From contig OZ237775.1 in the NCBI GenBank assembly GCA_965178125.1, positions 310,001 through 374,000 on the forward strand: a stretch of 64,000 bases of DNA, written 5' to 3'. The position numbers and the translations under genes are program-made. Each line of letters begins with the position of its first letter. Position 1 is the first letter of the stretch. The stretch is from Bilabrum cf. latius. Taxonomy: Eukaryota. The notes under the pieces were generated by a model that searched no databases, was not told where the DNA came from, and worked only from the letters and a program-made list of their open reading frames with translations. Positions 1 to 64,000 of this stretch are shown here, one piece after another.

Positions 1-1
1 C

Positions 2-3000
2 TCCATCACGAACGTGCAAATCGTTGGGTCCAATGTACGACTCACCTTCACCTCACCTTCATCGTGCGGCACTATTCAGGATGTCCGAGTGGATGCGTAC
101 AGAGATGATGGGTTTGTGACTGACACAAAGCTCATCAACCAGGTGAGCTACTCGAGCGGCCTAGACGCTGCCAACAGGCAGGTGGACATTCCCGCGAGTC
201 AGCTGGACGACCAGGGCTACGACGTGTACTTCTACATCGAGCTGCGGTATGCGAGCGGATGGACAGGGTAGAGCTCGTACTCAGCTAGCATCTCTATCAA
301 CAACAACCGCAGGCTCCGGAAGAACGGTGGCCGCTATGATATTGCCAGCAAGAGCGCTCGGTCGGCACAACGCAGCGGCCTCCCAAAGCGACGGCGACTC
401 AATGCACAGCGCGCAAGACCTCCAACACCGCCGTCTCACAGCATGCGAGCGCCAAGACCTGGATTTTACCCGCCGTCGGACGGGCTCGTGTGGGTGCAGC
501 TGGACTACTAGCCCGGCTTGTTCAAACATCTCGTGCGACTGGTGCTGCTTGACCTTTCCAGCGGTCAGATCGTATCCGATTTCCGCTCCGAATCCGATGG
601 ACTGCACACCGGGGACCTACTGAAGAACGGGCAGTCGCAGTCGGTGGCATGGACGTTTCATGACGACATCTTCGCGTCCTCTGTGCATCTCATTGAGGGT
701 GGCTCCGCTCTCCTCGTTCAACAGAGGGCCAGCATTGAGCTCAGCGAGCTGTAGGGACTGCTGCGCCGATCAATCGAGCTCCGCCTTGTTCGCATCGACG
801 CCAGTACCGGCGCCGTCACGGCGGATCTAATGACGAACCGCGCGTAGCCGGGGCCCGTGGTGCCCTTGGCGAGCACCGTGGATCTAGGTGACAGGGTTCA
901 GACGTGGACCGCAACCATCGGGCTAAACACTGCGCCGATCATCACCAGTGACTTCGAAGTTGACCTGCGGCGAGCATCGAACGGTCTCCCGTTCGTGATA
1001 GTGGGCAGCGGATCTACCTCATTCAACCAGAGGATGCCCAGGGGCCAGGTGGCCCGATTAAAGTTTTACAGGCTGCTGTCAGCGAGACTGACCTAGGACG
1101 GGGAGCAGATTCTCTCAGACTTCTAGTCGGGGAGTTCGAATGTTGATGACACCACAGACGGTCTTTGGCAAATCAATGGGAGACCGGCACTGCCCGTTGC
1201 AAACGGGTTCTGCGCAGTGCCTGACGATGATCTAGAGGCGCCGTTTCCGGCCGGCAAGGCTCCCATGGACTACACTGTGACCTTCGGATTCGATCCCAAA
1301 GAGCAGGTGTACGAAATGGAGGGGTGTAGCGCACTGCCTAAGGACGCCTACGGTGGAATCACTGTGCCTGCCTCTGGGCTTATCGTGCAGCAAGCAGGCG
1401 GGAGCTTGTCGCCTGTACTGAGCCGTCGAGACTCGGACGGCTGCCAGCCAGGGCGGGTCAACTACATCGGGACTCGATACGTGTACTTCGACCCCGCGCT
1501 GGCACGGGCAACTGCCGAGTTTCGCACGCAGACGCACTCTGCCAACCCATCCTCATGGTCCCAGGACCTGTGCCAAGGCGAGCAGGTGGCAGCAGGGTAC
1601 GTCATTCCGCTGCGTGACCCAATACAGCAGACGGTAACGATGATCAAGTGGATCGAAGAGTCTGCCATCGTGCAGTCTAAGCCGCTGGATCCACCCGTGG
1701 ACGGGACGTCAAGTCGCAACGTGTACTCCGGTAGCAACCTGCAGGTGCAGACGGCCCATTTGCAGGGCTTCTTCCCGTAGACAGCCGGCCAGACCATTGT
1801 GCGGACGGACGGTGTGCACGATCCGCTATCTACCGTTGCCTTCTGGCTGGGCATCCGTGACCAGGACGACTGCAAGCTTCGACTTGTGTAGAGCGACTTC
1901 CCCGGCTTTGGCGTGCCCATCCTGTCCCGGTTCACGCCCAGGAGCAATTCGATTCAGAAGGCCGAGGATGCAGATGTGTCAATCGTGTACCCATATCGCA
2001 TGAGTGTGGAGGACTTCGGCAGGTCACTATTCCGCAATCTGACCTGCACCTGGCCGGGGATCCAAGCGTTGGCTAGCACCACAACTAGCAAGGAGATAGA
2101 CTGCAGTGGTTCCAGGCCGTGTCTAGCATACCATTACGACGATAACCGCGTTGAGGTGGTGGCAGGCGCACTGGTGGCCTTGATCGACTTCGAGGCCAAT
2201 GTTCTTGAGAGCAATCCAGGGATGTTCAATCGCGACGGCACTCTTCGCAGGAGCGACAACTGGCCCCCGGCTGGGTGGTTCCCGGGTTCTTCATCCGGCA
2301 CCGGAGGCAGCAGTGGGGAATCTGACGATGACTTTGTTGCACCTACTCCAAGTGCAACTCCATCAGCTGCCCCAACGCCCGGAGCGGCCCCATCAGCCAC
2401 CACGACGCCGTCTCCAACACCAACTCCGGGGGCGCAGCTAGCTTGCAGCAGCATCGGCCGGCCTACGGTGACGGGCCTGCAGTACAACTCAGACTCGCTG
2501 TACATTTCGTTCAATCCGTCATCAAGCGACGCAGCTGCATGTCGGTCCATCGACAACGCTCTAGTTTCGGTGTATACACGTGGAATCTTCTACGATGTCA
2601 CAATGGGCGATGATGTACAGGCTACTGTCCTCTCTGATAATCGCCTCGCGGTGTAGTGGTCCAAGCTGGATGCCAGCGACGTCTTCGTCAGATCGAATGC
2701 TTAGATTTACTTCACCATCAAGTACAGTCGTGAACTCTACGGCGGGTATGGGCCGGCATCGTTCTTCAGCTCCGATTTCACCGTCAACATCCCCTCCACA
2801 TTGCGACGATTGCACGCGCAGGCAACATCCACAAGCTTGGAATAGGATGGTGAAGTGGCGGGCTTGAGCAACAGGCATCGGGCTCTATTGCCAGATCCAG
2901 TGAATGGCTCGATCGAGAGCGGGCAACAGCTAGGGCTGGACGACGCATCCAGCCACCGACGAACCACAGTCACTGATCGAACGAATGACGATGTTTTCTT

Positions 3001-4648
3001 CGTATTTGCAGGAGATCTCACCGACAACCAGAAGGCACTTGTGCTGGAGCGCACCGTAGCCTACTTGACAGTGGCCGTAGTGCCGTGGGAAACAAGCGAG
3101 AACGAACCGGTCCTGGCCATCGAGTATGGAGACGTGTCGGTGACACTTGTTCCCTACAGCGAGCTAGAGGCCAGGATTCGTTAGGAGAGGAGCCAAGGCG
3201 AGGATGCAATCTCGTACGGATACTTCTACTTCGGCCCGCTTTCCGATGGCCTTCCTATCGATCGGGTGACGGAGATCGCACCAAGCAGGACATCCGGCTG
3301 GGTCACACCTGATAGCCGCGAAAGTGGAGCCAAGCCGTACTTCCAGAAGTGGCGGCGGCGAAGGGCACAGGCTGGATCAGATCAGGGGACTGACGCAGGT
3401 GCTGACCTGGCCGATCTCGGCAGCCAAGCGCTGCTGAGCTCAATCCGCCAGCGGGTCATCGCCATGTCTGGAGGGCAGCTGAGCGGCTGTTCCGCCGCAA
3501 CAGAGCTGCGCCTCTCAGTGGGATACTCAGACACGCCGCCATCCGACATGCAATCCGTCTCGCTGCGTGAGTCTGCCTCAACGACTGGCACCGCCCGGTG
3601 GTACATACTGTCCTGCAGGGGACGGCGCATCGCCTCTGTACGATTCGACCTCGCGACCAACCGGATCGACTCGATCACCTCGGAGGCCAGTGACGTCAGG
3701 ATCGGAGGAGCTGGTGCACTTCGCGACGTGTCTTAGATGCTCCCGGTAGAATCAACGAGTGGCAATATGCTCTACTTTGACAAGGATGGCAACAGCTTGG
3801 GTGTGTTTGAGATCGTGCCTGTGCAGGACAGCGAGGAATCCCTGCCCACGGCACTCAAAGCAGACCTGCAGGAAGCAAGCATTGAGTCGCATAAGCTCAC
3901 TCTTCTGCAGGTACTACCACGGACTGATGAGTACGTGGGAATCGGGGACGCTCTTGCTGGCAGTCAGACCGCATCTGCTGTGAGTGTGCGCCAGGGCGAG
4001 ATGGTGCTCCCGCAAGCGGTGGCCCAGGGTGTGGGGGTCCAGTTCGAGGCATCCGTGCGGGTCATCACGACAATTGAAGCTGATCCGCCGTTCCGGCAGA
4101 CGAAGGAAGGGCGTATCGTTCCTGCCGAGCTGGATCGGGCACCTTGTCACGACCCATCGACGGAGCAATGCCTGCAGTTCAATCTTGCCATGGAAAGCAC
4201 CGTAGTGCAGTACGAATACCCGAACACGATCCTGGCAGCTGTGGGTACACTCGGTGGTTTTGCATCAACGCTGCTGGGCGGTCTCGGCGTGGCAGTTGCC
4301 GCATGCAAGGCTATGGGGGCCGCTGGCAAGCGTGTGGAGGCTGACAAGGCTCTAATTGTGGGCCGGATCATCGAGAACGACGATGACGACACCATGATTC
4401 GTGTGGTGGCCCGCATCAACCGGGAGCACCGAGAGGCAGCTGAGACAGAGAAGCAGAGAAGGGCTGCACAAAGTCGGAACAAGCCGGGCTGGATGCAAAG
4501 CATACGCCGTGTGGCTTCATTTGGATCTGAAGATGCGGCATTGTCGAAGGAAAGAAGCACTGCACCGCAAGTGGACCCAAGCGTCGACACGGATCACCGC
4601 AAGAGCATGGATTTTATGAAAAAGAACCCGATCGGGGCTGGAACATGA
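2..4648 (+). CDS. 5'-partial large membrane/surface protein (>1,500 aa) with a duplicated beta-rich extracellular module, an S/T/P stalk and a C-terminal TM helix; 13 in-frame TAG
   Basis: Track ORFs starting 14, 518, 857, 1217, 1913, 2855, 3266 and 3737 share one frame. All but the last end in TAG, the gaps contain no TAA/TGA, and the first non-TAG stop is TGA 4646-4648. Hydrophobic segment NTILAAVGTLGGFASTLLGGLGVAVAAC at ~4225-4310. The frame is open at the window start. Confidence 0.8.
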
Positions 4649-4861
4649 TTGATTGTGAAACCGGAGAAGCGAGACAAAGATAAAGATTCTGGCTCGTAAA
4701 GTCCGCGAGGAGGCAAGTCAATTTGCTATTGTTAACGTTGCGAGCCCCTGTCGGCCTGTCTGATCCGGGAGTCCCCTGAACGGGACCCGGATGTGTTACG
4801 TAACCTTACAATTAATCTATTATCAACATAATTTACCTTGGATTTCAGCGCATATGGAATT

Positions 4862-7800
4862 TCATGTGGACTGGATCTACGGCAAGATACTCCATATAGA
4901 CGCCAGCCTGCAGGTCATTGCCGCACGTGCAAGTGCGCCTCGCGTGGTTCCGTCTTGTGCTCCCTCCTGCACGAGCAACACTGCCCCGTTTGCCTACACA
5001 GAGTCTCCTGCATTTGGCGTCACCAGCGACACACGCGCGCCCTAGCATACCTGCACGGCAACTACGCGATCCTGTCCTAATCCGCATCGAGCGGGACTCC
5101 ACACCTCCAACAGCCTGCGCTTTGGGACGTATGTGACTGGCAGTGCTTCAAACTGCATTTCACTAGCTTCTGGTCCATCCTCCGACTCTGGCCCGCTCGA
5201 TGACATGACCGGTCCGACCCATGCTACCTGCGCGTGCCTGTATCCTTTCCACATCCTGACGCAGGTCGCGTCTGACGTACGCATCTCAACTACACGGCCG
5301 AGCGAATCTGTGCTTAACACGCGCATCGCATCAGGAGACAGTGCAGCGGACCCTGGGGCACGATTCCCTCTCCGTCCATCAGGGGCGAACCGCGCATCAT
5401 GACCCACGCGGTGAGGCACCTATCTCTCGAGTCGTCGCTGCATCCCCTTCAAGCCGTCAAGGCAGGCCTCGTCGGGTCCGCCAAGCCACCCGCAGGCGAA
5501 GTCCTCAGGGTCACAACCTGGCGGAGCGTCACCCGGAATCACGCCAAGCCGCAGCATGGCATCGAGCCGAGGCCTGCCAGCAGCGTCAGTGGATCGCTGC
5601 GTGATCATAGCCGCGGCTCTCCAGTCCTGCTCCGCTCTCTGGCGCCGCGCACGCAGTTCCAAAGCACGAGCCGGGTCGAGCTGTTCCCCCCCAATGTCTC
5701 CTGCCGCAGCGGAGCCACCCTCGGAATCCTGACCCAGGGACTCGCTTCCCATCGTAGCACCGCCTTTGCCCACATCTGCACCGCCCCCGGCAGATCCGCT
5801 GTACTCCGCGCTCCAGCCTCCCGTTCCCGGCCCATCATCGTCGTCCCCCTAGCTCCCATCGCTGTCAGCGTCGAGGTCATCGCCCCCGAAAAAACTGCTA
5901 GCGATGCCACGCACCACGGATCCGGCGCCGCGCACCACGTGGCCGACCCCTGCACGCACAGCCGCAGCCGCGCTTGCAGCCGTATCCCCGACGCTGTGCG
6001 AAGCCAGGCGCCTGTCGGGGCGCGCCCGGAGGAACATGGGTTCGTGGCCCACGGCGAGTAGCACCGGCTGGGAGGTAGCTGGGTAGATGCGAGTAGAATT
6101 TGATTTAACTGATGCCTAGGCTGCATCCTAATTCTACACGGGATCCGCGCGAGATGCATCCCTTGCGGTGGCAGCGGAGTTGCCCAAGCGCTGTCCATCA
6201 GTCTCCTCGGGCAGCGGTGCTTCCAGCAGCAGCCCCGGCACTGTGGATCGCTCGGACATCATTGCCTCCCTAGTACTCCCCAGCAGTAGACCGGAGCTGC
6301 GGGGGGGCAGAGAAGGTGGTACCTGCTCGGAGGCATCGTCATCGTCCTGGGTCCCGTACCACGTGCCGGCCGGAACCGCCGATTGTGGCGGCGCGTGGCT
6401 GTGCGAAGCACCAGCGGCTGCGTGAGACCTGTCCCCGAGATCGCCTGGGATCCAGGCCCCCATCACAGCGCACACGCCCTAAGCTCCATCCAGGTGCCAG
6501 GGATCCCATGCGATGATGCGGCGCCGCGCATCGGAGCTGCGGAACATGCGACGGTAGCGTCGCACGGTTCGGAGATCTGCCTGCTCCCTGCGCGAGTGCA
6601 GCTATGCCAACGGTGCATCAAGTTTGCGAGTTTCACTGTCATCCGCTGAGGCACCAAGCGCGCCTGACGTGCCTACCTAGTCCGGAGACGGGTCTCCGTC
6701 TCGAGTGCCAGTCGTATCTACCCCACTCTGAGCATGCTAGGCAGCGGCATCTTGCTTGGCAGCTGCTGAAGGCATACCGTCCGACGCTGCTGGACCTAGA
6801 CTGGTCATCGATCCTGCACCCTGCGTCGCGCCTTCTTGCGACATTGCTGCAGAATCGATCGATCGCCAGTCCTCGTCGACATCAAACCCAGCCATGTCCT
6901 CCTCGGCATCGTCGGGGAGGCCCCCATCAGCATCAGTAACAGCGCCTGCAGGTCGCCCGAATGCTCGCCCGTGTGCGCTGCTGGTGCCCACCTCATCATT
7001 TTCTTCATCATCATCTGCTGCTGCTGCTGCTGCTGCTGCTTCGGTGCCTTCGGTACCTTCGTCTCCTGACCCATCTTTCTTGATCAGCTCAAAGCTCTCC
7101 ACCACCTCATCTACTTCACCATCATCCTCCTCTTCCTCGTCATCCAACTCATCCAGCACCCAACCAGATTCCAACTCGCCGTCGCCGACGTCAGACCCCT
7201 CCTCATAGCTATCTTCATCTTCATCATTGTCTTCGTACGGCGCACCCCTCAGCGCAGCAGAAGCAATTCCAAACACGCTGGACACGAACCCACCGAGACC
7301 ACCCTGCCTGCCCTCATGCTCGTCCTTGCGGCGTTCCCGGTGCCCCTCGCGATCACTGCGCCTGGTGCTGCCCCTTCCCCCACTAGCCGTCCGGTTGCCT
7401 TCTTCAATGGCTCTGGCACTGGCACGACTCAAGGGGCCTCCAGACCCAGCCGCCAAATCCGAGGGAGAATCTGCTCCGATCGAAAAAGCCGCGGCATAGT
7501 GCCTCACGATAGACTCGAAGCGCCTCGTAGGCACCGCAACCGCGAGCCCGCCGCTGCCGACCTAGATCCATACGCACCCTTGAGGCTCCCCACGTCTCCA
7601 GCACGGCCCCTGACCCCCACTTGCGAATACACGAGCGCTTGGAAACACTTCCTACCTGGTTCCCGCTCTGCTGTTCTCCGGTACTTCCGGAGCACGCATG
7701 AATGCGATGCCCCGAATCGCAGCGTCACCGCCCCGATCTCCTCGGGCTGACACCCCCCCTCCGACTGTCTGCGTAAGTACCCTACGGGATACTAGACGCT

Positions 7801-8299
7801 TTGAAGTGCGGCAGAGGTACACATAAAATACATGGAGTTGGCCAAGGGTATCCCCTGCGAGTACGACAGCACCTTCGCAGCTCGTGGTTGGCCACGAATC
7901 ACTAGAGTCGGGCAATGAACCGTCCGATTCGGCCATTACGCTATATCGTGCTGCAGTTGTTGCCATGAGTCGCTGCATTTCCCTGCTAAATCCAACGGAG
8001 ACGGGAAGCACGCAAATTGACGAAACTCCTGCCACCATTTCGAATGCGGCCGGAAGAATGGCGCAAGTCTGCCTGATGAGCAGAGTCATACCACGCACTC
8101 TACTAGTTTCTTTATGGTTTGAGGAGTCGGCCGAGCTGGACGAATCATCGCAAAGTGCGAAAGTTAGTGTGGCGTCGTTTCCAACGACAACAAGAGTGCC
8201 GCTCCCGATCGCCCCCTAGGCGCATTGTGGAGGCTCCTTCATGCTATCAGCTGAGCCAAAGCACAGCCAAACATCCCCACGCTATGAGATATCGACCAT
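4862..8299 (-). CDS. RAB3GAP2: Rab3 GTPase-activating protein non-catalytic subunit (RAB3GAP2 N-terminal domain), ~1,145 aa with TAG read as sense
   Basis: Motifs LSPDAMRVLSTDSLGRV..CVRMWKGYRHAQVAWV..TYVPKRRLLEVW and LLAVGHEPMF..VRGIASSFFGG resemble RAB3GAP2_N. Track ORFs 5042, 5420, 5849, 6134, 6737 and 7652 are one frame joined through TAGs. ATG at 8297-8299 (start inferred), TGA at 4862-4864. Confidence 0.8.
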
Positions 8300-8612
8300 A
8301 ATTTGTAAAAATGCCAATTCAGTTTGCTGTTCATGTACTAGCAGAAACCGGAACCGGAAGCACAAGCACAGCCGAGTGCTCCCGTCGCCCGGGGGATCAC
8401 AAATTCACACAATACAAAGGTAAACATCCTTCAGGCAGGCTCGTGCAGCCAATCGTCGCGCTGCCTGGACGTCAAGGCGCTGGACATCTGCTGGCATGTC
8501 TCTACCCAACCACACTGCAGGCTCGCTCGCCCCAAGCACCTCACTGGCAGCTTCAAACCACTCTTTTGGATAGGGAACCATACAGTCGCTTCGTGACCTA
8601 GCAATTTGATAT

Positions 8613-11600
8613 TCATCTACCCAGACCCCCGGGATTCGAGGCAGCCGCGGCAGCCCGGCGAGCTTCTGCTGTGACCGTGATCGAACCGACGGACCGCCGT
8701 CGCGCGTGCTTGCCTGTAGGCCCGGACTGCTTTGCCACCGTTCCGCTGTGACTCCGGGTCGTAACATGTGACGAGTGAAGGCTAGGCAGGCCCCCCTTGG
8801 TCGGATCACTCCCGCTACTCTGCCAAGTCGACAGCCCTCCTGTCGAGCTAGCAGTGGTCGCTATCGATTTGGCCTTGTCGCTAGCAGGGCCGGATCGGGC
8901 GAGCGTAGCTTGCGATTTCTGCAGGTACAGGTCATCAGCAGACACGCACCTGCCGTGGTACCCTTTGTGTGACTACTGCTGGACGCCCGTCTCTAACCCA
9001 TCGCCATTGCCGTCGTCGTCGTCCTCTACACTGTCTCCCCATGCATTGGGTCTGGCGCCTATCCCCATTCCCATTCCGACTCCTTTCACTCTGTCACGGC
9101 TCGTGGATCCGCGGATGGAGCTTGGTGTCAGACTCTGCATCTCTGCGAGCAGCTCCAGCTCCGTTATCGAGGGGGTGGAGTCCGCAGTTGACCCTCGCTA
9201 TAGTGGCCTGGATGCCCCGTGTCCGTGTCCAACCCGTATGTCACCAGGATTTCCATGCACGGGTTGGCGAATGCGTGGCTTGGATGAAGGCGCTCTGCCA
9301 GCTGCAGTGCCAGAAGCGGTTGCGTCAGGCTGCTGGATCGCAACGCTCCACTAGGACACCATCATTGCCCATGGTATCCCATGCTGCCGTGCATCTTCTG
9401 TATCTTCACTTTGCGGGACATTACGCTTGATGCCATCCTGTGCACTGACATCACCAGCACCAGCTGCGACAGTCTCAGCAACTGGTCCCTCCGGTGCTGA
9501 TGGCGTGCTCGAAGCAGAGCTTAGGCCGCCCGCAGCAGCTTCCGTGGCACTGCTGGTAGTGGTGGCACTGGAACTATCTAAAGGCAGCTCAGGCACAATG
9601 CCACAGTGCCGCACCAGCACACTGAATACATTACCATCCGCATCAGGATCAGTCGAAGTCCACGAAGACGGCTTCTCCGCAGAGAGTTGTGCGCTCGATG
9701 CAGTAGGATCGTCCAATTGCAGCCAGACAGTACCTGGCACAAGTCCCTACTGCTCGACGGCTGCACCACTTGCAAGAAAACGACCTGATCCGCTCGCTGG
9801 TACAGCCTCCGTCCTGCCGATCCCATTGACGGCACTTGCCAGTCGACGGAGGCACCACGCTGGCAGAGTCCCACCAAAACTTGACATGCCTCTTCGGATA
9901 CCCTTCAGAGCCGCTCTTCTCTCTGACAGCTCCTGCTTGAGGGCGTTTGCTGCTTCAATGATCCCCTGCCGTTTCGCTGTCCACTCTGCCCTGGCTTCCT
10001 TGTCCTTGCTGGAAGGCCCGCGGATCACAGTGTTCATTCCCAACCATGCCTTCATGTGGCTTGTGTCCTCAGTGAAGGGAGCAAGGATTGACGCACGGGC
10101 TCTGGTACCGGATGGAGCGTCGGTTGCTCCTGAGCCTCCGGGTTCGCTGCCGAGTGCATCCATCGTGATGGTCCTGGATGATGCTGACGCGATGCCAAGC
10201 GATGCAACCAGGTTCCGAACTTCATCCAGGTCCATGGGATTTATGCCAACTGTAGCTTGCCCGGACCTGTCAGTGACATCGGATAGTGCAGCGATGATTG
10301 GCGCCTCGTTTCCACACACTGCGAGCTGCAGCCTGCCACCACATTTGCTGGTCCCCGCAACTACGCCGCTCGGTTCGTTCATAGCACCTGCTGATTTGAC
10401 TACGTCTCTGTGTCCCATCGAGTGTCCAATGTCGGCAGAGGTCCCGCGTGTGGCGACTTGCTGCACCTCCTTGGACTGCATGTCTGATATTGCCTTGTGT
10501 AGAGCCTCAGGTTCGGCACTAGCTGCTCTCGCTTGCACTGCCCGTGAGGCTTTGGCTGCCTAGAGTGCTCGGTCCATCGCTTCCACGCGCAGCCCGCTTA
10601 CCATGTCATGGAGCACAGCTCGCCTGTCAACGTACTCAAACCCCACGTAGTGCTACTGGTCTGCCGCCGTCAGTGGAATCGCCTCGAGCTCCTGTCTCGC
10701 TGCAAGCTCCCTGGGAGACGGGTCGTCTGCTTTCGGTCTGATCACACCGATCGGTGGACGCCACGGCGGTGGCACGCACTTCTGCTCCAGTAGGGCCCAT
10801 TCAACACCCTCGAAGAACGGGTGGCTCATGATCTCCCAGGAGCCTCTGTTCCCCAGCCTCCTCTGCGGGTCGCGAACCAGCAGCTGTGCGATTAGTGACC
10901 TGCCTTGCTTGCTGATCCGCCCGTGCGGAAGGTGCACGCTGCCTGTCAGTGTAGCGCGGTTGTCATCGTCCGTGTTTCCACCCAGCACAGTGAACGGTCC
11001 CACCCCCACTAGCATTGCGTATGCCAGGCACCCAAACGACCACCAATCCGCCGTTCCGGTGTACCTGCCTGGCCTGCCATCTCTGTCCCGTAGCAGCATC
11101 TCGGGGGCCCAAAACCCCGGCGTGCCAGCCTTGCCTCTGGCATGCGGCTTGATCCTATTTCCGTTGAGGTACAGAGAGCCGTGCACCGACCGTCGCACGG
11201 CAAAGTCACCGTACGTCACCTCCACGCCCTCCCTCATGCCGCCCTGGTCCTCCCGAATTTCGTCAAGGAGTCCATCGAGGGAGGCGTTCCACACGTAGGT
11301 GGCCAAACCCATGTCGCTGAGGACAGCATGCCCGTCGTGCGTGACGAGCACATTCGCTGGCTTGATGTCGCGGTGCATGATGCCCCTCTCGTGTAGGTAC
11401 TTGAGCCCGAGCACGATCTCGGCCAGTAGGAAGCGGGATACAGCCTCGGGAAACGGGCCTTTTCGGGTGAGATATGCCTCAATGTCACCCCCTGCAATCA
11501 TTGGCATGCCCAAAACCACGTGCGTGCGGTCCTGGAACGCGCAGTGCAGCTCGGCGATGAAGGGGCACTTGAGGCTGGTCATCACACCCTTCTCGATCTG

Positions 11601-14600
11601 AACCGATTTTTCCTGCTTCCTCTTCTTGATCAACCGTTTGTCGATCTTCTTCATCGCGTAGACGTTGCCCGTCTGCTTGCACCGTGCAGCGTACACGGTG
11701 GCATACCCTCCTTTGCCCACCTGACCCAACCAGTCGTAGCTATCCACATCAGGCACCTTCCATCGTTTTACAGACTCATCGATCCGCATCCACAAATCGA
11801 AGAAGGGACTCTGACAAAAGCCCTGAAACACAGTCTCCTTGATAGTTCGCACCACTAGAACGATGATTTCGTCGAACAGCTCCTGCGAATAGTCGCCCCG
11901 CCTCTGCAGCTCCTAGATGGACCGCCACACGTTCATCGGATTCCGGAAGCGAAGTCCCGCGGCGTCAAAAGCGTCGTACAGAGCCATTGCTACGTCACTG
12001 GAGGTGGCTGGGGCGGCATCATCCCCCTCCTCATCGGCAAGCGCGTCGGCTTCCACTTCATACCCATGCCCCTTGCGGCAAGCCCTGCCACCACTTTGGT
12101 CGTGCATCTTCAGAGAGTCTCCTGTCGTCACATCTCTGCAGTGAAGCACGATGTCTTCGGGGATCGGCCATACGCCCAGCCAACTCACTGTGATCGGAAT
12201 CGAGCGGGGCGAGTCTGGGGATGCTTCCCGCTGCCTACCCCAGCGACTCGCGCGGAGTGGTGACACGCAGCTGTGGTCATACTGGGTGACTGGGCTGTCA
12301 TTCGAACCGTGCGGGTGCGTGATCGTCTATTGTGGCACTGTTTGGTTGCTGCTGCTGCGTATCACGGGCATCGGAATGCTTCGCGAGCTCATCACACGGG
12401 AGAGCGCAAGCAGCTAGCTATCTGCTCCATTGCTGCTGCTGCTGCCCGTGCCGCTGGCTGTGCCACTGACACCCTTCGCGTGCATACAGCTCATCTTCGA
12501 ATGCGACTGAGCAGAAGCTGCGCTCACCGCAGATTCAGTTGCTGAAGCAGCTTGTCCGCTGAGCGTACCACCCGAGGCAGTTTCGGATCGAGCTCGCCTG
12601 CCACCCCGACCACTGGCCGTGTCAGACAGCACCGATGCCCACTCGTCGCTAGCCGCTGATGGCGTCTCAGTGCCCGCCCTTGAGTCTGGAAGCGGGCCCA
12701 CGGCGTCGGCTTGTGGCACGCTAAGCTCCGGATGGTAAACATGGCGAGTTGATGGCGCACTGTTTGCTTTTGTCTAGGCATCAGCTCCAGCACCAGTGGG
12801 TTCGGAGCTGCCTGACTTTGCAGGCACTCGCAAAGTCCCATCGCAAGCGCCATCACCTGATCCGGATGGCTTGGATGCAGGCTATATCTGGGTCGCGCCG
12901 AGCGACAGCCTGCGGGGGCGTCGGTGTCTGGGTCCTCCTCGCGCGTCTGGGGTCGATGCACTATCCCAATCTGATGTTCCTGTTCCACCCCCGACCGCGC
13001 CACCGCTTCCGAATGGCCCCATTTCAACTGAATTGCTTCTTGATTTTCGATTCGTTGCTTGGAACCTGGTCTGCACGTTCAGGTCGAGCCCAAGAACCTG
13101 CCCGATTCCCACCGGCTGCTGGGCAAGTTGCCGTTGATGATGCAGCTGGTGTGCTTGGATCAGACCGGATACACTGCCGCTGGAAGACCGCGAATGCCTC
13201 TCCATCTCCTGTCCAAACGGCAGGGGGGGGAAGAATGAGCTCGATGCCATCTCATCGCTCAGAGCGGGTGCTTCGGTGCTGTTCTCGGAGGATTCTCCAT
13301 TCACGTCCCAAACAGCTGCCACAGCGCCTGCTTGGATCTGGCCCAGCGAACGATCCCCGCTCACGCCCGCACTCGTCACACTCTGGACCGCCACACCGGT
13401 GCCTGCTCCTTGCGGCGGACTGCTCACGCCACTGCGTGTATACCCCTTACCATGCTGCTCGTAGGCACCCACGGCAACAGGCAGCGGTAGTTGCGCTCCT
13501 GAGCCAGCTTTTGTCGATCTGCCTGCCGTGCCCAGCAGATGGGAGTGTAGGTCAGCAGAGTCCACGCTTCGATTCCCGCCATCGTCGTATCCACCATTGT
13601 GCTGAGACTGGCACTACCCTGGAGTCTGTGACGAGGCACCTCCGATGGACCTTGGGCCGACTGCAGGCTGATCCCAGCTGCCCACCATCGAGCCAGCCGG
13701 CGTGCTGGCTGGAGTGTCCGCGAACCCAAAGGAGCTGGCCCGGGCTTCTCGGCAAACCCTCGAGCGACGTCCCTCGGTGCTAGCGGTCTGCGCACTCGAT
13801 CGTACGATGGGGGCGGTGCCCGTCCCTGTGCTGCCCTTCGATTTGTGCTGGTGCAATTGCAATTGCCCCTCTAGCACTTCTTGCCTCGCAGCCAGCCTAG
13901 CTGACTGCCCGCGCGACGTGGGTGCTTCCGCACTTCTTGCGGCCAAAAGTGCTCCCATGGGACTCCAGCTCCCTACTAATCCAATGATGTTCTTGTCCCG
14001 CTCTGGCGTGCCAAAGGCTGCGGGACTGCAGGGCTTGGCAGTGGTACCACTGGCGGTTGTTCGTAGCGGCGACGACTCGGATGGGTCGACTGTTCTTCCC
14101 GGTGCGAAGTCGCCGTGATCGGAGGGCTTGGTCCCTAGTGGTGAAATTGCTTCTTCCTTCGCATGTTTGACATCATCTGCAGGCGCAGAAGCGCAGTCTG
14201 GGTTGCCTGGTTCGCCTTCATCATTGGTTGCCGCGCGGCGCTATTGACCAAGCAAGCCTGCACCCCCCGCAGGATGAAGGGCGCCAGTGCGCTTCAAAGC
14301 AGACTTTTTGTCTGTCACTGCTACTGTTCCTGTCGATGAAACTAGAGCAACATCGGTACCCTGAGAGACATCCAAAATCTTTGAGATCTGCACCGGTCCT
14401 ACTTCGAGCAAGATTTGGTCAGTGTTCTTCGACCCATTTTGTCTTTCCCTGAGACGCGAAATATCATGAGATGAATGCAGCTGCAGATGCCCGTCTTTGC
14501 CGGCGTTCGACTAGCCTGAATCGGTATCAAGCTGGCATGATGCCCTCATTGCTGCGACACTCGGATTCGCACGCGCAGACTTTCGGTGCCGGGCTCTGGC

Positions 14601-15165
14601 ACTCATTTGTACCACATCAGGCTTGAATGCATCAATAATAGCTTTAGACCTGCAAAAGTATGAAGGGTGGCTCAGAAACATCGTCAAAATGCAGTGGGAA
14701 GAAACACGGCGTCACACCCCTCCGTGGCCCCGCAAACATTAGAACAGCTTGGGTTAACATCCGCGCGGCTTTTTCGAATGGATACACAAGTCATACGTGA
14801 AGCAGCTGCAGGATAGCACCCGTAGGCTAGGCGTATGTGGTTTTCGCTCACAAATGCACTCGTGCATCCCTGCCATGCGTGCGCCGATACAACAGACCAG
14901 CTTGCAGCAGGCGCACCAAGTAGTCCTATCTGGTACAATATATGTACGACTCGAGCATCGCATACCCCGCTGGTGATTCCATCGCCTATTGAAGCGGCGG
15001 GGCGCAGTAGGATCCCGGAGGAGGTGCCGTTACACCACGGGCTGCTTTCGATTCTATGCTGATGTCCATACTGCTCATTTTACCGGACCTTTCGCCAGAG
15101 AGCATTTTTCGCAGTATCCATGTCTCTTCCGGACTAAGGCTAGCTGCGTATCCCTCGGATGCCAT
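8613..15165 (-). CDS. RGS-domain plus AGC kinase protein, G protein-coupled receptor kinase (GRK)-like, ~2,116 aa; exons 15165-14852 and 14649-8613
   Basis: Kinase motifs GKGGYATV, YAMKKIDK, HRDIKPANVL, SDMGLA and GTPGFWAPE. The AGC tail continues past TAG 10653 (LTAADQ*HYVGFEY). RGS C-terminal helices ELFDEIIVLVVRTIKETVFQGFCQSPFF lie just before the kinase. The RGS N-half (AMESPAGYAMLESYI..LLYRR..RVHL/SKAIIDAF) spans the intron. One frame interrupted only by TAG; ends at TGA 8613-8615. Confidence 0.8.
14650..14851 (-). other. Spliceosomal intron (202 nt, phase 2) in the GRK-like gene
   Basis: Donor GTGAGC at 14851 and acceptor TTTTGCAG ending 14650. Splicing joins TT+G (Leu), restores the frame inside the RGS motif and removes in-frame TGAs. 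Confidence 0.75.
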
Positions 15166-15651
15166 TGCGGATTGAATTGTGATGTGGGTGCGAATGGCTT
15201 CACAACCACAATTGTCGCCGACGCGAGACAAATAAATCGCCGATTCGGAGTATTTCCTGATGCGGTAAATTGTCCGATGAAGTGCAGCCAAATACAAAGT
15301 TAGACAAAGATACTATACAATTGTCGGAGGAAGTGCCGCAATTTAAACAGTTGATTCAATCTTAGTACTTGGTTGTCAGGAGTCCGCACCTGGAGCGCTA
15401 CACGCTCTACTGATGCGCAGAAGGACATCCATTTGGGTTACTAGATGAGTGTGGTGGTACCACCAACAAAATACAAAGGGCATATTTTGACGAAAGGTTT
15501 CAGCATTCCATCGCCAAACTTGGCGCATGCAGGGGCGCTCGGCTCTTCGGACCGATTCCGAGTCGGCTAACGAACATCCTGCGAACGTTCTCTGTATTTT
15601 GGTTAACCCAACATTAGCTAAATCTACATCAATGCGCAGTCTCTCGACACG

Positions 15652-16450
15652 ATGAGCAATCTTCCGAGTGATTTTTTCAATTAGGATAATCGTACACCTC
15701 GGGAGGATTCCGAAGCCACGTCCAAGGAAGACAATGATCTCGCAGTTCTACTTGCTGAGGCAGCTGTATCCGATGAGCCGCCCCAGGCAATCGATGGGCG
15801 CTCTGCAAGTCAAGATATAGAGTCGGAAGTAGGATCGGTTTCAACAGCCAGACTGGCAGCTGTTGAGCAAGGGTAAGCTGCGGCTGCAATATATACCAAA
15901 CCCGTGCCAGTATTCAAGCCAATCCGCATTGTTGCACATCTAGCTTCGACAACAACCGCAGGGTGTACGAACTACGAGTCGAAGAAGCGAAGCAGCAAGC
16001 TGGGGCGGGAAAGCGAGATCATGTGCGCAGCAGGCTCGACCACGGTCCCGCGCAGCAGGCTCGCGGCGCTACATTCGGCAGCACAGGCGAAGACGCTGCA
16101 TTCAGCCTCACCACTGCCGCCGTGATACCAGACGCGGCTCTATCAACCGAAGATGTGGTGCGTGTGCTGAGGGCGAAACGGAGGCGCGTGGGGGCGGGCC
16201 GATCTGCCGCTGGTACAGGTGCACAGACAAGCCAAGCTGCGCCTCTGGCAGCACATGCCGCAGTGGGGGTGATGGAGGGCGAGGGGCAGGGGGTGATGGA
16301 GGGCTAGGGGCAGGGGGTGATGGAGGGCTAGGGGCAGGGGGTGATGGAGGGCGAGAGGCCAGAGGCACCGTGGAAATCGGTGGGACTCAAGCGACCAAGG
16401 GAAGCCCCCACTGCCCATGACACACAAGGCGAAGCCATGGGTGGCGGCGT

Positions 16451-16500
<50 letters not shown>

Positions 16501-16682
16501 CTGCCACTGTTAGCAACCATGGCGAATGTGTAGGCACCAGCTTGGGCGCATTAGCGACCCCTGGCGACACGAAGCATGCTGAGTCTGGTTCCAAAGAAGC
16601 AGGCGGGGCAGGGAGGGGGGGTGCAGAGTAGGGCGAGGAGGACGAGCTTCTTGGACTGGTCGACTGGCGAGGACCCGGGTGA
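15652..16682 (+). CDS. ZNF830/CCDC16-like protein (C-terminal region only, no zinc finger seen), ~313 aa; exons 15652-15872 and 15962-16682
   Basis: MSNLPSDFFN resembles the LPxxFFD motif, VEQGVYELRVEEAK resembles EQ..YxRVExL, and the acidic C-terminus ends EEDELLGLVDWRGPG (DWR motif). The DWR motif is reached only by reading through TAG 16305, 16329 and 16629. TGA at 16680-16682. Family call is from remembered motifs. Confidence 0.5.
15873..15961 (+). other. Spliceosomal intron (89 nt, phase 2)
   Basis: GTAAGC...CCGCAG; splicing joins GG+G and links the 15652 frame to the 15963 frame. Confidence 0.7.
16269..16355 (+). repeat. 24-bp coding tandem repeat, ~3.6 copies (VMEG-[E/TAG]-GQG)
   Basis: Unit GTGATGGAGGGC[G/T]AGGGGCAGGGG starts at 16269, 16293, 16317 and (partial) 16341. 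Confidence 0.95.
16451..16500 (+). repeat. (CAG)16 microsatellite, read as poly-Ser (AGC) in the ZNF830-like frame
   Basis: Directly visible perfect trinucleotide run. Confidence 0.95.
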
Positions 16683-16995
16683 GCCAGTGTGGGCCCGGGT
16701 TGTGCTAGGACATTGGTTCAGTGCAGGGTGCGCTTTGCTAGGGCATGTGGTGCGCGCGTGCCCATGTGCATGCTCTAAGTCCATTGCAAGACTCGCTAGC
16801 TGCTCGATTCCTGCATGCGTTCGAGCAGCTAGACTAGCGACAGCAAGCCTAGTAGTTAGGTTCCGTTTGCTCGTGTCACACCCCGACCAACCAATCAGAT
16901 GCGCGAAATGGTTGCATTGTCTTGATAGACTGCATATGTCACTTCTGTGGCTCTATTCACCGCAAATCTCACTTGTTGCGGCCCGCTCAACTGCT

Positions 16996-17593
16996 TCACT
17001 GCCTCCCCTCGTCTGCCGCCGGCACATCGTCAGAACTAGCTAGCTGGACTGCCTCTTTTGAGCGTGCTTCCCAATCAAGACCTGCACCTTCTATCTGATA
17101 CTCTGGAGACGCGCGCCCCTTAAAGTACACTCTATCCCATTCCTGTTGGACACTGGGCGGCAGGGCGTTCAGGGCGCGCGGCCAGCAGTACTGCCCAGTC
17201 TCTCCATTATAGACCATCACCCATTCTTTCTTTCGAAATCCCCGAACCTTCTTCGACTTATCCTCAATCTCATGACCCTTAAATCGAAACAAACCCTTAA
17301 TCTTGGAGACGTGAGGCGTCTGCAAGTCCAAGAAAGGCGCGAAGCGACAGAATCAGGAAGGTCTGCAGACAGCCGTGCAGCTTTCCAGCAAGAACATATG
17401 ATTAACCTCAGAATAACATGAGACGCTGAAGACGGCATTCTCTCACTCTGTCCTTTCGTTTCGTTTCTAACACTCGCCAGTGTGTCCCGGGGTACTTCAA
17501 CCATGTCTTCCTCGTGTAATGAGATCCGTGGCCCAAGCTACGCATTCGCATAAGCAAGTTGACGAGTGAAACTCCATGCCTTGTCCTGGGCAT
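16996..17593 (-). CDS. MRPS34: Mitochondrial small-subunit ribosomal protein mS34-like, ~156 aa; exons 17593-17447 and 17319-16996
   Basis: LVNLLMRMRSLGHGSHYTRKTWLKYPGTHWRVLETK..SKIKGLFRFKG..KKVRGFRKKEW matches the mS34 pattern. Phase-0 intron GTGAGA...TTGCAG. TGA at 16996-16998; no in-frame TAG. Confidence 0.7.
17320..17446 (-). other. Spliceosomal intron (127 nt, phase 0) in the mS34-like gene
   Basis: Donor GTGAGA at 17446 and acceptor GACTTGCAG ending 17320; joins track ORFs 17408..17593 and 16996..17331 in frame. Confidence 0.75.
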
Positions 17594-17721
17594 GATTGGT
17601 AAACCTACTTGTAGTCCTTGCTCTCAGCAACTTGTTGAACACGCGGTTGCAACCTCTGTAGGGATGATCGGATCGACCGAGGCCACAAACGCGAAAGAGC
17701 ATTAAATAGGGGTATACAGCC
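17594..17721. promoter_or_regulatory. Putative bidirectional promoter (128 bp) between the divergent mS34 and eS7 start codons
   Basis: Only 128 bp separate ATG 17593 (-) from ATG 17722 (+). AT-rich ATTAAATA at 17701-17708. Confidence 0.5.
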
Positions 17722-18590
17722 ATGTTCACCGTGAGAATTTCGTATTGGATGCTTGATTTCGACTCAGATACTCACAATAGTTCATAGAACGGCTGGATTG
17801 TGGAACATGTTGGCAAGCGCCAGCGCTCTGAGGCCTTGTTAGGGACATCGCACCACCTCCGAATCCTCTTGTATCAAATATCTATGCCATCTTTTTTGCA
17901 GGGTTCCGAGAAGATCCGCAAGGAGAAGCCTAGCGAGCTGGAGAAGAACGTGGCCCAGCAGCTGATGCTGATCCAGGTGAGATACAGCTCCACTAGGGTT
18001 TCAACCGCTCTGTTAGTCCCTTCTCACAATTTGCTGCAATCCACTCGCTGTTTCAAGACTTTGATTTCATTCATGCTGCATTGCAGACTTCCTCCAAGTC
18101 GATCAAGGCCGAGCTGAAGCCTCTGTACTTTGTTGCTGCCCGGGAGCTGGATGTGGTGAACGCCCACCGCCAGGCCACCGGCCAGAAGGCTCTTGTGGTC
18201 TTCGTGCCTTGCGCCCAGCTGTCTTACTACAGGAAGATCCAGCGCCAGTTGGTTAGCGAGCTCGAGAAGAAGTTCACCGACACCCACGTCGTGATCGTGG
18301 CCCAGCGCACCGTGCTGCCCAAGAACTGCAACCGCGACCCCCGCTTCAAGGGCCCCCGCCCCAGGAGCAGGACCCTGACCAAGGTGCGCGAGGCTATGCT
18401 CGATGACCTTGTCTACCCCGCCGAGGTGGGCGGCAAGCGCACCCGCGTGCGCATGGATGGCACCAAGCTCCTCAAGGTGCAGCTGACCTCGAAGGATGCA
18501 GCCACCGAGGACAAGCTGGACACTTTCTCCACCGTGTACAGCACCCTCACCGATAAGAACACCGTGTTCAACCTGGCCAAGGGGCACTAA
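17722..18590 (+). CDS. RPS7: 40S ribosomal protein S7 (eS7), 195 aa; exons 17722-17730, 17902-17976 and 18087-18590
   Basis: MFT/GSEKIRKEKPSELEKNVAQ..KIQRQLVSELEKKF..HVVIVAQRTVLPK..RPRSRTLT..LDDLVYPAEVGGKRTRVRMDG..KLDTFSTVY. Introns GTGAGA..TTGCAG at 17731-17901 and 17977-18086. TAA at 18588-18590, at the expected C-terminus. Confidence 0.95.
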
Positions 18591-19010
18591 GCAACATGGC
18601 AATAATCTGAGGTTTGGGAGGAGGGTTGGGAACGTGGGGTGCGGCCATCGTCAGGTGTACCTGTCGCGTGTTACCGAGCTGCCCTCGTGTGGCAGGCTGC
18701 GCCAGAGTCATGGTCGGCGCAACCGCTGTTCTCATTGGTGGGTGTTAGGATGGCTGCTTGCGATCGGTCGATAGCAGTCGAGGTGGGCCTGGGGCGTACA
18801 ATGTGGGTTGTCTTGAGCGTTTTGCTCGCAGTCCAATTGAAGTCAAATTGTCCTTGCGCCGTCATTTCTGCATACTCCGAATAGATCCCAGCTTGTCATG
18901 AACCAGTGCGTCGTATTTCCTTGCATCGTGGTTTGCGTCAGTGGTTGCACTGCACTGCATGGTCTCTCGATCGGATCCTGGCTGAAGCCCTGCCACAATA
19001 TAAAGGCAGT

Positions 19011-20663
19011 ATGCCGGTAACAGCTGCAATTGTGGGGTCCGGCTGGGGGTGCAGTGTTCAAGTCCCTGCCTTCCGTCGTGCAGGTATCGAGCCAGTAGCC
19101 CTGGTTACGCGAAAAGGCAAGGAGAAGGCATCCGCGTTCGGCTTGCGTTCATATGCAAGCATCGAAGAGCTTGAGGAGAGTCTGTCCCAGTCGGAAGAAA
19201 AATTAGATATCATCAGTATCGTTACGCCGCCAGGAACACACCTGCCGAGGAGCACCGCTGCGTTGCGGTGTTGCCAGGTAGTGTTGTGCGAGAAGCCCAC
19301 AGCTCTGAATGCTGCTGAGGCCGATTCTCTGGAGAAAGCTGCGATGCAATCGAAAACTTCAGCACTCTTGATAGACCACGAGTTGAGATTCTTGCCGGCG
19401 ATTCGGTTCATGCGTGCGCTGGTATCAGCTGGATACTGCGGCACGGTGGTGGATGCTTGGGCGAAAGCCCTTCGGCCGGCAAGGCTGGGATTCGGTGGCG
19501 GAAGCGGAACCGTACATGGCTGGCACAACTGGTGGAGCGAGGCAGCGGAGGGCGGCGGCACCCTGGGCGCCATCTGCTCGCACCAATTCGACACGCTATC
19601 GCACGTGCTCGGTTTGGCCGGCGGCGAGCAGCTGCCGGAAGAGGCTGCCGGCGCGGAGAGTGGGGCAATTGCTGCGAGCATGGAACCATCTTCCACTAAA
19701 ACATACTCAGCCAAGTGCACTTGCTGCTTAAGGCGAGCATGGGACCGCAGGCCGGTGCCCAACGATGCAAGCGCCACCGACACGAGCCTCGGCGCCGCGC
19801 CCTCCTCCGCTGGCGGTTCCGCTGCGGCCCCGGGCGGCTCTGCGGAGCTGTCCGCAATCCGACTGGAGCCGGCAACTTCCGATGATGCCGCCACGTGCAT
19901 GCTGAAGGTGAATGTGTTCCCTCGCCCTCGCGCCTCCCCAGTGGCAGTGAAGGGAGAGTTGGAGGCATCCACGAAAGGCGGCTCTTCTGCGTCTGCTGGC
20001 TCTGGCTCTGCGGAACCGGTCCCTGTCGGCGCCGCGCGAACTGAAGAAGCGGTGAGGCCGCTGGACCCCCGGTCAAGCTATCCGTTGAGCATCAGGATCG
20101 AGGCAGACCTGATGCACGCGGGGCCTCGGGGCGGGTTCGGGTTCGGGATCGTTGGCCGGAGGGCCACGCTCGTGTATGAAGGGGGCTAGCTCGTGGGTTA
20201 TCCACACGCGCGGGAGGGTGGGGCCGGGCAGGAGGGTAACGTGCTGTTTGAGACCGAGTATTACGAGAGCGACGGCAGAGGGGCGAGCGGTTTGGGGGAG
20301 ACCGGCCCACCGTCCCAGCGGATACCAAAGAGCGACTTTGCCACGGCCACCGTGCACCTGGCCAGGGCCTGCAAGGCTCACCTCACCGGGCTGGCGGTGG
20401 ACTCTGGTGTGACGAGTGAGCAGGTCGGAAGGGCAAAGGCGGCTCTGGCGTCGGACGCGTGCGCGGCCGAGTCCGGGATCGCGGATGCATTGAAGCGATC
20501 GGAGCCGGGCGAGCTGTTGCCCGGGCTGCGCTTGGATACGTTCTAGCCTGCCGATTTCCTGCGGCTGGGCGCGTCCGCTGCGAGAGGGGCGGTCATCCAG
20601 CGATTCCTCGACGCGTGCAGGAAGGCGGACGCGGGCTGCACCTGGGAAGACGTTGCGCTATGA
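19011..20663 (+). CDS. Gfo/Idh/MocA-family NAD(P)-dependent oxidoreductase, ~550 aa, two in-frame TAG
   Basis: AAIVGSGWG Rossmann start, IISIVTPPGTH, VLCEKP, IDHELRFLP, WWSEAAEGGGTLGAICSHQFD. The frame continues through TAG 20187 and 20544 to a family-like C-terminal helix (AVIQRFLDACRKADAGCTWEDV) and TGA 20661-20663. Confidence 0.85.
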
Positions 20664-20805
20664 GGGGCGTATCCGGGGCTTCGGGGGTTATGTGTGCGTG
20701 CGGATATGCACGCGTCTCGTACGGATTTGCAGTTCAGCAGCTCCGTCAGACGCTGGTCGTCACACAGCCGCTTTGGCTAGCGCGCTTCAGAAGTCGGTGT
20801 TTGGG

Positions 20806-23800
20806 ATGAATGCCCGGTGCGTAGCTATACGCAGACAGCAGTACCGATAGTTTGTTTGTTCGAGTCTCTTGTATCATAGCATTCGACGGATTCAGTGCAG
20901 TGCCTGCGTGGTATCACCATGCATTCGCACACGTCACAGGCAAAAAGCCAGCCGGGTGGCAGCTTTGAAGCAATGGATTCACGCATCTGCTGCTTCTGGC
21001 CGCACAACAAATCACTACCGGGTCCTTGGCGTCGCTCAGTCGGCAAGTACGGAGCAGATCCGCGGGGCATTTGCGAGACGCGTAAAACAGCTGCACCCTG
21101 ACGCGCAGAATGCCGGTTCAATCTACACAAAGAGTGGCCATGAGGAGTTCATATCACTTGTGGCAAGCTATGAAGTGTTGCGCAACCCAGGGAAGCGCGC
21201 AGAGTACGACCGAGAGGTAGCTGGTATGGGACCATCCGGAACTGGCGGCCACGCCTCGCCGCGGCCACAGGACCACAGGGACCCCTTTGGGTACGAAAGA
21301 GGTTTTCACGACCCTGACTTCCAGGATCGGGATCCGGGACCAGGTGCAACTTACTCGCGCAGTGAAAGCGGCGCTCGCCATCAGCGCCCTGCCAGTGCCA
21401 GTGATCCAGGGTTCGAAGAGGGAGCGGATTTTGGCATGGGAGGAGACTGGGCCCGCGCTGCAAGGATGGACCAGGAAGCGCACTCATCACACAGGTCGCA
21501 CACGTGGAACGAGCACGAACGTTCCTCAGGTGGCTGGGACCGACAGGCCCCCACCGGACAGTCCGGTGGGCACGGCAGGCCAGGCCCAAGCGCAGGCGCA
21601 GAAGCCATGGATCTGCTGAACGACGTCGCCGCTGCCTTGGGCCCTGCTGCTGTCCGGCACCTCCTGCGACCAGAGGTGCTCAGGGCCAGGGCGGCAACGG
21701 ATCCCAAGGGCGTGTGGGCGCGGCTCCTGCTCCTGTACGAGGGCGAGGGGCGCGGTTTCGACCCGAGGGGGGGTCAGTTCGACCCGAGGGGGGGTCAGTT
21801 CGACCCGAGGGGGGGTCAGTTCCAGCGGTGGGCCGAGGCGAGGACCAGCGCCCCTGCGAGCAAACTGGAATTGAATCGGAGCCGTGAGGCATTTTCCGAG
21901 GTTTGGCCGCGGTCGGTGTCGCTGGAAGAGCGCACGAGGCCGGGGGCGACTGACGACCTGCTGCACGCGTGCGTGGGCCGGCGGACCGTAGGGGTTGTAA
22001 GAGGCAGGACGGTCCCGAGGATTGGTCCCGGCGATGTGACGAGTGTGTCACTTCCTGGTCCTGGGGAGGCTCAGTCTCAGCTGCCCGCCGCTGCTCCAGC
22101 GGCTCCGGCCATAGCAGGTGAAACGGATGGGACGGCTCCTGATGTCGCGGCAGTCAGTGGGGCTGCGGCTGACGGGGGTGCTGGCGGCGCACGGACCGAG
22201 GCGATGAACAAGCAGCAGCTAAAGCATGAGTAGCCTCCCGATCGTGGGGGGAACAAGGTGAGATGCAATGATCGAGCAAGTCCTGGGCCAACTGCCAGTG
22301 GTCAGCGCGATAGTGGATTTCAGACGTCTCGCGCTTCCACTGGTACAAGCCATGGCCAGCCTAAGGGCACAAGCACGGACACAGGTGGCTCGGCGACTAA
22401 TAGCAAGACGGTGAATGCCCCAAGCAAGGGTACGGTCGGTTCAGGTGACTCGCCTGAAGGTGACTCGCCTGAAGGCGGCTGGGCGGACGAGGAGTTTGGG
22501 GCTGCTGCAGCGGCGTGGAGGCAAGCTGCCGCGTCGGCTGCATTCGTAGAGGGCGGCGCCGCGCACGCGCATGGAGGTTCCGCGAGCGCGGCGGTCGGGG
22601 GGCGGAGCTCCAGCCTCGTTGCAGGGAGGTACGACCGGCTGGAGTTTCATTTCCTTGGTCGTGTGGTGGCCAGCGCCGTCATGGTGGGCGACGGCGGTGG
22701 AATCTTCTCTGGTGCCGCCCGCGATTTGGACAGTGCAGGGAGGGCAGCATCCTGGGCGACGAAAGAAACAAACGACGCAAATTAGTCAAACATGACGAGC
22801 GGAGCAGGGGTAGAGCAAGAAATGGGTGGACAGAGTGGGTAGCCTGTCCGTGATGCTGCCACTGCCACCACGGGCGGTGAAGAAGTAAAGGGACAACACA
22901 CCACAGCAACAACGGACGGCGGCGACCTTGCCCAACCAGAAAACGAGTTGTCTGATGTTGGGGCGGTTGAACGTGCCAATGCAGCTGCATACTCGCACGG
23001 GGCGCCGTCGTCTGCTGAGAGCCAGACTTCGTCCGCTGGCCCCAGCCGCCGCGACGCTGACCCAAACTATGTGAGCCAAGACGTCGATGTTAATTTTCGA
23101 ACGGCTGGTGCAGTTGGGTGGGACAAGGCTTTCAACCGACCTGTGTCTGACTACGTGCTCTTGCTAGACCATAGCTCGCTCGACGGGATCGAGCGGCCCA
23201 TGGCGGTGATGCTTCCAGGCGAGTGGATAGGCCCCTCGTTCGTCAGGCCCATCGTCGGCTGTGACAGCGAGGGCTACCCCTTGCGGGAAGAGCTCCAGGT
23301 GAGACAGCCAAGTCAAAGGGATGTTAAAGCCCAAGAGCCTTTGGAACAGCGTGCTCATTCTAGCGGTGATGAGCGGGACACGGATGGCGAAAAAATCAGT
23401 CGAGATGCAGGCAAGAAAGCTGGTCTATAGGAGACACAAGCTGCGCAGACGCAAAGTGGAAGCGAGTCTAGAACGACCGCGAACGGTCAGTATAGGCCGC
23501 TGAGACGGTCGGCTGCAGCTGCTGCAGGGCTTGCCATCCGAGGATCTGAAGCGCGGTAGTCGGTGGGCGGCGGCAAAACTACTGGGAGTATTTCGAGTGC
23601 CGATCCATCCTATGATCCCAGTGCCGGGGGTCTCACTGTGTCACAGCGGCTGCCTGCATGGTTCAGGGGCAGCCAGCTCGCCATCCGAGAACGGTACGGC
23701 ATTGGCAAGCAGGCGGAAGAGCAGCAGCAACGTGCACAGAGGGGCATGGAAGAGCAGGGCCGTAGGGCAGGGGAAATCGATATGCGGCAGTTCACGAGGA

Positions 23801-25446
23801 ACATGAGCAGGTTTTTTGGGTGGGGTGATCCCAAGAATGCTTCTAATGAGGCAGAAGGTGGTAAAGACCGCCAGCCCGACGCACGGAGCGAATAGATTGC
23901 TGGCGGTCTTTACCCCCTTCCTGCAGCAACAGACCAATCTAGATCCACGGGGCGAGGCACGCACAGTGAGTAGACAGGCATGTATGGTCCCTAGGCGGGC
24001 ATGAACGACCGTCGACGAGCAGAGGTCCCAAATTCTTGCAGTAACGCAACGCGCGGGTCCGTCCCTCGTATTGGTAGCTGGCGAACTAGCATTCACCATG
24101 ATGGCGTGCAAGCTTTGTCATAGGCCACAGCCATAGATACCATAGCTGCCTAGCCCGTATCTGCAAGCGGAGCTGACCCAGGTGCGTCGAGTTTGCGCAC
24201 CGAAACGATTGGCGCAAATGAGACGGGCGGCGTTTCTGACCTGCTGGATGAGTCTATGCTGGTATCCGCCGGGCTTGCAAGGCCGAGTGAGTCGAGCAAG
24301 AGGGAGGCCTACGATAGAGCACAGGCAGCGATGCAACGTGCCACTGCGGCGCTGGACATGGAGGCTGAATCGCAGCTGATTGGTGAAAGGCCTACTGAGG
24401 CGGATGCAGGGCAGAGTGCTTTAGTTGGGAAACAGGGCCAGCAGGTGATCATTGAGCAGAATACTTCCGATGGTAAGAGGCGATTGCAGCGAGCAAAAAT
24501 GCGCTCTGCTTCTGTGGCTACCGGTGTCCGCAGTGCTGGTTTGAGCGATGTGGAGAATAGGCAGAGTGGACAGCGCGCTGCAAATGCAAGTCAGTGGGTC
24601 AATGGCAACACCACCTATGCTGATGATTCATCTCAAGACGAGCATGATGATCGCGATCAGCAGATGGACAATTCTGGGGGTGGTGAGAGCAAGGGCACGG
24701 GTGAAAGTGATGCATAGCCTGCGAGCAGCGCCGACGTCTCGCTGCGGTTTCTACCGAGGAGGAGCCTTGCCTCCCACAGCATCATCTCCATTGAATCTGC
24801 TCTGCAAACAGAGCTACAATTTATGCGGCATTCCGACGGATTTACCGAAGGCACAGTGGTCCGAAGCATCCTGCCGCACCCAGCCAGGGCGGTGTGGGGC
24901 TCGGTCAGCAGCAGACATGAGGGTGCTGCGTGGGAGCTCGAGACCGTCCGCAGACGGCGACGGCAGCAAGGCACTACTAGTAGCGAGAGTGGCCGCGCTT
25001 CTAGCGGTCAGGACACGGCAGGCTCGGGTTAGAGAAGGGGGATGGGGTGGGTCTTCGAGCATGAGGGCACGCTGCCGCCGCCTGCGTACGTCCTTGCAAC
25101 CGCTGTGGCGAGTCTCGAGCGGGAGTGGAGGGTAGAGCACCGGGCGGCGAGTGACGCTAGGAGCAGAGAATAGCTCCGCGCAAAGATTCCATCTGCTGCG
25201 TTGCATGGCATCCCAAAGGCAGTGAAGGAGGCAGCTCAAATGGCAGCAAAGCGGGTGCATGCTGCTATTCCCACCGAGGAGCAGCGATAGTAGGTTACTC
25301 AATCGGCCAAACATGCTTGGGACAAGGGCAGGATGTACTTTGGGGTTGGTTTGGGCGCAGTACGAGACGTGGGGGTGAAGGCCATGCGGTCGTTTCGGTC
25401 GATTCGACAACGACCCACAAAGGAGCAGCAACGAGGCCGTGATTAA
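20806..25446 (+). CDS. Large J-domain (DnaJ) protein with a possible mitochondrial presequence and a long low-complexity tail, ~1,546 aa
   Basis: NHYRVLGV..IRGAFARRVKQLHPD..SYEVLRNPGKRAEYD. Track ORFs 20869, 22258, 22948, 23563, 24193 and 24823 are one frame broken only by TAG; ends at TAA 25444-25446. Arg-rich, acid-free N-terminus from ATG 20806 (start inferred). Confidence 0.75.
21757..21822 (+). repeat. 21-bp coding tandem repeat x3 (FDPRGGQ)
   Basis: TTCGACCCGAGGGGGGGTCAG repeated three times. Confidence 0.95.
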
Positions 25447-25576
25447 AGCTGCCCAAGCTGTAGTGCCTTGCAATTCCAAGGCTGTTCAGGCAGATGTTGT
25501 CAATGATCCTGGATTGCACTAGCACAGAAATAGTAAACAAACTTTAGGTTTCACGCCACTGGCTCGATCCGGAGTT

Positions 25577-27328
25577 TCAGCTCTTCGACATGTACCAGTT
25601 GTCGGGGAATCCCGCCGCCCGTCTCGCACTCACGTTGAAGGGCGGCTTGATCCCGCCCTTGAAATGCTTCTTCACCAGCGCCAGAAAACAGCTCCTCTTG
25701 ACCTCGACAGATTGAGCACCATCCTCTCTCCCTGCACGGCCCGCGGCAAACCCATCCGACTTGTCCGCGTGTCCATATCTGGATGTTGCGCCCATGCCAG
25801 ACTCGGAGCTAGCAGCCTTGGTGGAGCCTGTGGCTGCCCCTGGGTCTGCTGCTCCGCCCGATGGATCGTCAATACCTTTGCCACTATCAGTCCCACGTGA
25901 GGCCTATTCGCTACTTGGTGCTGGCTCGGTAAGGGCCACGTCATCAGCATGGCTGGTACTGGCCTGCACTGAAGCAGAGCAAGGCTTGTCGCCGGCTACT
26001 ACACCCGCACTGCCGGCACCGAGTGAGGATTCCCCTATGGCGACTGATTCCGCACCGAGTGCCTTGAGGTCGTGCGCCTCGTGTCCCCTGTCGCCGTGCT
26101 CGAAGGTCCACTTGAACCACTTTACCCCAGCTCCAACATGGCCGACCTCGTCCGTGGCGTTGCGCTTGAGCATGTCTGCGTCCGCCTTGTCGCTGGGTGC
26201 CTGTGACCTAGAGAGTCTGCCGTGCATGCCAGGGAACACATCTAGTCCTCGCGCCTCGTGGGTCATGTGCACTGCAACGAGCCGCGCTGCGAGGCTCCCC
26301 CTGCTGCCCCCCGCCGCGTCCCACAGAGTCGGTGTTGCGGCCATGCAGCCGTATTCGTGCCCCCTCCGTCGCAGCGACTCGGCCCACCCCTGAAAATGCA
26401 TGGTCTCTTCCGCGCCAACCTGCACCCAGTCGTCTAGAAACTCCGTGGGCATGCACTGCCGTACTGCGCCGACGTGCGGGGGTGGAGGTTCGCTACCAGT
26501 GCTGAGCGCCGCTTCTGCTTGCCCAGCACCGGCCCCTGAAGAGGAGGCGGATGCATCTTCCGCTTGCCCAGCACCGGCCCCTGAAGAGGAGGCGGATGCC
26601 TCTTCCGCCTGCCCAGCACTCGTTCCCCTACAAGTGCTGCTAGGGGCACTAGTATCAGTGGGTGGTGCTTCGCGCCCCCGGCAATCATACCTGCCAGTGG
26701 CAGCCAATCCGTCATCACTGGCAGGCGTCGATCTGCCTTCTGCTCTCTCGAAGCCGAACCTGGCGACGAGGTCCCAGGCGAGGTCGATGGCGTAGCTCTC
26801 CGCGTGTGCAAGCCCGTGGATTGCGACGACTTTCCGACTGATTCCTTTGGTGTTCGCAAACTCTCCCTTGCCGAGCATTTTTACTTCTGGCGGCCGCGAA
26901 GGTGCGTCCTGCAGGTAGTCATACGATTCGCTTGCAGCTGGTTCTCTAGCTGTAGCGGTGCCTCGATCAATCTTGCAATCACAAACTTTGAATGTCCCGT
27001 CGCTACATACATCTATTGGTCGTGGCGGCAGCGGACGGGATGGAGATTGAACCGCATCCAGTTGGCCCGACCACCACATGATGGCAAACAATGCCGAACG
27101 GGCAGCCTTCTCGACAGCGTTACCATCGCAATTCAGTATATCTAATGATGCTGAGTAAAGATCGCGGACGTTCTTTGGAGGGGTGACAGAAATGGGGCCG
27201 CCAGTGTCGACACGAGTGCACAAGTCATGCATAGCCCCCGAACACAACAACTGATAGAGGGCGCGAGCAACATCATTCCGACGATCTGCCAGACGACGAA
27301 GCTTCCATTCGTGCCTTTGTGGGTCCAT
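25577..27328 (-). CDS. DUF455 ferritin-like di-metal protein, ~583 aa, one in-frame TAG
   Basis: IHGLAHAESYAIDLAWDLVARF, EFLDDWVQVGAEETMHF, HEARGLD and DEVGHVGAGVKWF. The family C-terminal motif KHFKGGIKPPFNVSARRAAGF..WY lies in the same frame after TAG 25904. TGA at 25577-25579; start ATG 27326-27328 inferred. Confidence 0.85.
26513..26620 (-). repeat. 45-bp coding tandem repeat, ~2.4 copies (AGQAE[E/D]ASASSSGAG), inside the DUF455 insert
   Basis: GCCCAGCACCGGCCCCTGAAGAGGAGGCGGATGC recurs with 45-nt spacing on the + strand. Confidence 0.9.
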
Positions 27329-28796
27329 AAAACTTGTGATTTGGTGTGTGAGCAGGAAAAAGCGGCCGAACGTGATTCCGAATGATATTTCCAACAGGCC
27401 ATTACCGTGGTACAACACACCTTGGCTGGCGTGATTTGCTTAAGATATGCTTAAATAAGTGAATTGTTACCAACACAATCGAAAGTGCATGTCGTAGTGA
27501 ATCCCAGAGTGGCGAATGGGTACAGATCGTCAGGCGCGGCCTCCTCCTTTGCAGTATCGCAAACCCACTCGCAAGTGGCTTGAGCTGACATCAAGGGACA
27601 CCTCAGTTGCAAACTGACAGTAAAAGTAGTTCTGGCGGACCGGACCCTCCAAATTGCCACTTTGGGGCAGCCGAGCACTGCGCCAAAAGTGAGGCCAAAG
27701 AACCAAAAACCGAAGAATACACCAATAGCGATCGTGAGTAATTACACCAAATTCGATGATGGACAACTCTAGGCAGTGTCTCCTTCGCTGGGCATTGAAT
27801 CCGCTATAGCTTTTGTTGCAAGATATCAAGACCGCAGCAATCGCCAGATGTTGGTGGACAAAGCCAAGAAATAGACCGAGTCTTATGCAAGCGAGGCTGT
27901 CAATCCGTTACAGTCTGCGCTGTCTGCAGCACAAATACCTGCCCCATCACCACAAACCGCGTAGCAGTCAACTCGAAGGGGTGGGTAGCGAGGGGGGGCT
28001 AGTCCTCCCCGTAGCTCCCTGAAATCGCCTTCCTCGCGCAGGATTGGGCGAGCTGGACGGAAAATCTAACGAGGCGAGGTTACGCCAAAGCGAACCCCAA
28101 CAACTGGACCCGGAGGCTTCAGCGACTGGTCGCCGATCAGCATGCTTGCAGCAACACTAGAATAGCTCGGTGCAGAGACAAACTAGAACTTGATACCCAG
28201 CACGGGGAAACCATGAGTAAAGAAGATTCTTGCGAGTGCGTAACTGGTGACAATGCTCGTATTGATCCGTCCCGGCTTTGGCGCTACGGCAGCTTTCGCA
28301 TCGTGGCTTTACGGGATCCGTGGATGGGCTGCCAATCCAAACCTGATCTGAATCGCAGCGTAGGGCCCGCCACTCATTGGGTGTTGGCCGCGCGCCATCT
28401 GTTTTATCCTTAGGATGTTGATCCGGATTTGAGCTAGACGACTGATTAAACCTATGAATAGCTTTACGCCAGCATAAACATATGATTCCCCCTTATCTTC
28501 TATCCGATCTGGTAGAAACCTAATCTGTATGATCTGCAATTTAGACAAGACTGCCCGAGTTGGCTCGCAATCCTTTTGGCTCCAGAATGACGCCAGAAAG
28601 TTATTTATTTTTCATTCGCTACAAGATATTCTATCAGCAATTGAAAGGCAGCAATTCAAGCGACTCTTGAGTCTAGACACGTTCGAAATTAGAGAAGACG
28701 TCCAAGGAGTCCGATCGGTGAGTCGCGATCTGGTCGAGACAGCTGATTTTACACTTGGCAACGCCAGGCTCGCTTCGACCTCGTAATCTGGATAAC

Positions 28797-28882
28797 GCTT
28801 TAAGGACTAGCTCAGTCCTCTTTCGGTCCTGATCCAGATGCTTTAAGGACTAGCTCAGTCCTCTTTCGGTCCTGATCCAGAT
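28797..28882. repeat. Perfect 43-bp tandem duplication spanning the stop codon of the giant ORF
   Basis: GCTTTAAGGACTAGCTCAGTCCTCTTTCGGTCCTGATCCAGAT at 28797-28839 and 28840-28882. Confidence 0.95.
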
Positions 28883-31800
28883 TCCGACTCGGATGCGTTC
28901 TTCGTAGCACTCTTCCTCATTTTCCGCTACCTCACCTTTTGATTGGTCCTCTTGCTGAGCTACCTGAGCACTCCGTCGATTGTTCCACTGACCGGCTTGT
29001 CCTCGCCGGCAGTGGACTTGACAGCTTTTGACGAGTTTCGGAGCTACTCAATCTTCGCATCAATCATGCTTCGTCGAGATGCAGTCCCTCTACGACCTCG
29101 ACGACCACCGCCCTAAGGGACACCTTTGTTATCAAGCTGCGCTGGCTGAGAAGCAGCCGGGCCACTACGAAGGCGCCCCGCAGACGCAAGAGGGTTGCTC
29201 GACCGGATTTCACCAGACTCCGGCTTGGCCTTGGCCCCCTCCAGTAAGACTTGACGCTCGCTTGGGGTGGCAGATCCCGACAAGGAAGCCACTGCAGACT
29301 AAAGGCCAGTCGCGAGGGCAACCACAGAAGACGCTGCGCTATTGTGCCCACTGGCTGACTCCGCAGGTAATGAAGGCTTAGAACCTTCGGTCGGCTTTGG
29401 CCCCTTGGGCGGCTCTCTCTATTTCGGCCTGATGCTTGGACCAGATCGCAAGTGCTATGCGGATCCATCGGAAGACTCTGGCCGCGCCACCGCCTCGTGC
29501 CCGGAAGCGACTCCAAGTTGCGAAGCAGCCGCCATGCGGCGTCCATTCAAGGGATTTGGTACAGTGGACATTGATGACGTGCCCTTGGCGGAAGCACTTG
29601 CTGCATTTGCGATCGATTCTGCCCTTGTCGCCTTCCCAATCTGCGGCGCAGCCGAAGGATCGAATCGGGTCGGATCCCTCCGATCAGTAGCTGCTGCATC
29701 TGCCAAGCGCTTGGACTATTGTTCCCGGATGACGTCTGTAACATCTTTTGGCGAGCCACGGGGGGGATGCCTGGCAGTACCGCTTTCAAGCTGCGGGCCT
29801 CCGTGTCCTGCCGCGCTAGAGCGGTCTGGCTCACCGCCGCTCCCGTCTGCTCGCGATCCTACCATTGCTAGCGGGGACGTAGTTGATGCTCCGGATGTCT
29901 TGCTTTGAACACAGCACAACGCCGTGACCGCAGCTCCCGCCCCAACGCACAGCGGACTGCATAGCTCCGAAGTCTTCGCGTACGGCACGGCAAGCACACT
30001 GCTTATCACTGCAAAGAATGAATGAAGGTCCGTCCGGAAGTCCACTAGCACGCTTACGAATAGCACACCATTCGCAATCATCATGAACCACGCCGTCGTG
30101 GTCTCCGCAGACATGCCGTACACGGCCAGCGGGTCGTCGCGTCTCTCCAGCCGAATAGCAAATGCACCCAGCAGGGTCAGCAGGGCCACGACAAGCGCCC
30201 GCACATCCAGAGAGTTGAGCAGGTTGTCGTATTCCCATTTGGCAGCCGGCACCTGCCGGACCATGCGGCGGAATCGTGGCACTTCGTCATCCGCAGGCGC
30301 AGTCTCGCTCTCCTGTGAGGATGCAGCAGCAGCAGCAGCGCCCCTTCTTCCGCCCCGCTGCCTCTTTTCTCTCCGGCGTCTCTCCGCTCGCTTCCGCTCC
30401 CTGGCTGCCTCTTCATCCTCTTCGCTGATGATGTATAGGTCTACCTTGTTCCTCGCGCACACAAAGTAGTCGGCGTGTGACAAGTGGTGCTCGTCTAGCA
30501 TGTCGGGCTCGTCGTAGCAGTAGGGTAGCTGTATTCCACCCAGGTGTAGACCTGCGTCATCAGTTTGGATATCGGCTGAGTTGGATGCAGCACTGCCGAG
30601 CTGGGTCCGACGGAGAGGCAGCCGCTCGCCAATTCGGACTTCGCTTGACCGCTGCGGATCACTAGGTGCGGCACTCCTGGCTACAAGCCAACTGGGAAGC
30701 TGGTCGGAATTGGATCCGGCAGAGCCGGATATCTGGCAACTTGCTGCGGCTGATGCTCTGGCCCCGTCCCGTCCGGACGTTCCAGACTATCCTATTTGGC
30801 TCACATCTTTGCCACCGGGCCTGGTCTCAGCAACAAGCGGATTTGCACGTCGGGATTCGAGTAAAGTATGCACGCTGCTCCGGCGTGGTTTCACCTTCTT
30901 GGTATTGTCGGACTGCTCACGCGGCTTGAGCACCTCTCGAATCGACTTGTACGACTCGGAGTCTTGTGATGAGAGTTGGACGGTCTGGGCAGGGACAGCG
31001 CGGGCCCGGTACAGCCACCTGCGGATGGCGTCTCGTCGCTGGGCCTTTCTGTATCTCCGTGCCCGTGCATTGCACGCAACGAAGGGCCAACTAGACAGGC
31101 AGCAATACAGACAAGGGGTATCATCGTAGGGTTTCTCGAGAACGTCCGTCTCGTACAGGATGTAGTCTCTCTACGATGACGTGCCTGCAGTGTCCTCGCC
31201 GATTCCCTCGCTTATTGCCTGGAGGATGGAGCGGCATGTCTCCTTGTGGCGCTTGATCTTCTCTCTTAATGTCTACGCCTACGCTCGCTTCATTGCAATT
31301 GGCCAGTGCAAATGGAGGGCTGGGTCATGCTGCTCCAGATCCGGGGGTGGTGGCAGCCTGGTCTTGATTGCGTCCACCAGGTAGTCGAAGAGATGCTCGC
31401 TCCACTGTCTGTAGGCCGTGTCTTCCATTGTGTCCCATCGCACCTTGACCGCGGGCTGATCATCGGAGCTGCTGTGCTATGAAGCAGCGGCGTTCCCTTG
31501 CGAGGACATCGACGAATTGCGCTGCACAGCGAGGCTTTGCCTCCTGCGTGGTGCTTGGCCACCATGATTGAGATCATTTCTGTTTGAAGAATGCAACTGA
31601 GCTTGATTGGCTTCACCACCAGTTGTACTGTCCAGTGCACCGTCTGTCTCCTCCAGCACTACTTCGTGGTGCGAGTCGATCTTAGGCAGTGGGAGCTTGT
31701 CCTTGGTCAGCCTTGGGGCCTTCTCGTACGGTCGAGCAAACGACTGCAGCCCGAGGTACACCACGAGCACACCTACCATGAACAGGATCTGCACATCTGG

Positions 31801-34800
31801 CCCAAGAGGGGCAAGCACCGTGGCTGCAAAAGCGTGAAGGCCTTTCCTAGTCAAATTCACAGCCTCCCAGTACTTGTGTTGATCTCTCAGCCCCTTAAAC
31901 AGGAAACTCATGCTGTATTCCTGCCTCTCGAACCACTCCTTCGTGCCTTTCGGTCGGCACTTGACGAAGCACACAACCATGACAGGCACACCTACACTGA
32001 ACAGCATCAGCATTGGCAGGGCATACTGCAGCATCTCCGCAAAGTTCGTGTCGCACTGGTACGTGAGGTCCATGGCGAGACGCAGCTAGCCCTACTGCCT
32101 CGGGATGGTGCCGTACAGCTCGAGGTCAGCCACGGCTTGAGCAGTTCCAAGCCCGTTTGCCGCGTCCAGCAAGTTGATGGCGCTTGTGTTTGTACCCTCT
32201 CGCGCCTCCTCTGCTGCAGACTCACGGGCAGCCGCCAGGGCTTGGAAGCCTGGCCCATCTTCCGGCTGGATGACCCTGCATGACAGCATGCGCAGGGCTG
32301 CTTCCGTGATGGGGGTGTGCACGAAGAAGACCAGGAGCAGCACAGAAAGGCACATGCGGGCCTTCCACAGGTCCCAAATCTGTCCGAGCTGTATCTTGCT
32401 CGTCACACCGACTTCGATCGGGTGACCATCATGCACCTTGCCATGACCCTACGCTTGCTGGCTCTCTACGTCCGTTGAGTCTTCGACCTGCTTCGAATGA
32501 TCCCCCCGTGACTCGTGGCTCTTCTGGAATCTAGAGCCAAACCGGCGCTCCATCTCATCCCACGGCGGCAGATGGGATATGATAGGCGATGTCGTATCAC
32601 TAGGCTCAGTGCGTGCTACCAACCGCCTGCTGCTACCAATTCCACGGGAAGACAGCGCCTGGCGACTGCTTGACCTGGTTAGTCCACCATGTCGACTAGC
32701 AGGTGCGGGTGCTACTGGCGTGCCACGCTGTGGCATCATATTCAGAGCAGAGTTCCCTCCTAGCCCGAGTCCCATTCCTAAGCCATCATCTGCAGTACCA
32801 GCACCCTCACCTACACCTGGTGGGCCCACCAGCTTCGGGCCCATGCTGCCGCCAAACTGCGCTACCTGCATCTTCACATTGCGCTCGCAACCTATGCGGG
32901 CCATGCACGAATCAGGCACGCATCTGCAGCAACATGCGTCTGCCCACCTGTGCTTCTTGTATTCCTCGTCTTTCGGATTCCAGGCCTCCTGTGCCCTGAA
33001 TGCATCCCACGCAGCTCGTTTGGAGGCGCGAGTAGGGTATCTCGACTGATCTCCCTTGATCTGTCCTGCGAGCCTCAGCACGTCTTTCCACTCCTGCGTC
33101 TCAAAGCAGAAGCAGAGAACGTCTTCTATTCGCGGACAGAACCTGTCGCTGGGGCGGATTGGATTCCGCTTGAAGAATGCCAGTATGTACTGTATCGACA
33201 GAGCCGCAATCCACACCACGGCAGCGTATGCAAGCAAACCCAGTGGGAAAGAGTACTGCAAGAGAGTCTTGCCTGTGGGCTCTGTCGCATCGGGCAAGGA
33301 GCATTCCAGTGCCAGTCCGTTCATGGCCGCCGATGATCCAACGCTGGCAGAGGAGAAGAAACTCTGCAGCGTGACTGGCCAATCGATGTCCAGCTGCCCA
33401 ATGATCGCAATGCTCTGCACATGCGTGAAGATGATCTTGGCCGCGACCACTACCTGCTGGGACTCTGCTGTTTGCTAGTCCCAGGCCCGAATCAGGATGA
33501 ACGCAATCAGAAGTGCAACGATCACGCCACCGGTCAGCTTGGTTGCTAGATCGGTGAACGATTGCTCGTCGCCGCTCGGGCATACCGCACATCTGCCGCT
33601 CGCCGTCTTGTAGTATCCCGGGGTGCAACGCTGGCACAGCACGCCGGTGTGTCCCTCAATGCACCTCTCGATCGTTGCAGGATACATGGTCCGCTCCACG
33701 GTCATTGCGTGAGGCCTGTCCAAGACGTGCAGGGCCTCCAGCAGGATGGCATCGCTCTCGGGGGGTCGAAGCATGAATGGGACCATGCTGCCGTTGTCTG
33801 CCCGAGCCATAACGAACGATGGGGGCGGTTCTGTGGATGCAAGTGCCTGCATGTGTCGATGACCAGTGGGCGTAGAGCCGATGAGGCTGTCCGCACGGCC
33901 CATAGTCTGCATTCGTCTTGCATCTGCGGGCAAAGAAGCCTCACCGTCTTCACTTGGCGCATCGGTCGGTGAAAGGCGACCCGTGGTGACGACCTCTGTC
34001 AGCTGGAGCACGAAGTCCTTCCACTGCATGTGCACATCTGCCAGCGACTCATCGCCCCCAGCGGCTTGCAATGCAAACTCCTCCGCAGCAGAGGGCTCGA
34101 GCGAAATCTGTGCCGACTACGTGCGCTGGTCAGCCGTAGCAGCCGCATCAGGAACGCCCAAACAGAACTCCGGATTGTCACACGCGGCAAATCCAGTCCC
34201 GTAATACGACCATGGAAGCCTGTAGAATCCTGACTGAGCCGCGATCCTGTCCGAGGAAAAACCGCCGCACACTGCACCTTCGGGACACGGCATGCACTCC
34301 TGGGACACGGGGAGTGTGGTCGGCAGGAACCGAGAGAACTGGCAGTTGGACTAGACTGGAGCCTGCACATAGGCCCACTCGCTGTATCGGACCTTCGATT
34401 CATCACCATTGGCCAGGTGTTCCGCCCGGACCCGCACGATGTATGGGGTCGGCTCCTGCACGTTGAAGGAGGTCTCCGTCATGAACCACCCTCGCAGGCT
34501 GCCGAGGTCCGAGAGATCCTCGGCGTCCATGGGCTCCCCGCTGTGTCGGTCCACCGCTTGATCCAGCTCGTTAAGTACATTATCTATGGACAGTAAGACA
34601 TCATCGGACTCGTATGTGGCGGGGCTTGCGCCCGCATCCAGCACATCTGCCAGTCGGTCACGCAGCGTAGCCACCGCATCCGATTGAAAACCGTCCTGCA
34701 CCCATGGCACCCTGCTGGAAGGCAGCGGCTCGAGCCTCTGCTGCAGATGTGTAGTCTGCGCGGCAGTACCAAAGTCCTCCATGCGCGGCGCCGCTTCAAT

Positions 34801-37800
34801 GCGGAACCTGCTCGTGGCCAGGAAGTTCAGTGCAGTCTGTCCTGCGATCGCATTGACTGCCAGCTGCTCCAGGTCCGGGTGAGGATAGAGCCACCTGACG
34901 ACGATACGGAGATTGTCACCGACCTCGCGCCAGCTGCGGGGATCTAGCGGAGGCACGGGCGGCGGGAAGTTCTGCGCAATGCCTTTTGGGATTAGACGCG
35001 CGCCCTCAGGTGCATCCATACCGTAGTTTCCAGGTGGCAACAGGTCAGATGACCCTCCGTTTGTCTCATCCGAAATACCAGAAGCCATAGGAGATCCGTC
35101 AGCCGTATACCGTCTAAGGTTCGACACATTCGTGCGAGTCACCACCTCGATACCGACGAAAGGCTGCACAGACCCGGGGTTCTCAGTGACGAAAGTCCAA
35201 AGTGGATGTTCCTCTGGAATGGTACAGGAGAGGCTGGTTTCTCCCAGCCACCAATCAGCCGGGGTCCCATCGCACGGAACGTTCCCAACTAATATTGAAA
35301 CGATGTCTGTGCTGTCCTTGCCGAATCCCACACCGCGGATCGTGATCTTGTCTCTAGGACCTGCCTCCGATGGTGATACCTCGGTAATGGCTGGTGGCGG
35401 CACCAGCTCAACTGCGTTGGATAGATCAGAGGAGAGACCCTAAACCGTAACGAACGAGCCAGACAAAGGCCACTGCCCTCCGATGACACCACGACCATCG
35501 GTGTCAGTTGGGGCGCTTTGCGCTTCTGCAGCGGAGACCCAGTTGAGCCCAGAGCAACGAATCGATCGACCGGACTGTAGAACTTCCACGTCTTTGCATT
35601 GCACGCCGCCCAGCTGCAGAGCCGAAATCTACCCTACCGCTAAAGCCAGTGAGTCGCCATCCAAGATCAGGTCAACGTCAGCGTCGCCTGCCAGCACCCA
35701 TTCCGGCGAAGATGAGTCGAGCTGCGGTCGGCAGTACGACATGGTCAGCGGTCGAGACACAACGCCTGATATCGTCTCAAGTGTCACTTCGACGTCCTTG
35801 CCTGTGCCAGCCGGCATCATGAACTCGATCAGCTCGCTGGATCTGTAAACTGCCGCCGCCTGTCCAGCAGCAATGTACTGAAGGGAATCAGTCGGGGAAG
35901 TGACAGGGAGGCTGACGCTCAGCACGTGGTCCTCCACGCCCATCAGCCTAGAGCCGTTGTTATCTATCAGCCTGCTCACTTCAAATAGCCCGTCGCCTGT
36001 CGCGGTAGCGTTGAAACCGAACTTGCTTGCCTGGCTCGAGAGATCGTATCCCGTGAGAATCACAGCCCTCAAGTCGTCCGCACTGTTTCCAAATCCCAAG
36101 CCCTGGAGCTGGATGCTGGCATCGCCTCCAGTTCCAAGTGTGTTGGGGCAATCGTCATACGAGATGGATGTGAGGCGAGGAGGCGCTTCCAGATCCACAT
36201 CACTGAACTCAACGGACAGACCCGCAACTGTGACCTCCAGCACGCTGCTGCGCCATGCCACGAGCTGGGTGAGGTCGTTCAAATCCCAGCTGTACTGTAA
36301 GCACACAACACACATAAACACTTCAGAATTCGATGCAGCCGAGAGTTGTGCAAGTGTACCAGGAGAAACGAGCAGCAGCTGCTCAGCGTCCTCGACAGAT
36401 ACCTAGTCAAGCGAACTACACTCCACCCCGCCGAACTCCACCTTCGTCGCAACAAGAACATCCGTACCAAAGCTGCTTCCACATACTGCCCTGGGTCTGG
36501 TCTCGCCATACATCAAGTGTCTTGGATATGCAAAATCGATCTTGGGCGGCTCGTACGACATCGATCCTATGGCTAGCGTGCCTGTTCTCATAACTACCAG
36601 GACAGGTGTGTCGCTTCCCGCTCCTGGCGGCACATCGACCGCAAGCTCTGACGCAGATACCCATTGCACCGGACTCGATGCCTGCGATGATACCGAACCG
36701 ACTGTGGAACTGTCTTGGTACGCCAACGCCATGGGTAGCGTGCGTCCACCAACCTCTGTCTCATTCATCACACTCGTCACAGCCAATGCAAGCGAACACG
36801 ATTGGCCCACCACATCAGGTGCTGGGCTGGAGCTCGGAGTTGCAGTCGGTGTTGGAGTCATCGATGGTATTGGCGATGGGGACATGCTGGGTGTCGCTGA
36901 TGCCGATGCGTTCGGGCTTGCTGCAGGGGTTGACCCTGAGGCACTACTCGGGCTGGCCGATACAGATGCGTTGGACGGCAGCTCTGACGAATTTGCAGGA
37001 CTGGCTGACGATGACGGAGACACTGGAGGTGAAGGGCTGGGGCTGACAGTTGCTACACTCCCATTGGTTGAGGTCTAGTTTGCAGGCGAGGCTGATGGTA
37101 TCGCAGTTGCGCTGGAACTGGAACTAGGCGTCGGGCTCGGACTCGGGCTTGTTGTAGTTGCGTTTGTTCCATTTGTGGAAGCATTGCCTGCATGGCCATC
37201 GAATCCTGTGCTGGTGTCATCATCGGTGCCATTTGAGTCGCTCGCGCGCCTGTGCCATCCGGAAGGCTGGGCCTCCAGCCGACGCGTCCCATTTCCGCTG
37301 GTAGCGTTGCCTGCCTGTGCGGTAGGAGTCGCAGTGCTTGATGGAACGGGAGACGGCGACGCTGACTGAGATACATTGCCCGTCCCATTGGATGCCATAG
37401 CCGAGGGCGACGCGCTTGCAGAGCTATTGGACAGCGAGGGCGACGGCGAAGAGGAGACGCTCACTGACGGACTCGGAGTCGAAGTCACATTAGCTGTGGG
37501 CGATACCATCGATGAATTCGTGCTCTCGGGGGTAGCCGTAGGGCTCGGCGTGGTGCTCACATTGCCGAATACCCCGTCGTCGTCATCCGAAGCCAGCGGT
37601 GAGCTCGTGGCATTGGTGGGCGGCTGCACCGGCGTTGTGGACGGAGAAGGCAGCGCGCTGCTCGATGGTGTGGGCGCGACTCCTCCGTTCATGTAGCTGT
37701 CAAAGCATGCGAGCTGCCGAACATCCGGATCGCCAAAATCCTGCTCGGCCTCCAGCATCGATGTGGACCAAGGACCGAACACAACTGCCACAACATCCCG

Positions 37801-40800
37801 CGCGTCCAGCCCAAAGCCACGACCCCGGATGATGGCTTTGCCAGCACCACTCGTGTCGAAATCAATCGACCGGGCTGTCTCAGGCACAATCTGGTCGATG
37901 GTGGGCACCGGCTGCAAATCCATGGCCGTGGTGCTGGTGCCTGACTGGCCGCCGATGACCACTTCGATCTCCTGGGTCGGCCACTCGTCACCTGCCTCCT
38001 TCCACTCCAAGGCGCCACCTGCCAGCTCAGTGGAGTAGTTGCTTGACAGGCCAATACACGTGATGAATCGCCCGTCCAGTACCGGGACGTCCGCATCGAT
38101 GGCCGCCTACTCTCCAGCGAATCGCCTCACAGTGTCCAGGTCTGCTCCTTGTTGCACCTGCACGCACAGCAACCCGCCGATAGCAATGGAATCAATGTGG
38201 CTGTCTCTGAAGCCAAACTGCTCTCCTTCTATCACGATCGTTGCGTTGAAGTCCCTCGCAATCACGGTGTCAGGGTAGGTACGCAGGATAAGAGGCCTTG
38301 CATAGCCGATCCTGCTGTTTGAGTTGACCTCTGTCGTGATCTTTGTCCTCATGCCAAGCACCACAGGCTGTGCGGCGCCCACACCTCTAGGAATCATCAC
38401 CGCAAGGTTGTTGGAAGACTCCCACTATATCAATGGACCGTCCTGGTTGTTAAGCTGCTACACGCTGGCCGTCGATGCCATCGCGGGGGGATCTGCATTT
38501 GGGAACAGTGGCGGCAAGAACTCAGGGTCACTGCTAGTTGAATTCTGCCTCCAGTACTAGACGGTGCCATCGGCGTAAACCATGCGATTATGGTACACGG
38601 TAATCGCATCATCTCCTTCCCCGAATAGTGCATATTCCACGTCACCATCGTAGAGCCTGTCGGGTCCACGCTCCCCAGGCTACCTGTCTTCCGTACCGTA
38701 GCCCAACCCTGCGATGCGGCAGAATAGCCCGCCGCTCGTTGGAACCTATCCTTGATCGCTCGGTTCAATACCGTACTGCCGTGGATAGCTGGCGTCGACT
38801 GCGGTTGTGACCGCCAGCACGAGTGGAAGCGGCTGGGGTCTCAGGAAGTCCCTGGCCTGGGTGATAGACTCAGTCCCGCCCGCGGAGATTTCGTAGTACA
38901 CGCTGTCGGAGGGCCACTCGGGAGGGGCCGTGATGACGCAATCCAGCCGCTTTTGCTGCTCCGGGAATGCTCGAGGATTGTCGCATCGCTAGTCACCGAT
39001 GATCACGGCGTCCACCGAAACGTCCTAGTCAGCGATGCCCTCGCCAAACACGCTAAAGGTGTACTCGATTGTGCCATCCTTGGCAGGTAGGACCTGGGAT
39101 GGAACAACACTAAGGACATACACTTGCAAATACCCCACAGCGTACGCCTTCGTTCGGCTACCATCCACCATGACATAGACCTGGCCGGCATTGGACGAAT
39201 ACTCAGCTGTTTCTGCTGCCCAGTACACGCACCGACTGCTGGCATCCCCGCACAGGTTGACTCGATCTTCAGGCGCCTGTAAAGCGGGTGGGACAGATTC
39301 GTCCCATTCACCGATCACAAGCGGGAAGAATCCGTATATCTCGCTTGCCGTGCCACTGGTTCGCATCAGTGTATTGCGAAGGAATACCTGCTCCATGTCC
39401 CCCTGGTACCGGGTGTACTGCACGTATTGAATGTGCACACTCGTGCTCGCAATCCACTTTGGTGGCAGTTGCGACACAGCCGCGGCAATGACCTGTCCAC
39501 CCTTCGGCTCTAGTTTCAAGCGGTCCACCTGCTTGGGCAAGTCCAGTCCATCCGAGTCAGAATCAATCCACTGCAGCGTGGGCTGCGTGTATGAAATGGT
39601 TGGTCTGTACTCTGGTTGTAACGGAGACAGTACTTGGTGCATGTACACAAACCCAGAGTACTGCGCAGCAAGCGCTGACTAATGGGAGCTACGGTTGACT
39701 GCATGTAAACCTGCAACCCCAACAGCCGCAAGCACAGCGTCAGGGTACAAACTGTCAGCACCCAGCCCCAATTGGCTGACTGCATCTACAACGAACGTGT
39801 CGCCAAGGTCAACTGAGAGTGGCTTAGATAGGGGCTACCGGTGTTGTGGGGGCTGAAGCATACCAACAGTATCGGACAGCATGGCCGTGTCTGTTCGTGA
39901 TCGCTGCACTGATGCCTAAGCTGCTAGCATGAGCTGCATACCAGCGCCGTAGAATGACGATAACTTCATCGAGGCCCCCACCGGTATCCATTCGGCGCAC
40001 ACGGCGGACAGCGTGGGAAGATCACACGTTATCGAGTCCGTGCGGCCCGCTTCAGCCTCCTCATAGAGGTGCTTGCAGTCCACATCAAGGGGTGGATATC
40101 CGTTCGGACCCACAGATGGATTTGCAGCCGACCACATTCTCGGCTGGTTGCCAACTACAAGTTGGGTGCTGCACTGCGTACCAGAGCTTGCGGTGTAAAC
40201 ATCATTTCCGAATCCTGAAGGAAAACTTCCTGTCCTTGACGTGAAACCGAGGATGAAGTATTGCTTCGTCAATGCGTTATACCTCACTGCTGTTGTAAAG
40301 TAGGTGCTGTTGTACCTGTTAGCCTGACATGACGCCGAGCCATCCGGTCGCTTGACACTCGCTCTCACCCCTGTGGCTCCAACTGGTCTGGAAACCCCAC
40401 TCACAGGCAGGTTAGAATCGTCCTCCCAGAACTCGCACGTATAGTCCATCACGTCAGAAGTGGTGTTGGTCAACCAGCGGTACTCACTAAGTATGAGCCT
40501 GCAGCTGACCAGAGAGCGGGGCTTTTTCTGACCGAAAGGATGCTGCACGACAGAAAATTCGCCCGCTGCAGTAGCCAGCCTAGCTGCCCGATCTCTGCAT
40601 GCCTTGAGTGGTACAAGTCGACGGACCCGCCCAAAGTGCACATCGATGGGAATTGCAGATGTGTCCGCTTCAGTTGCCAGCCGAAAGTGCCTCGTGTCTG
40701 CCATGACTGCGTCCAGTGCAGATACAGTCCCGAGCTACTGGGTCCAGTCCGCGGCTGACTGCGCCTGCAGCGTCCTTGTATTTCGGAACATCGATGCAGC

Positions 40801-43800
40801 CTTCGAGAGTGAACTTGATTCACCAAGCTCTGCTGGAAGTGCAACAGTACCAGGGTCTAGTGCTTCCCACTACTGCGTAGCGTTGAACGCCAGAGTGGCA
40901 TTGACCGCAGTTGGCGAGGCCCCAGCACCAGAAGCTGTGAGGTACATGGGTACTGTAGCCAGAGAGCCCAGCGAGGGGCCTCTCATGCCAGCACTGCCAG
41001 CCAATGCAGGCGTTATAGATGAGTCTAGCGTGGCTGACCCGTTGGCGGTTCCCTGTCGCAGAAGTATGGCACCAGCTTGCAGAGCCCCATCGACCAGTGG
41101 GTCCCCGCTGGTCGAGTTGGAACCGATGGCAGGTAGGACACCAGCCATGCTCTCTGCCACACCCATTGCAAGTAGCGCAAGCGGTGCCCCTCCGTCGAGC
41201 TGAATCGTCTCTCCTCCACTGTAGTCCAGAGGCACTCGCTGGCTGGGGTTACGACCGAGAGAGAAAACCTCTGTAGCTAGGCGCGTCGAGATTGGAGGTA
41301 TGACCACTCGCCATGAGTTGGGCTGTGCAATCGTCACTGCAAGCCTTCGCACTGCCTGGCCTGGCTCACTGCCGGGGCCTTCGGCTGGCTTTGAAATGAG
41401 CTCCACTTCGGTCGTTAGAGGGGGCCTGGCCTTGGCACGCCGACCAGTCTCCGACGCATGCATCATCGGTCCTGATCGCACGGTAAGGGAGGGTGGGGAA
41501 AGGCCAATCTCGTCGTTCGGACCAAAAGGATGACTCATGTTCACCAAAGCCGGGAACACACCGGTGCCATTATCGATGCTCAACGTTGAATTAATCCTTT
41601 CGCCTGTCCACCACATCGACTGCAGCGAACTGGTTGCTTCGATGCCACCAATAGACACGTGAGGTACTGCCAGTGCACTCTAGAGCCAAGTATACTGCAG
41701 TGACCGGGGTGACACTGGATCAGGTAGGTGGGAGGTAGGGAAAGAAAGTGCGCTGTCCTAATTCGTTGCGCTCCCTACACTACGAAGTACCAGTCCTGCA
41801 GTGTAGTTAGCCGCGTCCAAAACCGAATACAAGAGCTGCTTTGCTACCTGAACGGATACTCCAGAGGAAGCCCAAAGCGCCCGCTGAGCTGGACTACAGG
41901 CACCCACTGAGTCAGTCCAGTTCTAGTGCGTCTGAACAAGGCACCTGAGTTCCGCGATGCCACCGTCGGAGTCCATGGCTGGACCTGCAATTGCTGCCGA
42001 TGGCGCCAGCCCTATGCCGCTCAGCCTCAGGTTGGATCCCCCCGCTGCATTCACGTGAGTCAGCCCGTCCCAGTTGCTGCCTCGTGGGACAATCTCTGCC
42101 TCAAGCTCGGTAGGGTAGGAAAATATGCTTGCGTTCGAAATTACTTCAGATGCAAATCCGTGGTAAGAACCGACCGATACTGTATACCCGCCAAGTGATC
42201 GTCCGTACGCCTGGTGCATACCCGACGGTAGCCACATCGCACCTTCAGTCTTTCCGTAGTGAAGGCTACCCAGCGAGCAATTCGGTTGCGCACTCGCGGC
42301 AACTACTTGTGTATCTCCTTCCGGTGCGAACTGCGAATTTCTATCCGCAGGTAGAGTTGTGCCTTGACGAATTGCTGCTAAGGCTCGCACTGCAGCTGTG
42401 ATTGGCTTATCCATACCGATGATCCTGTCGAGCGGAGCAGAACCTACCAATGCGGCATCATAGCATGCTATAGTTGCATTGGATCTAGTGGATGATACAG
42501 TCGGAGGCTGTCCAGATCCAACAGCTTCAGATACGCTCAGAAGATTGATTGAGTCGCAAAGCATGGTTCCAGCACCATCCAGGAGAGCTGTTGCAGCTTC
42601 AGGTGTAAGCCAATCCACGGACACTGGCATGGACCTGCTGATAGGTACTGCATCCATGTAGGCATAGATTCCAGTGATGCACTGCATGCCGTTAACGATT
42701 GGCTCCAAAGGCGCACATAGATCAGCGCCTGCCTGGGTAACTCGGTGCTCCACTGCGATAGGCTTAATTGGCACTCCACCGATGCTCGCCACGAGGACCA
42801 ATCCATCAAATGCAGTTATTGGAGAGCTGGTACTGTTGGAGCTCTGGACTACTGCGTTGCTTTGCACACTCACAGTGCCGATGTTAGCTCCCGTGCCCAC
42901 AGGCAGTGTGGTACCGTGGCTATGAGAGGCACTTCCTGATTCAGTGCCTACTCCAGCTGAGCGAACCACAGCAGGCTGCGCTAGTTCTGCCAGAAGCACA
43001 GGTGAATCGCGATTTGCTGTAAGCATGAGCATGGTCTCCATTCGAGCTGGCAACGACAGCTGCTCAGTTGTCCGATGGATCCCAGCCTCGCTGCCGATCC
43101 ACCTCCTAGTCTCAAGCACAAAGTCGAGGCGGCCCTCCGGCCCAACAGACCGCTCGCCCCGTGTAGGTCCGTTGCGTCTCGTCCAGATGGACACTGCTGA
43201 GATTGATCGGGTCGGCGCAGCTCCAATGGCGAGGCCCAGTGGCTTGCTCATGGACTTGGCCCCCACGATGTCAGTCACGGCTGGACTGGAAGCAGCAAGG
43301 ATGTCACCCTTCGAAGCAAACGGTGCCAGGGGATCAGGTGGAACTCCCCATGCAACCATTGGAATGTCTCTTGTCACAAGGATATCAGCTTCGATGCCCC
43401 GGCTCCCCCCGCTGGAATCATAAAGCTCGCTGGCAGTGCTTGGAGCCTCCAGACCATCACATGACAGCCTCATCATAATTCCGCTAGCTGGCCTATACTC
43501 TCCAAACGGACGCCACGGCACAGATGATATGTATGTGACAGACACGCAATGCATCCCGTAGACTCTGGCACGGAGCGGCAACAACCTGGTGTCATTCACT
43601 CGCACGGCAGGTTCCAGCATGCCATCCACTGTAAGGCTGCTACGTGTACGCAGAATGACTTCCAGCACAACTGGCGAAGGTGCGTTCTAGGAGCTACTAG
43701 TGGAACTCCGTGTCGAGCTGCCAATGCTGAGGGAGGCAGTGGAGAGAGTTGGGTCAGCCATACCGGATCGCATCCACGCGCCACCCGCCTGTTGCGTGCC

Positions 43801-46800
43801 GAGGTCCTGCTCAGGTGCTACAGCAACAGAGTGCAAGCCGGCATGATCTAACTGCCGAGCATACGGCCCTACGGACGTCACGTGTTGTGCTCCTACTGCA
43901 AGTCCCGTGCCGTGGCGGATGCCCTCCGAGGCACCCGACACAACGGCAACAACGTCCAGCTCCGTGGTTGGCATTGAAACGTGCGGACTGGTAGCACCAG
44001 CTCCCGTTGGCAAGTACGTAGCCATGCCAACGACTCTCGAGGCAAGCACGTTCTCACGCGTGCTTGAGCTGTTCGCTAGCTTCACACCATGCACTGCCAT
44101 ACTGGACAGCAGTGGTTGCTCCGGGGCCGCATCTGGGCTCGCCGCGATTGCCTAGTCCACTGCCCGCTGCACCTGCTCATGAAGACCGTGCAGCTGGCCA
44201 CCGTAGACGACTTCAGCCTTTTCTACTGATCGAACATGCAGTACATGCACAGCGCCGTGCACCTGCCGCCTCGTCGTACCGAAGCTGACACTCTCTCGGG
44301 GTACGGTTGCAACCTGGCCCGCGGCCGACACGGCCACAGCCAAGCTGCCGTCCCCGCGCAAATCACCAAGCGGGACTATGTTTGAGCCAAATCCCAAGTC
44401 AATGTCAGGTTCATCGCACTGTACCAGCACTGATACTACTCGCTGCGACTGTGTCCCTTGGAGTGGCGGTGGGGTCGGTGCAGTTGGGACAGGCCCGACC
44501 CTGACCACTCCTCCGGGCAGCACCGTGGCCTGAAGCGGCGGCATGCTTCCTTCAGGGTAGTAGATTCGCTCCTGTTCCGTGTGGTCGACCCAGGAGTAGT
44601 TTCCAGGGGGTGATTCCACAACCTTCTTCAGTTGCAGCGTAACCCTGTCGCTCGGGTTGGTGAGGTAGGACTTGCCCCGCCAGTGCCTGTCCAGCTCCAT
44701 ATTCAGAAGGTAGTCCATGCACTCCTTCTTTGGCTATGGAAGGCCAGTTGGATCTGCATTGGATGGATTGAATCCTAACGAGTGCAAGTCGAGGCACGTT
44801 GACGGGTTCCCAACGCAGTGCATGGCAGGTGCGACCGAGACAACACGGAAGGCAAGCACCTCTGGCATGGGGCCAGACAGCGATCCCGGTTCGTCCCTTG
44901 AGTACAGCATAGAGGCGTCAAGTCCTCTGCTCCGCTTATTGTACATGTAGGCCCTTAAATTCCCAAGCCATGCCAGAACAACTGCACCCTCTCTCCTCTT
45001 CCCTGCAGCTGGTGCGCCAATCGCAACAAGCAAGCCGTGGGATCTCTTCAGTCCAGCACTTGCAAGCCTGTCTCCGGCCATGATAGACGTGCTGTTGCAT
45101 GATACCATTGAAACTGCATCTACACTCGAAGAACAACACTGCACTGTGCGAGCGTATGTTGAGTTGTCTACGTGATTCTCCGTTCCTAGGATCGACGGTG
45201 GGAGGCGAGACTCGCCCAGCAATGCCACCGAAGCTCCAAAGTAGGAATACCTAACAAACACATCCGATAGAGATACGCTTCCAGCCGACGATGCCACCAG
45301 CAAGGTGTCAAGGCTTGCCAGACCGGGCCCAGCAGCACCCCGCAGAGTACCTCCATCGAGTGGAGCGAGTAGGACGGTAGGAGGAGAGGCAGACACAACG
45401 TACCTTGCCTCGAGGTCCGCGGGAGATATTCCGGGGATCTCCTTTCCTTGCAGGTGCTGGGCATCAACCATAACTCGATTGCCCTCTTGGTCGAGTGCCA
45501 TGGGCCTGTCGAGCAGATCAATGGTGTAGTCCACGATGCCTACGGCACCTCGCCTGCCGCTGTGCGCCCATGCCCTTGGGGCACCTACTAGGAATCGTGA
45601 CGAGTGCACTCGGATAGGGGGCGGCCGAATCAGACTCACTAGCAGGCCCTCAGCCAGACGCACTCGCTTGATCTGCTCGCTGCTCGCGTTTGTGGCAACG
45701 GTCGGGTGCATCCCGGATGCAGGCGCGTGGCTGGCACCGCTCAGACCGGGAGGCAGCTTTGCGAATGAGGCCCCGAAAAGGTCCCCAGGCCCCCATTCAA
45801 TCGACCTGATTGATGGGTTCCTCCGTGTTGTCACCTGTTGCATGGCACTCGAGTTCATCGGAACCGATGCATTCAGTATCGTGCCATCGGGTAGGAGCGG
45901 CTTGCCAAATGGGACAACTGTAGCCAGCAGCACGTTGCCTTGGTCGGCATTCGCAGCATCGGAAAATCGGGGCACAGCCTCGATAGTGATGCAGCCAGCC
46001 GTCCTTGCAGCAGTCGTGTTCCAGTCCCGCTCGTTCATTCCCGTCTGGGTGCGAAGCGGATCACCAACCGTAATGGTGTTGCCGTGGTGCCTTCGCTCGA
46101 ACGCAGGCTTGTGCGCCTCGCAGCCCATCCCTGTGGGGTTGCGCTGGATCGATACGGTCCAGTCGACCATTGGAGCCGGTTCATCATTCATCTGCATGCT
46201 GTTCAAGTCAACCAAAGGACCGCGAAATGCTGCTACTGGCTCTGCAGCGGTTGCAACCGACCCACGTCGAGCTCCTCTGGGGTGCGACGGGGCAACCTCG
46301 AGCGGCACTGGGCTCGATGAACCACTATGGTTTGTGTGCTCCTCCGAATCAGCATCAAGGCGCAGCGTAGCTGTAGCCGGCATCATGCAGTGTCCAGTCG
46401 TATGTGCCGGGCTGTCTGTTCCACTCAAGAACTCCGGGCTCCACAGTGCGTCCGCAACAGCAGCAGCCGCGGACACGATGCGCACTTCCTGTCCAGAAAC
46501 CGGCACGTGCACCCGCAAAGAATCGACATTTTCTGACAGTGATATGTCACATCCAAACTCTGCAAGCCATAGTTGGTTCAACCCAGGAACCTGGCTCCAC
46601 GGGACTTGAAAACCTACCGAGGATGAGCTCCACGCTTCGTCTATTGTGGGACCCGTGTAGGCGGTTGCTGGCCCCCATGTTAGGAGCTTGCAGCCTGATA
46701 CATCCACAGGGGCAACTGCGGAGCGCTTGTTTTGGCTGATAGATCGATAGGCCATACGGATTCCAACGAAACGCCGTGGTTCGTACAGTGCTGATCCGGA

Positions 46801-49800
46801 TACTGTATCCATATTCAATGGCGTCCCTTCATCTGAATTCACCGCTAGCTCAGCGATACTGTATGCTGAAGAGTCAAGATCAAATGCAGTGATCGGCCTG
46901 TGACTCTGTAAATGAAGTCGGCTGTTGTCGATATCATGAAAAGAGGGTGATACCCAAAGGTTTCGAGACGAAAAGGAGCTCGGTGACCCGACAGAAATGG
47001 CGGAATACAGCCGAAATGGTGCTTTGCCAAAAGTTTCAAGAACCTCGCTTGCATTTCTTCCGGGCGGGCGAGTAGAAACAAAATCAGTTATGCTGTAGGG
47101 CTGGTCAAATATGCCGTATATCCCAGTTACAACAGTACTCAGATTGCCGTCGAACAGCGATGGAAGCTCGCCATCATATTTCGGATAGCTAGACGAGCTA
47201 AACTCATCCAGGGGAATTCTATATGCAGTTCCAACCAGCCCATTCACGTGGGCGGGAATCACAACTCGGACCCAAGACAACGATTCGTGGCGAACACGGC
47301 CACTGGATGAGGAGTAATTGAGACTGCACGCTACTGCCACCGTGATTGCCACTTTAGCAACCATACCGTCGGTGTCATGTCCCTGGAACCACCACGGGGT
47401 AACCTTCGGTCCGAATACCGACTAAAGCATAGCACTCGTAAGTCGAGGGGCATCTATTGACTATTCAGTAATACCCACACGCGATATGCTGATTGTGTCA
47501 TCAACTGCATCCTCAAGGTGCATCAAGTCCTCCATCGCGTTGTAGGCAAATGCCGAGTCATTAACCACATGCCCAGGTGGAGCGAAGTTTTGCGAAAGCG
47601 CCGGGATGGAAGCGCTGTGCGATTCAACCTGATCCAGCTGCAAAGTACCAGCAGGCACGCCAATGACTGAACCATACTTGTTCTGCAGCCGTACTGTAAC
47701 GTTGACAGGTCTATCTAACGGAAGAGCGGGCAGCTCCATGCAGGCGACTTGGAACTTGCGACTACTTGCGAGCCCTCCACTACCCTGAGTGATAGTTCTT
47801 ATCTCTTGCAGCACGGCCGATTCGCAGTACTCTTGTCCGATCCATACTCCCAGGAAGGCGTGCGACTTCGATGCGCTGCAGTTCACACCAGCAGGGAGCA
47901 GACCAGAGGCAAGCATTTCTTGGCATCTGCGTTGACTTGTCTAGACTGGGACGTACATCTCACTAGAGCCGAATGACTCGTAGAGAGAGTCGAAATCTCT
48001 TGCAGTGCCGCTGAAAACAAGCTGGAGCACGTTGCCCTGACTGGCCTGCATGGACCCTCGCACAGTATGAGTGCAGCGTTTGGCCAAGGCAGAGGACCAT
48101 TCGCCCTTCGCTTCAACGTCAATCACCCGGCAAATACGCGCTTCAAAGCCTTTGCTTCTAGATAATGGCATTGCTTGCAGCGAATCCACAAGAAGTATGT
48201 CCGTGGCAGATTGATCAAGGGATGGTCGCGGCACCACTGACATGAGACTGACTCCCCCGATCTCTCGATTACGACGAGCCTCCGAGTCGCGCTCACACAG
48301 AAAGTCATCTGGAGCATACATCATGCTGTCGCGAATCATGGGGCTGCACAATGTGGGTTTTAATGATGCACCTTTGCCATCCCACACTGCCGCCATGCAG
48401 AATTCAGTGTCGGCTTGCACTAGATTGGAGCCAGGGATCGCTGCGATTTCAGTCGCTGCCCTTAGCGAGCAAAGTACCTTCTATGGGAAGCCTGCAGATC
48501 CAAATGAAGCTGCAGATAGCCGCTTACTAGCGGGATCAAAGGCTAGCTACTACTATCCTGCCACGTCAATGCTCTACGACATTGCCACGAGATCACCCCA
48601 AGCTGCCTGTTGCGATCCTGCCATAACAGCACTTGTGTTAATCTCCACTGCAACTCCGGGGCTGAGCTCGTCCGAGCCTGCGACCAACACCTCTCCGCTG
48701 ATGGAAAATATACTCGCAAGATCTACGACGTTGGTCGGGGATACAACCGCTAGTTTCCCGCCGGGTATGGTGGCAGAGCACGCCCCTTGAACATCTGAAG
48801 GAACCATAAATGTACCTGATATGGCCTTGTAGCACCTGCGGTCACCTGTAGCAAGCTACCAATCGTTCGGGCACGACGGCTTCGATGCCACTAGCTGTTC
48901 ACCCGGAGGTAGACTGAAGCTGGTCTCCGCGTGGCCCGAGGAAAGCATGCCGTCAAATATTCTTCTGCCACTTTGAGTGCTACCAATGGAGGCGTTCATC
49001 GTAGCGATTCCATCAATCAGCACCACTGCCGATCTGGGCGAGTCAATCGGAGCAGAGTTCCTCTGAGACTCCACCATTGACAGGATGCGTGCGGCGGTCA
49101 TCGCGTCAGAGGACCCTGCCAGCCAGCCGCCCTGGTCTCTGCAAATTCGCTTTGCCCCCGCGATTGATACCGGAAAAATTGAAGCTGGACGCTCAACATC
49201 AACAGAACTACCAAGGACCATGCACGAGCTACCAACCGAAACCCACGGAGCAGTGCATTGATGCTGCATGCTTGCGGTGGCCGAGTTAGATCCACCTCGC
49301 TAGGATGCTCCTTTTGGAACGACACCTGCACCAAGTGACGAGTACATTCTGCTTGAAGCAGGCATACTACACAGTGGGCTGCGCTGTAAGAGTTGGCCTC
49401 GCGGCCGACTGAAACGTTCTCCGCCGTTCTAGATGTACTCAAGGATGGGATCTATGTCAGTCGGGTTCCATTCAACCACGTCCTCAGGCGTGTAGCGTCC
49501 CTCGCTTGAAATGGGCTGTCGCCCTTGCTCTCCGTGTACGCCAACAAAGGAAGGCGAGAGGCTTGATCTGGGCCTGGGATCATACTCTGTAAGCCGGCCT
49601 CCAGCATTCATGCATGCTAGCTAATGAACACTCAACGGGTACTCCTGTGCCATATCACTGAACTCCACTGTACTTATTGTGCCGCTGGTTGCAACTGGCT
49701 ATCGCATTGTCATGGGCGAGTCCACCGCAGAGTGCAAGTGCCGATAGCTTCTGACCCTCACTCGCTGCATCAAGACCTTCCGGGTGGTATCGCCGACAAG

Positions 49801-52800
49801 ACGGACTTGCAAGTGCGTGCCTGCAGATCCATGGCAGTTGAAAGAGCTCAACTGTAGTCGCCCCGTGGTATGCATTGGAGAAGGGATGCATTGAGCGCCG
49901 CCGGACCCGGGCGATAGCAGGTTCACAACTGAGACGTGTAACACGCTTGCCAGCGTGCCGAGCCGATCGTACACGCCTGCACTTGAGGCATGCATTGCTG
50001 CTCGAATCGATACGTGTCCAACGAACATTCGCTTTGCCACTGCTTCATCATGCGGAGTAATCTGCAGGAGCACAGACGATGTTTTGGAGTCGTTCCGCAG
50101 AAGGGAAAGACCTCCTGCAGGCAGATCAAGCTCGATCTCCTTGCCCCGCCTCGGCTAGAGCACCTGTATTTCAGAGGCTCGCAAGGTGATTGCAGTGGCG
50201 GTGCGGGGCGGGTACACCCTCACGCTGTCTGCGCTCTGACCTGCACAATCAAACACCAGAGGCTATCCTTCCTAAAATGCGACGCCTTTGAACATGGGCC
50301 ATTCATTCCGTGGGTGAAGGGGACCGTCTGTGTGTGAAGCCTTCGAACCATCAGCGACACCACAGCTGCCAACTCTGCGACCATGCTCCCAGAGCTCAAC
50401 CGATATATCGTACCTGTCATTGTCCGGGTCAAAGTCGTTTGCATACCTGTACAGCACAACTGCTCCCACAGGCGAACCGCCGTCTACAAGCTCAACCTCC
50501 ATGTGCACCCCTGTCTGGCTCTCGAAGCCGCCATACGGCCACAGCGAATCACCCAGGTCGTTGTTGGTCAACGAGCGAATGTTCATCCTAAAAGGGACAG
50601 TCTCATCGGTGTACATGTTCACAGGAGCCCCCAAAACAAGGTTTCGAGATGACGAGTCCAGCCAGGCAGGCAGCTCGCCCTTACGCCCGAATCGCTCGCC
50701 GATGCCCCCGGGACCGCGAGCCACGACACGCACAGAGTCGTACAGAGTGCATCGATTCACAGAAACAATGAGCTGCCCTTTCGAGTATCTGTCCGTGGCT
50801 TGCGCGTATTCCACTGCGAATTGGACCGTGCAAAAACTGTCGCTGGGCAAGGCGGCGACACCCCCAGTGGCGATGATCCCCCGTCTGCCGACTGCCGTCC
50901 AGGCTTCCAGTCCAGCGTTCTCGAATTCTGTGTCAGGGGAAGATAGAAGCCGTTCTGACACCAGCCTGACATTAATACCAAGTTCGGTAGTTTTATTCCT
51001 GTCGGTGCATGCATTTCCAGACCAGTACACCTGCAGCACCTGGAAACCTCCCGAGCTAGAGTTCCGTTCCGATTCGAACCCACCCATGCCAACCACAAGC
51101 ATGCCGAGACTATCGCTTCCCTGCTGTCGGACAGCAGCTAGATCTGTGGCATACATTCCCGTGGGTGGGGTACTGTAAGCACCGACGGCTTTTCTGTAGC
51201 TGTATCGTTTCCACGTGACGAGTGCGAAGTCTGAAGGCTACTCGCTTTGCCGTACCAGGCCAACAAACAGTAAGTGGTCACTATTCGAATTCGTGTCGTG
51301 CACGGCCAGTGCAGCAACACAAGTGTGCTTGCCTCCATACCCCAGCTGCGCATCGAGAGCTTGTGGCAGATATGGACAAGATGTACTCGTCTTGCTGATG
51401 CATCCAAGCCAGGCTACGGCACCATTGAGAACCAAGTTGCGATACTACGAGTCAAGGTCGTGCGGGTCGATCAATCCCACCGTGTGTACTCTTCGAATAG
51501 ATAGTCCAGTGCCAGGATCACCACTGACCCTAGCAAAGGCAACACCTTGTGCAATGTCTCCGTCTTCCTTCGCCCGCCACCTCATACCAGTCACAAACGT
51601 GCGAGGCTCGTCTGTCCACGCGACTCCAAGACCAATCATCGACTGGTGCTCCTCCACAATCATGTTGCGCTACGTGCCTGCTCTCTCATACGGATGCAGC
51701 GTGGCACGGGCGAGCACGATGTCCCCGTTGGCCTGTCCGCCCTGCAGATGCATGACCTCTACGTAGCCGTGCTCTGGGGTGGCCATTGAAGGGCTGCTGA
51801 ACCCGGTTGCAACCTCGAGTACCAAACCTGCCGGTGTGTCGAGGGTGGCACCAGACTCGATGAAGGACCGTTCGTACGCAACAGATTGGTTGTGGGATGA
51901 TGGCACCTCAATCTCAGCCCATTGAGCGCTCTGGCGAGGGTCTATTACCTCACCGTTCTCCAATGGAATCTCTGGGACGGTCGGATGTGTTACAGCCCTA
52001 GCATTTGCTGATGATGAGCTACACAGAACATGAGCTCGAGTGCAAGAGCTTAGCTGCAATACGCCGTGATATAGCTGCACGACCGGTACCTACGACTACC
52101 CCTCCAATGCAATGCACGCAGTCGATCGATTGGCCCGGACGGAAACACCTTGATCAAGGATGCTCGGATGTAGAGCGACCCACACACGAGACGGGGCATC
52201 TGTCTCTACACGGTGCAATTCATCTACAGCGAGCTGACCAGCCATGTACACGCCAGAATCGCAGGTCCTAATCGCATCGACTGCATTGGCGGCCACTGGC
52301 CCTATAGCCGCTGCATAAGTGCCCTCGAAGTAGATGGATCCACTCGCCCTCTTGTGAATCTGCTGATCTGGTTGTATTACAAGTAAAGAGTCCGCAAGAG
52401 CTCGCATGTCGCTCCCTCGAAAGGGAGCAACGTTTGAAGCCGATACGTTAACGGCGTGCGGCCGCCTATCCAGCGAGTCCATTGTTGTCACTTGATCTGC
52501 TTCAGCGATGCACACCACTGGGGCAACCACCATGCAGCTTTGCTCGACTTGGCCTCCGAATGATGTTGCTATTGAGCAGGCTGAATCGTTTCCGTGTCTT
52601 ACTACAGTATCCATTGCACCAATACTCAGCCAGTACGACATTGGCTGGGCTATCATGGACTGCAACCTATCGAGCGGTTCAGTCGGAAGCCGACCGCCTA
52701 AGCTTCGGCACATTGACTCGGCTGCAAGGAACCCCATCGCGGTTGGTACATGAATCGCGCAACCTGAATCCGCGGTATCCATCCATGGTCTGCGGCAACC

Positions 52801-55800
52801 AAAACGCCTGGTCGATTCCAGAGCTGGCAAAGTCTCGACCTCGGAAAAGTCGTTTTGCATGCAAATAGCTAGTACATTTGCGACACCTGCGATCTACGTC
52901 CCTGCCTGCCAGCCCGCTTGGAGGTACTCCGGCAGTGGAGCTAGGACGCCTGCAACGCAAGGATGTCCGGAACCAGCTGCCCGCATATCTATCACCTGGA
53001 CACCAGCAGCATCCGGCATGGTGCCAGAGAATCGAATGATACCATCGTTGCTAGATGACGATAGCAAGCCCAAACCGGCTGATAATGCTGCGTTCATTGA
53101 CACGATGCCCACATGGAGCTCACCGCCACCGACAGCGTATTGTCTTCCGATGCCCCTTAGAATCCTTGCTTGGACTGCCTAGAGACCGGCTTGCTCTGGA
53201 GAGCGGTGGGTATCTTGAGGAACCACTGGCCTGATCAGATTCTTTGCAATTGCTTCCAGCCCGGAATGAATGTCTGCCATTGGCTTGCCCGACTGTTGCT
53301 CATTATTTAAAAACGTTGCATCGCTTGCAAGCACCGAGCTGAGCTAACCAACTAGCGGGGCAATGAACGCGTGTACCTGGCCAAATTCAACTGATTGGGT
53401 CCAAGTCCCCTCTTGAACGCTCCTCGCAACCTCACTTGAAGGCCAGGATCCGTTGGAATCGACCGCACCTGAAGCAGCAATCCCCGAAAGGGGCACAGCG
53501 AGAGAGACAGACACGAAGTCAATATACGGCGGCACAAACTGATGCAGCCGGCCTTGTTCCTCTGAAGGCACCGACGAAGTATAACGGGGCAGCATATCAC
53601 GCACGTCTACCTCGATTCCAGTCTAGTCTGGGTCAAATAGGACAAGGGAGCCTTGTCCAAAGCTTACCTGCGGGACCATGCTTCCGGTTAGGAGACGTCT
53701 CGTGGTGTGAGGTCCGATTGAATCGAGTACATGAGTAGACCTCACTGCGTGCGCAGATACAACCTGCAGTGCAGAGCCACCTGGCCTCCGCATGCAAGCC
53801 ACTACAGCCACTGGCACCGCACCGCTGGTTGTTGAGTAGAACGCAGGATACTGCAGCAGAATCACTATTGCCGCATCGCACGCCGACCCATCAAGATGGT
53901 CACGAGGGGCGAATGCCACCCGCGATCCAAACGCTGGATTGCTTCCTGGGATCGGACCTATCGCGCTCCGCATCAGCGTGGGCCTAGCAGGTGTGATGAC
54001 CAGCGTGTCTTGGACGTGGGCATACCTTGCAAAATCGGGCGTGTTGCTTGGTGCAACCAGTGTGATGAGGAACACAGCACCTTCCATATCGTCCTCGTGC
54101 ATCTCGATGGTCTGGGCCTGTGGATCTGCAACGGCAACTACGCGGGTATCATCGATAGAAACACCAGTATTCACCAGCTCAATGTCCGTGTCCACGTTAG
54201 CGGCGCTGACACTGGCCCCAAATGCGCTCCGACCAGCATCCAGGCGAATTGTTGCACCTCGAATGCTGCTTGAAAGTGCGCTTAGCATTAACAGTCTTGG
54301 CATGCCGATGTACTCCAGACTAGGCCCCGAGTGAATCTGCTACTTGTCACACATGCCAACCATCCCGCTCACTTGATTTGCGACATCCTTTGCAACCGGG
54401 CGGACAAGCATCGGGCTGTGCAATAGGTGACATGTATGGCTGGAACTGTCGTACTCGAACGTCCTGCAACGATCAGAATCATCACAGAGCTAACTGCACT
54501 GCGAGACACTGGTCGCCATGTGGTTTCCGAGTGTGTCGAAGCTAGCACGCCCCTGCGTGCTGCCGCCAGGTACCACACTGTGGCAGTTGCCAAGCACCGA
54601 ATCTGCGTTCGTGGGTCGCGCCCCGACCAGCAGAACCCCGCCCGTTTCCTCACCTCTTGGGGTCTCGAAGGCTACGTCAGGCGCACCAATCGCGAGCAAC
54701 ACTTCATCATCGGCGGGTCGCTGCAACGGTTCAACAAGAGGAAACACCTGCACTTCGGCAATCTGCAGAATTGTGCTGTTTTCTAGCTTGAAAACGACGA
54801 CACGAGTGCCCCCTCGTCCAGTGCAGTCAAAATCCGTGTATGTTCTCCCTTGGCCAGACCGTTCGGTCTCCTCCAATGGCCGCTCGCATTGAGCCAGGGA
54901 CTGCAAATGCTCTATCACGCCGGTACTCTTCGGTGGCGTTGCGCTACTTACAGCTACCCTGAATTCCTTATTTCGCACGTCATTGTTCTACCAATGGTAT
55001 ACGCGTACAATGCCGATGTCCTAGTGCTGCTGCAGGGTCACTGCCCACCACGGGTAGTCATCCCTAGGGCTTTCAGCTGAGTTGTAGTGGTTTCCCGGCC
55101 ACGTGATGCCATCCACTGCTTTTTCGGGAACGTGATTGGGGCCAAGTTCTGATAGACTATCTGCAGGACGTCCCTCGGCCAAGTTTGCGGCTGTGTACGA
55201 AGCTAAGTCAGCGGCAGACTCGGTTGCAGTGATGCCGTTGGCCGGCCCAACCACTGCGATCGTGGCTCCAAAAGACGAGTCATCATCTGAGGCAACTGCG
55301 GCTATCCCTGGGCGCAGCAGCGATCGGATGCCATCAGAGACCTACAGCATCTTTGGATAAATGAAAGAAACACCTCTCTACGCGAGATTGATGCCAGCAG
55401 GTGTACCGCCCAGTCCCTCTGGAATGGACATGACTGGGACACCCTCAGCCCGAGGATATACCGAGGCTCTTGTGAAGCCAAAGTTGGTCTTGCCATCCGA
55501 GGTCTTGGCTCTGTACACAACCGACGAATCCACAGGTCCCACGCCGTACTCTGCAACAGATGGTACGAAACCCGCGTGAATCAGCTCGAGTTCTGAGACA
55601 CTCCGACTCCCGGCGGATCTCCTGACTACAGCACCTCCGTTTGAATGGGTAGTCACGATCTATTGTCCATGACCAACCGAAGCAAGTTCCTCGACGAAGT
55701 ATGCCTTCGAATCCTGCCTATGCTTGCTTCCATCATTCTTCAATGCAAGCAATACAGCGTCATGGTTTCGAGTATGGAACTACATCCCGCGCACTCCAGG

Positions 55801-58800
55801 GAGTCTCAGCGCAGCCGCTGCATCCCACGAGTCTTCATCAGAGGTCATTGCACTCGAGAAGCAAAGCGCTGGGCGAGTAGTAGCACTGGAGCATGACTCA
55901 AGCGTCCATTCAGTACCATCCGTGTGCACGCACTCGCCCTCACTGGATGTCTGCGTCTTGTCCCATTCGGACTCATCTGCAAAGTAAGATGCCGCCGCAT
56001 GCACAGGCAGAGGTACAGAGTGCAAGAAACTGCGAGGTCCAGATTCCTAGACCCGATGCATCCATGCATTGCTGGTATTGCCTCGTTGGATTGGCAGCCA
56101 GCAGCCCTCCAAACACAGGTGCTTGGCCACCTCGCTTCGAGAGGCAGACACCAGTCCACCGCTCGGGAACGCGAAGCTAGCACCAGCCACCGCAGCGTTG
56201 CACGCTTGCTGAGCGCTGGAGACGACAGTGGGTGCTGATGTACTCAAGCAGTACTTCATGTCAACGTCAATTACGCTCCCGGTCGGGCAGCTCGTCCTCA
56301 TGCCTGCATAGCTCGCAGGTCGCATGCGCGGCACTGAGCCCGCGGGCGGTTCATGCGAGTCTCCCTAGTAACAGCCTATGCAGTGAGCCAGTGCAAGAGT
56401 AGCGGGGCCATTCGGATTTCTGTAAAGCACTGTTACATCGTGTTGACCATACAACACCGGTGGGTCAACGCATGCAACCCACAGCAATGAACTGGCCTCG
56501 GTCCTTCTCCTCGAGTCAAGTTCGTTATGTTTTCCGATCGCGAGCAGACTACACCCGGCATCGTTGGGAATGTTCCCGAATTGGATTGACAGCATAGGTG
56601 TTGAGGTTGACGTTACCTCCCCTCCTGCATCGAATAGCCATGTCCTCTTGCCTTGCAACACAGACGCTCCCTCTGCAGATAGCTGCACTGCACCTGTGTG
56701 CTCTCCTAGCAATCCGCGGGCAAATGCCCTAGAGACGTGCATGGAGAACATAACGACGCCATCATGGGTCCCGTTTCCACCACATCCCGATGATAGTCCA
56801 GACCGAGTGCACGTGAAAACGCTCCTCGCTCTCTCCCAGATCCTCGCCGTTGATGACTGGGTCTGTAACGTAAAGACGGTGTTTAAGGGAGCGGCGGGTT
56901 GGCTACTACCTTGAACGATGTCATTGAATGCAGCAGCCAGGCGTATAGCCTACTCTTTCAATATCTGTGGAAGTTCCGCGATGAGCTACACCAGGTTGCT
57001 GCGACTACTTTGCACAAGCACGGAGATCAGCTGAAGGGCATCACTACGAATATCCATGCTAGGGTATGCCTGCAGCACAGCAGGCATATTCGCGACTGCC
57101 GATTCTGGCGTTGACTGCCAGAACAGATCGGACCTGTTGGGCGCGAACCCTCCAGCTGCAGGTTGGGCATTGGGCAATCTCGCGAGCAGCAACCCTGGAG
57201 AAGCAGAAGACGTGTCACTTGCTACCAGGGGCACTGCTACCGCTGACTACACGCCGTCAGCCACGAGGCCAGTGCTCACGATCCGCCATGGCAAAGGGTT
57301 CATGTGCTCACCTCCATCGGTGCATCCTAGTGGCTCCGCTCGGCACGCCTACTCAGCCCAGAGGACCGTGCTTCCGTTTTTCTAGCCGGGACGGTATCCT
57401 CTGGAGATCTGGCCGGGACCTACAGGTGCAAAATCGACCCAGATCAAATGCGATGCCTGTGTGGGTGCTACGGCAGAATTTTCGATGCCTCCGTATAGGC
57501 GTGAGAAGACTCGCACGACACCAATAGAAGTGCTTTGCCCGAGTCCAAGCCACTCTCCGACCCGCCCGTCAGGTGGAGCCAGCGGCCAAATGGTGGTACT
57601 TCCAGACCCCTTCGGTGACAGACTCTGCCACTAAGACACAGTCAAGGCAGCGAGGTCTCCTGCATTCGGGCTTGAGGTAAGGTGAAGCAGCTGAATCTCC
57701 CCTGCCCCGTTGTGGGCCCCCGGGGCGCCCACCAGAAGCATGCAGCTCTTTGCTGGAGCCGCTGTGATTGATTGGCTTCCTGTTCCGAGGATGATTGCAC
57801 CATCAGTGGAGCCCGCGGCGGTATCACACCCTAGCCACACCACCGCATGTCCCCAGTCGTCGCCCGCTGTGGCAGCATGATGAGGAATCCCATTGGACCC
57901 CGGCATCAGAGCAATGGCACTGGAGTATCGCGGCAACCAAAACTGCCCCCTTGCTTCCGATTCTAGTCCAACCACTGCGTCTCGTGCGGATGCAGACTCA
58001 TCTAGCAGGCCGAGGATCCAGATGCAACCAGGGATCTCCTCAACGGAAGATCCGACAATGGAGCGAGGCCGCGTCCCAATCGCGACCATTTGGGCCGCAT
58101 TGGTACCCTGCTGGCTAGAACTTGCTTGGATAGACAGCGAAGAACCTATCACTCGGAGAGATGCAGCCGCTTGCATTGCTACGGTCTTGCGAGTGTCGTT
58201 CGGAGTCGCCTCAACCAGAGTACCCGCGTTGACTCGTCCTACAGGGAACGTCTCAATTCGGGCCAGTGAATCCGCCCTGCTCACGCGTGGCACTGATACT
58301 AGACCGGTCAGCTCGACGACTCCCGCCTCATCTCCTAGGGCCTACGGCTCGACCTCGCACACAACCCCCCTTGACAAGTCCCCGCTCGTGGTGCTCCTTA
58401 GACCGGAAGTGCTTCTGATCTGTCCTTGGGCATCAAGATCAACCTTGAGGTAGAGCTTGTCGAGGCTGGGAATGTTTCCATTGTACCACAAGGTTGTATC
58501 AGCTGGATAGTTTGACCCGTCCGAGAACTTGCCGCCGCTGCCATCTAGCCAGCACTCGTTGTCCTCGTCAATCACAGTGATGAATTCACTGTCGTCATTG
58601 TACTGAGACACCTGCGTGCAAACAGACATAGCCGCATCGACCTGGGCTCTAGTCCTGGGTGCAGCCACTCGAGCGCTGAATTTGCCATCACTTGAGGAGA
58701 ATATCGAGGCCTCCTGCTCTGTGATGAATCCAACGGCCCGCATGAAGTTAGCCTTGCACATGATATCGCCCTAAGACAGGGTGTGCTACACTGCAACATT

Positions 58801-61800
58801 ATTTCCATTGAATTCAATGACTCCGACGTGGTAGCACATGGAGCTGTCCGAGCTCCGGGTCCATCCTGTGGGGCATGCGGCTGCAGATGTGACAGTCTGC
58901 AGCCGCTGCGAAGCGATCAGCCTTGCAGTAGACAGTGGTGCTTTTTCGTCACTCTGGCGCGACTGATCGATAGATCCCAAGCTGTGCATGAGCATGTGGC
59001 TGGCAGTCTGCCTACTGACATTTATCGTGCTTGCCAGGGCTGAAGACTCCTCGAACACCGCTTCATGCATCACTCGTGAGGTACTGGATCCCCTGGCTCT
59101 CAACTCCGATACACACTACGCCACTGGAGCCTCGCATACGTACTACGATGGGTTGCCAGCACTGCTGCATGCACCCAGGTTGTACCCTGACTGATACGAT
59201 GGCACTTGGGAGCACACCGCGGCCCCATCGATCTCTCCCGTTGCATTCGTGTGGATCGTTGCCTCGCCACCACCATCGCGGAACAGCACCCATCCGTCAT
59301 CCAGTCGCTTGGATACGAGAAACCTGGACAGGAAGCGCAGTTCGGACAGCGAGCTGACAGTTGCGATTCGACTGAGTGGATTCTGCTGCCTGCACGCGGA
59401 CTCAGCCTCATCTAGGCTTGTCATTACCCCACTGTGCACCTAGTAGGACGAGAAAACACGCTGTCCACTTGCAGTCAGAAACCGCGTGTCACTGAGAGTT
59501 GCCGATGGTGCGGCAATGGCACTTGCAGCAGAACGAATCAACCCAACCTCGCTGACGGGTGCAACAGCCAAACCAGACCCCACCGCCATTGATACGGTGG
59601 ACACATTCGCATGCAAGTACAGGCTATCGATACCACCCGCACTCTCAGCTGGTACATGCGTGCTTCCTGCGACAGTAGGACATGCAAGTCCGTTACCGCC
59701 GGATATCAGTGCAATAGGCTGCACAAAGTAAGCCCCACCTGAGTCTTGGACTGTCGCTAGTAGGAGACTGCCGTTATGTGCCGGAGGGCCGAGCTTCGTC
59801 AGATTGCCTGAAGTGGAAACCAGAACGCCAATCCCACCAGACCCCTAATCGTCGAACATAGGCCCCACTGTAGCCATCTACTCGCCTATTGCGCTGTCTG
59901 TAGGCACCAAGCCCTGCAGGAATTCCGCAGTCGCGCCACTCTGGTGTGCGGAGTCCCATGCGAGCCGGTCCGCCAACGAAGAGGAGACGGCAGTGTTTTC
60001 GGCCGCAGGAATAGGCATGTACTCGACGCATTGGCGGCATATCATCTCAACGGAATCCTCGGTGAAGTGTCCCGACGCATGCAATCGAACGGTTCCGTCA
60101 GCCAGTGCAGTCCCAGCAGTAGTCGTAGCCAGCTTGTCAACAGGAATATCAAGCCTATCAGGCATCCCCACGCATTCAACTGCTACAAGATCTGGCAGCA
60201 AAAATGACATCGGTACAACAGACACATTACGGCAACTTACACTGCCGACTCGAACGGACAAGTCGAATTCACCACCTTCGCTATGGCCACTTGCTGCAAT
60301 GTGCCTGATCGCTGCCGCGACCCACGGCCGTTCAGCACTCCCGACCCAAACTTCCAAAAACACGCTGTGCAGTTCAGCGTCAGGGTGCACCTTCTGCAAG
60401 GCTGCGGGACCGCAACAAGCTGCAAGCGACCCTTGATCTAGCCCCGCAAATGCACCTCCGGCCTCCTAGTGCTGCCTCGCTGCACCGGCCCGGATGACCG
60501 CATCCCCAGCACGCTGCCTCACGACTGGATGCAACGGAGCGATGGTCGTGACTGCATGGTCCAAAACTGGCGTGCCACCACCGATGACAGGTGTACGAAA
60601 CTGCATCCACGGTACTTGATTCAGTAGGCTCGTCTGGACCACAGGAGTGAACATTTGCGCACCAGAGTCGGATACGTTGGAGGTGATCAGTCCCGCCCAA
60701 ACCCCGACATTGGGATTTGTGTTGCCAGCCAGGGATGGATGCATTGCCGATGCACCGGTCATGGTAGGCATGTGCACATTCAGGCTGGATGCGCCCTGAG
60801 CTACACTGCCTGTCAGATACGCCTCACCGAGGTGCATTGCCTAGACACCGAACCTGGAGCTTTCCAACGCCTGCATGAAATCATTTCCACGTGTCGGAAT
60901 ACCAAATGGAAATGCAAGCAACGAATTCAAATGCTGGAAGCTGATCTGGACCGCAGCATATCCTGACTAATCAGCAAGCACGACTGACCTAGCTCGAGCG
61001 CATCCAACTGTTCCTGCCTGGTGCGCAATCATGCGGGACAAAGCCCGGTTTATTTTGCTTGAGCCATTTGAGTGAAGTAGCATCTTCTGAGCTTGTACCA
61101 GCCTATCGGCAAGCACAATATCCGTGCCTGTAGACGCGTGCGCATTTGCATTGCACTCCTCGTGCACAGCACTTCTTCCAGGTGGCACGTAGGGTCCTGA
61201 CGACACCCTAGCTCCATGCCACCAGGAACCTTGCCCCCTAAGCGTGCGATTAAAGACGGTTTGTCGAATTGAAACGCTAGCAACGGCCTCGAATTTCAAC
61301 GAATTGCTGCTGTCGTCGTCATTCAGAGCTGCCTCTCTCACGACGGTGACAACCGCTGCCGGCGGGTCTCTTTGCACCCTGACAGCAGGTCGCTGGCACA
61401 AGGCCGGGCGTGGGGCACTGCAACTCGCCACCGCGTATTGCAGCTTAAATGTAGGCGGCGGCCCTTGTGACTGTGACGAGGCTAAAATGCACTGTGCCGC
61501 AGTACCGGTCAGCAGACTGGACTGGTCACGACACGCCTTGCGATACTGAACACTGTTCGCTGTTTCTGACCGCACTGTAACCCCGGATTGAACAAAAGCT
61601 GATGTCGATCCCTGGAGAGCGGCACCAGCGGCATTTTCGTCATTGTCACCCTCAACAGCGCAGGCTTGAACCGGTACCACGGAGCTGTTTACTCCGGCTC
61701 CCAGCGCTCTGCAAGCTGCTTGCGCATTTGTTTGCATGACACTGTCCTCTGTGGTACGGTAGCACACCGTCGTTTCATAATCATCCCCACCAAACCATCC

Positions 61801-63999
61801 GCTGGGACAAACGTGCACCGAATCCTATTCTTCACTGCCTACATTACTATCATCTTGTTTGAACCCGACTGCCAAGGCGAACCGGGTCTCGGCCGCTGGC
61901 ATGAAGCTGGCTGTGCTGTAGCCCTGCTTCCAGGCTTCTTCCACACTAGCGAAACCATCTTCCACATCTAGGGGAATATCGAGATTAGAAACCGTTGTTG
62001 ACCCACCAATGAATGCTAAGGATTGACCGAATCCTTCGAATGCCCCGGCCCCAGTCGCACGAGCTGCCAGCGCTGCTTCTCTTCCCAGGCCCCTGCTTGC
62101 AACCCACCCCGGCACACCACGAAGACCTGCGTGATTCACTGCTGGTGCAATGGCATTGACATGCAGTACGCGCGCCTAGATATTGCCAGACTCTCCAAAG
62201 GTGGGTAGCACATCTGCTAGCACGACCCGGCCCTACCCCTCGAATGCACCGGGGGCACCAATGGCGAGAATGATCCGGCCATCTGCTCCTGCTGGCCGTT
62301 CACCAGACAGTGAAGCCCTCGGAAGCACAGACAAGCTTGCACCAAACATGTAACTCTCGCTGGCGCACCCCAGCACTCCAGACATGATCTAGAATCCACT
62401 GCAATCAGTTGCTTCTAGCCGAGCCACAGACACAACTGGCTACTGCGAGTCTAGCGAGCTTCCAACGCCGTCGAACTTGGACCGAGGAGAACTATCGACT
62501 GAAAACGAGAGCCTCAAAGCCATAATCTCGACAACTCCTTTCTGCGAATCTTCCTTTGGAAGCCCAGTCGCTATCAAGTGCACCCCGCTTCTTGCCAGTG
62601 GAGCAACTGCGCCGCCCGCGGCAGCGCTATAAATCGGATATGTCCTACCAAGGGAAGCCACCGAGGCGCCAAGCGACACATCGGTGGTCTTGATACTTAA
62701 AGCGTTGTCAATTTCCGATGAGACAATGGAAGATGCCACCACCTGCACCTGGGGTGCCTTTAAGCCCTAGCCTGCACCCTCTTGGGTGTTAGTGATGAAA
62801 ACAATCGCAATGGCACCCTAGCCGCCGGTTGCATCGACAGCTCCCTGCTTGAACAATGGTACACCCATGGCGACTGCTGTGACTGGCGCTAGCACGACAT
62901 GCTTTTTGGTCGTGCCGCAGCTCTCGGACGGCATGGCAGGGAAGCCAGCGAGTGTCACCTCTGGCAAGGATCTAAACCTTGCGACATCCAATGCTCCTTC
63001 TTGGTTAAAGTACATGCTAGAGTTTTGATCGTCCGCCAGACAAGCCCCAAGGTACAGGCCACCGCCAAGGATATCGAGGGATGTCACAGATGCCCCATCG
63101 GTAGATTCCCATTCAGGGTTTGTGAGCTCTGTACGGTGGGATGCCGCAGCGTTGATGGCTGGTGCCAGGGACACGCCAGCAACAGGCTGTGCGCTGGAAA
63201 TCGTGCCACTAGAGCTGCGTAGGCCGTGCACGAACGGTGACGATAGCAGCAATGGCTTTCCATTTGACTCGGCAGCTGACATGATCGTTGATGCTCCTGA
63301 TTGCGTACTTGATGCGGGTCGCAGTCCAGAAGAGTTGGCATTGCTGCCAAGCGCGCCCTGCAGGCCCTAATCAGTGAGTGACGGGTGACTGCCGACACCG
63401 TATGACACACACCCTGAGCATACTGCCGTGACATGCCCAACCACCGCTGTCCTTCCGAAGAGAGAGGACCGCACCATTGACTGGCTGGAAGTATAACCGG
63501 AGGAGCCAGTCGGCTAGCCTGATGTAGATGCACCCACGTCACACACTGGACTATCGGCGGGAATGGCAAGTCCACGCAGCAAGCTAGCAGCCTATTGCGC
63601 AGTCATGTCCGCCCACCCGGCGCTGCATCCATCCAGTACAATCGAGTACGTCACCTCAACATCGGTTGAGCTGCTGCTGCCAACTGGCACGGACGGAGCA
63701 CCTGGCGAGCCCAGGCACGTCACCCATGCCAGTGACTCAGGCCCTCCTCGAGGCATGCCCGATTGGAATCGCCCCATCGCGCCCACCTAGCACGGCGTCC
63801 CTCCGATCCTAATGCTCTCAAGCACAGCCCTCGCCCTCCTGGTGCCGATCGCCCCATCCGTTTGCACAGCACCACGACCGATAGAATCCGTCTCGTTCTA
63901 AACCAGCACGGGCGGCCAAATTCGCTGCATCGACTGCGACGCAAGCTCAGCACCTTGAACTTGACGTGACCCTTGGCCGTGGATGGCAGCCAGCAGCGG
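28855..63999 (-). CDS. 5'-partial giant intronless cell-surface multi-pass receptor-like protein (>=11,714 aa): FG-GAP-like repeats, C-type lectin domains, fucolectin/F5-8C-like domain, IPT/TIG repeats, mucin-like stalk, Cys-rich repeats, multi-TM domain and cytoplasmic tail
   Basis: 52 minus-strand track ORFs from 29455 to 63786 share one frame and all end in TAG. The gaps I read contain further TAGs but no TAA/TGA until TGA 28855-28857. Motifs: CPSGW..CYR..AQAACRALG; NLAEGRPA..KAVDG..PWWAVTL; VGAPG/IGAP; PAITEVSPSEAGPRDKITIRGVGFG; CMPCPEGAVC and CIEGHTGVLCQRCTPGYY; KIIFTHVQ..IDWP; YWEAVNLTRK. Confidence 0.85.
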
Positions 64000-64000
64000 A

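What the first reader, a model, noticed from the sequence alone, without database searches (positions are those of the whole stretch)
1..64000. Non-standard nuclear genetic code: UAG is a sense codon across the window
Seen: in eight of ten genes, on both strands, one reading frame is interrupted only by TAG. There are about 100 TAGs by hand count in the giant ORF and 13 in the first gene. Conserved domains continue past the TAGs: the DUF455 C-terminal PPFN..AR..AGF motif after 25904, the kinase AGC tail after 10653, RAB3GAP2 motifs on both sides of 5420/5849, and the oxidoreductase C-terminus after 20187. Established: UAG-only reassignment in nuclear genomes is rare; cases I recall are the fornicate Iotanema spirale (Gln), an uncultured rhizarian (Leu) and some phyllopharyngean ciliates (Leu or Gln). 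Inference: this DNA is GC-rich, unlike typical ciliates, and encodes a mitoribosomal protein, unlike fornicates. It may therefore be an independent, undescribed reassignment; gene style suggests a heterotrophic stramenopile such as a bicosoecid, which is tentative.
Basis: partly seen in the sequence, partly recalled or inferred. Interest (0 to 1): 0.97.

Follow-up and report, generated by a model that had tools for sequence, protein, structure and literature searches.

The report
UAG read as glutamine, nuclear genes
This stretch of a compact, GC-rich eukaryotic chromosome uses the stop codon UAG as an ordinary amino-acid codon, most likely glutamine, while UAA and UGA still end genes, which is a rare kind of genetic-code change in an organism I could not place.

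Summary
Seven long frames on both strands (19,429 codons) hold 169 TAG, 0 TAA and 0 TGA. One of them is an 11,714-codon frame with 106 TAG. Under the standard code the longest frame is 895 codons.

The DNA is eukaryotic and nuclear. It has GT-AG introns, a poly(A) end, eS7 and Rab3GAP2.

TAG stays unchanged in contigs of three studies, including spliced RNA-derived contigs. The DUF455 domain resumes after a TAG. All 10 genes end in TGA (8) or TAA (2).

New here is the amino acid. At 15 TAG sites covered by fragments of related organisms (48-87% identical), the relatives have Gln at 7-8. Gln fits best by 9 log-likelihood units over Glu. Ser and Leu are rejected.

The code is therefore UAG=Gln with UAA and UGA as stops, the type known from Iotanema, Protocruzia and some phyllopharyngean ciliates. 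Stop-codon usage excludes Iotanema.

The lineage stays unresolved. Weak leads point to opisthokonts, green algae or stramenopiles. No tRNA(CUA) or eRF1 could be examined, because no genome is held.

The parts
2..4648 (+). Gene g1. The frame is open from the window's first bases and holds 13 in-frame TAG. Stop is TGA. No Pfam family. The C-terminal part looks like a membrane anchor.
4862..8365 (-). Gene g2, Rab3GAP2-like. It matches RAB3GAP2_N profile positions 316-417 at residues 1018-1124. It holds 16 in-frame TAG. Stop is TGA. The first in-frame ATG is at 8299.
8613..14647 (-). Main exon of gene g3, an AGC-type protein kinase (Pkinase, E 4.8e-49). It holds 14 in-frame TAG, including 10653-10655 just before the C-terminal F-x-x-F-E-Y-like tail. 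Stop is TGA. An upstream exon begins at about 14850, beyond the intron.
14648..14849 (-). Intron of g3, 202 nt, with GT..AG ends on the minus strand. It is removed in one X5 contig.
   Evidence: table 5
15654..16682 (+). Small gene s1 with one 89-nt GT-AG intron at about 15873-15961. It holds 4 in-frame TAG (15682, 16305, 16329, 16629). It contains the repeat GVMEG(E or TAG)GQ and a poly-Ser tract. Stop is TGA.
16996..17720 (-). Small gene s2 with one 127-nt intron (17320-17446). Stop is TGA. No family was found.
17722..18864 (+). Ribosomal protein eS7 gene. Three exons: ATG at 17722 to 17730, then 17902-17976, then 18087-18590. It has no TAG. Stop is TAA at 18588-18590. The poly(A) site is near 18864. 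RNA depth is very high.
18750..20663 (+). Gene g4, a Gfo/Idh/MocA-type oxidoreductase. The frame is open from 18606 and the first ATG is at 18750. It holds 3 in-frame TAG, including 20187-20189. Stop is TGA.
20806..25446 (+). Gene g5, a DnaJ-domain protein with 16 in-frame TAG, including a TAG-TAG pair at residues 1599-1600 of the frame. Stop is TAA. Its C-terminal half is alignable to fragments of relatives P0015 and P0016.
25577..27328 (-). Gene g6, a DUF455 (ferritin-like) protein. It holds one in-frame TAG at 25904-25906, which lies between two parts of the domain. Stop is TGA.
28855..63999 (-). Gene g7, a giant frame of at least 11,714 codons. It runs off the window end; the first ATG is at 63930. 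It holds 106 in-frame TAG, including TAGTAGTAG at 48547-48555. Stop is TGA. It has a PAN domain, a weak F5/F8-C-like match, IPT/TIG-like and FG-GAP-like repeats by eye, a Cys-rich module and a C-terminal multi-pass domain. Homologues of that domain carry FG-GAP, TIG, DUF7630 and TRP (PF06011).

Best explanation
The window is nuclear DNA of a eukaryote whose genetic code has lost UAG as a terminator. UAG is translated as an amino acid, most likely glutamine. UAA and UGA remain the only stop codons.

Shown: UAG is read through in at least eight genes. It is present in the RNA. Relatives mostly have Gln where this genome has UAG.

Inferred from what is established for other UAG-only codes (PMC5304391, passages): decoding needs a tRNA with anticodon CUA, which pairs with UAG but not UAA, charged by glutaminyl-tRNA synthetase. 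It also needs an eRF1 that no longer recognises UAG but still recognises UAA and UGA. In Iotanema this goes with a change in the GTS motif.

New UAG codons would arise mainly by C-to-T change of CAG at weakly constrained sites. That fits their near-random frequency (0.87% of codons) and their scarcity in conserved domains and in the highly expressed eS7 gene.
For: (1) Frames. There are 169 TAG, 0 TAA and 0 TGA in 19,429 codons of seven frames on both strands. ln P of no TAA or TGA by chance is about -499. TAA-sense or TGA-sense readings give no gain.

(2) Domain continuity. DUF455 profile positions 90-207 lie before the TAG at 25904 and positions 211-246 lie after it, in the same frame.

(3) The DNA is real and transcribed. 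Contigs of runs from three studies lie on 4801-24800 with 1 base difference and 1 single-base gap in low-depth contigs. Four GT-AG joints and a poly(A) end mark RNA-derived contigs in X5 and X7. Of the TAGs in the laid stretch, 36 lie in listed X5 pieces, 9 in X7 pieces and 3 in contigs that are themselves spliced, all unchanged.

(4) Terminators. 10 of 10 genes end in TGA (8) or TAA (2), none in TAG. The eS7 frame has no TGA between its TAA and the poly(A) site, so TAA must terminate there.

(5) Amino acid. At the 15 TAG sites covered by BLASTP alignments to fragments of relatives at 45% identity or more (P0015, P0016, P0017, P0018, P0023), the opposite residues are Q 7, E 2, and K, I, N, A, P, S one each. 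The default BLASTP alignment makes one more site Q. With the substitution table taken from the same alignments, lnL is Q -37.4, E -46.7, H -47.9, S -64.6, L -70.2. P(at least 7 Q of 15 | 3.8% Q) is 5e-7. Canonical Gln is conserved at 40% in the same alignments, similar to the 47-53% at TAG sites. At TAG site 10638 of the giant protein, Q is the commonest residue among distant homologues (8 of 36 non-gap).

(6) TAA is not sense. There are 0 in-frame TAA, where about 80 would be expected if TAA followed TAG in the CAA:CAG ratio.
Against: The amino-acid call rests on only 15 sites in five short fragments from two genes. Three or four of those sites lie in poorly aligned, low-complexity stretches. 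7-8 of 15 sites are not Gln, and Glu is the runner-up. One in-window repeat alternates GAG with TAG (16270-16350).

No tRNA gene lies in the window (ARAGORN, Rfam) and no genome is held. The tRNA(CUA) and eRF1 parts of the mechanism are therefore untested.

There is no peptide evidence.

Ten terminators are too few to exclude occasional use of UAG as a stop: P(0 of 10) is 0.11 if 20% of stops were UAG.

The tool labels X5 as 'RNA? (probably DNA)'. Only the spliced contigs are certainly RNA-derived, and contigs drop rare variants.
Confidence: 0.8

Rival explanations
1. UAG is a sense codon but encodes another amino acid, most plausibly glutamate (as in peritrich ciliates, Blastocrithidia and ciliate PL0344), or lysine.
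For: 2 of 15 relatives' residues are E and 1 is K. The repeat GVMEG-E-GQ / GVMEG-TAG-GQ alternates GAG with TAG. P0023 has E opposite TAG 10638.
Against: The lnL for E is 9.3 units below Q, and K is 19 units below. Q is seen at 7-8 of 15 sites, matching the conservation of canonical Q. E, K and Q are all single first-base neighbours of TAG, so a few such residues are expected even if UAG is Gln.
Confidence: 0.08
2. UAG has a context-dependent dual meaning: sense inside genes and stop near transcript ends, as in Condylostoma, karyorelicts, or UAA in Blastocrithidia.
For: Only 10 gene ends were seen. 0 of 10 UAG stops is not rare if UAG stops are uncommon (P 0.11 at 20%). The ORF of relative P0015 ends exactly at this genome's TAG-TAG pair near the g5 C-terminus.
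Against: No gene in the window ends at TAG. TAG codons occur up to 24 and 35 codons before the true stop of the giant gene (residues 11680 and 11691 of 11,714) and are matched there by E and Q in relative P0017. Nearness to the end therefore does not make them stops.
Confidence: 0.08
3. The TAGs are removed or changed in the RNA, either by U-to-C editing to CAG (which would also give Gln) or by splicing, and the code itself is standard.
For: Editing UAG to CAG would explain Gln in relatives. Logan contigs cannot show minority variants.
Against: 36 TAGs lie unchanged in X5 pieces and 9 in X7 pieces. 3 TAGs lie in contigs that carry a splice joint and so derive from RNA. One X5 contig is colinear with the DNA over 8318-12598 with 0 differences. 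No joint removes a TAG (table 5).
Confidence: 0.02
4. The in-frame TAGs come from assembly or sequencing error or from pseudogenes, or the DNA is prokaryotic or phage DNA with code 15.
For: TAG=Gln recoding is known in crAss-like and other phages (PMC9523058, search listing only).
Against: The same sequence appears in runs of three studies. Only TAG interrupts the frames, 169 times, and never TAA or TGA. Spliceosomal-type introns, a poly(A) tail, eS7, Rab3GAP2 and an AGC kinase mark a eukaryotic nucleus.
Confidence: 0.01

Closest known systems
Iotanema spirale (Fornicata) nuclear code: UAG=Gln, UAA and UGA stops (Panek et al. 2017, PMC5304391; passages read)
   Same: It has the same three assignments. 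UAG is never a terminator. The inferred need for tRNA-Gln(CUA) and an eRF1 blind to UAG also applies.
   Different: Iotanema ends 104 of 119 genes with UAA. Here 2 of 10 genes end in TAA and 8 in TGA (P about 2e-6). Iotanema is a gut-dwelling anaerobe. Here the genome is 55-63% GC and compact, and relatives occur in JGI and ENA metagenome assemblies. The eRF1 GTS-motif change could not be checked.
Ciliates with UAG=Gln only: Protocruzia tuzeti and two phyllopharyngean lineages (McGowan et al. 2024, PMC11687900; passages read)
   Same: They have the same code variant. Several independent origins show that this change recurs.
   Different: Nothing here looks ciliate. eS7 scores 72 bits against Tetrahymena but 134-142 against fungi and animals. 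The record-length column gives 212,023 for the X1 run, which fits ordinary long chromosomes. GC is 58%. None of this is a formal exclusion.
Scotinosphaera sp. (Ulvophyceae): UAG=Ser, with TAA and TGA as stops (Li et al. 2021, PMC8271138; passages read; supplementary alignments not seen)
   Same: It is a UAG-only reassignment in a non-ciliate, with TAA and TGA both used as stops. The only named homologues of the giant protein's C-terminal domain are from ulvophytes (Bryopsis, Ostreobium).
   Different: Ser is opposite TAG at 1 of 15 sites, in a poly-Ser tract. The lnL for Ser is 27 units below Gln. The one mapped poly(A) site lacks UGUAA, which I recall (no call) as the signal of derived chlorophytes. 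TGTAA occurs in 2 of 10 3' flanks, against about 1.2 expected.
UAA+UAG=Gln codes (NCBI table 6 type): Dasycladales, Trentepohliales, Cladophorales, Blastophysa, Amoeboaphelidium protococcarum, hexamitid diplomonads, oxymonads, many ciliates (PMC5304391, PMC6299283, 10.1101/668475; passages read)
   Same: The change is stop-to-Gln. eS7 is most like fungal and animal eS7, which would suit an aphelid. An ulvophyte lead also exists.
   Different: TAA is a terminator here (eS7, g5) and is never in frame: 0 seen, against about 80 expected.
Rhizarian exLh: UAG=Leu (PMC5304391)
   Same: It is a UAG-only reassignment with UAA and UGA as stops.
   Different: Leu is opposite TAG at 0 of 15 sites. Its lnL is 33 units below Gln.

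Membership tests
UAG-only stop-to-Gln nuclear code (Iotanema type; old NCBI table 15) | In-frame UAG inside genes whose conserved parts continue downstream | tested here: met
   There are 169 TAG in seven frames. DUF455 resumes after the TAG.
UAG-only stop-to-Gln nuclear code (Iotanema type; old NCBI table 15) | UAA and UGA are never in frame and serve as terminators | tested here: met
   0 TAA and 0 TGA in 19,429 codons. Stops are TGA x8 and TAA x2. The eS7 TAA is followed by poly(A) with no in-frame TGA.
UAG-only stop-to-Gln nuclear code (Iotanema type; old NCBI table 15) | UAG is not used as a terminator | tested here: inconclusive
   0 of 10 gene ends are TAG. The sample is too small (P 0.11 under 20% usage).
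UAG-only stop-to-Gln nuclear code (Iotanema type; old NCBI table 15) | UAG aligns with Gln in homologues | tested here: met
   7-8 of 15 sites are Q. lnL is best for Q by 9.3 units. P is 5e-7. The sample is small.
UAG-only stop-to-Gln nuclear code (Iotanema type; old NCBI table 15) | tRNA-Gln with anticodon CUA | not testable with these tools
   No genome is held. There is no tRNA in the window.
UAG-only stop-to-Gln nuclear code (Iotanema type; old NCBI table 15) | eRF1 altered in stop-codon recognition (for example the GTS motif) | not testable with these tools
   eRF1 is not in the window and no genome is held.
UAR=Gln code (table 6 type; ulvophyte TCBD clade, Amoeboaphelidium, hexamitids, ciliates) | UAA is also a sense codon and UGA is the only stop | tested here: not met
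   0 in-frame TAA, against about 80 expected. TAA ends eS7 and g5.
Scotinosphaera code (UAG=Ser) | UAG at positions of conserved Ser | tested here: not met
   S at 1 of 15 sites. lnL is -64.6, against -37.4 for Q.
UAG=Leu code (rhizarian exLh, some phyllopharyngeans) | UAG at positions of conserved Leu | tested here: not met
   L at 0 of 15 sites. lnL is -70.2.
Ambiguous stop/sense codes (Condylostoma, karyorelicts, Blastocrithidia UAA) | The same codon also terminates at gene ends | tested here: inconclusive
   No TAG terminator among 10 genes. TAGs 24 and 35 codons from the giant gene's stop are matched by E and Q in P0017.

The most novel reading that the evidence does not exclude
This is an independent origin of the UAG=Gln-only code that is not yet in print. 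It lies in a GC-rich, compact-genome eukaryote clade outside ciliates and fornicates.

Environmental relatives appear to share it. Fragments at 78-87% and about 50% identity are cut into short ORFs under the standard code, and one ORF ends exactly at this genome's TAG-TAG.

If the clade sits next to a UAR=Gln lineage (aphelids or ulvophytes), it would be a living example of the 'UAG first, UAA later' intermediate on the way to the common UAR=Gln code.
Probability: 0.45. Interest if true: 0.85.

Novelty: new member of a known kind. Interest (0 to 1): 0.72.

Why it matters
Nuclear codes in which UAG and UAA have different meanings were unknown until 2017 and are still counted on two hands (PMC5304391, PMC11687900).

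Each new, independent case tests two things. One is whether eRF1 and tRNA changes recur in the same way. The other is whether UAG-only codes are stable end points or steps toward UAR=Gln.

This organism appears to be in culture: near-identical DNA and RNA-derived contigs occur in runs of three studies. Contigs are long and the genome is compact. The tRNA(CUA), eRF1, proteomics and ribosome profiling would therefore all be within reach.

There is also a practical point. Any annotation of this genome under the standard code cuts most long genes into pieces. The protein database holds such pieces of this window (P0012, P0013), and relatives' genes appear as short fragments.

Tried and rejected
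- **Whole genome:** none is held, so there was no tRNA(CUA), eRF1, 18S or codon census.
- **tRNA and RNA families:** ARAGORN found 0 genes and Rfam 0 matches in the window.
- **Earlier findings of this scan:** nothing for this genome or for look-alikes. The word search gave one unrelated UGA case in another genome, which I did not use.
- **Sequencing runs:** no RNA holder is listed as such. Parts of the laid stretch without X7 cover, and the bins where X6 has no depth, are not interpreted.
- **Relatives' DNA:** two metagenome-contig scans (a giant-gene segment, and a DUF455 alignment), one genome-contig scan and one viral-contig scan found no relative. Codon-level TAG/CAG comparison was therefore impossible.
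- **Protein search with giant residues 3551-5550:** only two self hits and one 87-residue relative (P0014), which covers no TAG.
- **Pfam:** no family for g1, s2, the giant C-terminal domain itself, or g2 residues 64-250. No family for giant residues 5001-10000.
- **PDB sequence search:** the alignments of the 2 best of 26 g4 matches that were printed do not reach its two distal TAGs. s2 gave nothing significant.
- **Lineage:**
  - The ESM Atlas gave only family labels: eS7, and DUF455 with 'commonest Streptophyta' at score 0.88.
  - Cluster look-ups named 5 of 30 proteins by organism: Bryopsis sp. KO-2023, Ostreobium quekettii (three proteins) and Stephanoeca diplocostata. A further cluster member, P0172, is named Symbiodinium sp. 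KB8. The closest relatives are unnamed.
  - eS7 against solved ribosomes ranks fungi and animals first, but stramenopiles, green algae, amoebozoans and rhizarians are not known to me to be among the hits.
  - The TGTAA poly(A) signal is not enriched.
- **Considered and rejected:** Scotinosphaera-type UAG=Ser, UAG=Leu, UAR=Gln, pyrrolysine (169 sites at random-like frequency, Gln in relatives), RNA editing, pseudogenes, and phage code 15.
- **Literature:** ten full-text searches found no description of a GC-rich non-ciliate, non-fornicate eukaryote with UAG=Gln only. The library lacks most subscription journals. Supplements, including the Li et al. alignments, were not available.

Full report
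**1. The observation**

Under the standard code the longest stop-to-stop frame in the 64-kb window is 895 codons. Reading TAG as sense opens these frames:

| Frame | Strand | Codons |
|---|---|---|
| 28858-63999 | - | 11,714 |
| 8616-14711 | - | 2,032 |
| 20494-25443 | + | 1,650 |
| 2-4645 | + | 1,548 |
| 4865-8404 | - | 1,180 |
| 18606-20660 | + | 685 |
| 25580-27439 | - | 620 |

Reading TAA or TGA as sense instead changes nothing. The seven frames hold 169 TAG, 0 TAA and 0 TGA in 19,429 codons. The two other frames of the same strands carry TGA at 2.18%, TAA at 0.35% and TAG at 0.95%. The chance of meeting no TAA or TGA is therefore about e^-499.

A small spliced gene (15654-16682) adds four in-frame TAGs.

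**2. What kind of DNA this is**

Pfam finds the following:
- RAB3GAP2_N in g2
- a protein kinase domain in g3
- GFO_IDH_MocA in g4
- DnaJ in g5
- DUF455 in g6
- Ribosomal_S7e in the exon at 18087-18587 (E 4e-56)

Contigs of runs X5 and X7 laid on 4801-24800 show four joints with GT..AG ends (14647/14850, 15871/15961, 17319/17447, 17973/18084). Two of these are seen in both runs. There is a poly(A) loose end at 18864 behind the eS7 gene, and depth ranges from about 2 to 2,173 across bins.

This is nuclear DNA of a eukaryote. It is 55-63% GC. Genes are tightly packed, with 131-248 bases between neighbouring coding regions. Introns are few, short and near the 5' ends of genes.

**3. Are the TAGs real and present in RNA?**

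Runs of three studies hold the stretch. Over the 20 kb laid, the only differences are one A>C at 5205 (X7) and a one-base gap at 11896 in a contig of depth 2.9 (X6).

Of the TAGs in the laid stretch, 36 lie in the listed X5 pieces and 9 in X7 pieces. Three (14511, 14241, 15682) lie in contigs that themselves carry a splice joint and so derive from RNA. None is changed. No joint removes a TAG.

The caveats are that the tool labels X5 'RNA? (probably DNA)', that contigs hide minority variants, and that only some pieces are listed.

**4. Translation must cross TAG**

In g6 the best DUF455 stretch before the TAG at 25904-25906 matches profile positions 90-207. The 108 residues after it match positions 211-246 of 247 (E 2.7e-7).

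The relative's ORF P0007 (78% identical) also stops short of this C-terminal piece. In g3 the tail 'VGFEYV', which resembles the AGC hydrophobic motif (a recalled motif), follows the TAG at 10653.

**5. Which codons stop**

Ten gene ends were read: TGA eight times and TAA twice (eS7 and g5), never TAG.

The eS7 frame has no TGA between its TAA (18588) and the poly(A) site (18864). It runs straight into the open frame of g4, so TAA must terminate there. The S7e profile is also complete five residues before that TAA.

If TAA were used like TAG in the CAA:CAG ratio, about 80 in-frame TAA would be expected. None is seen. So this is a UAG-only change.

**6. Which amino acid**

The window's conserved domains hold almost no TAG: 1 in 624 residues of best Pfam stretches, against 5.4 expected, P 0.03. 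I therefore looked for close relatives.

The protein databases hold short fragments of related organisms:
- P0007 and P0016 lie on one 7,708-base contig. The DUF455/g5 neighbourhood is thus conserved. They are 78% and 53% identical.
- P0015 is 87% identical.
- P0017 is 78-82% identical.
- P0018 and P0023 are about 50% identical.

BLASTP of all fetched proteins against the seven frames, keeping hits of 45% identity or more, covers 15 TAG sites. The residues opposite them are Q 7, E 2, and K, I, N, A, P, S one each. The default alignment turns the A into an eighth Q ('AAX-PVS' against 'AAQPVS').

With a substitution table taken from the same alignments, the log-likelihoods are:

| Residue | lnL |
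|---|---|
| Q | -37.4 |
| E | -46.7 |
| H | -47.9 |
| K | -56.8 |
| S | -64.6 |
| L | -70.2 |

Canonical Gln is conserved at 40% in these alignments, so 47-53% Q at TAG sites is what UAG=Gln predicts. P(at least 7 Q of 15) at the 3.8% background is 5e-7. Among distant homologues of the giant protein's C-terminal domain, Q is the commonest residue opposite TAG 10638 (8 of 36 non-gap).

Against this, the sample is small and comes from two genes. Three or four sites sit in poorly aligned stretches. One in-window repeat alternates GAG with TAG.

I put UAG as sense at about 0.97 and Gln, given sense, at about 0.85.

**7. Mechanism**

By analogy with the published UAG-only codes (PMC5304391, passages), a tRNA with anticodon CUA is the only way to read UAG while ignoring UAA. 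eRF1 must also have lost UAG recognition. In Iotanema its GTS motif is changed, and relatives with the standard code keep GTS (PMC9161772, passages).

Neither could be examined. No genome is held and the window has no tRNA. This part is inference.

**8. Comparison with known cases**

- The Scotinosphaera code is the nearest in pattern, but Ser is rejected here (1 of 15 sites, 27 log units worse).
- Iotanema has the same code but ends 104 of 119 genes in UAA. Here 2 of 10 genes end in TAA (P 2e-6).
- UAR=Gln lineages (several ulvophyte orders and Amoeboaphelidium) fail on TAA.
- A ciliate is unlikely. eS7 scores 72 bits against Tetrahymena and 134-142 against fungi and animals, GC is 58%, and the run's record-length column gives 212,023.

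**9. Who is it?**

This is unresolved. There are three weak and conflicting leads.
- **Opisthokonts.** Among solved ribosomes, every eS7 scoring 127-142 bits is one that I recall (no call gives organisms) as fungal or animal. Plants score 105-118 and Toxoplasma 116. Many eukaryote groups have no solved ribosome that I know of.
- **Green algae.** The named homologues of the giant protein's C-terminal TRP-like domain are Bryopsis sp. KO-2023 and Ostreobium quekettii (three proteins). A further cluster member, P0172, is labelled Symbiodinium sp. KB8. Identities are 30-39%. The nearest DUF455 Atlas cluster is mostly Streptophyta.
- **Stramenopiles.** The best named DUF455 hit is Pinguiococcus.

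The one mapped poly(A) site lacks UGUAA. The closer relatives (47-87% identical) are unnamed, from Logan, ENA and JGI assemblies.

An aphelid whose code was reported as UAR=Gln from few genes (Karpov 2013, not seen, cited by others) and a Scotinosphaera-like alga whose UAG was read as Ser both remain possible hosts. In either case the published code would need correcting.

**10. Novelty and score**

The code variant is known. The lineage probably is not one of the described ones, but I could not show that.

Ten full-text searches found no matching description. The library lacks most subscription journals, and supplements were closed.

I file it as a new member of a known kind, with interest 0.72.

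**11. Also seen**

The giant gene belongs to a family whose homologues combine FG-GAP, IPT/TIG, DUF7630 and a TRP (PF06011) channel-like domain. TAG is scarce in conserved domains and absent from the highly expressed eS7 gene. Relatives' genes are also cut into short ORFs under the standard code, and P0015 ends exactly at this genome's TAG-TAG. This hints that the whole clade shares the code.

Noticed in passing
28855-63999 (-): A single intron-free frame of at least 11,714 codons encodes a giant membrane protein and runs off the window end. Its C-terminal multi-pass domain has 150 database relatives at E<=0.001. Four homologues were scanned against Pfam. P0100 combines FG-GAP, 4 TIG, DUF7630 and TRP (PF06011). 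P0043 has TRP plus Ephrin_rec_like. P0025 has TRP plus DUF7630. P0030 has DUF7630 plus TIG. The window's copy itself has only a PAN domain and a weak F5/F8-C-like match by Pfam in its first 10,000 residues.
   Followed up: partly
all coding frames: TAG is scarce where constraint or expression is high. Only 1 TAG lies in 624 residues of best Pfam stretches, against 5.4 expected (P 0.03). There is none in the eS7 gene. Overall TAG is as frequent in frame (0.87%) as out of frame (0.95%).
   Followed up: partly
48547-48555 (-); 25276-25281 (+): There are runs of the reassigned codon: TAGTAGTAG in the giant gene, and TAG-TAG near the end of g5. The ORF of relative P0015 (87% identical) ends exactly before the g5 pair. 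The relative probably has an in-frame stop codon there too.
   Followed up: partly
16270-16350 and 16452-16500 (+): Inside the small gene s1 an eight-residue tandem repeat reads GVMEG-E-GQ twice and GVMEG-TAG-GQ twice, so GAG alternates with TAG. It is followed by an (AGC)n poly-Ser tract at which assemblies of the runs break (notes skipped repeats at 16438-16512).
   Followed up: no
18591-18864 (+): The 3' UTR of the eS7 gene, up to the poly(A) site near 18864, overlaps the start of the next gene on the same strand. The g4 frame is open from 18606, with ATGs at 18750 and 18801. Convergent gene pairs have only 131-214 bases between their stop codons (g5/g6, g1/g2), so the genome is very compact.
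   Followed up: no
P0007 and P0016 (relative's contig of 7,708 bases): The DUF455 gene and the DnaJ gene are neighbours in a relative too (78% and 53% identity). This could be another species, or a second diverged genome copy of the same organism.
   Followed up: no
P0172 / P0107 cluster; P0063, P0090, P0111: A homologue of the giant protein's C-terminal domain is filed under Symbiodinium sp. KB8 but clusters at 90% with proteins from long ENA metagenome contigs. Three more are filed under Ostreobium quekettii. Some of these records may come from organisms that live alongside the named algae.
   Followed up: no
8613-14647 (-), kinase domain: The AGC-type kinase has DMG in place of DFG, and about 55 extra residues between that motif and the GTPGFWAPE segment.
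   Followed up: no

Follow-up and report, generated by a model that had tools for sequence, protein, structure and literature searches.

Long reading frames of the 64-kb stretch of DNA analysed here (hereafter, the window; 52-64% G+C) carry numerous in-frame TAG codons. They raise the question of whether UAG alone has ceased to be a stop codon while UAA still terminates translation, as the first-pass annotation claimed. Eight genes were delimited in the window, with the ORF ends set by TAA and TGA. These genes comprise 19,299 codons and contain 168 in-frame TAG codons (~0.9% of in-frame codons), whereas neither TAA nor TGA occurs in frame; together with the two genes that end in TAA, this count bears out the claim that UAA remains a stop and is decoupled from UAG. 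Note that, because TAA and TGA define the ORF ends, there is some circularity in the absence of in-frame TAA from the short genes. The 35-kb frame escapes this problem; it is a giant minus-strand ORF at 28855-63999 with an open 5' end and a TGA terminator, and has 106 TAG but no TAA and no TGA among 11,714 sense codons, the lack of TAA having been noticed earlier for an ORF of more than 11,700 codons. In the two other frames of the strand carrying this ORF, the counts were 138 and 101 for TAG, 43 and 48 for TAA, and 199 and 315 for TGA. Base composition thus does not make TAA scarce, and with TAA and TGA together numbering 242 and 363 in those two frames, chance cannot account for a 35-kb frame that lacks both. 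If TAA shared the meaning of TAG, the 19,299 codons should contain 35 to 249 TAA in frame, as estimated by scaling the TAG count by the A/G ratio of any of 13 NNA/NNG codon pairs.

TGA is the terminator of six of the eight genes and TAA that of the other two. The earlier annotation had listed eight other genes ending in TGA; the TGA end was found for every gene concerned that could be delimited (6/6), while the number eight did not hold, only six being delimited. No ORF callable as a gene was found at 14.7-17.7 kb or at 27.4-28.8 kb. Three C-termini are anchored independently of ORF logic, namely those of RPS7 (TAA), a DUF455 gene (TGA) and a GFO/IDH/MocA oxidoreductase gene (TGA), so that two of the TGA genes have anchored ends; the other five gene ends are set by ORF logic.

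The TAA terminator of RPS7 (eS7), on the plus strand, was characterized by means of a spliced contig of the sequencing run X6. The 12-base loose end of this contig has a single match in the window, at 17719-17730, which places exon 1 (ATG and two codons) at 17722-17730, and the intron that follows is bounded by GT at 17731 and AG at 17900-17901. Exon 2 (25 codons) lies at 17902-17976. The contig then passes directly from 17973 to 18084, leaving out 110 bases, and the omitted segment has GT..AG ends if the cut is moved three places to the right, giving exon 3 (167 codons) at 18087-18587. The protein matches Pfam Ribosomal_S7e with an E-value of 2.7e-56 over profile positions 26-181 of 182, and the TAA at 18588-18590 follows the usual end of the family, where the ORFs of homologues, including those of relatives, stop at the same place. 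The claim that this TAA stands at the expected C-terminus is thus supported by both the profile end and the homologues, and a second in-frame TAA, five codons past the first, was found at 18603-18605 as had been described. The 3' UTR extends for 274 nt (18591-18864) to the poly(A) site, where the X6 contig reaches 18864 and its loose end consists of 24 A, representing a poly(A) tail; a contig of run X7 stops at 18860. No in-frame TAG is present in RPS7, exon 3 included.

The other genes contain TAG, and in several of them conserved sequence lies beyond it. The GFO/IDH/MocA gene (plus strand, 19011-20663; Pfam PF01408) ends in TGA at 20661-20663 and has in-frame TAG at 20187-20189 and 20544-20546. 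Relatives have R and Q at these two sites, and their ORFs stop at the same C-terminal residue as that of the window. Past the TAGs, the blocks show a weak match to the final part of the bacterial family profile. The last TAG is 39 codons from the stop, and the 38 residues after it are unchanged in each of the two relatives with coverage there. Translated with NCBI table 15, the gene is clean to its anchored end. In the DUF455 gene (minus strand, 25577-27328; TGA at 25577-25579), the Pfam profile is matched up to position 207 before the single TAG at 25904-25906, and the piece after the TAG, searched alone, matches positions 211-246 of 247 with an E-value of 2.7e-7. This match, reaching 246 of 247, ends four residues short of the TGA stop. 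These observations indicate that TAG is translated in the window's genes, as read from the sequence: conserved domain blocks continue past TAG, and relatives have sense residues there.

Further in-frame TAG codons were found in the remaining genes. The DnaJ-domain protein gene (plus strand, 20806-25446; Pfam DnaJ, E-value 3.5e-13) has 16, and it ends in TAA at 25444-25446; the coordinates given earlier for this terminator are right, with the C-terminus placed by ORF logic and not by a homology anchor. An AGC kinase gene similar to GRKs (minus strand, 8613-14687; Pfam Pkinase; TGA end) has 14, and a phmmer alignment with GRK2 spans a TAG in the kinase C-tail. A Rab3GAP2_N-containing ORF (minus strand, 4862-8365; TGA end) has 16, and an ORF of unknown family with an open 5' end (plus strand, 2-4648; TGA end) has 13. 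As for the giant ORF, its contents are a PAN domain and a transmembrane C-terminal part, with weak discoidin-like and weak DUF7630 matches, both under Pfam's cut-off. Contigs of runs X1 and X6 cover 28853-37799 of this ORF without a break. A word-based protein search with 5,000 of its residues, in which the words were thinly spread, returned only two self matches among 7,997 candidates scored.

The window was also compared with contigs of four of the 22 runs listed, carrying four organism codes. A single difference was found in 20 kb, and no indels or joints were present at TAG sites; in the parts covered, no substitutions were informative at TAG codons. None of the runs is recorded as RNA, and X6 is labelled 'probably DNA'. 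The persistence of TAG in mRNA is accordingly not proven by these contigs, as RNA origin is proven for the RPS7 contig only, which has no TAG. Among the eS7 matches listed, the best from beyond the small clade to which the organism belongs has 56% identity. Members of this clade are present in ENA, Logan and JGI data. A metagenome scan for relatives gave only a 41%-identical discoidin-domain match (L001), and scans of genome-contig and viral-contig collections found no relative.

Which amino acid does TAG specify? At the four window TAG sites covered by relatives, the relatives always have sense residues (W, Q, R and Q). Taken over seven informative positions, where the relatives' internal stops are known from proteins alone and are assumed to be TAG, the partner of TAG is Gln at four, Trp, Ser and Arg at one each, and Leu at none. 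The Ser partner comes from an internal stop of a relative opposite a TCG of the window. Another internal stop splits the GFO gene of one relative on a single 2060-bp contig, at a position where the window has CAG and the other relative Q, which suggests that readthrough of a stop codon occurs in that lineage too. In a simple codon-substitution model, the posterior for Gln ranged from 0.54 to 0.998 over the parameter grid, and that for all non-Gln meanings combined from 0.002 to 0.46. More distant comparisons were variable, with S, Y, Q and E in the homologue column at one TAG site, and T and S at another; alignments of the other distant homologues stop short of the TAG sites. The likelihood of neighbouring residues did not discriminate among identities of TAG, its ranking tracking amino-acid abundance. 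As judged from the seven positions and the substitution model, glutamine is the most likely meaning of TAG.

We consider it highly probable that the window derives from the nuclear genome of a G+C-rich, intron-poor eukaryote in which UAG has been lost as a stop and most likely encodes Gln, UAA and UGA being the sole terminators, as in NCBI table 15. The alternative closest to this reading, that the UAG-only reassignment gave a meaning different from Gln (the Ser of Scotinosphaera, for example, or else glutamate or tryptophan), appears rather unlikely. It would agree with the window TAG opposite W in a relative and the relative's internal stop opposite TCG (Ser), with a 24-bp repeat at 16265-16359 whose units vary between GAG and TAG, with the E of GRK2 opposite one TAG, and with two discoidin-domain columns opposite TAG that are rich in S and T. 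Such partners are explicable by mutation alone, because all are single-base neighbours of TAG. However, the combined posterior, the four Gln partners in seven and the lack of any Leu partner all argue for Gln. So does one of the Gln sites, at which the stop is confined to one relative, the window and the other relative both having Q. Still less probable is a context-dependent code of the type that Condylostoma, karyorelict ciliates and Blastocrithidia are reported to have for other stop codons, with UAG being sense within genes but also ending a number of them close to the 3' end. A gene truly ending at TAG would be invisible to ORF logic in our sample of eight genes, one TAG of the Rab3GAP2-like ORF lies only five codons before its TGA, and TAG ends were conjectured for some nuclear genes of Scotinosphaerales by the authors of PMC8271138. 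On the other hand, TAG is found at none of the three independently anchored C-termini, and the late TAG of the GFO gene is followed by the fully conserved 38 residues described above. In addition, McGowan et al. (PMC11687900) saw no dual meaning in the UAG-only ciliates that they studied.

Two other explanations concern the reality of the decoupling itself. Reassignment of both UAR codons (code 6), with TAA merely rare in a G+C-rich genome, could be entertained since the coupled change is the commonest variant according to PMC5304391, and the G+C content of the window would fit. This reading is strongly disfavoured, and we regard it as very improbable: where 35 or more in-frame TAA would have been predicted in 19,299 codons, none was seen, and out of frame TAA is frequent. 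Moreover, RPS7 stops at a TAA where proteins of its family usually end, and a 3' UTR and poly(A) tail come after it. Finally, pseudogenes, assembly errors or removal of TAG by RNA editing or splicing could have produced an artefact, for which it may be said that the only contig proven to be RNA-derived is that of RPS7, a gene without TAG. An artefact is scarcely credible, however, in view of the 35-kb frame free of TAA and TGA, the Pfam domains on both sides of TAGs, the agreement of four runs' contigs with the window, in which TAG sites show neither indels nor joints, and the frames kept in relatives.

Under the preferred reading, UAG read as glutamine with UAA and UGA as terminators, UAG would be decoded by a dedicated tRNA with the anticodon CUA, probably derived from tRNA-Gln(CUG), whose C34 would be unable to pair with the A of UAA. 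The N-domain of eRF1, whose third-base contacts include the GTS motif and the Leu69 region according to PMC5304391, may be altered such that UAA and UGA are still recognised and UAG is no longer competed for. This putative mechanism of eRF1 and tRNA(CUA) is a reasonable one. No tRNA or other Rfam family, and no eRF1 gene, was found in the 64-kb window.

The first-pass annotation had treated the decoupling as nearly unprecedented; the change is less new than that, UAG-only codes having already been reported in Iotanema, a rhizarian, Scotinosphaera and several ciliates. Specifically, PMC5304391, PMC11687900 and PMC8271138 between them report UAG-only reassignment in exLh, I. spirale, Scotinosphaera, the ciliates Protocruzia tuzeti, Hartmannula sinica and Trochilia petrani, and three uncultivated TARA ciliates. 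One ciliate is reported in these papers to have two different meanings for UAA and UAG. The UAG-only code change found here is thus of a rare but already described kind. NCBI table 15 (TAG as Q, TAA and TGA as stops) gives the same outcome, although the table denotes an outcome and not a lineage or mechanism.

The closest parallel in code is Iotanema spirale (Panek et al. 2017, PMC5304391), in which UAG encodes Gln with UAA and UGA as stops; here Gln is likewise probable, and the same mechanism, tRNA(CUA) with an altered eRF1, was inferred there. UAA is the primary terminator of I. spirale by the same source, whereas TGA ends 6 of 8 genes here, and its data are from a transcriptome only, in contrast to the genomic DNA of 52-64% G+C analysed in this study. 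In Hartmannula sinica, Trochilia petrani and Protocruzia tuzeti (McGowan et al. 2024, PMC11687900), UAG alone encodes Gln, as is probable here, and UAA is likewise a stop; however, UAA ends 86.9-98.3% of their genes and UGA the fewest, while TGA prevails in the window. Single-exon genes of 35 kb together with 58% G+C would hardly suggest a ciliate macronucleus. The rhizarian exLh and three TARA phyllopharyngean ciliates also have a UAG-only change with UAA and UGA as stops, and UAG is scarce or absent in their ribosomal-protein genes, as in RPS7 here, which has none. Their UAG encodes Leu, an amino acid that is the partner at 0/7 informative positions here, a small sample. Scotinosphaera sp. 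(Li et al. 2021, PMC8271138) shares the UAG-only change and the TAA and TGA terminators, but its TAG encodes Ser, which is the partner at 1/7 positions here. No green algae were among the named eS7 matches listed. Code 6 resembles the present case in that a stop codon was turned to sense, probably Gln here too, but TAA is never in frame in the window. Unlike in Condylostoma and Blastocrithidia, with their context-dependent stops, no sign of dual use was seen among the eight genes, a small sample.

There is some chance, although a small one, that the organism belongs to an undescribed deep-branching protist clade with its own UAG-only reassignment, a G+C-rich genome and UGA as the main terminator. 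In addition, the W, S, R and E partners beside Gln may mean that UAG is non-Gln, or is read by more than one tRNA. If real, such a non-Gln or multi-tRNA meaning of a nuclear UAG would be absent from the reports in PMC5304391, PMC11687900 and PMC8271138. No description of a G+C-rich UAG-only organism of this sort was found in searches of an open-access library and bioRxiv.

The finding also has consequences for annotation. Among the window's 10 longest ORFs under the standard code, just one had an entry in the protein collection, where it formed a singleton cluster. Since standard-code annotation shreds the genes and public collections hold only fragments of them, a table-15-like code is advisable for annotating this genome. 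Because UAA and UAG nearly always change jointly, any lineage in which their meanings have parted serves as a natural experiment. Decoupled lineages show how eRF1 discriminates UAA from UAG and how a CUA-anticodon tRNA captures a stop codon. Most of the published cases in the sources cited above rest on transcriptomes or metagenome bins of A+T-rich organisms whose genes end mainly in UAA, whereas the present case offers long genomic contigs of a G+C-rich organism in which most genes end in UGA. With such contigs at hand, and the same sequence in public runs, the suppressor tRNA and eRF1 should be easy to retrieve.

The window is eukaryotic nuclear DNA; it carries RPS7 with two GT..AG introns, and this gene is matched by a spliced, poly(A)-ended contig in one public run. 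G+C content across the 64-kb window ranges from 52 to 64%. Under the standard code the window falls apart into many short ORFs; taking TAG as an amino acid yields eight long genes instead, namely an ORF of unknown family with an open 5′ end (2-4648, plus strand), a Rab3GAP2_N-containing ORF (4862-8365, minus), a GRK-like AGC kinase (8613-14687, minus), RPS7 in three exons (17722-18590, plus), a GFO/IDH/MocA oxidoreductase (GFO; 19011-20663, plus), a DnaJ-domain protein (20806-25446, plus), a DUF455 protein (25577-27328, minus) and a giant ORF that extends beyond the window (28855-63999, minus). ORF inspection of the stretches at 14.7-17.7 kb and 27.4-28.8 kb gave no callable gene. The first of these (14700-17700) has lower G+C (51.8% at 14-16 kb), long, possibly coding ORFs that overlap in three frames, four copies of a 24-bp repeat, variable between GAG and TAG, and an uninterrupted (CAG) tract of 16.7 units. 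Among solved structures, the kinase matched animal G-protein-coupled receptor kinases best, and this alignment already begins upstream of the kinase domain. Its gene sits in an organism otherwise without close named relatives.

We counted 168 TAG, 0 TAA and 0 TGA as in-frame codons in all eight genes (19,299 codons). The giant ORF contains 106 in-frame TAG and no TGA, and the claim of the first-pass annotation that its more than 11,700 codons lack in-frame TAA was borne out (0 in 11,714 sense codons). In its two alternative frames, that strand has 43 and 48 TAA, and 199 and 315 TGA. If TAA were used beside TAG, between 35 and 249 TAA should have occurred in frame, the range being obtained by setting TAA:TAG to the A/G ratio of each of 13 NNA/NNG pairs. 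This codon pattern is real and far beyond chance, and the reading of TAG as sense and TAA as stop is well supported within the limit of eight genes.

TAG is translated, as indicated by three kinds of evidence beyond ORF length. In the DUF455 protein, the part after TAG alone matches profile positions 211-246 of 247 (E 2.7e-7), and the profile match of the part before TAG stops at position 207. The alignment of the kinase with GRK2 crosses a TAG in the C-tail, and in the GFO gene, blocks past both TAGs align weakly (conditional E 0.0013 and 0.0095) with the C-terminus of a profile made from 118 bacterial homologues. Close relatives, present as protein fragments in public collections (81-89% identity), have ordinary residues at all four window TAG sites that they cover, and the 38 residues past the last GFO TAG are identical in both relatives covering them. 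In one relative, the GFO gene is split into two ORFs on a single 2060-bp contig with its conserved C-terminal part intact, so that this relative seems to share the window's code.

RPS7 ends in TAA at 18588-18590, followed five codons later by a second in-frame TAA, and a TAA at 25444-25446 closes the DnaJ ORF, in agreement with the first-pass annotation, whose coordinates were all correct. That annotation also counted eight other genes ending in TGA; six were delimited, all with TGA. The RPS7 TAA lies five residues beyond the last residue aligned to the Pfam profile (position 181/182), at the usual end of homologues. A contig of the public sequencing run X6 is spliced across RPS7 intron 2, with a 12-base 5′ extension matching exon 1, and ends at 18864 plus 24 A, giving a 3′ UTR of 274 nt; a contig of another run, X7, ends at 18860 in the same 3′ region. 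The TGA of DUF455 is anchored by the end of the profile, and that of GFO by where the relatives' ORFs end. The TAA of the DnaJ gene has no homology anchor; 130 bases separate it from the stop codon of DUF455, its convergent neighbour. Of the three anchored gene ends, none is at TAG; note that TAG was scored as sense, so that a gene truly ending in TAG would go unseen, and that in one case a TAG stands five codons upstream of the gene's TGA.

Distant homologues were uninformative for the meaning of TAG because it falls in variable columns, and seven informative positions came from close relatives. In the giant ORF, the window TAG corresponds to W at site 1 and Q at site 2, and the window's TCG (Ser) at site 3 and CAG (Gln) at site 4 correspond to an internal ORF end in relatives. 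In GFO, TAG at residue 393 is R in two relatives, CAG (Gln) at residue 407 is Q in one relative and an internal stop in the other, and TAG at residue 512 is Q in two relatives. These relatives are known as proteins, not DNA, and their internal stops were therefore assumed to be TAG. The partner of TAG was thus Gln at 4/7 positions, W, S and R at one each, and Leu at none. Each single-step partner is a mutational neighbour of TAG, so we scored the partners under a simple model that takes in transition bias and purifying selection; the Gln posterior was 0.54 to 0.998 across the parameter grid, and the result stood when the GAG/TAG-variable 24-bp repeat was added as Glu evidence. From these comparisons, TAG probably encodes Gln.

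As a caveat on the Gln assignment, the contig with a TAG-free GFO gene seems also to carry an eS7 (the RPS7 product) identical to the window's, and may be a mosaic. For both P0205 (GFO) and P0210 (eS7), which are proteins of relatives, the longest contig on record measures 8163 bp. P0210 equals the window's eS7 except for the first residue (M; V in the window), whereas P0205 is 89% identical to the window's GFO and 98% to that of the other relative, a pattern on apparently one contig that points to a mosaic, a recombinant or a second haplotype. The window's GFO gene has a long low-complexity insert. Beyond its own clade, its closest homologues are bacterial, and those with names come mostly from Chloroflexi and Thermoanaerobaculia (37-46% identity across about one third of the protein); the gene may have been acquired from bacteria.

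The giant ORF stays open in a single frame for at least 11,714 codons, with no introns seen within its contig-covered part. A perfect 43-bp tandem duplication (28797-28882) spans its stop codon, and Logan contigs of the runs X1 and X6 break there. Its product, with a PAN domain, weak discoidin-like and DUF7630 matches (both below the Pfam cut-off), Ser/Thr/Pro-rich stretches and hydrophobic segments in the C-terminal part, may be a giant surface protein.

As for the mechanism, we infer that eRF1 would no longer recognise UAG and that a tRNA(CUA) would decode UAG yet not read UAA, as the first-pass annotation had proposed. The reasoning is standard for such codes: Panek et al. (PMC5304391) make the same argument for the rhizarian exLh and Iotanema, as do McGowan et al. 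(PMC11687900). Neither tRNA genes, with introns allowed, nor an eRF1 gene were found in the 64-kb window.

The organism appears isolated: beyond its own small clade, the closest eS7 match reaches only 56% identity. No published description of such an organism was found in the main texts of the open-access articles and bioRxiv preprints searched. Near-identical eS7 proteins of a relative (P0010, P0207-P0209; contigs up to 13.5 kb) occur in Logan, ENA and JGI/IMG, indicating that the clade recurs across public data sets. The window's reading is exactly that of NCBI table 15. In published reports, UAA is kept as stop with UAG read as Leu in exLh (PMC5304391) and three TARA phyllopharyngean ciliates (PMC11687900), as Gln in Iotanema spirale (PMC5304391), Hartmannula sinica, Trochilia petrani and Protocruzia tuzeti (PMC11687900), and as Ser in Scotinosphaera (PMC8271138); in the clade to which Iotanema belongs, this change is described as confined to the Iotanema lineage (PMC9161772). 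Unlike the published UAG-only cases compared, the window has high G+C, and TGA ends six of its eight genes, whereas UAA dominates in Iotanema and the ciliates. UAG-only reassignment itself is already known, and the window adds another case, not a new type.

Follow-up and report, generated by a model that had tools for sequence, protein, structure and literature searches.

A reading frame of at least 35 kb in Bilabrum cf. latius that probably encodes a giant multi-pass membrane glycoprotein

Overview

Within a 64,000-nt stretch of Bilabrum cf. latius contig OZ237775.1 (positions 310,001 to 374,000; hereafter the window), we found a minus-strand reading frame that is probably one gene, read with TAG as glutamine, for a glycoprotein that spans the plasma membrane several times and is at least 11,714 residues long. 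The encoded protein is likely to act at the surface in adhesion or sensing, a claim that we hold slightly less firmly; channel-like signalling through its transmembrane (TM) module is a tentative proposal. Such a protein might be a glycan-binding adhesion or sensing receptor that serves prey recognition in a phagotroph, as a preliminary description of this DNA, made from the letters alone, had supposed.

Extent and integrity of the reading frame

Retranslation with TAG as Gln and a search for in-frame TAA or TGA, both proposed in the preliminary description, reproduced its continuous frame with matching coordinates: positions 28855..63999 (-) comprise 11,714 sense codons and a terminal TGA, with 106 in-frame TAG, no TAA and no internal TGA. 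The frame (63999->28855) is 5'-open at the window edge and is thus at least 35 kb long, encoding more than 11,700 residues. Across the same 35,145 nt, the other five frames each carry 36-55 TAA and 109-315 TGA codons, and their longest runs free of both span 184-495 codons, as against 11,714 in the giant frame. Because about 2% of codons in these other frames are TAA or TGA, so many clean codons could not have arisen by accident, and a chance origin is excluded. The codon-position signature GC1>GC2 persists through almost the entire frame. Under the standard code the frame breaks up, as had been anticipated, although the earlier figure of 50 or more pieces was too low: there are 107, the longest of 895 aa (44734..47421).

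Contigs from public runs of three further studies (X5, 13,555 nt; X6, 7,603 nt; and small X7 pieces) were compared with positions 28853-48499 and showed no differences, indels or joints; since they are identical there, the in-frame TAGs of this interval are not assembly errors. The run contigs break at a perfect 43-bp x2 tandem duplication (28797..28882, unstranded) that spans the stop codon of the giant ORF. We are highly confident that the frame is a single real gene read with TAG=Q, and it is apparently intron-free.

Genetic code

Reading TAA as Q as well (table 6) leaves the limits of the giant ORF unchanged, so that TAA as a sense codon is needless. The six other long ORFs in the window contain 1-16 TAG each that must be read as sense; five of them terminate at TGA and one at TAA. 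Pooled over all seven, there are 169 TAG against 494 CAG and 236 CAA in 19,436 codons. Three metagenome loci retrieved using the TM module, L003 (4,552 aa, 48 TAG), L002 (1,628 aa, 16 TAG) and L001 (486 aa, 4 TAG), are open only with TAG as sense. In their pairwise alignments, the residues opposite TAG (n = 117, drawn from overlapping sequence pairs and not fully independent) include 22 Q, 12 R and 11 S, with nine each of E and A. Glutamine is the best-fitting residue, with E the runner-up at -29.3 nats, and its share opposite TAG equals the Q self-match rate (0.188 vs 0.192). These comparisons support a nuclear code in which TAG is translated as glutamine while TAA and TGA are kept as stops, which agrees with the table 15 behaviour first suggested.

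Membrane module and its family

The multi-TM block noted earlier maps to aa 10155-11364 (29908..33537, -), a module of about nine helices that is collinear with compact homologs of ~400 aa in four blocks spanning nine TAGs. Two inserts enlarge it from ~400 to ~1,200 aa: one of ~270 aa between TM3 and TM4 (aa 10271-10541; 32377..33189, -), which is disordered, and one of ~500 aa between TM7 and TM8 (aa 10761-11258; 30226..31719, -), which is highly charged and whose start is conserved in relatives. It is followed by a 349-aa C-terminal S/A/G-rich tail (28858..29904, -), the composition of which (K+R 15.5%, D+E 9.2%) bears out its earlier description as basic; it is also disordered, as that description had it. 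The giant retains all 14 of the family-conserved positions tested, which run from Q122 to P410. An AF2 model of the compact homolog P0003, which is 36% identical to the giant's module, is a helical membrane bundle (pLDDT 83.9, pTM 0.82), and the topology would place both inserts and the tail on the cytosolic side and the conserved Cys pairs outside. Two fold searches with this family model returned no clear solved counterpart for the fold.

Using phmmer with aa 10150-11349, we obtained 300 matches at E<=1e-3, 45 of them at E<=1e-10. Among 15 matches scanned, ten carry TIG, seven DUF7630, six PF06011, five RCC1-type propellers, one FG-GAP_3 and one Kelch; among 39 alignment members, DUF7630 was found in 21 and PF06011 in 19 (best E 2.2e-11). 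The family is distantly linked to PF06011, and the tie of the giant itself is indirect because its own score (12.8 bits) is below the cut-off of 28.5. Protein-level conservation between the giant and its relatives spans 3,400 aa: the collinear alignment with L003 covers aa 7945-11361 (E 0; 36.7% identity over 2,305 columns) and that with L002 covers aa 9658-11262 (39.6% identity over 1,754), in both cases across many TAGs. As judged from these alignments and domain matches, the giant belongs to a family, new here, whose plan runs from a variable ectodomain through TIG and DUF7630 to about nine TM helices, and the TIG, DUF7630 and TM plan is common to a large protist family with interchangeable ectodomains. 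This TM-module family is widespread in protists yet unstudied. The preliminary description did not include the family relationship of the TM block.

TIG array, stalk and Cys-rich region

Immediately outside the membrane module lies a Cys-rich juxtamembrane DUF7630 (aa 10111-10140; 33580..33669, -; Pfam 27.2 bits, cut-off 27), preceded by a DUF7631-like Cys-rich motif (aa 9900-9916; 34252..34302, -) that scores 17.3 bits, below its cut-off of 27; this region, aa 9900-10140, corresponds to the Cys-rich repeats reported previously. Farther upstream, jackhmmer, Pfam TIG and self-similarity identify seven IPT/TIG-like repeats (35110..39150, -) at aa 8284-8371, 8560-8626, 8690-8797, 9146-9232, 9268-9334, 9416-9503 and 9526-9630. 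Pfam TIG exceeds its cut-off of 20.9 twice, with 39.9 bits (aa 9536-9599) and 25.4 bits (aa 9352-9422). The array is interrupted by a mucin-like stalk, placed by composition (S 28%, P 15%, T 12%) at aa 8766-9070 (36790..37704, -). Both the repeats and the S/T/P stalk had been recognised in the preliminary description.

Ectodomain

The N-terminal ~8,000 aa (aa 1-7944) have no detectable relatives in homology searches; of 51 ectodomain segments, each 300 aa long, 39 match no Pfam family, and neither Lectin_C nor FG-GAP was matched in any of the 51. The best explanation is an ectodomain that is specific to this lineage and built from diverged beta-rich modules. A PAN/apple domain is recognisable by profile match at aa 3161-3205 (54385..54519, -; Pfam PAN_1 34.7 bits, cut-off 21.4, E 1.6e-8); it was absent from the preliminary description. 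An F-type-lectin/discoidin-like (galactose-binding-like) domain at aa 2938-3036 (54892..55188, -), previously called fucolectin-like, is near-threshold: phmmer against PDB gives E 0.029-0.037 to the F-type lectins 2j1r, 4gwi and 3le0, and Pfam F5_F8_type_C_2 scores 25.8 bits, just below its cut-off of 27.8 (F5_F8_type_C 21.3).

Several C-type-lectin-like and FG-GAP-like units, which had been described as interleaved, are only suggested by sequence pattern. The former include modules c1 (aa 726-870; 61390..61824, -; CPSGW...CY...C), c3 (aa 1704-1890; 58330..58890, -), c4 (aa 2566-2722; 55834..56304, -) and the adjacent c7 and c8 (aa 4910-5245; 48265..49272, -). A profile from nine such modules (A1) found CTLD chains in seven of ten PDB matches (E 0.011-3), an Atlas lead (0.90) links module c1 to a cluster in which 29% of members carry Lectin_C, and Pfam UL45 (C-type lectin-like) matches at aa 4913-4983 (E 0.025); against this, none of the modules has a Pfam Lectin_C match. 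Module c4 has a four-Cys pattern that by eye resembles a long-form CTLD, and by itself it retrieved nothing relevant from PDB by phmmer. The FG...GAP-like units stand on motif, with no Pfam FG-GAP match: aa 443-592 (62224..62673, -), with a canonical unit at aa 552-592 (FGASLSVL...IGAPGAFEGQGRVVL); aa 2049-2102 (57694..57855, -); aa 2910-3123 (54631..55272, -), in which the F-type-lectin-like domain lies between the FG and GAP halves; and aa 6075-6156 and 6254-6348 (44956..45777, -). A single-sequence AF2 model of aa 395-880, which include the first of these regions, reached a pLDDT of only 30.7.

Proposed function and alternative readings

From N- to C-terminus, the chain would consist of the ~8,000-aa ectodomain, seven TIG repeats split by the stalk, DUF7631/DUF7630, the TM module and the basic tail, with the N-terminus of the TM module outside and its C-terminus inside. 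We infer surface exposure from the architecture only, because the window does not reach as far as the N-terminus with its start codon and signal peptide. The ectodomain may bind glycans or surfaces outside the cell, and the conserved TM module, with its invariant polar and charged residues and distant PF06011 tie, could relay the binding event or membrane tension to the cytoplasm, either by letting ions permeate or by way of the tail and the two cytosolic inserts.

The same gene might instead encode mainly a structural coat or matrix protein, in which the TM module serves only as an anchor and takes no part in signalling or transport; variants are a glycocalyx anchor that is mucin-like and heavily glycosylated, or a molecule for self or mate recognition. 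The stalk, 87 N-x-S/T sequons and TIG repeats would suit such a protein, as would a fast-evolving ectodomain with no relatives, which is common for recognition or coat proteins, and the interchangeability of ectodomains within the TM family (RCC1, Kelch, FG-GAP and PMP repeats). However, nine helices whose W, E, R, K, Q and P residues and paired Cys are invariant throughout 39 diverse members far exceed what an anchor requires, and relatives partly conserve the two long inserts and the tail, which suggests cytoplasmic partners. We regard the coat-protein reading as rather unlikely.

Less probable still, and in our judgement very unlikely, is that the frame comprises several adjacent genes (such as some for secreted lectin proteins and then one for a shorter TIG-TM protein) with TAG context-dependent, being sense within genes and stop at their ends, as happens in eukaryotes whose stop codons are ambiguous. 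Inclusion of aa 1-7944 in the same gene rests on the absence of stop codons and of any other membrane anchor, so that an open frame alone links this relative-less part to the C-terminus; moreover, the largest proteins among 150 listed family matches (5,923 and 6,588 aa) are about half the claimed size. Three weakly hydrophobic stretches (aa 1259, 3495 and 7607) also count in its favour, but score only 1.75-1.8 compared with 1.83-2.4 for the TM block, and ectodomain modules with neither anchor nor signal peptide of their own best fit one chain. None of the seven long ORFs in the window ends at TAG, and L003 and L002 cross their 48 and 16 TAGs while remaining collinear with the giant. Stop-free juxtaposition in one frame is itself unlikely, as intergenic DNA carries stops and the other frames run for at most 495 codons.

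That the frame is an artefact, whether of mis-assembly, of pseudogene decay or of a chance lack of TAA/TGA in non-coding DNA, has a negligible probability: the frame is known from DNA alone and most of the ectodomain lacks a recognisable family, but the stop counts, GC signature, identical contigs (28853-48499), conservation over 3,400 aa and Pfam domains past curated cut-offs contradict it.

Comparison with known systems

The giant most closely resembles the TIG-DUF7630 (PF24633)-9-TM protist family, in which DUF7630 likewise directly precedes TM1 with TIG repeats upstream, and the module comes last, C-terminally, in very long proteins (2,570-6,588 aa among matches). It differs in its length, at least 11,714 aa or ~1.8 times the longest listed match; in its lectin-like ectodomain (PAN, F-lectin-like and CTLD-like), where five of 15 scanned relatives have RCC1-type propellers; in the two inserts; and in the TAG=Q reading.

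With the PF06011 'TRP' family, of which we take S. pombe Pkd2 and fungal Flc to be members, the giant shares a helical block with several membrane passes, preceded by a large extracellular N-terminal part and followed by a tail in the cytoplasm. For S. pombe Pkd2, PMC9727806 describes an extracellular N-terminal part, a cytoplasmic tail and Ca2+ passage on membrane stretch. No ML-like N-terminal domain was seen in the giant.

The architecture also follows the logic of animal receptors of the polycystin-1 (PKD1) type, in which a very large ectodomain containing lectin and Ig-like repeats is joined to a multi-pass module, with a proposed role in mechanosensation or the sensing of adhesion. No match in sequence or fold was found, however: Pfam identified no PKD, REJ, GPS or PLAT domains in the giant, and neither of the two fold searches with the family model brought a polycystin or TRP channel to the fore. 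Integrin alpha has FG-GAP propellers of seven units in a row with an inserted I-domain. Five FG...GAP units with an integrin-like consensus occur in the giant, and the lectin domain between FG and GAP halves recalls insertion into a propeller loop; unlike those of integrins, these motif-defined units, unmatched by Pfam FG-GAP, lie ~1,000 aa apart.

The host DNA (55-58% GC, multi-gene contigs >200 kb and long, apparently intron-free genes) is unlike ciliate macronuclear DNA. Codes with UAG=Gln and UAA=stop are described in PMC11687900 for Iotanema spirale, Protocruzia tuzeti and two phyllopharyngean ciliate lineages. The window resembles these lineages in its support for TAG=Q, in the lack of TAA from the giant frame and in a neighbouring ORF that ends at TAA.

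A single reading frame of at least 11,714 codons

On the minus strand of the window, the frame running from 63999 to 28855 ends in TGA after 11,714 sense codons. It contains 106 in-frame TAG codons, no TAA and no internal TGA; read with TAG as a residue, the whole region is one ORF, open at the window edge, and its limits are the same when TAA is also read as sense. In the following sections we refer to this ORF as the giant and number its residues from the window edge. Read in any of the other five frames, this DNA has 36-55 TAA and 109-315 TGA per frame, and the longest runs free of both codons span 184-495 codons; under the standard code the longest ORF in the region is 895 aa. Along the giant frame, GC1 exceeds GC2 in nearly all 500-codon bins. 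The frame is thus far beyond chance. A preliminary description, made by a model from the sequence by itself, had proposed a continuous minus-strand frame of more than 11,700 residues at 28855..63999, open at the edge and broken into 50 or more pieces by the standard code, with in-frame TAA or TGA as one observation that would speak against it. Retranslation with TAG as glutamine, as that description advised, returned this one open ORF; we counted 107 standard-code pieces, and neither kind of stop was found within the frame.

Contigs from four public sequencing runs (X1, X5, X6 and X7) were compared with window positions 28500-48499. Run X1, which may be the source run, yielded one 40,677-nt contig that crosses the compared region and continues ~21 kb further upstream of 48499; X5 yielded one 13,555-nt contig corresponding to 28853-42407, X6 a 7,603-nt contig corresponding to 42308-48499, and X7 small pieces. 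Over these 20 kb the contigs of all four runs showed no differences, no indels and no joints relative to the window. As identical contigs come from three further studies, the in-frame TAGs of this part of the frame are supported.

The X1 contig also provides ~5.5 kb more sequence past the window end (>64000), where the missing 5' end of the giant could lie. At the opposite end, a perfect 43-bp tandem duplication (two copies, 28797-28882) lies across the stop of the giant, so that the end of the coding sequence, the stop and the beginning of the 3' sequence are each present in two copies; the X1 and X5 contigs break exactly at this duplication.

Collinear homology with two metagenome loci, L003 and L002, spans many TAGs and argues that the C-terminal 3,770 aa of the giant are continuous. 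In L003, the counterpart of residues 7945-10109 is 36.7% identical (2,305 columns), and additional blocks reach residue 11361; in L002, the counterpart of residues 9658-11262 is 39.6% identical (1,754 columns). In a hydropathy scan of the giant, strong transmembrane (TM) candidates were found at residues 10155-11364 only. That residues 1-7944 would belong to the same gene is suggested only by the uninterrupted frame and by the lack of a second membrane anchor. The giant is a real gene, apparently intron-free and contained in one exon, though short in-frame introns are possible.

TAG is read as glutamine

Six other long ORFs in the window also need TAG as a sense codon (1-16 TAG each), and these end in TGA (five) or TAA (one). 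The domains recognised among them are all eukaryotic: RAB3GAP2_N, a GRK/PKC-like AGC kinase, GFO_IDH_MocA, DnaJ and DUF455. Together the seven long ORFs comprise 19,436 codons, among which are 169 TAG, 494 CAG and 236 CAA. A locus search with the TM module of the giant recovered three metagenome contigs, L001-L003, with 55.5-56.1% GC and open only when TAG is sense. L003 encodes 4,552 aa with 48 TAG and is 5'-open, its longest standard-code ORF being 243 aa; L002 is open over all of its 4,886 nt, with 16 TAG; and L001 encodes 486 aa with 4 TAG.

To assign the codon, we collected the residues opposite TAG in pairwise alignments of the giant and L001-L003 (n = 117, from overlapping pairs and so not fully independent): Q 22, R 12, S 11, E 9, A 9, and the rest lower. 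These residues were then scored, by likelihood, against the substitution pattern that each amino acid shows within this set of alignments. Glutamine ranked first, with glutamate second at -29.3 nats, and the share of Q opposite TAG (0.188) equals the ordinary Q-to-Q rate (0.192). In the neighbouring AGC kinase, one TAG lies opposite a Glu of GRK2, in a variable tail, which does not settle the assignment. Since glutamine has the best likelihood and its share matches its own self-alignment rate, TAG is assigned to glutamine. Judged from these alignments and from TAA and TGA, which are absent within the frames and used as terminators, the code is one with TAG as Gln and both TAA and TGA as stops, the behaviour of NCBI table 15 that had been proposed beforehand. 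A tRNA scan of the 64-kb window found no genes, and an Rfam scan of the window found no matches. Reassignment of UAG only, to Gln, is described in PMC11687900 for Iotanema spirale, Protocruzia tuzeti and two phyllopharyngean ciliate lineages.

Several features of the other window genes were recorded. The 2,032-aa ORF at 8613-14711 (-), with 14 TAG, has a kinase domain whose best match among solved structures is GRK2 (E = 2.4e-51), followed by PKC iota; an insert interrupts this domain, and ~1,000 aa of low complexity lie on either side of it. The 1,548-aa ORF at 2-4648 (+), 5'-open and with 13 TAG, has no Pfam match. It contains a linker rich in S/T/P and, close to the C-terminus, a hydrophobic stretch, and may be another surface protein. 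Between 14712 and 18605, ~3.9 kb at 52-57% GC contain no long ORF in either code and no Rfam or tRNA match. Short in-frame repeats and low-complexity expansions are typical of the window genes, as seen in the DnaJ-domain ORF at 20494-25446 (+), which has a triple GGQFDPR repeat, and in the DUF455 ORF at 25577-27439 (-), in which an SSGAGAGQAE stretch is duplicated.

Domains of the predicted ectodomain

Pfam scans of the giant were run on pieces of 900 aa and 300 aa. With hmmscan, queries of thousands of residues lost TIG matches that pieces of 300-900 aa recovered, and the first 2,500 aa of L003 (nt 2-7501) submitted as one query returned no family; long low-complexity proteins are therefore best scanned piecewise. 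Even so, 39 of the 51 300-aa pieces had no Pfam match at E <= 0.1. The matches above their curated cut-offs were PAN_1 (PF00024; residues 3161-3205, 34.7 bits against 21.4), two TIG repeats (PF01833; residues 9536-9599 with 39.9 bits and 9352-9422 with 25.4 bits, against 20.9) and, next to the membrane, DUF7630 (residues 10111-10140, 27.2 bits against 27). A further TIG repeat (residues 9104-9142, 14.9 bits), DUF7631 (residues 9900-9916, 17.3 bits) and F5_F8_type_C_2 (residues 2960-3036, 25.8 bits against 27.8) were below theirs; ectodomain calls other than PAN and TIG are under curated thresholds.

A jackhmmer search from the best TIG repeat recovered seven copies at residues 8284-9630 (nt 39150-35110), two of them above the Pfam cut-off. 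This array is split by an S/T/P stalk at residues 8766-9070 (S 28%, P 15%, T 12%), and the giant ends in a 349-aa tail that is rich in S/A/G and basic (K+R 15.5%, D+E 9.2%). We counted 87 sequons. The TIG repeats, stalk and basic tail of the preliminary description were thus all recovered, the last two by composition, as was the Cys-rich region, where DUF7630 and the sub-threshold DUF7631 lie; the positions it gave for these features were right to within a few tens of bases.

For the fucolectin-like domain that it had placed in the ectodomain, the position stood and the identity is less firm. A phmmer search of residues 1-4000 against PDB sequences returned F-type lectins only, at residues 2938-3035 (2j1r, a 'fucolectin-related protein', 4gwi and 3le0; E = 0.029-0.037), but the Pfam score remained below its cut-off. 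F-type lectins bind fucose through a His/Arg/Arg triad, and by eye this triad is not clearly present in the F-lectin-like domain of the giant.

Similar caution applies to the C-type-lectin-like modules (CTLDs) and FG-GAP-like modules that had been read as interleaved over much of the ectodomain. Several stretches start with CPxGW...CY and end with a Cys-bracketed strand. Pfam Lectin_C (PF00059) was not matched, with thresholds of E <= 1 for the 900-aa pieces and E <= 0.1 for the 300-aa pieces. Several leads point the other way. The UL45 C-type-lectin-like family matched once (residues 4913-4983, E = 0.025). A profile built from nine stretches, which align poorly at 22% mean identity, had ten PDB matches at E <= 10, seven of them C-type lectin-like and three irrelevant; the former include the FcRY receptor (E = 0.011) and, at E = 0.15-3, convulxin beta (0.15), EMS16, botrocetin, agkisacutacin and factor X-binding protein. 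In Protein Atlas, the nearest cluster to the TAG-free module c1 (residues 726-870) scored 0.90 and has Lectin_C on 29% of its members. A phmmer search of another such module, c4, by itself against PDB gave one irrelevant match. Together, these matches suggest, rather than prove, a C-type-lectin-like identity for the modules.

Five paired FG...GAP units fit an integrin-type consensus. In 500 shuffles the mean count was 0.06, for a pattern that was written after the units had been seen. In one unit the F-lectin-like domain sits between the FG and GAP halves; Pfam FG-GAP had no match in the pieces of the giant. The AF2 model of residues 395-880, which include module c1, was made without an alignment and was unusable (pLDDT 30.7).

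We also searched for relatives of the ectodomain. Word-seeded searches found none at E <= 1e-3 for residues 1-5000 against proteins of 5,500-17,500 aa (455 candidates), for residues 400-3400 against proteins of 30-5,499 aa (7,999 candidates) or for residues 5526-6420 against proteins of 30-491 aa (8,000 candidates); such searches need shared 5-mers, the first two sampled 100 words over thousands of residues, and distant relatives may escape them. The TAG-free residues 5526-6420 had no usable match in Protein Atlas. Comparison of the giant with itself (BLAST, phmmer --max) found TIG-like repeats only, along with one weak GAP-motif pair (E = 0.04); the ectodomain is thus no recently formed tandem array. 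Taken together, these searches indicate that the first ~8,000 aa are internally diverged and, within their limited sensitivity, lack detectable relatives.

The membrane module and its family

A phmmer search with residues 10150-11349 against 1.84 billion representatives returned 300 matches at E <= 1e-3, 45 at E <= 1e-10 and three at E <= 1e-30. Among the matches listed, the closest are fragmentary: they share 50-58% identity, measure 79-233 aa and start at an internal Met, as would be expected had relatives in this lineage been annotated under the standard code; the fragments are P0002, P0005, P0008-P0011, P0013 and P0014. In more distant matches the module forms the C-terminal part of long proteins, the longest of those listed having 5,923 and 6,588 aa. 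Domain scans of 15 matches found TIG in ten, DUF7630 in seven, sub-threshold PF06011 ('TRP') in six, RCC1-type propellers in five, and FG-GAP_3 and Kelch in one each. In a 39-member family alignment, 21 members carry DUF7630 and 19 match PF06011 (best E = 2.2e-11).

The compact relative P0003 (530 aa) holds the module in ~400 aa and matches the giant at E = 1.1e-35 (phmmer). The match consists of four collinear blocks, in which positions 12-122, 392-436, 487-609 and 1109-1170 of the query segment align with P0003 positions 88-199, 244-288, 288-411 and 413-473, respectively. The blocks are parted by two insertions in the giant, of ~270 and ~500 aa, and the start of the second is conserved in relatives. 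All 14 family-invariant residues (Q122, W134, P135, C160, C277, C301, G324, P326, W364, E365, R371, K372, Q390 and P410 in P0003 numbering) are identical in the giant, at residues 10195-10757; N417 and E420 of P0003 lie beside the second insertion, where MAFFT placement is unreliable. DUF7630 directly precedes TM1 (~residue 10155), with TIG repeats upstream, as in the family. By homology, then, the giant is a member of a TIG-DUF7630-multi-TM protist family, and the multi-TM block anticipated in the preliminary description is present and collinear with the family module.

Membership of PF06011 (Flc/Pkd2-like) itself is a different matter. The giant scores 12.8 bits against this profile (E = 0.052, profile positions 5-64 only; cut-off 28.5 bits), below the cut-off while 19 of its 39 relatives match, which makes it a distant relative of PF06011 and not a member.

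Evidence on the fold comes from P0003, a homolog with 36% identity to the giant. Its AF2 model, made with the 39-sequence alignment (pLDDT 83.9, pTM 0.82), shows long helices bundled together, along with two small hairpins. From the order of the helices we infer that the chain crosses the membrane nine times, starting outside and ending inside; the conserved Cys pairs would then be outside, and both insertions of the giant and its tail would be cytosolic. Foldseek found no PDB match to the P0003 model at E <= 1e-3 (best E = 0.15, TM score 0.13). In VIA-align against 48,161 chains, the best match was a designed helical protein (Z = 8.4) and the other rows were unrelated helical proteins; TRP or polycystin channels stood out in neither search. 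These results show neither a new fold nor an absence of kinship.

Possible function and comparison with known systems

The lectin-type, PAN and TIG domains, together with the sequons, the mucin stalk and the Cys-rich stretch next to the membrane, suggest that the large part of the giant faces outward, where it may bind glycans or surfaces. A role in surface adhesion or sensing seems to us reasonably probable; prey recognition in a phagotroph, a possibility raised by the preliminary description, would be conjecture. The invariant W, E, R, K, Q and P residues in 39 diverse members and the distant link to PF06011 suggest that the conserved TM module may do more than anchor the protein. Fission-yeast Pkd2, which we take to be a PF06011-type protein, offers an analogy. 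As described in PMC9727806, its N-terminal part is extracellular and its tail cytoplasmic, and it passes Ca2+ under membrane stretch. By this analogy, channel-like signalling by the module of the giant is conceivable, if doubtful. Less probable still, and put forward as speculation, is a new class of mega-receptor, in which a ~10,000-aa ectodomain of degenerate integrin-like propeller blades with inserted lectin domains would be hard-wired to the nine-helix module (a fold without a solved structure) as a ligand- or tension-gated ion pathway, in an unrecognised, environmentally widespread eukaryotic lineage with an independent reassignment of UAG only to Gln.

A standard-code annotation would shatter the giant into its 107 pieces, and its six neighbours as well, and whole proteomes of this lineage are probably mis-annotated. 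The fragment relatives, and the metagenome contigs that read through once TAG is glutamine, suggest that the lineage is systematically mis-annotated in metagenome gene calls. The window adds well-supported genomic evidence for the rare UAG-only reassignment to Gln, in an organism with environmental relatives. For structural and transport work, the large TIG-DUF7630-nine-TM family offers a concrete target: its fold is predicted with confidence, the fold searches gave no clear match among solved structures, and polar residues within the membrane are invariant.

Giant protist surface proteins and codes in which UAG is Gln are already known separately, and the giant belongs to an existing, uncharacterised family, of which Pfam lists pieces only as DUFs. 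What specialists may find notable is its size, its code and a family without a solved structure. With at least 11,714 residues in a single exon, the giant exceeds every other TM-family member compared, and is ~1.8 times as long as the longest relative among the matches listed. It further differs from the family in a lectin-like ectodomain without detectable relatives, in a TM module expanded three-fold by inserts predicted to be cytosolic, and in its rare genetic code.
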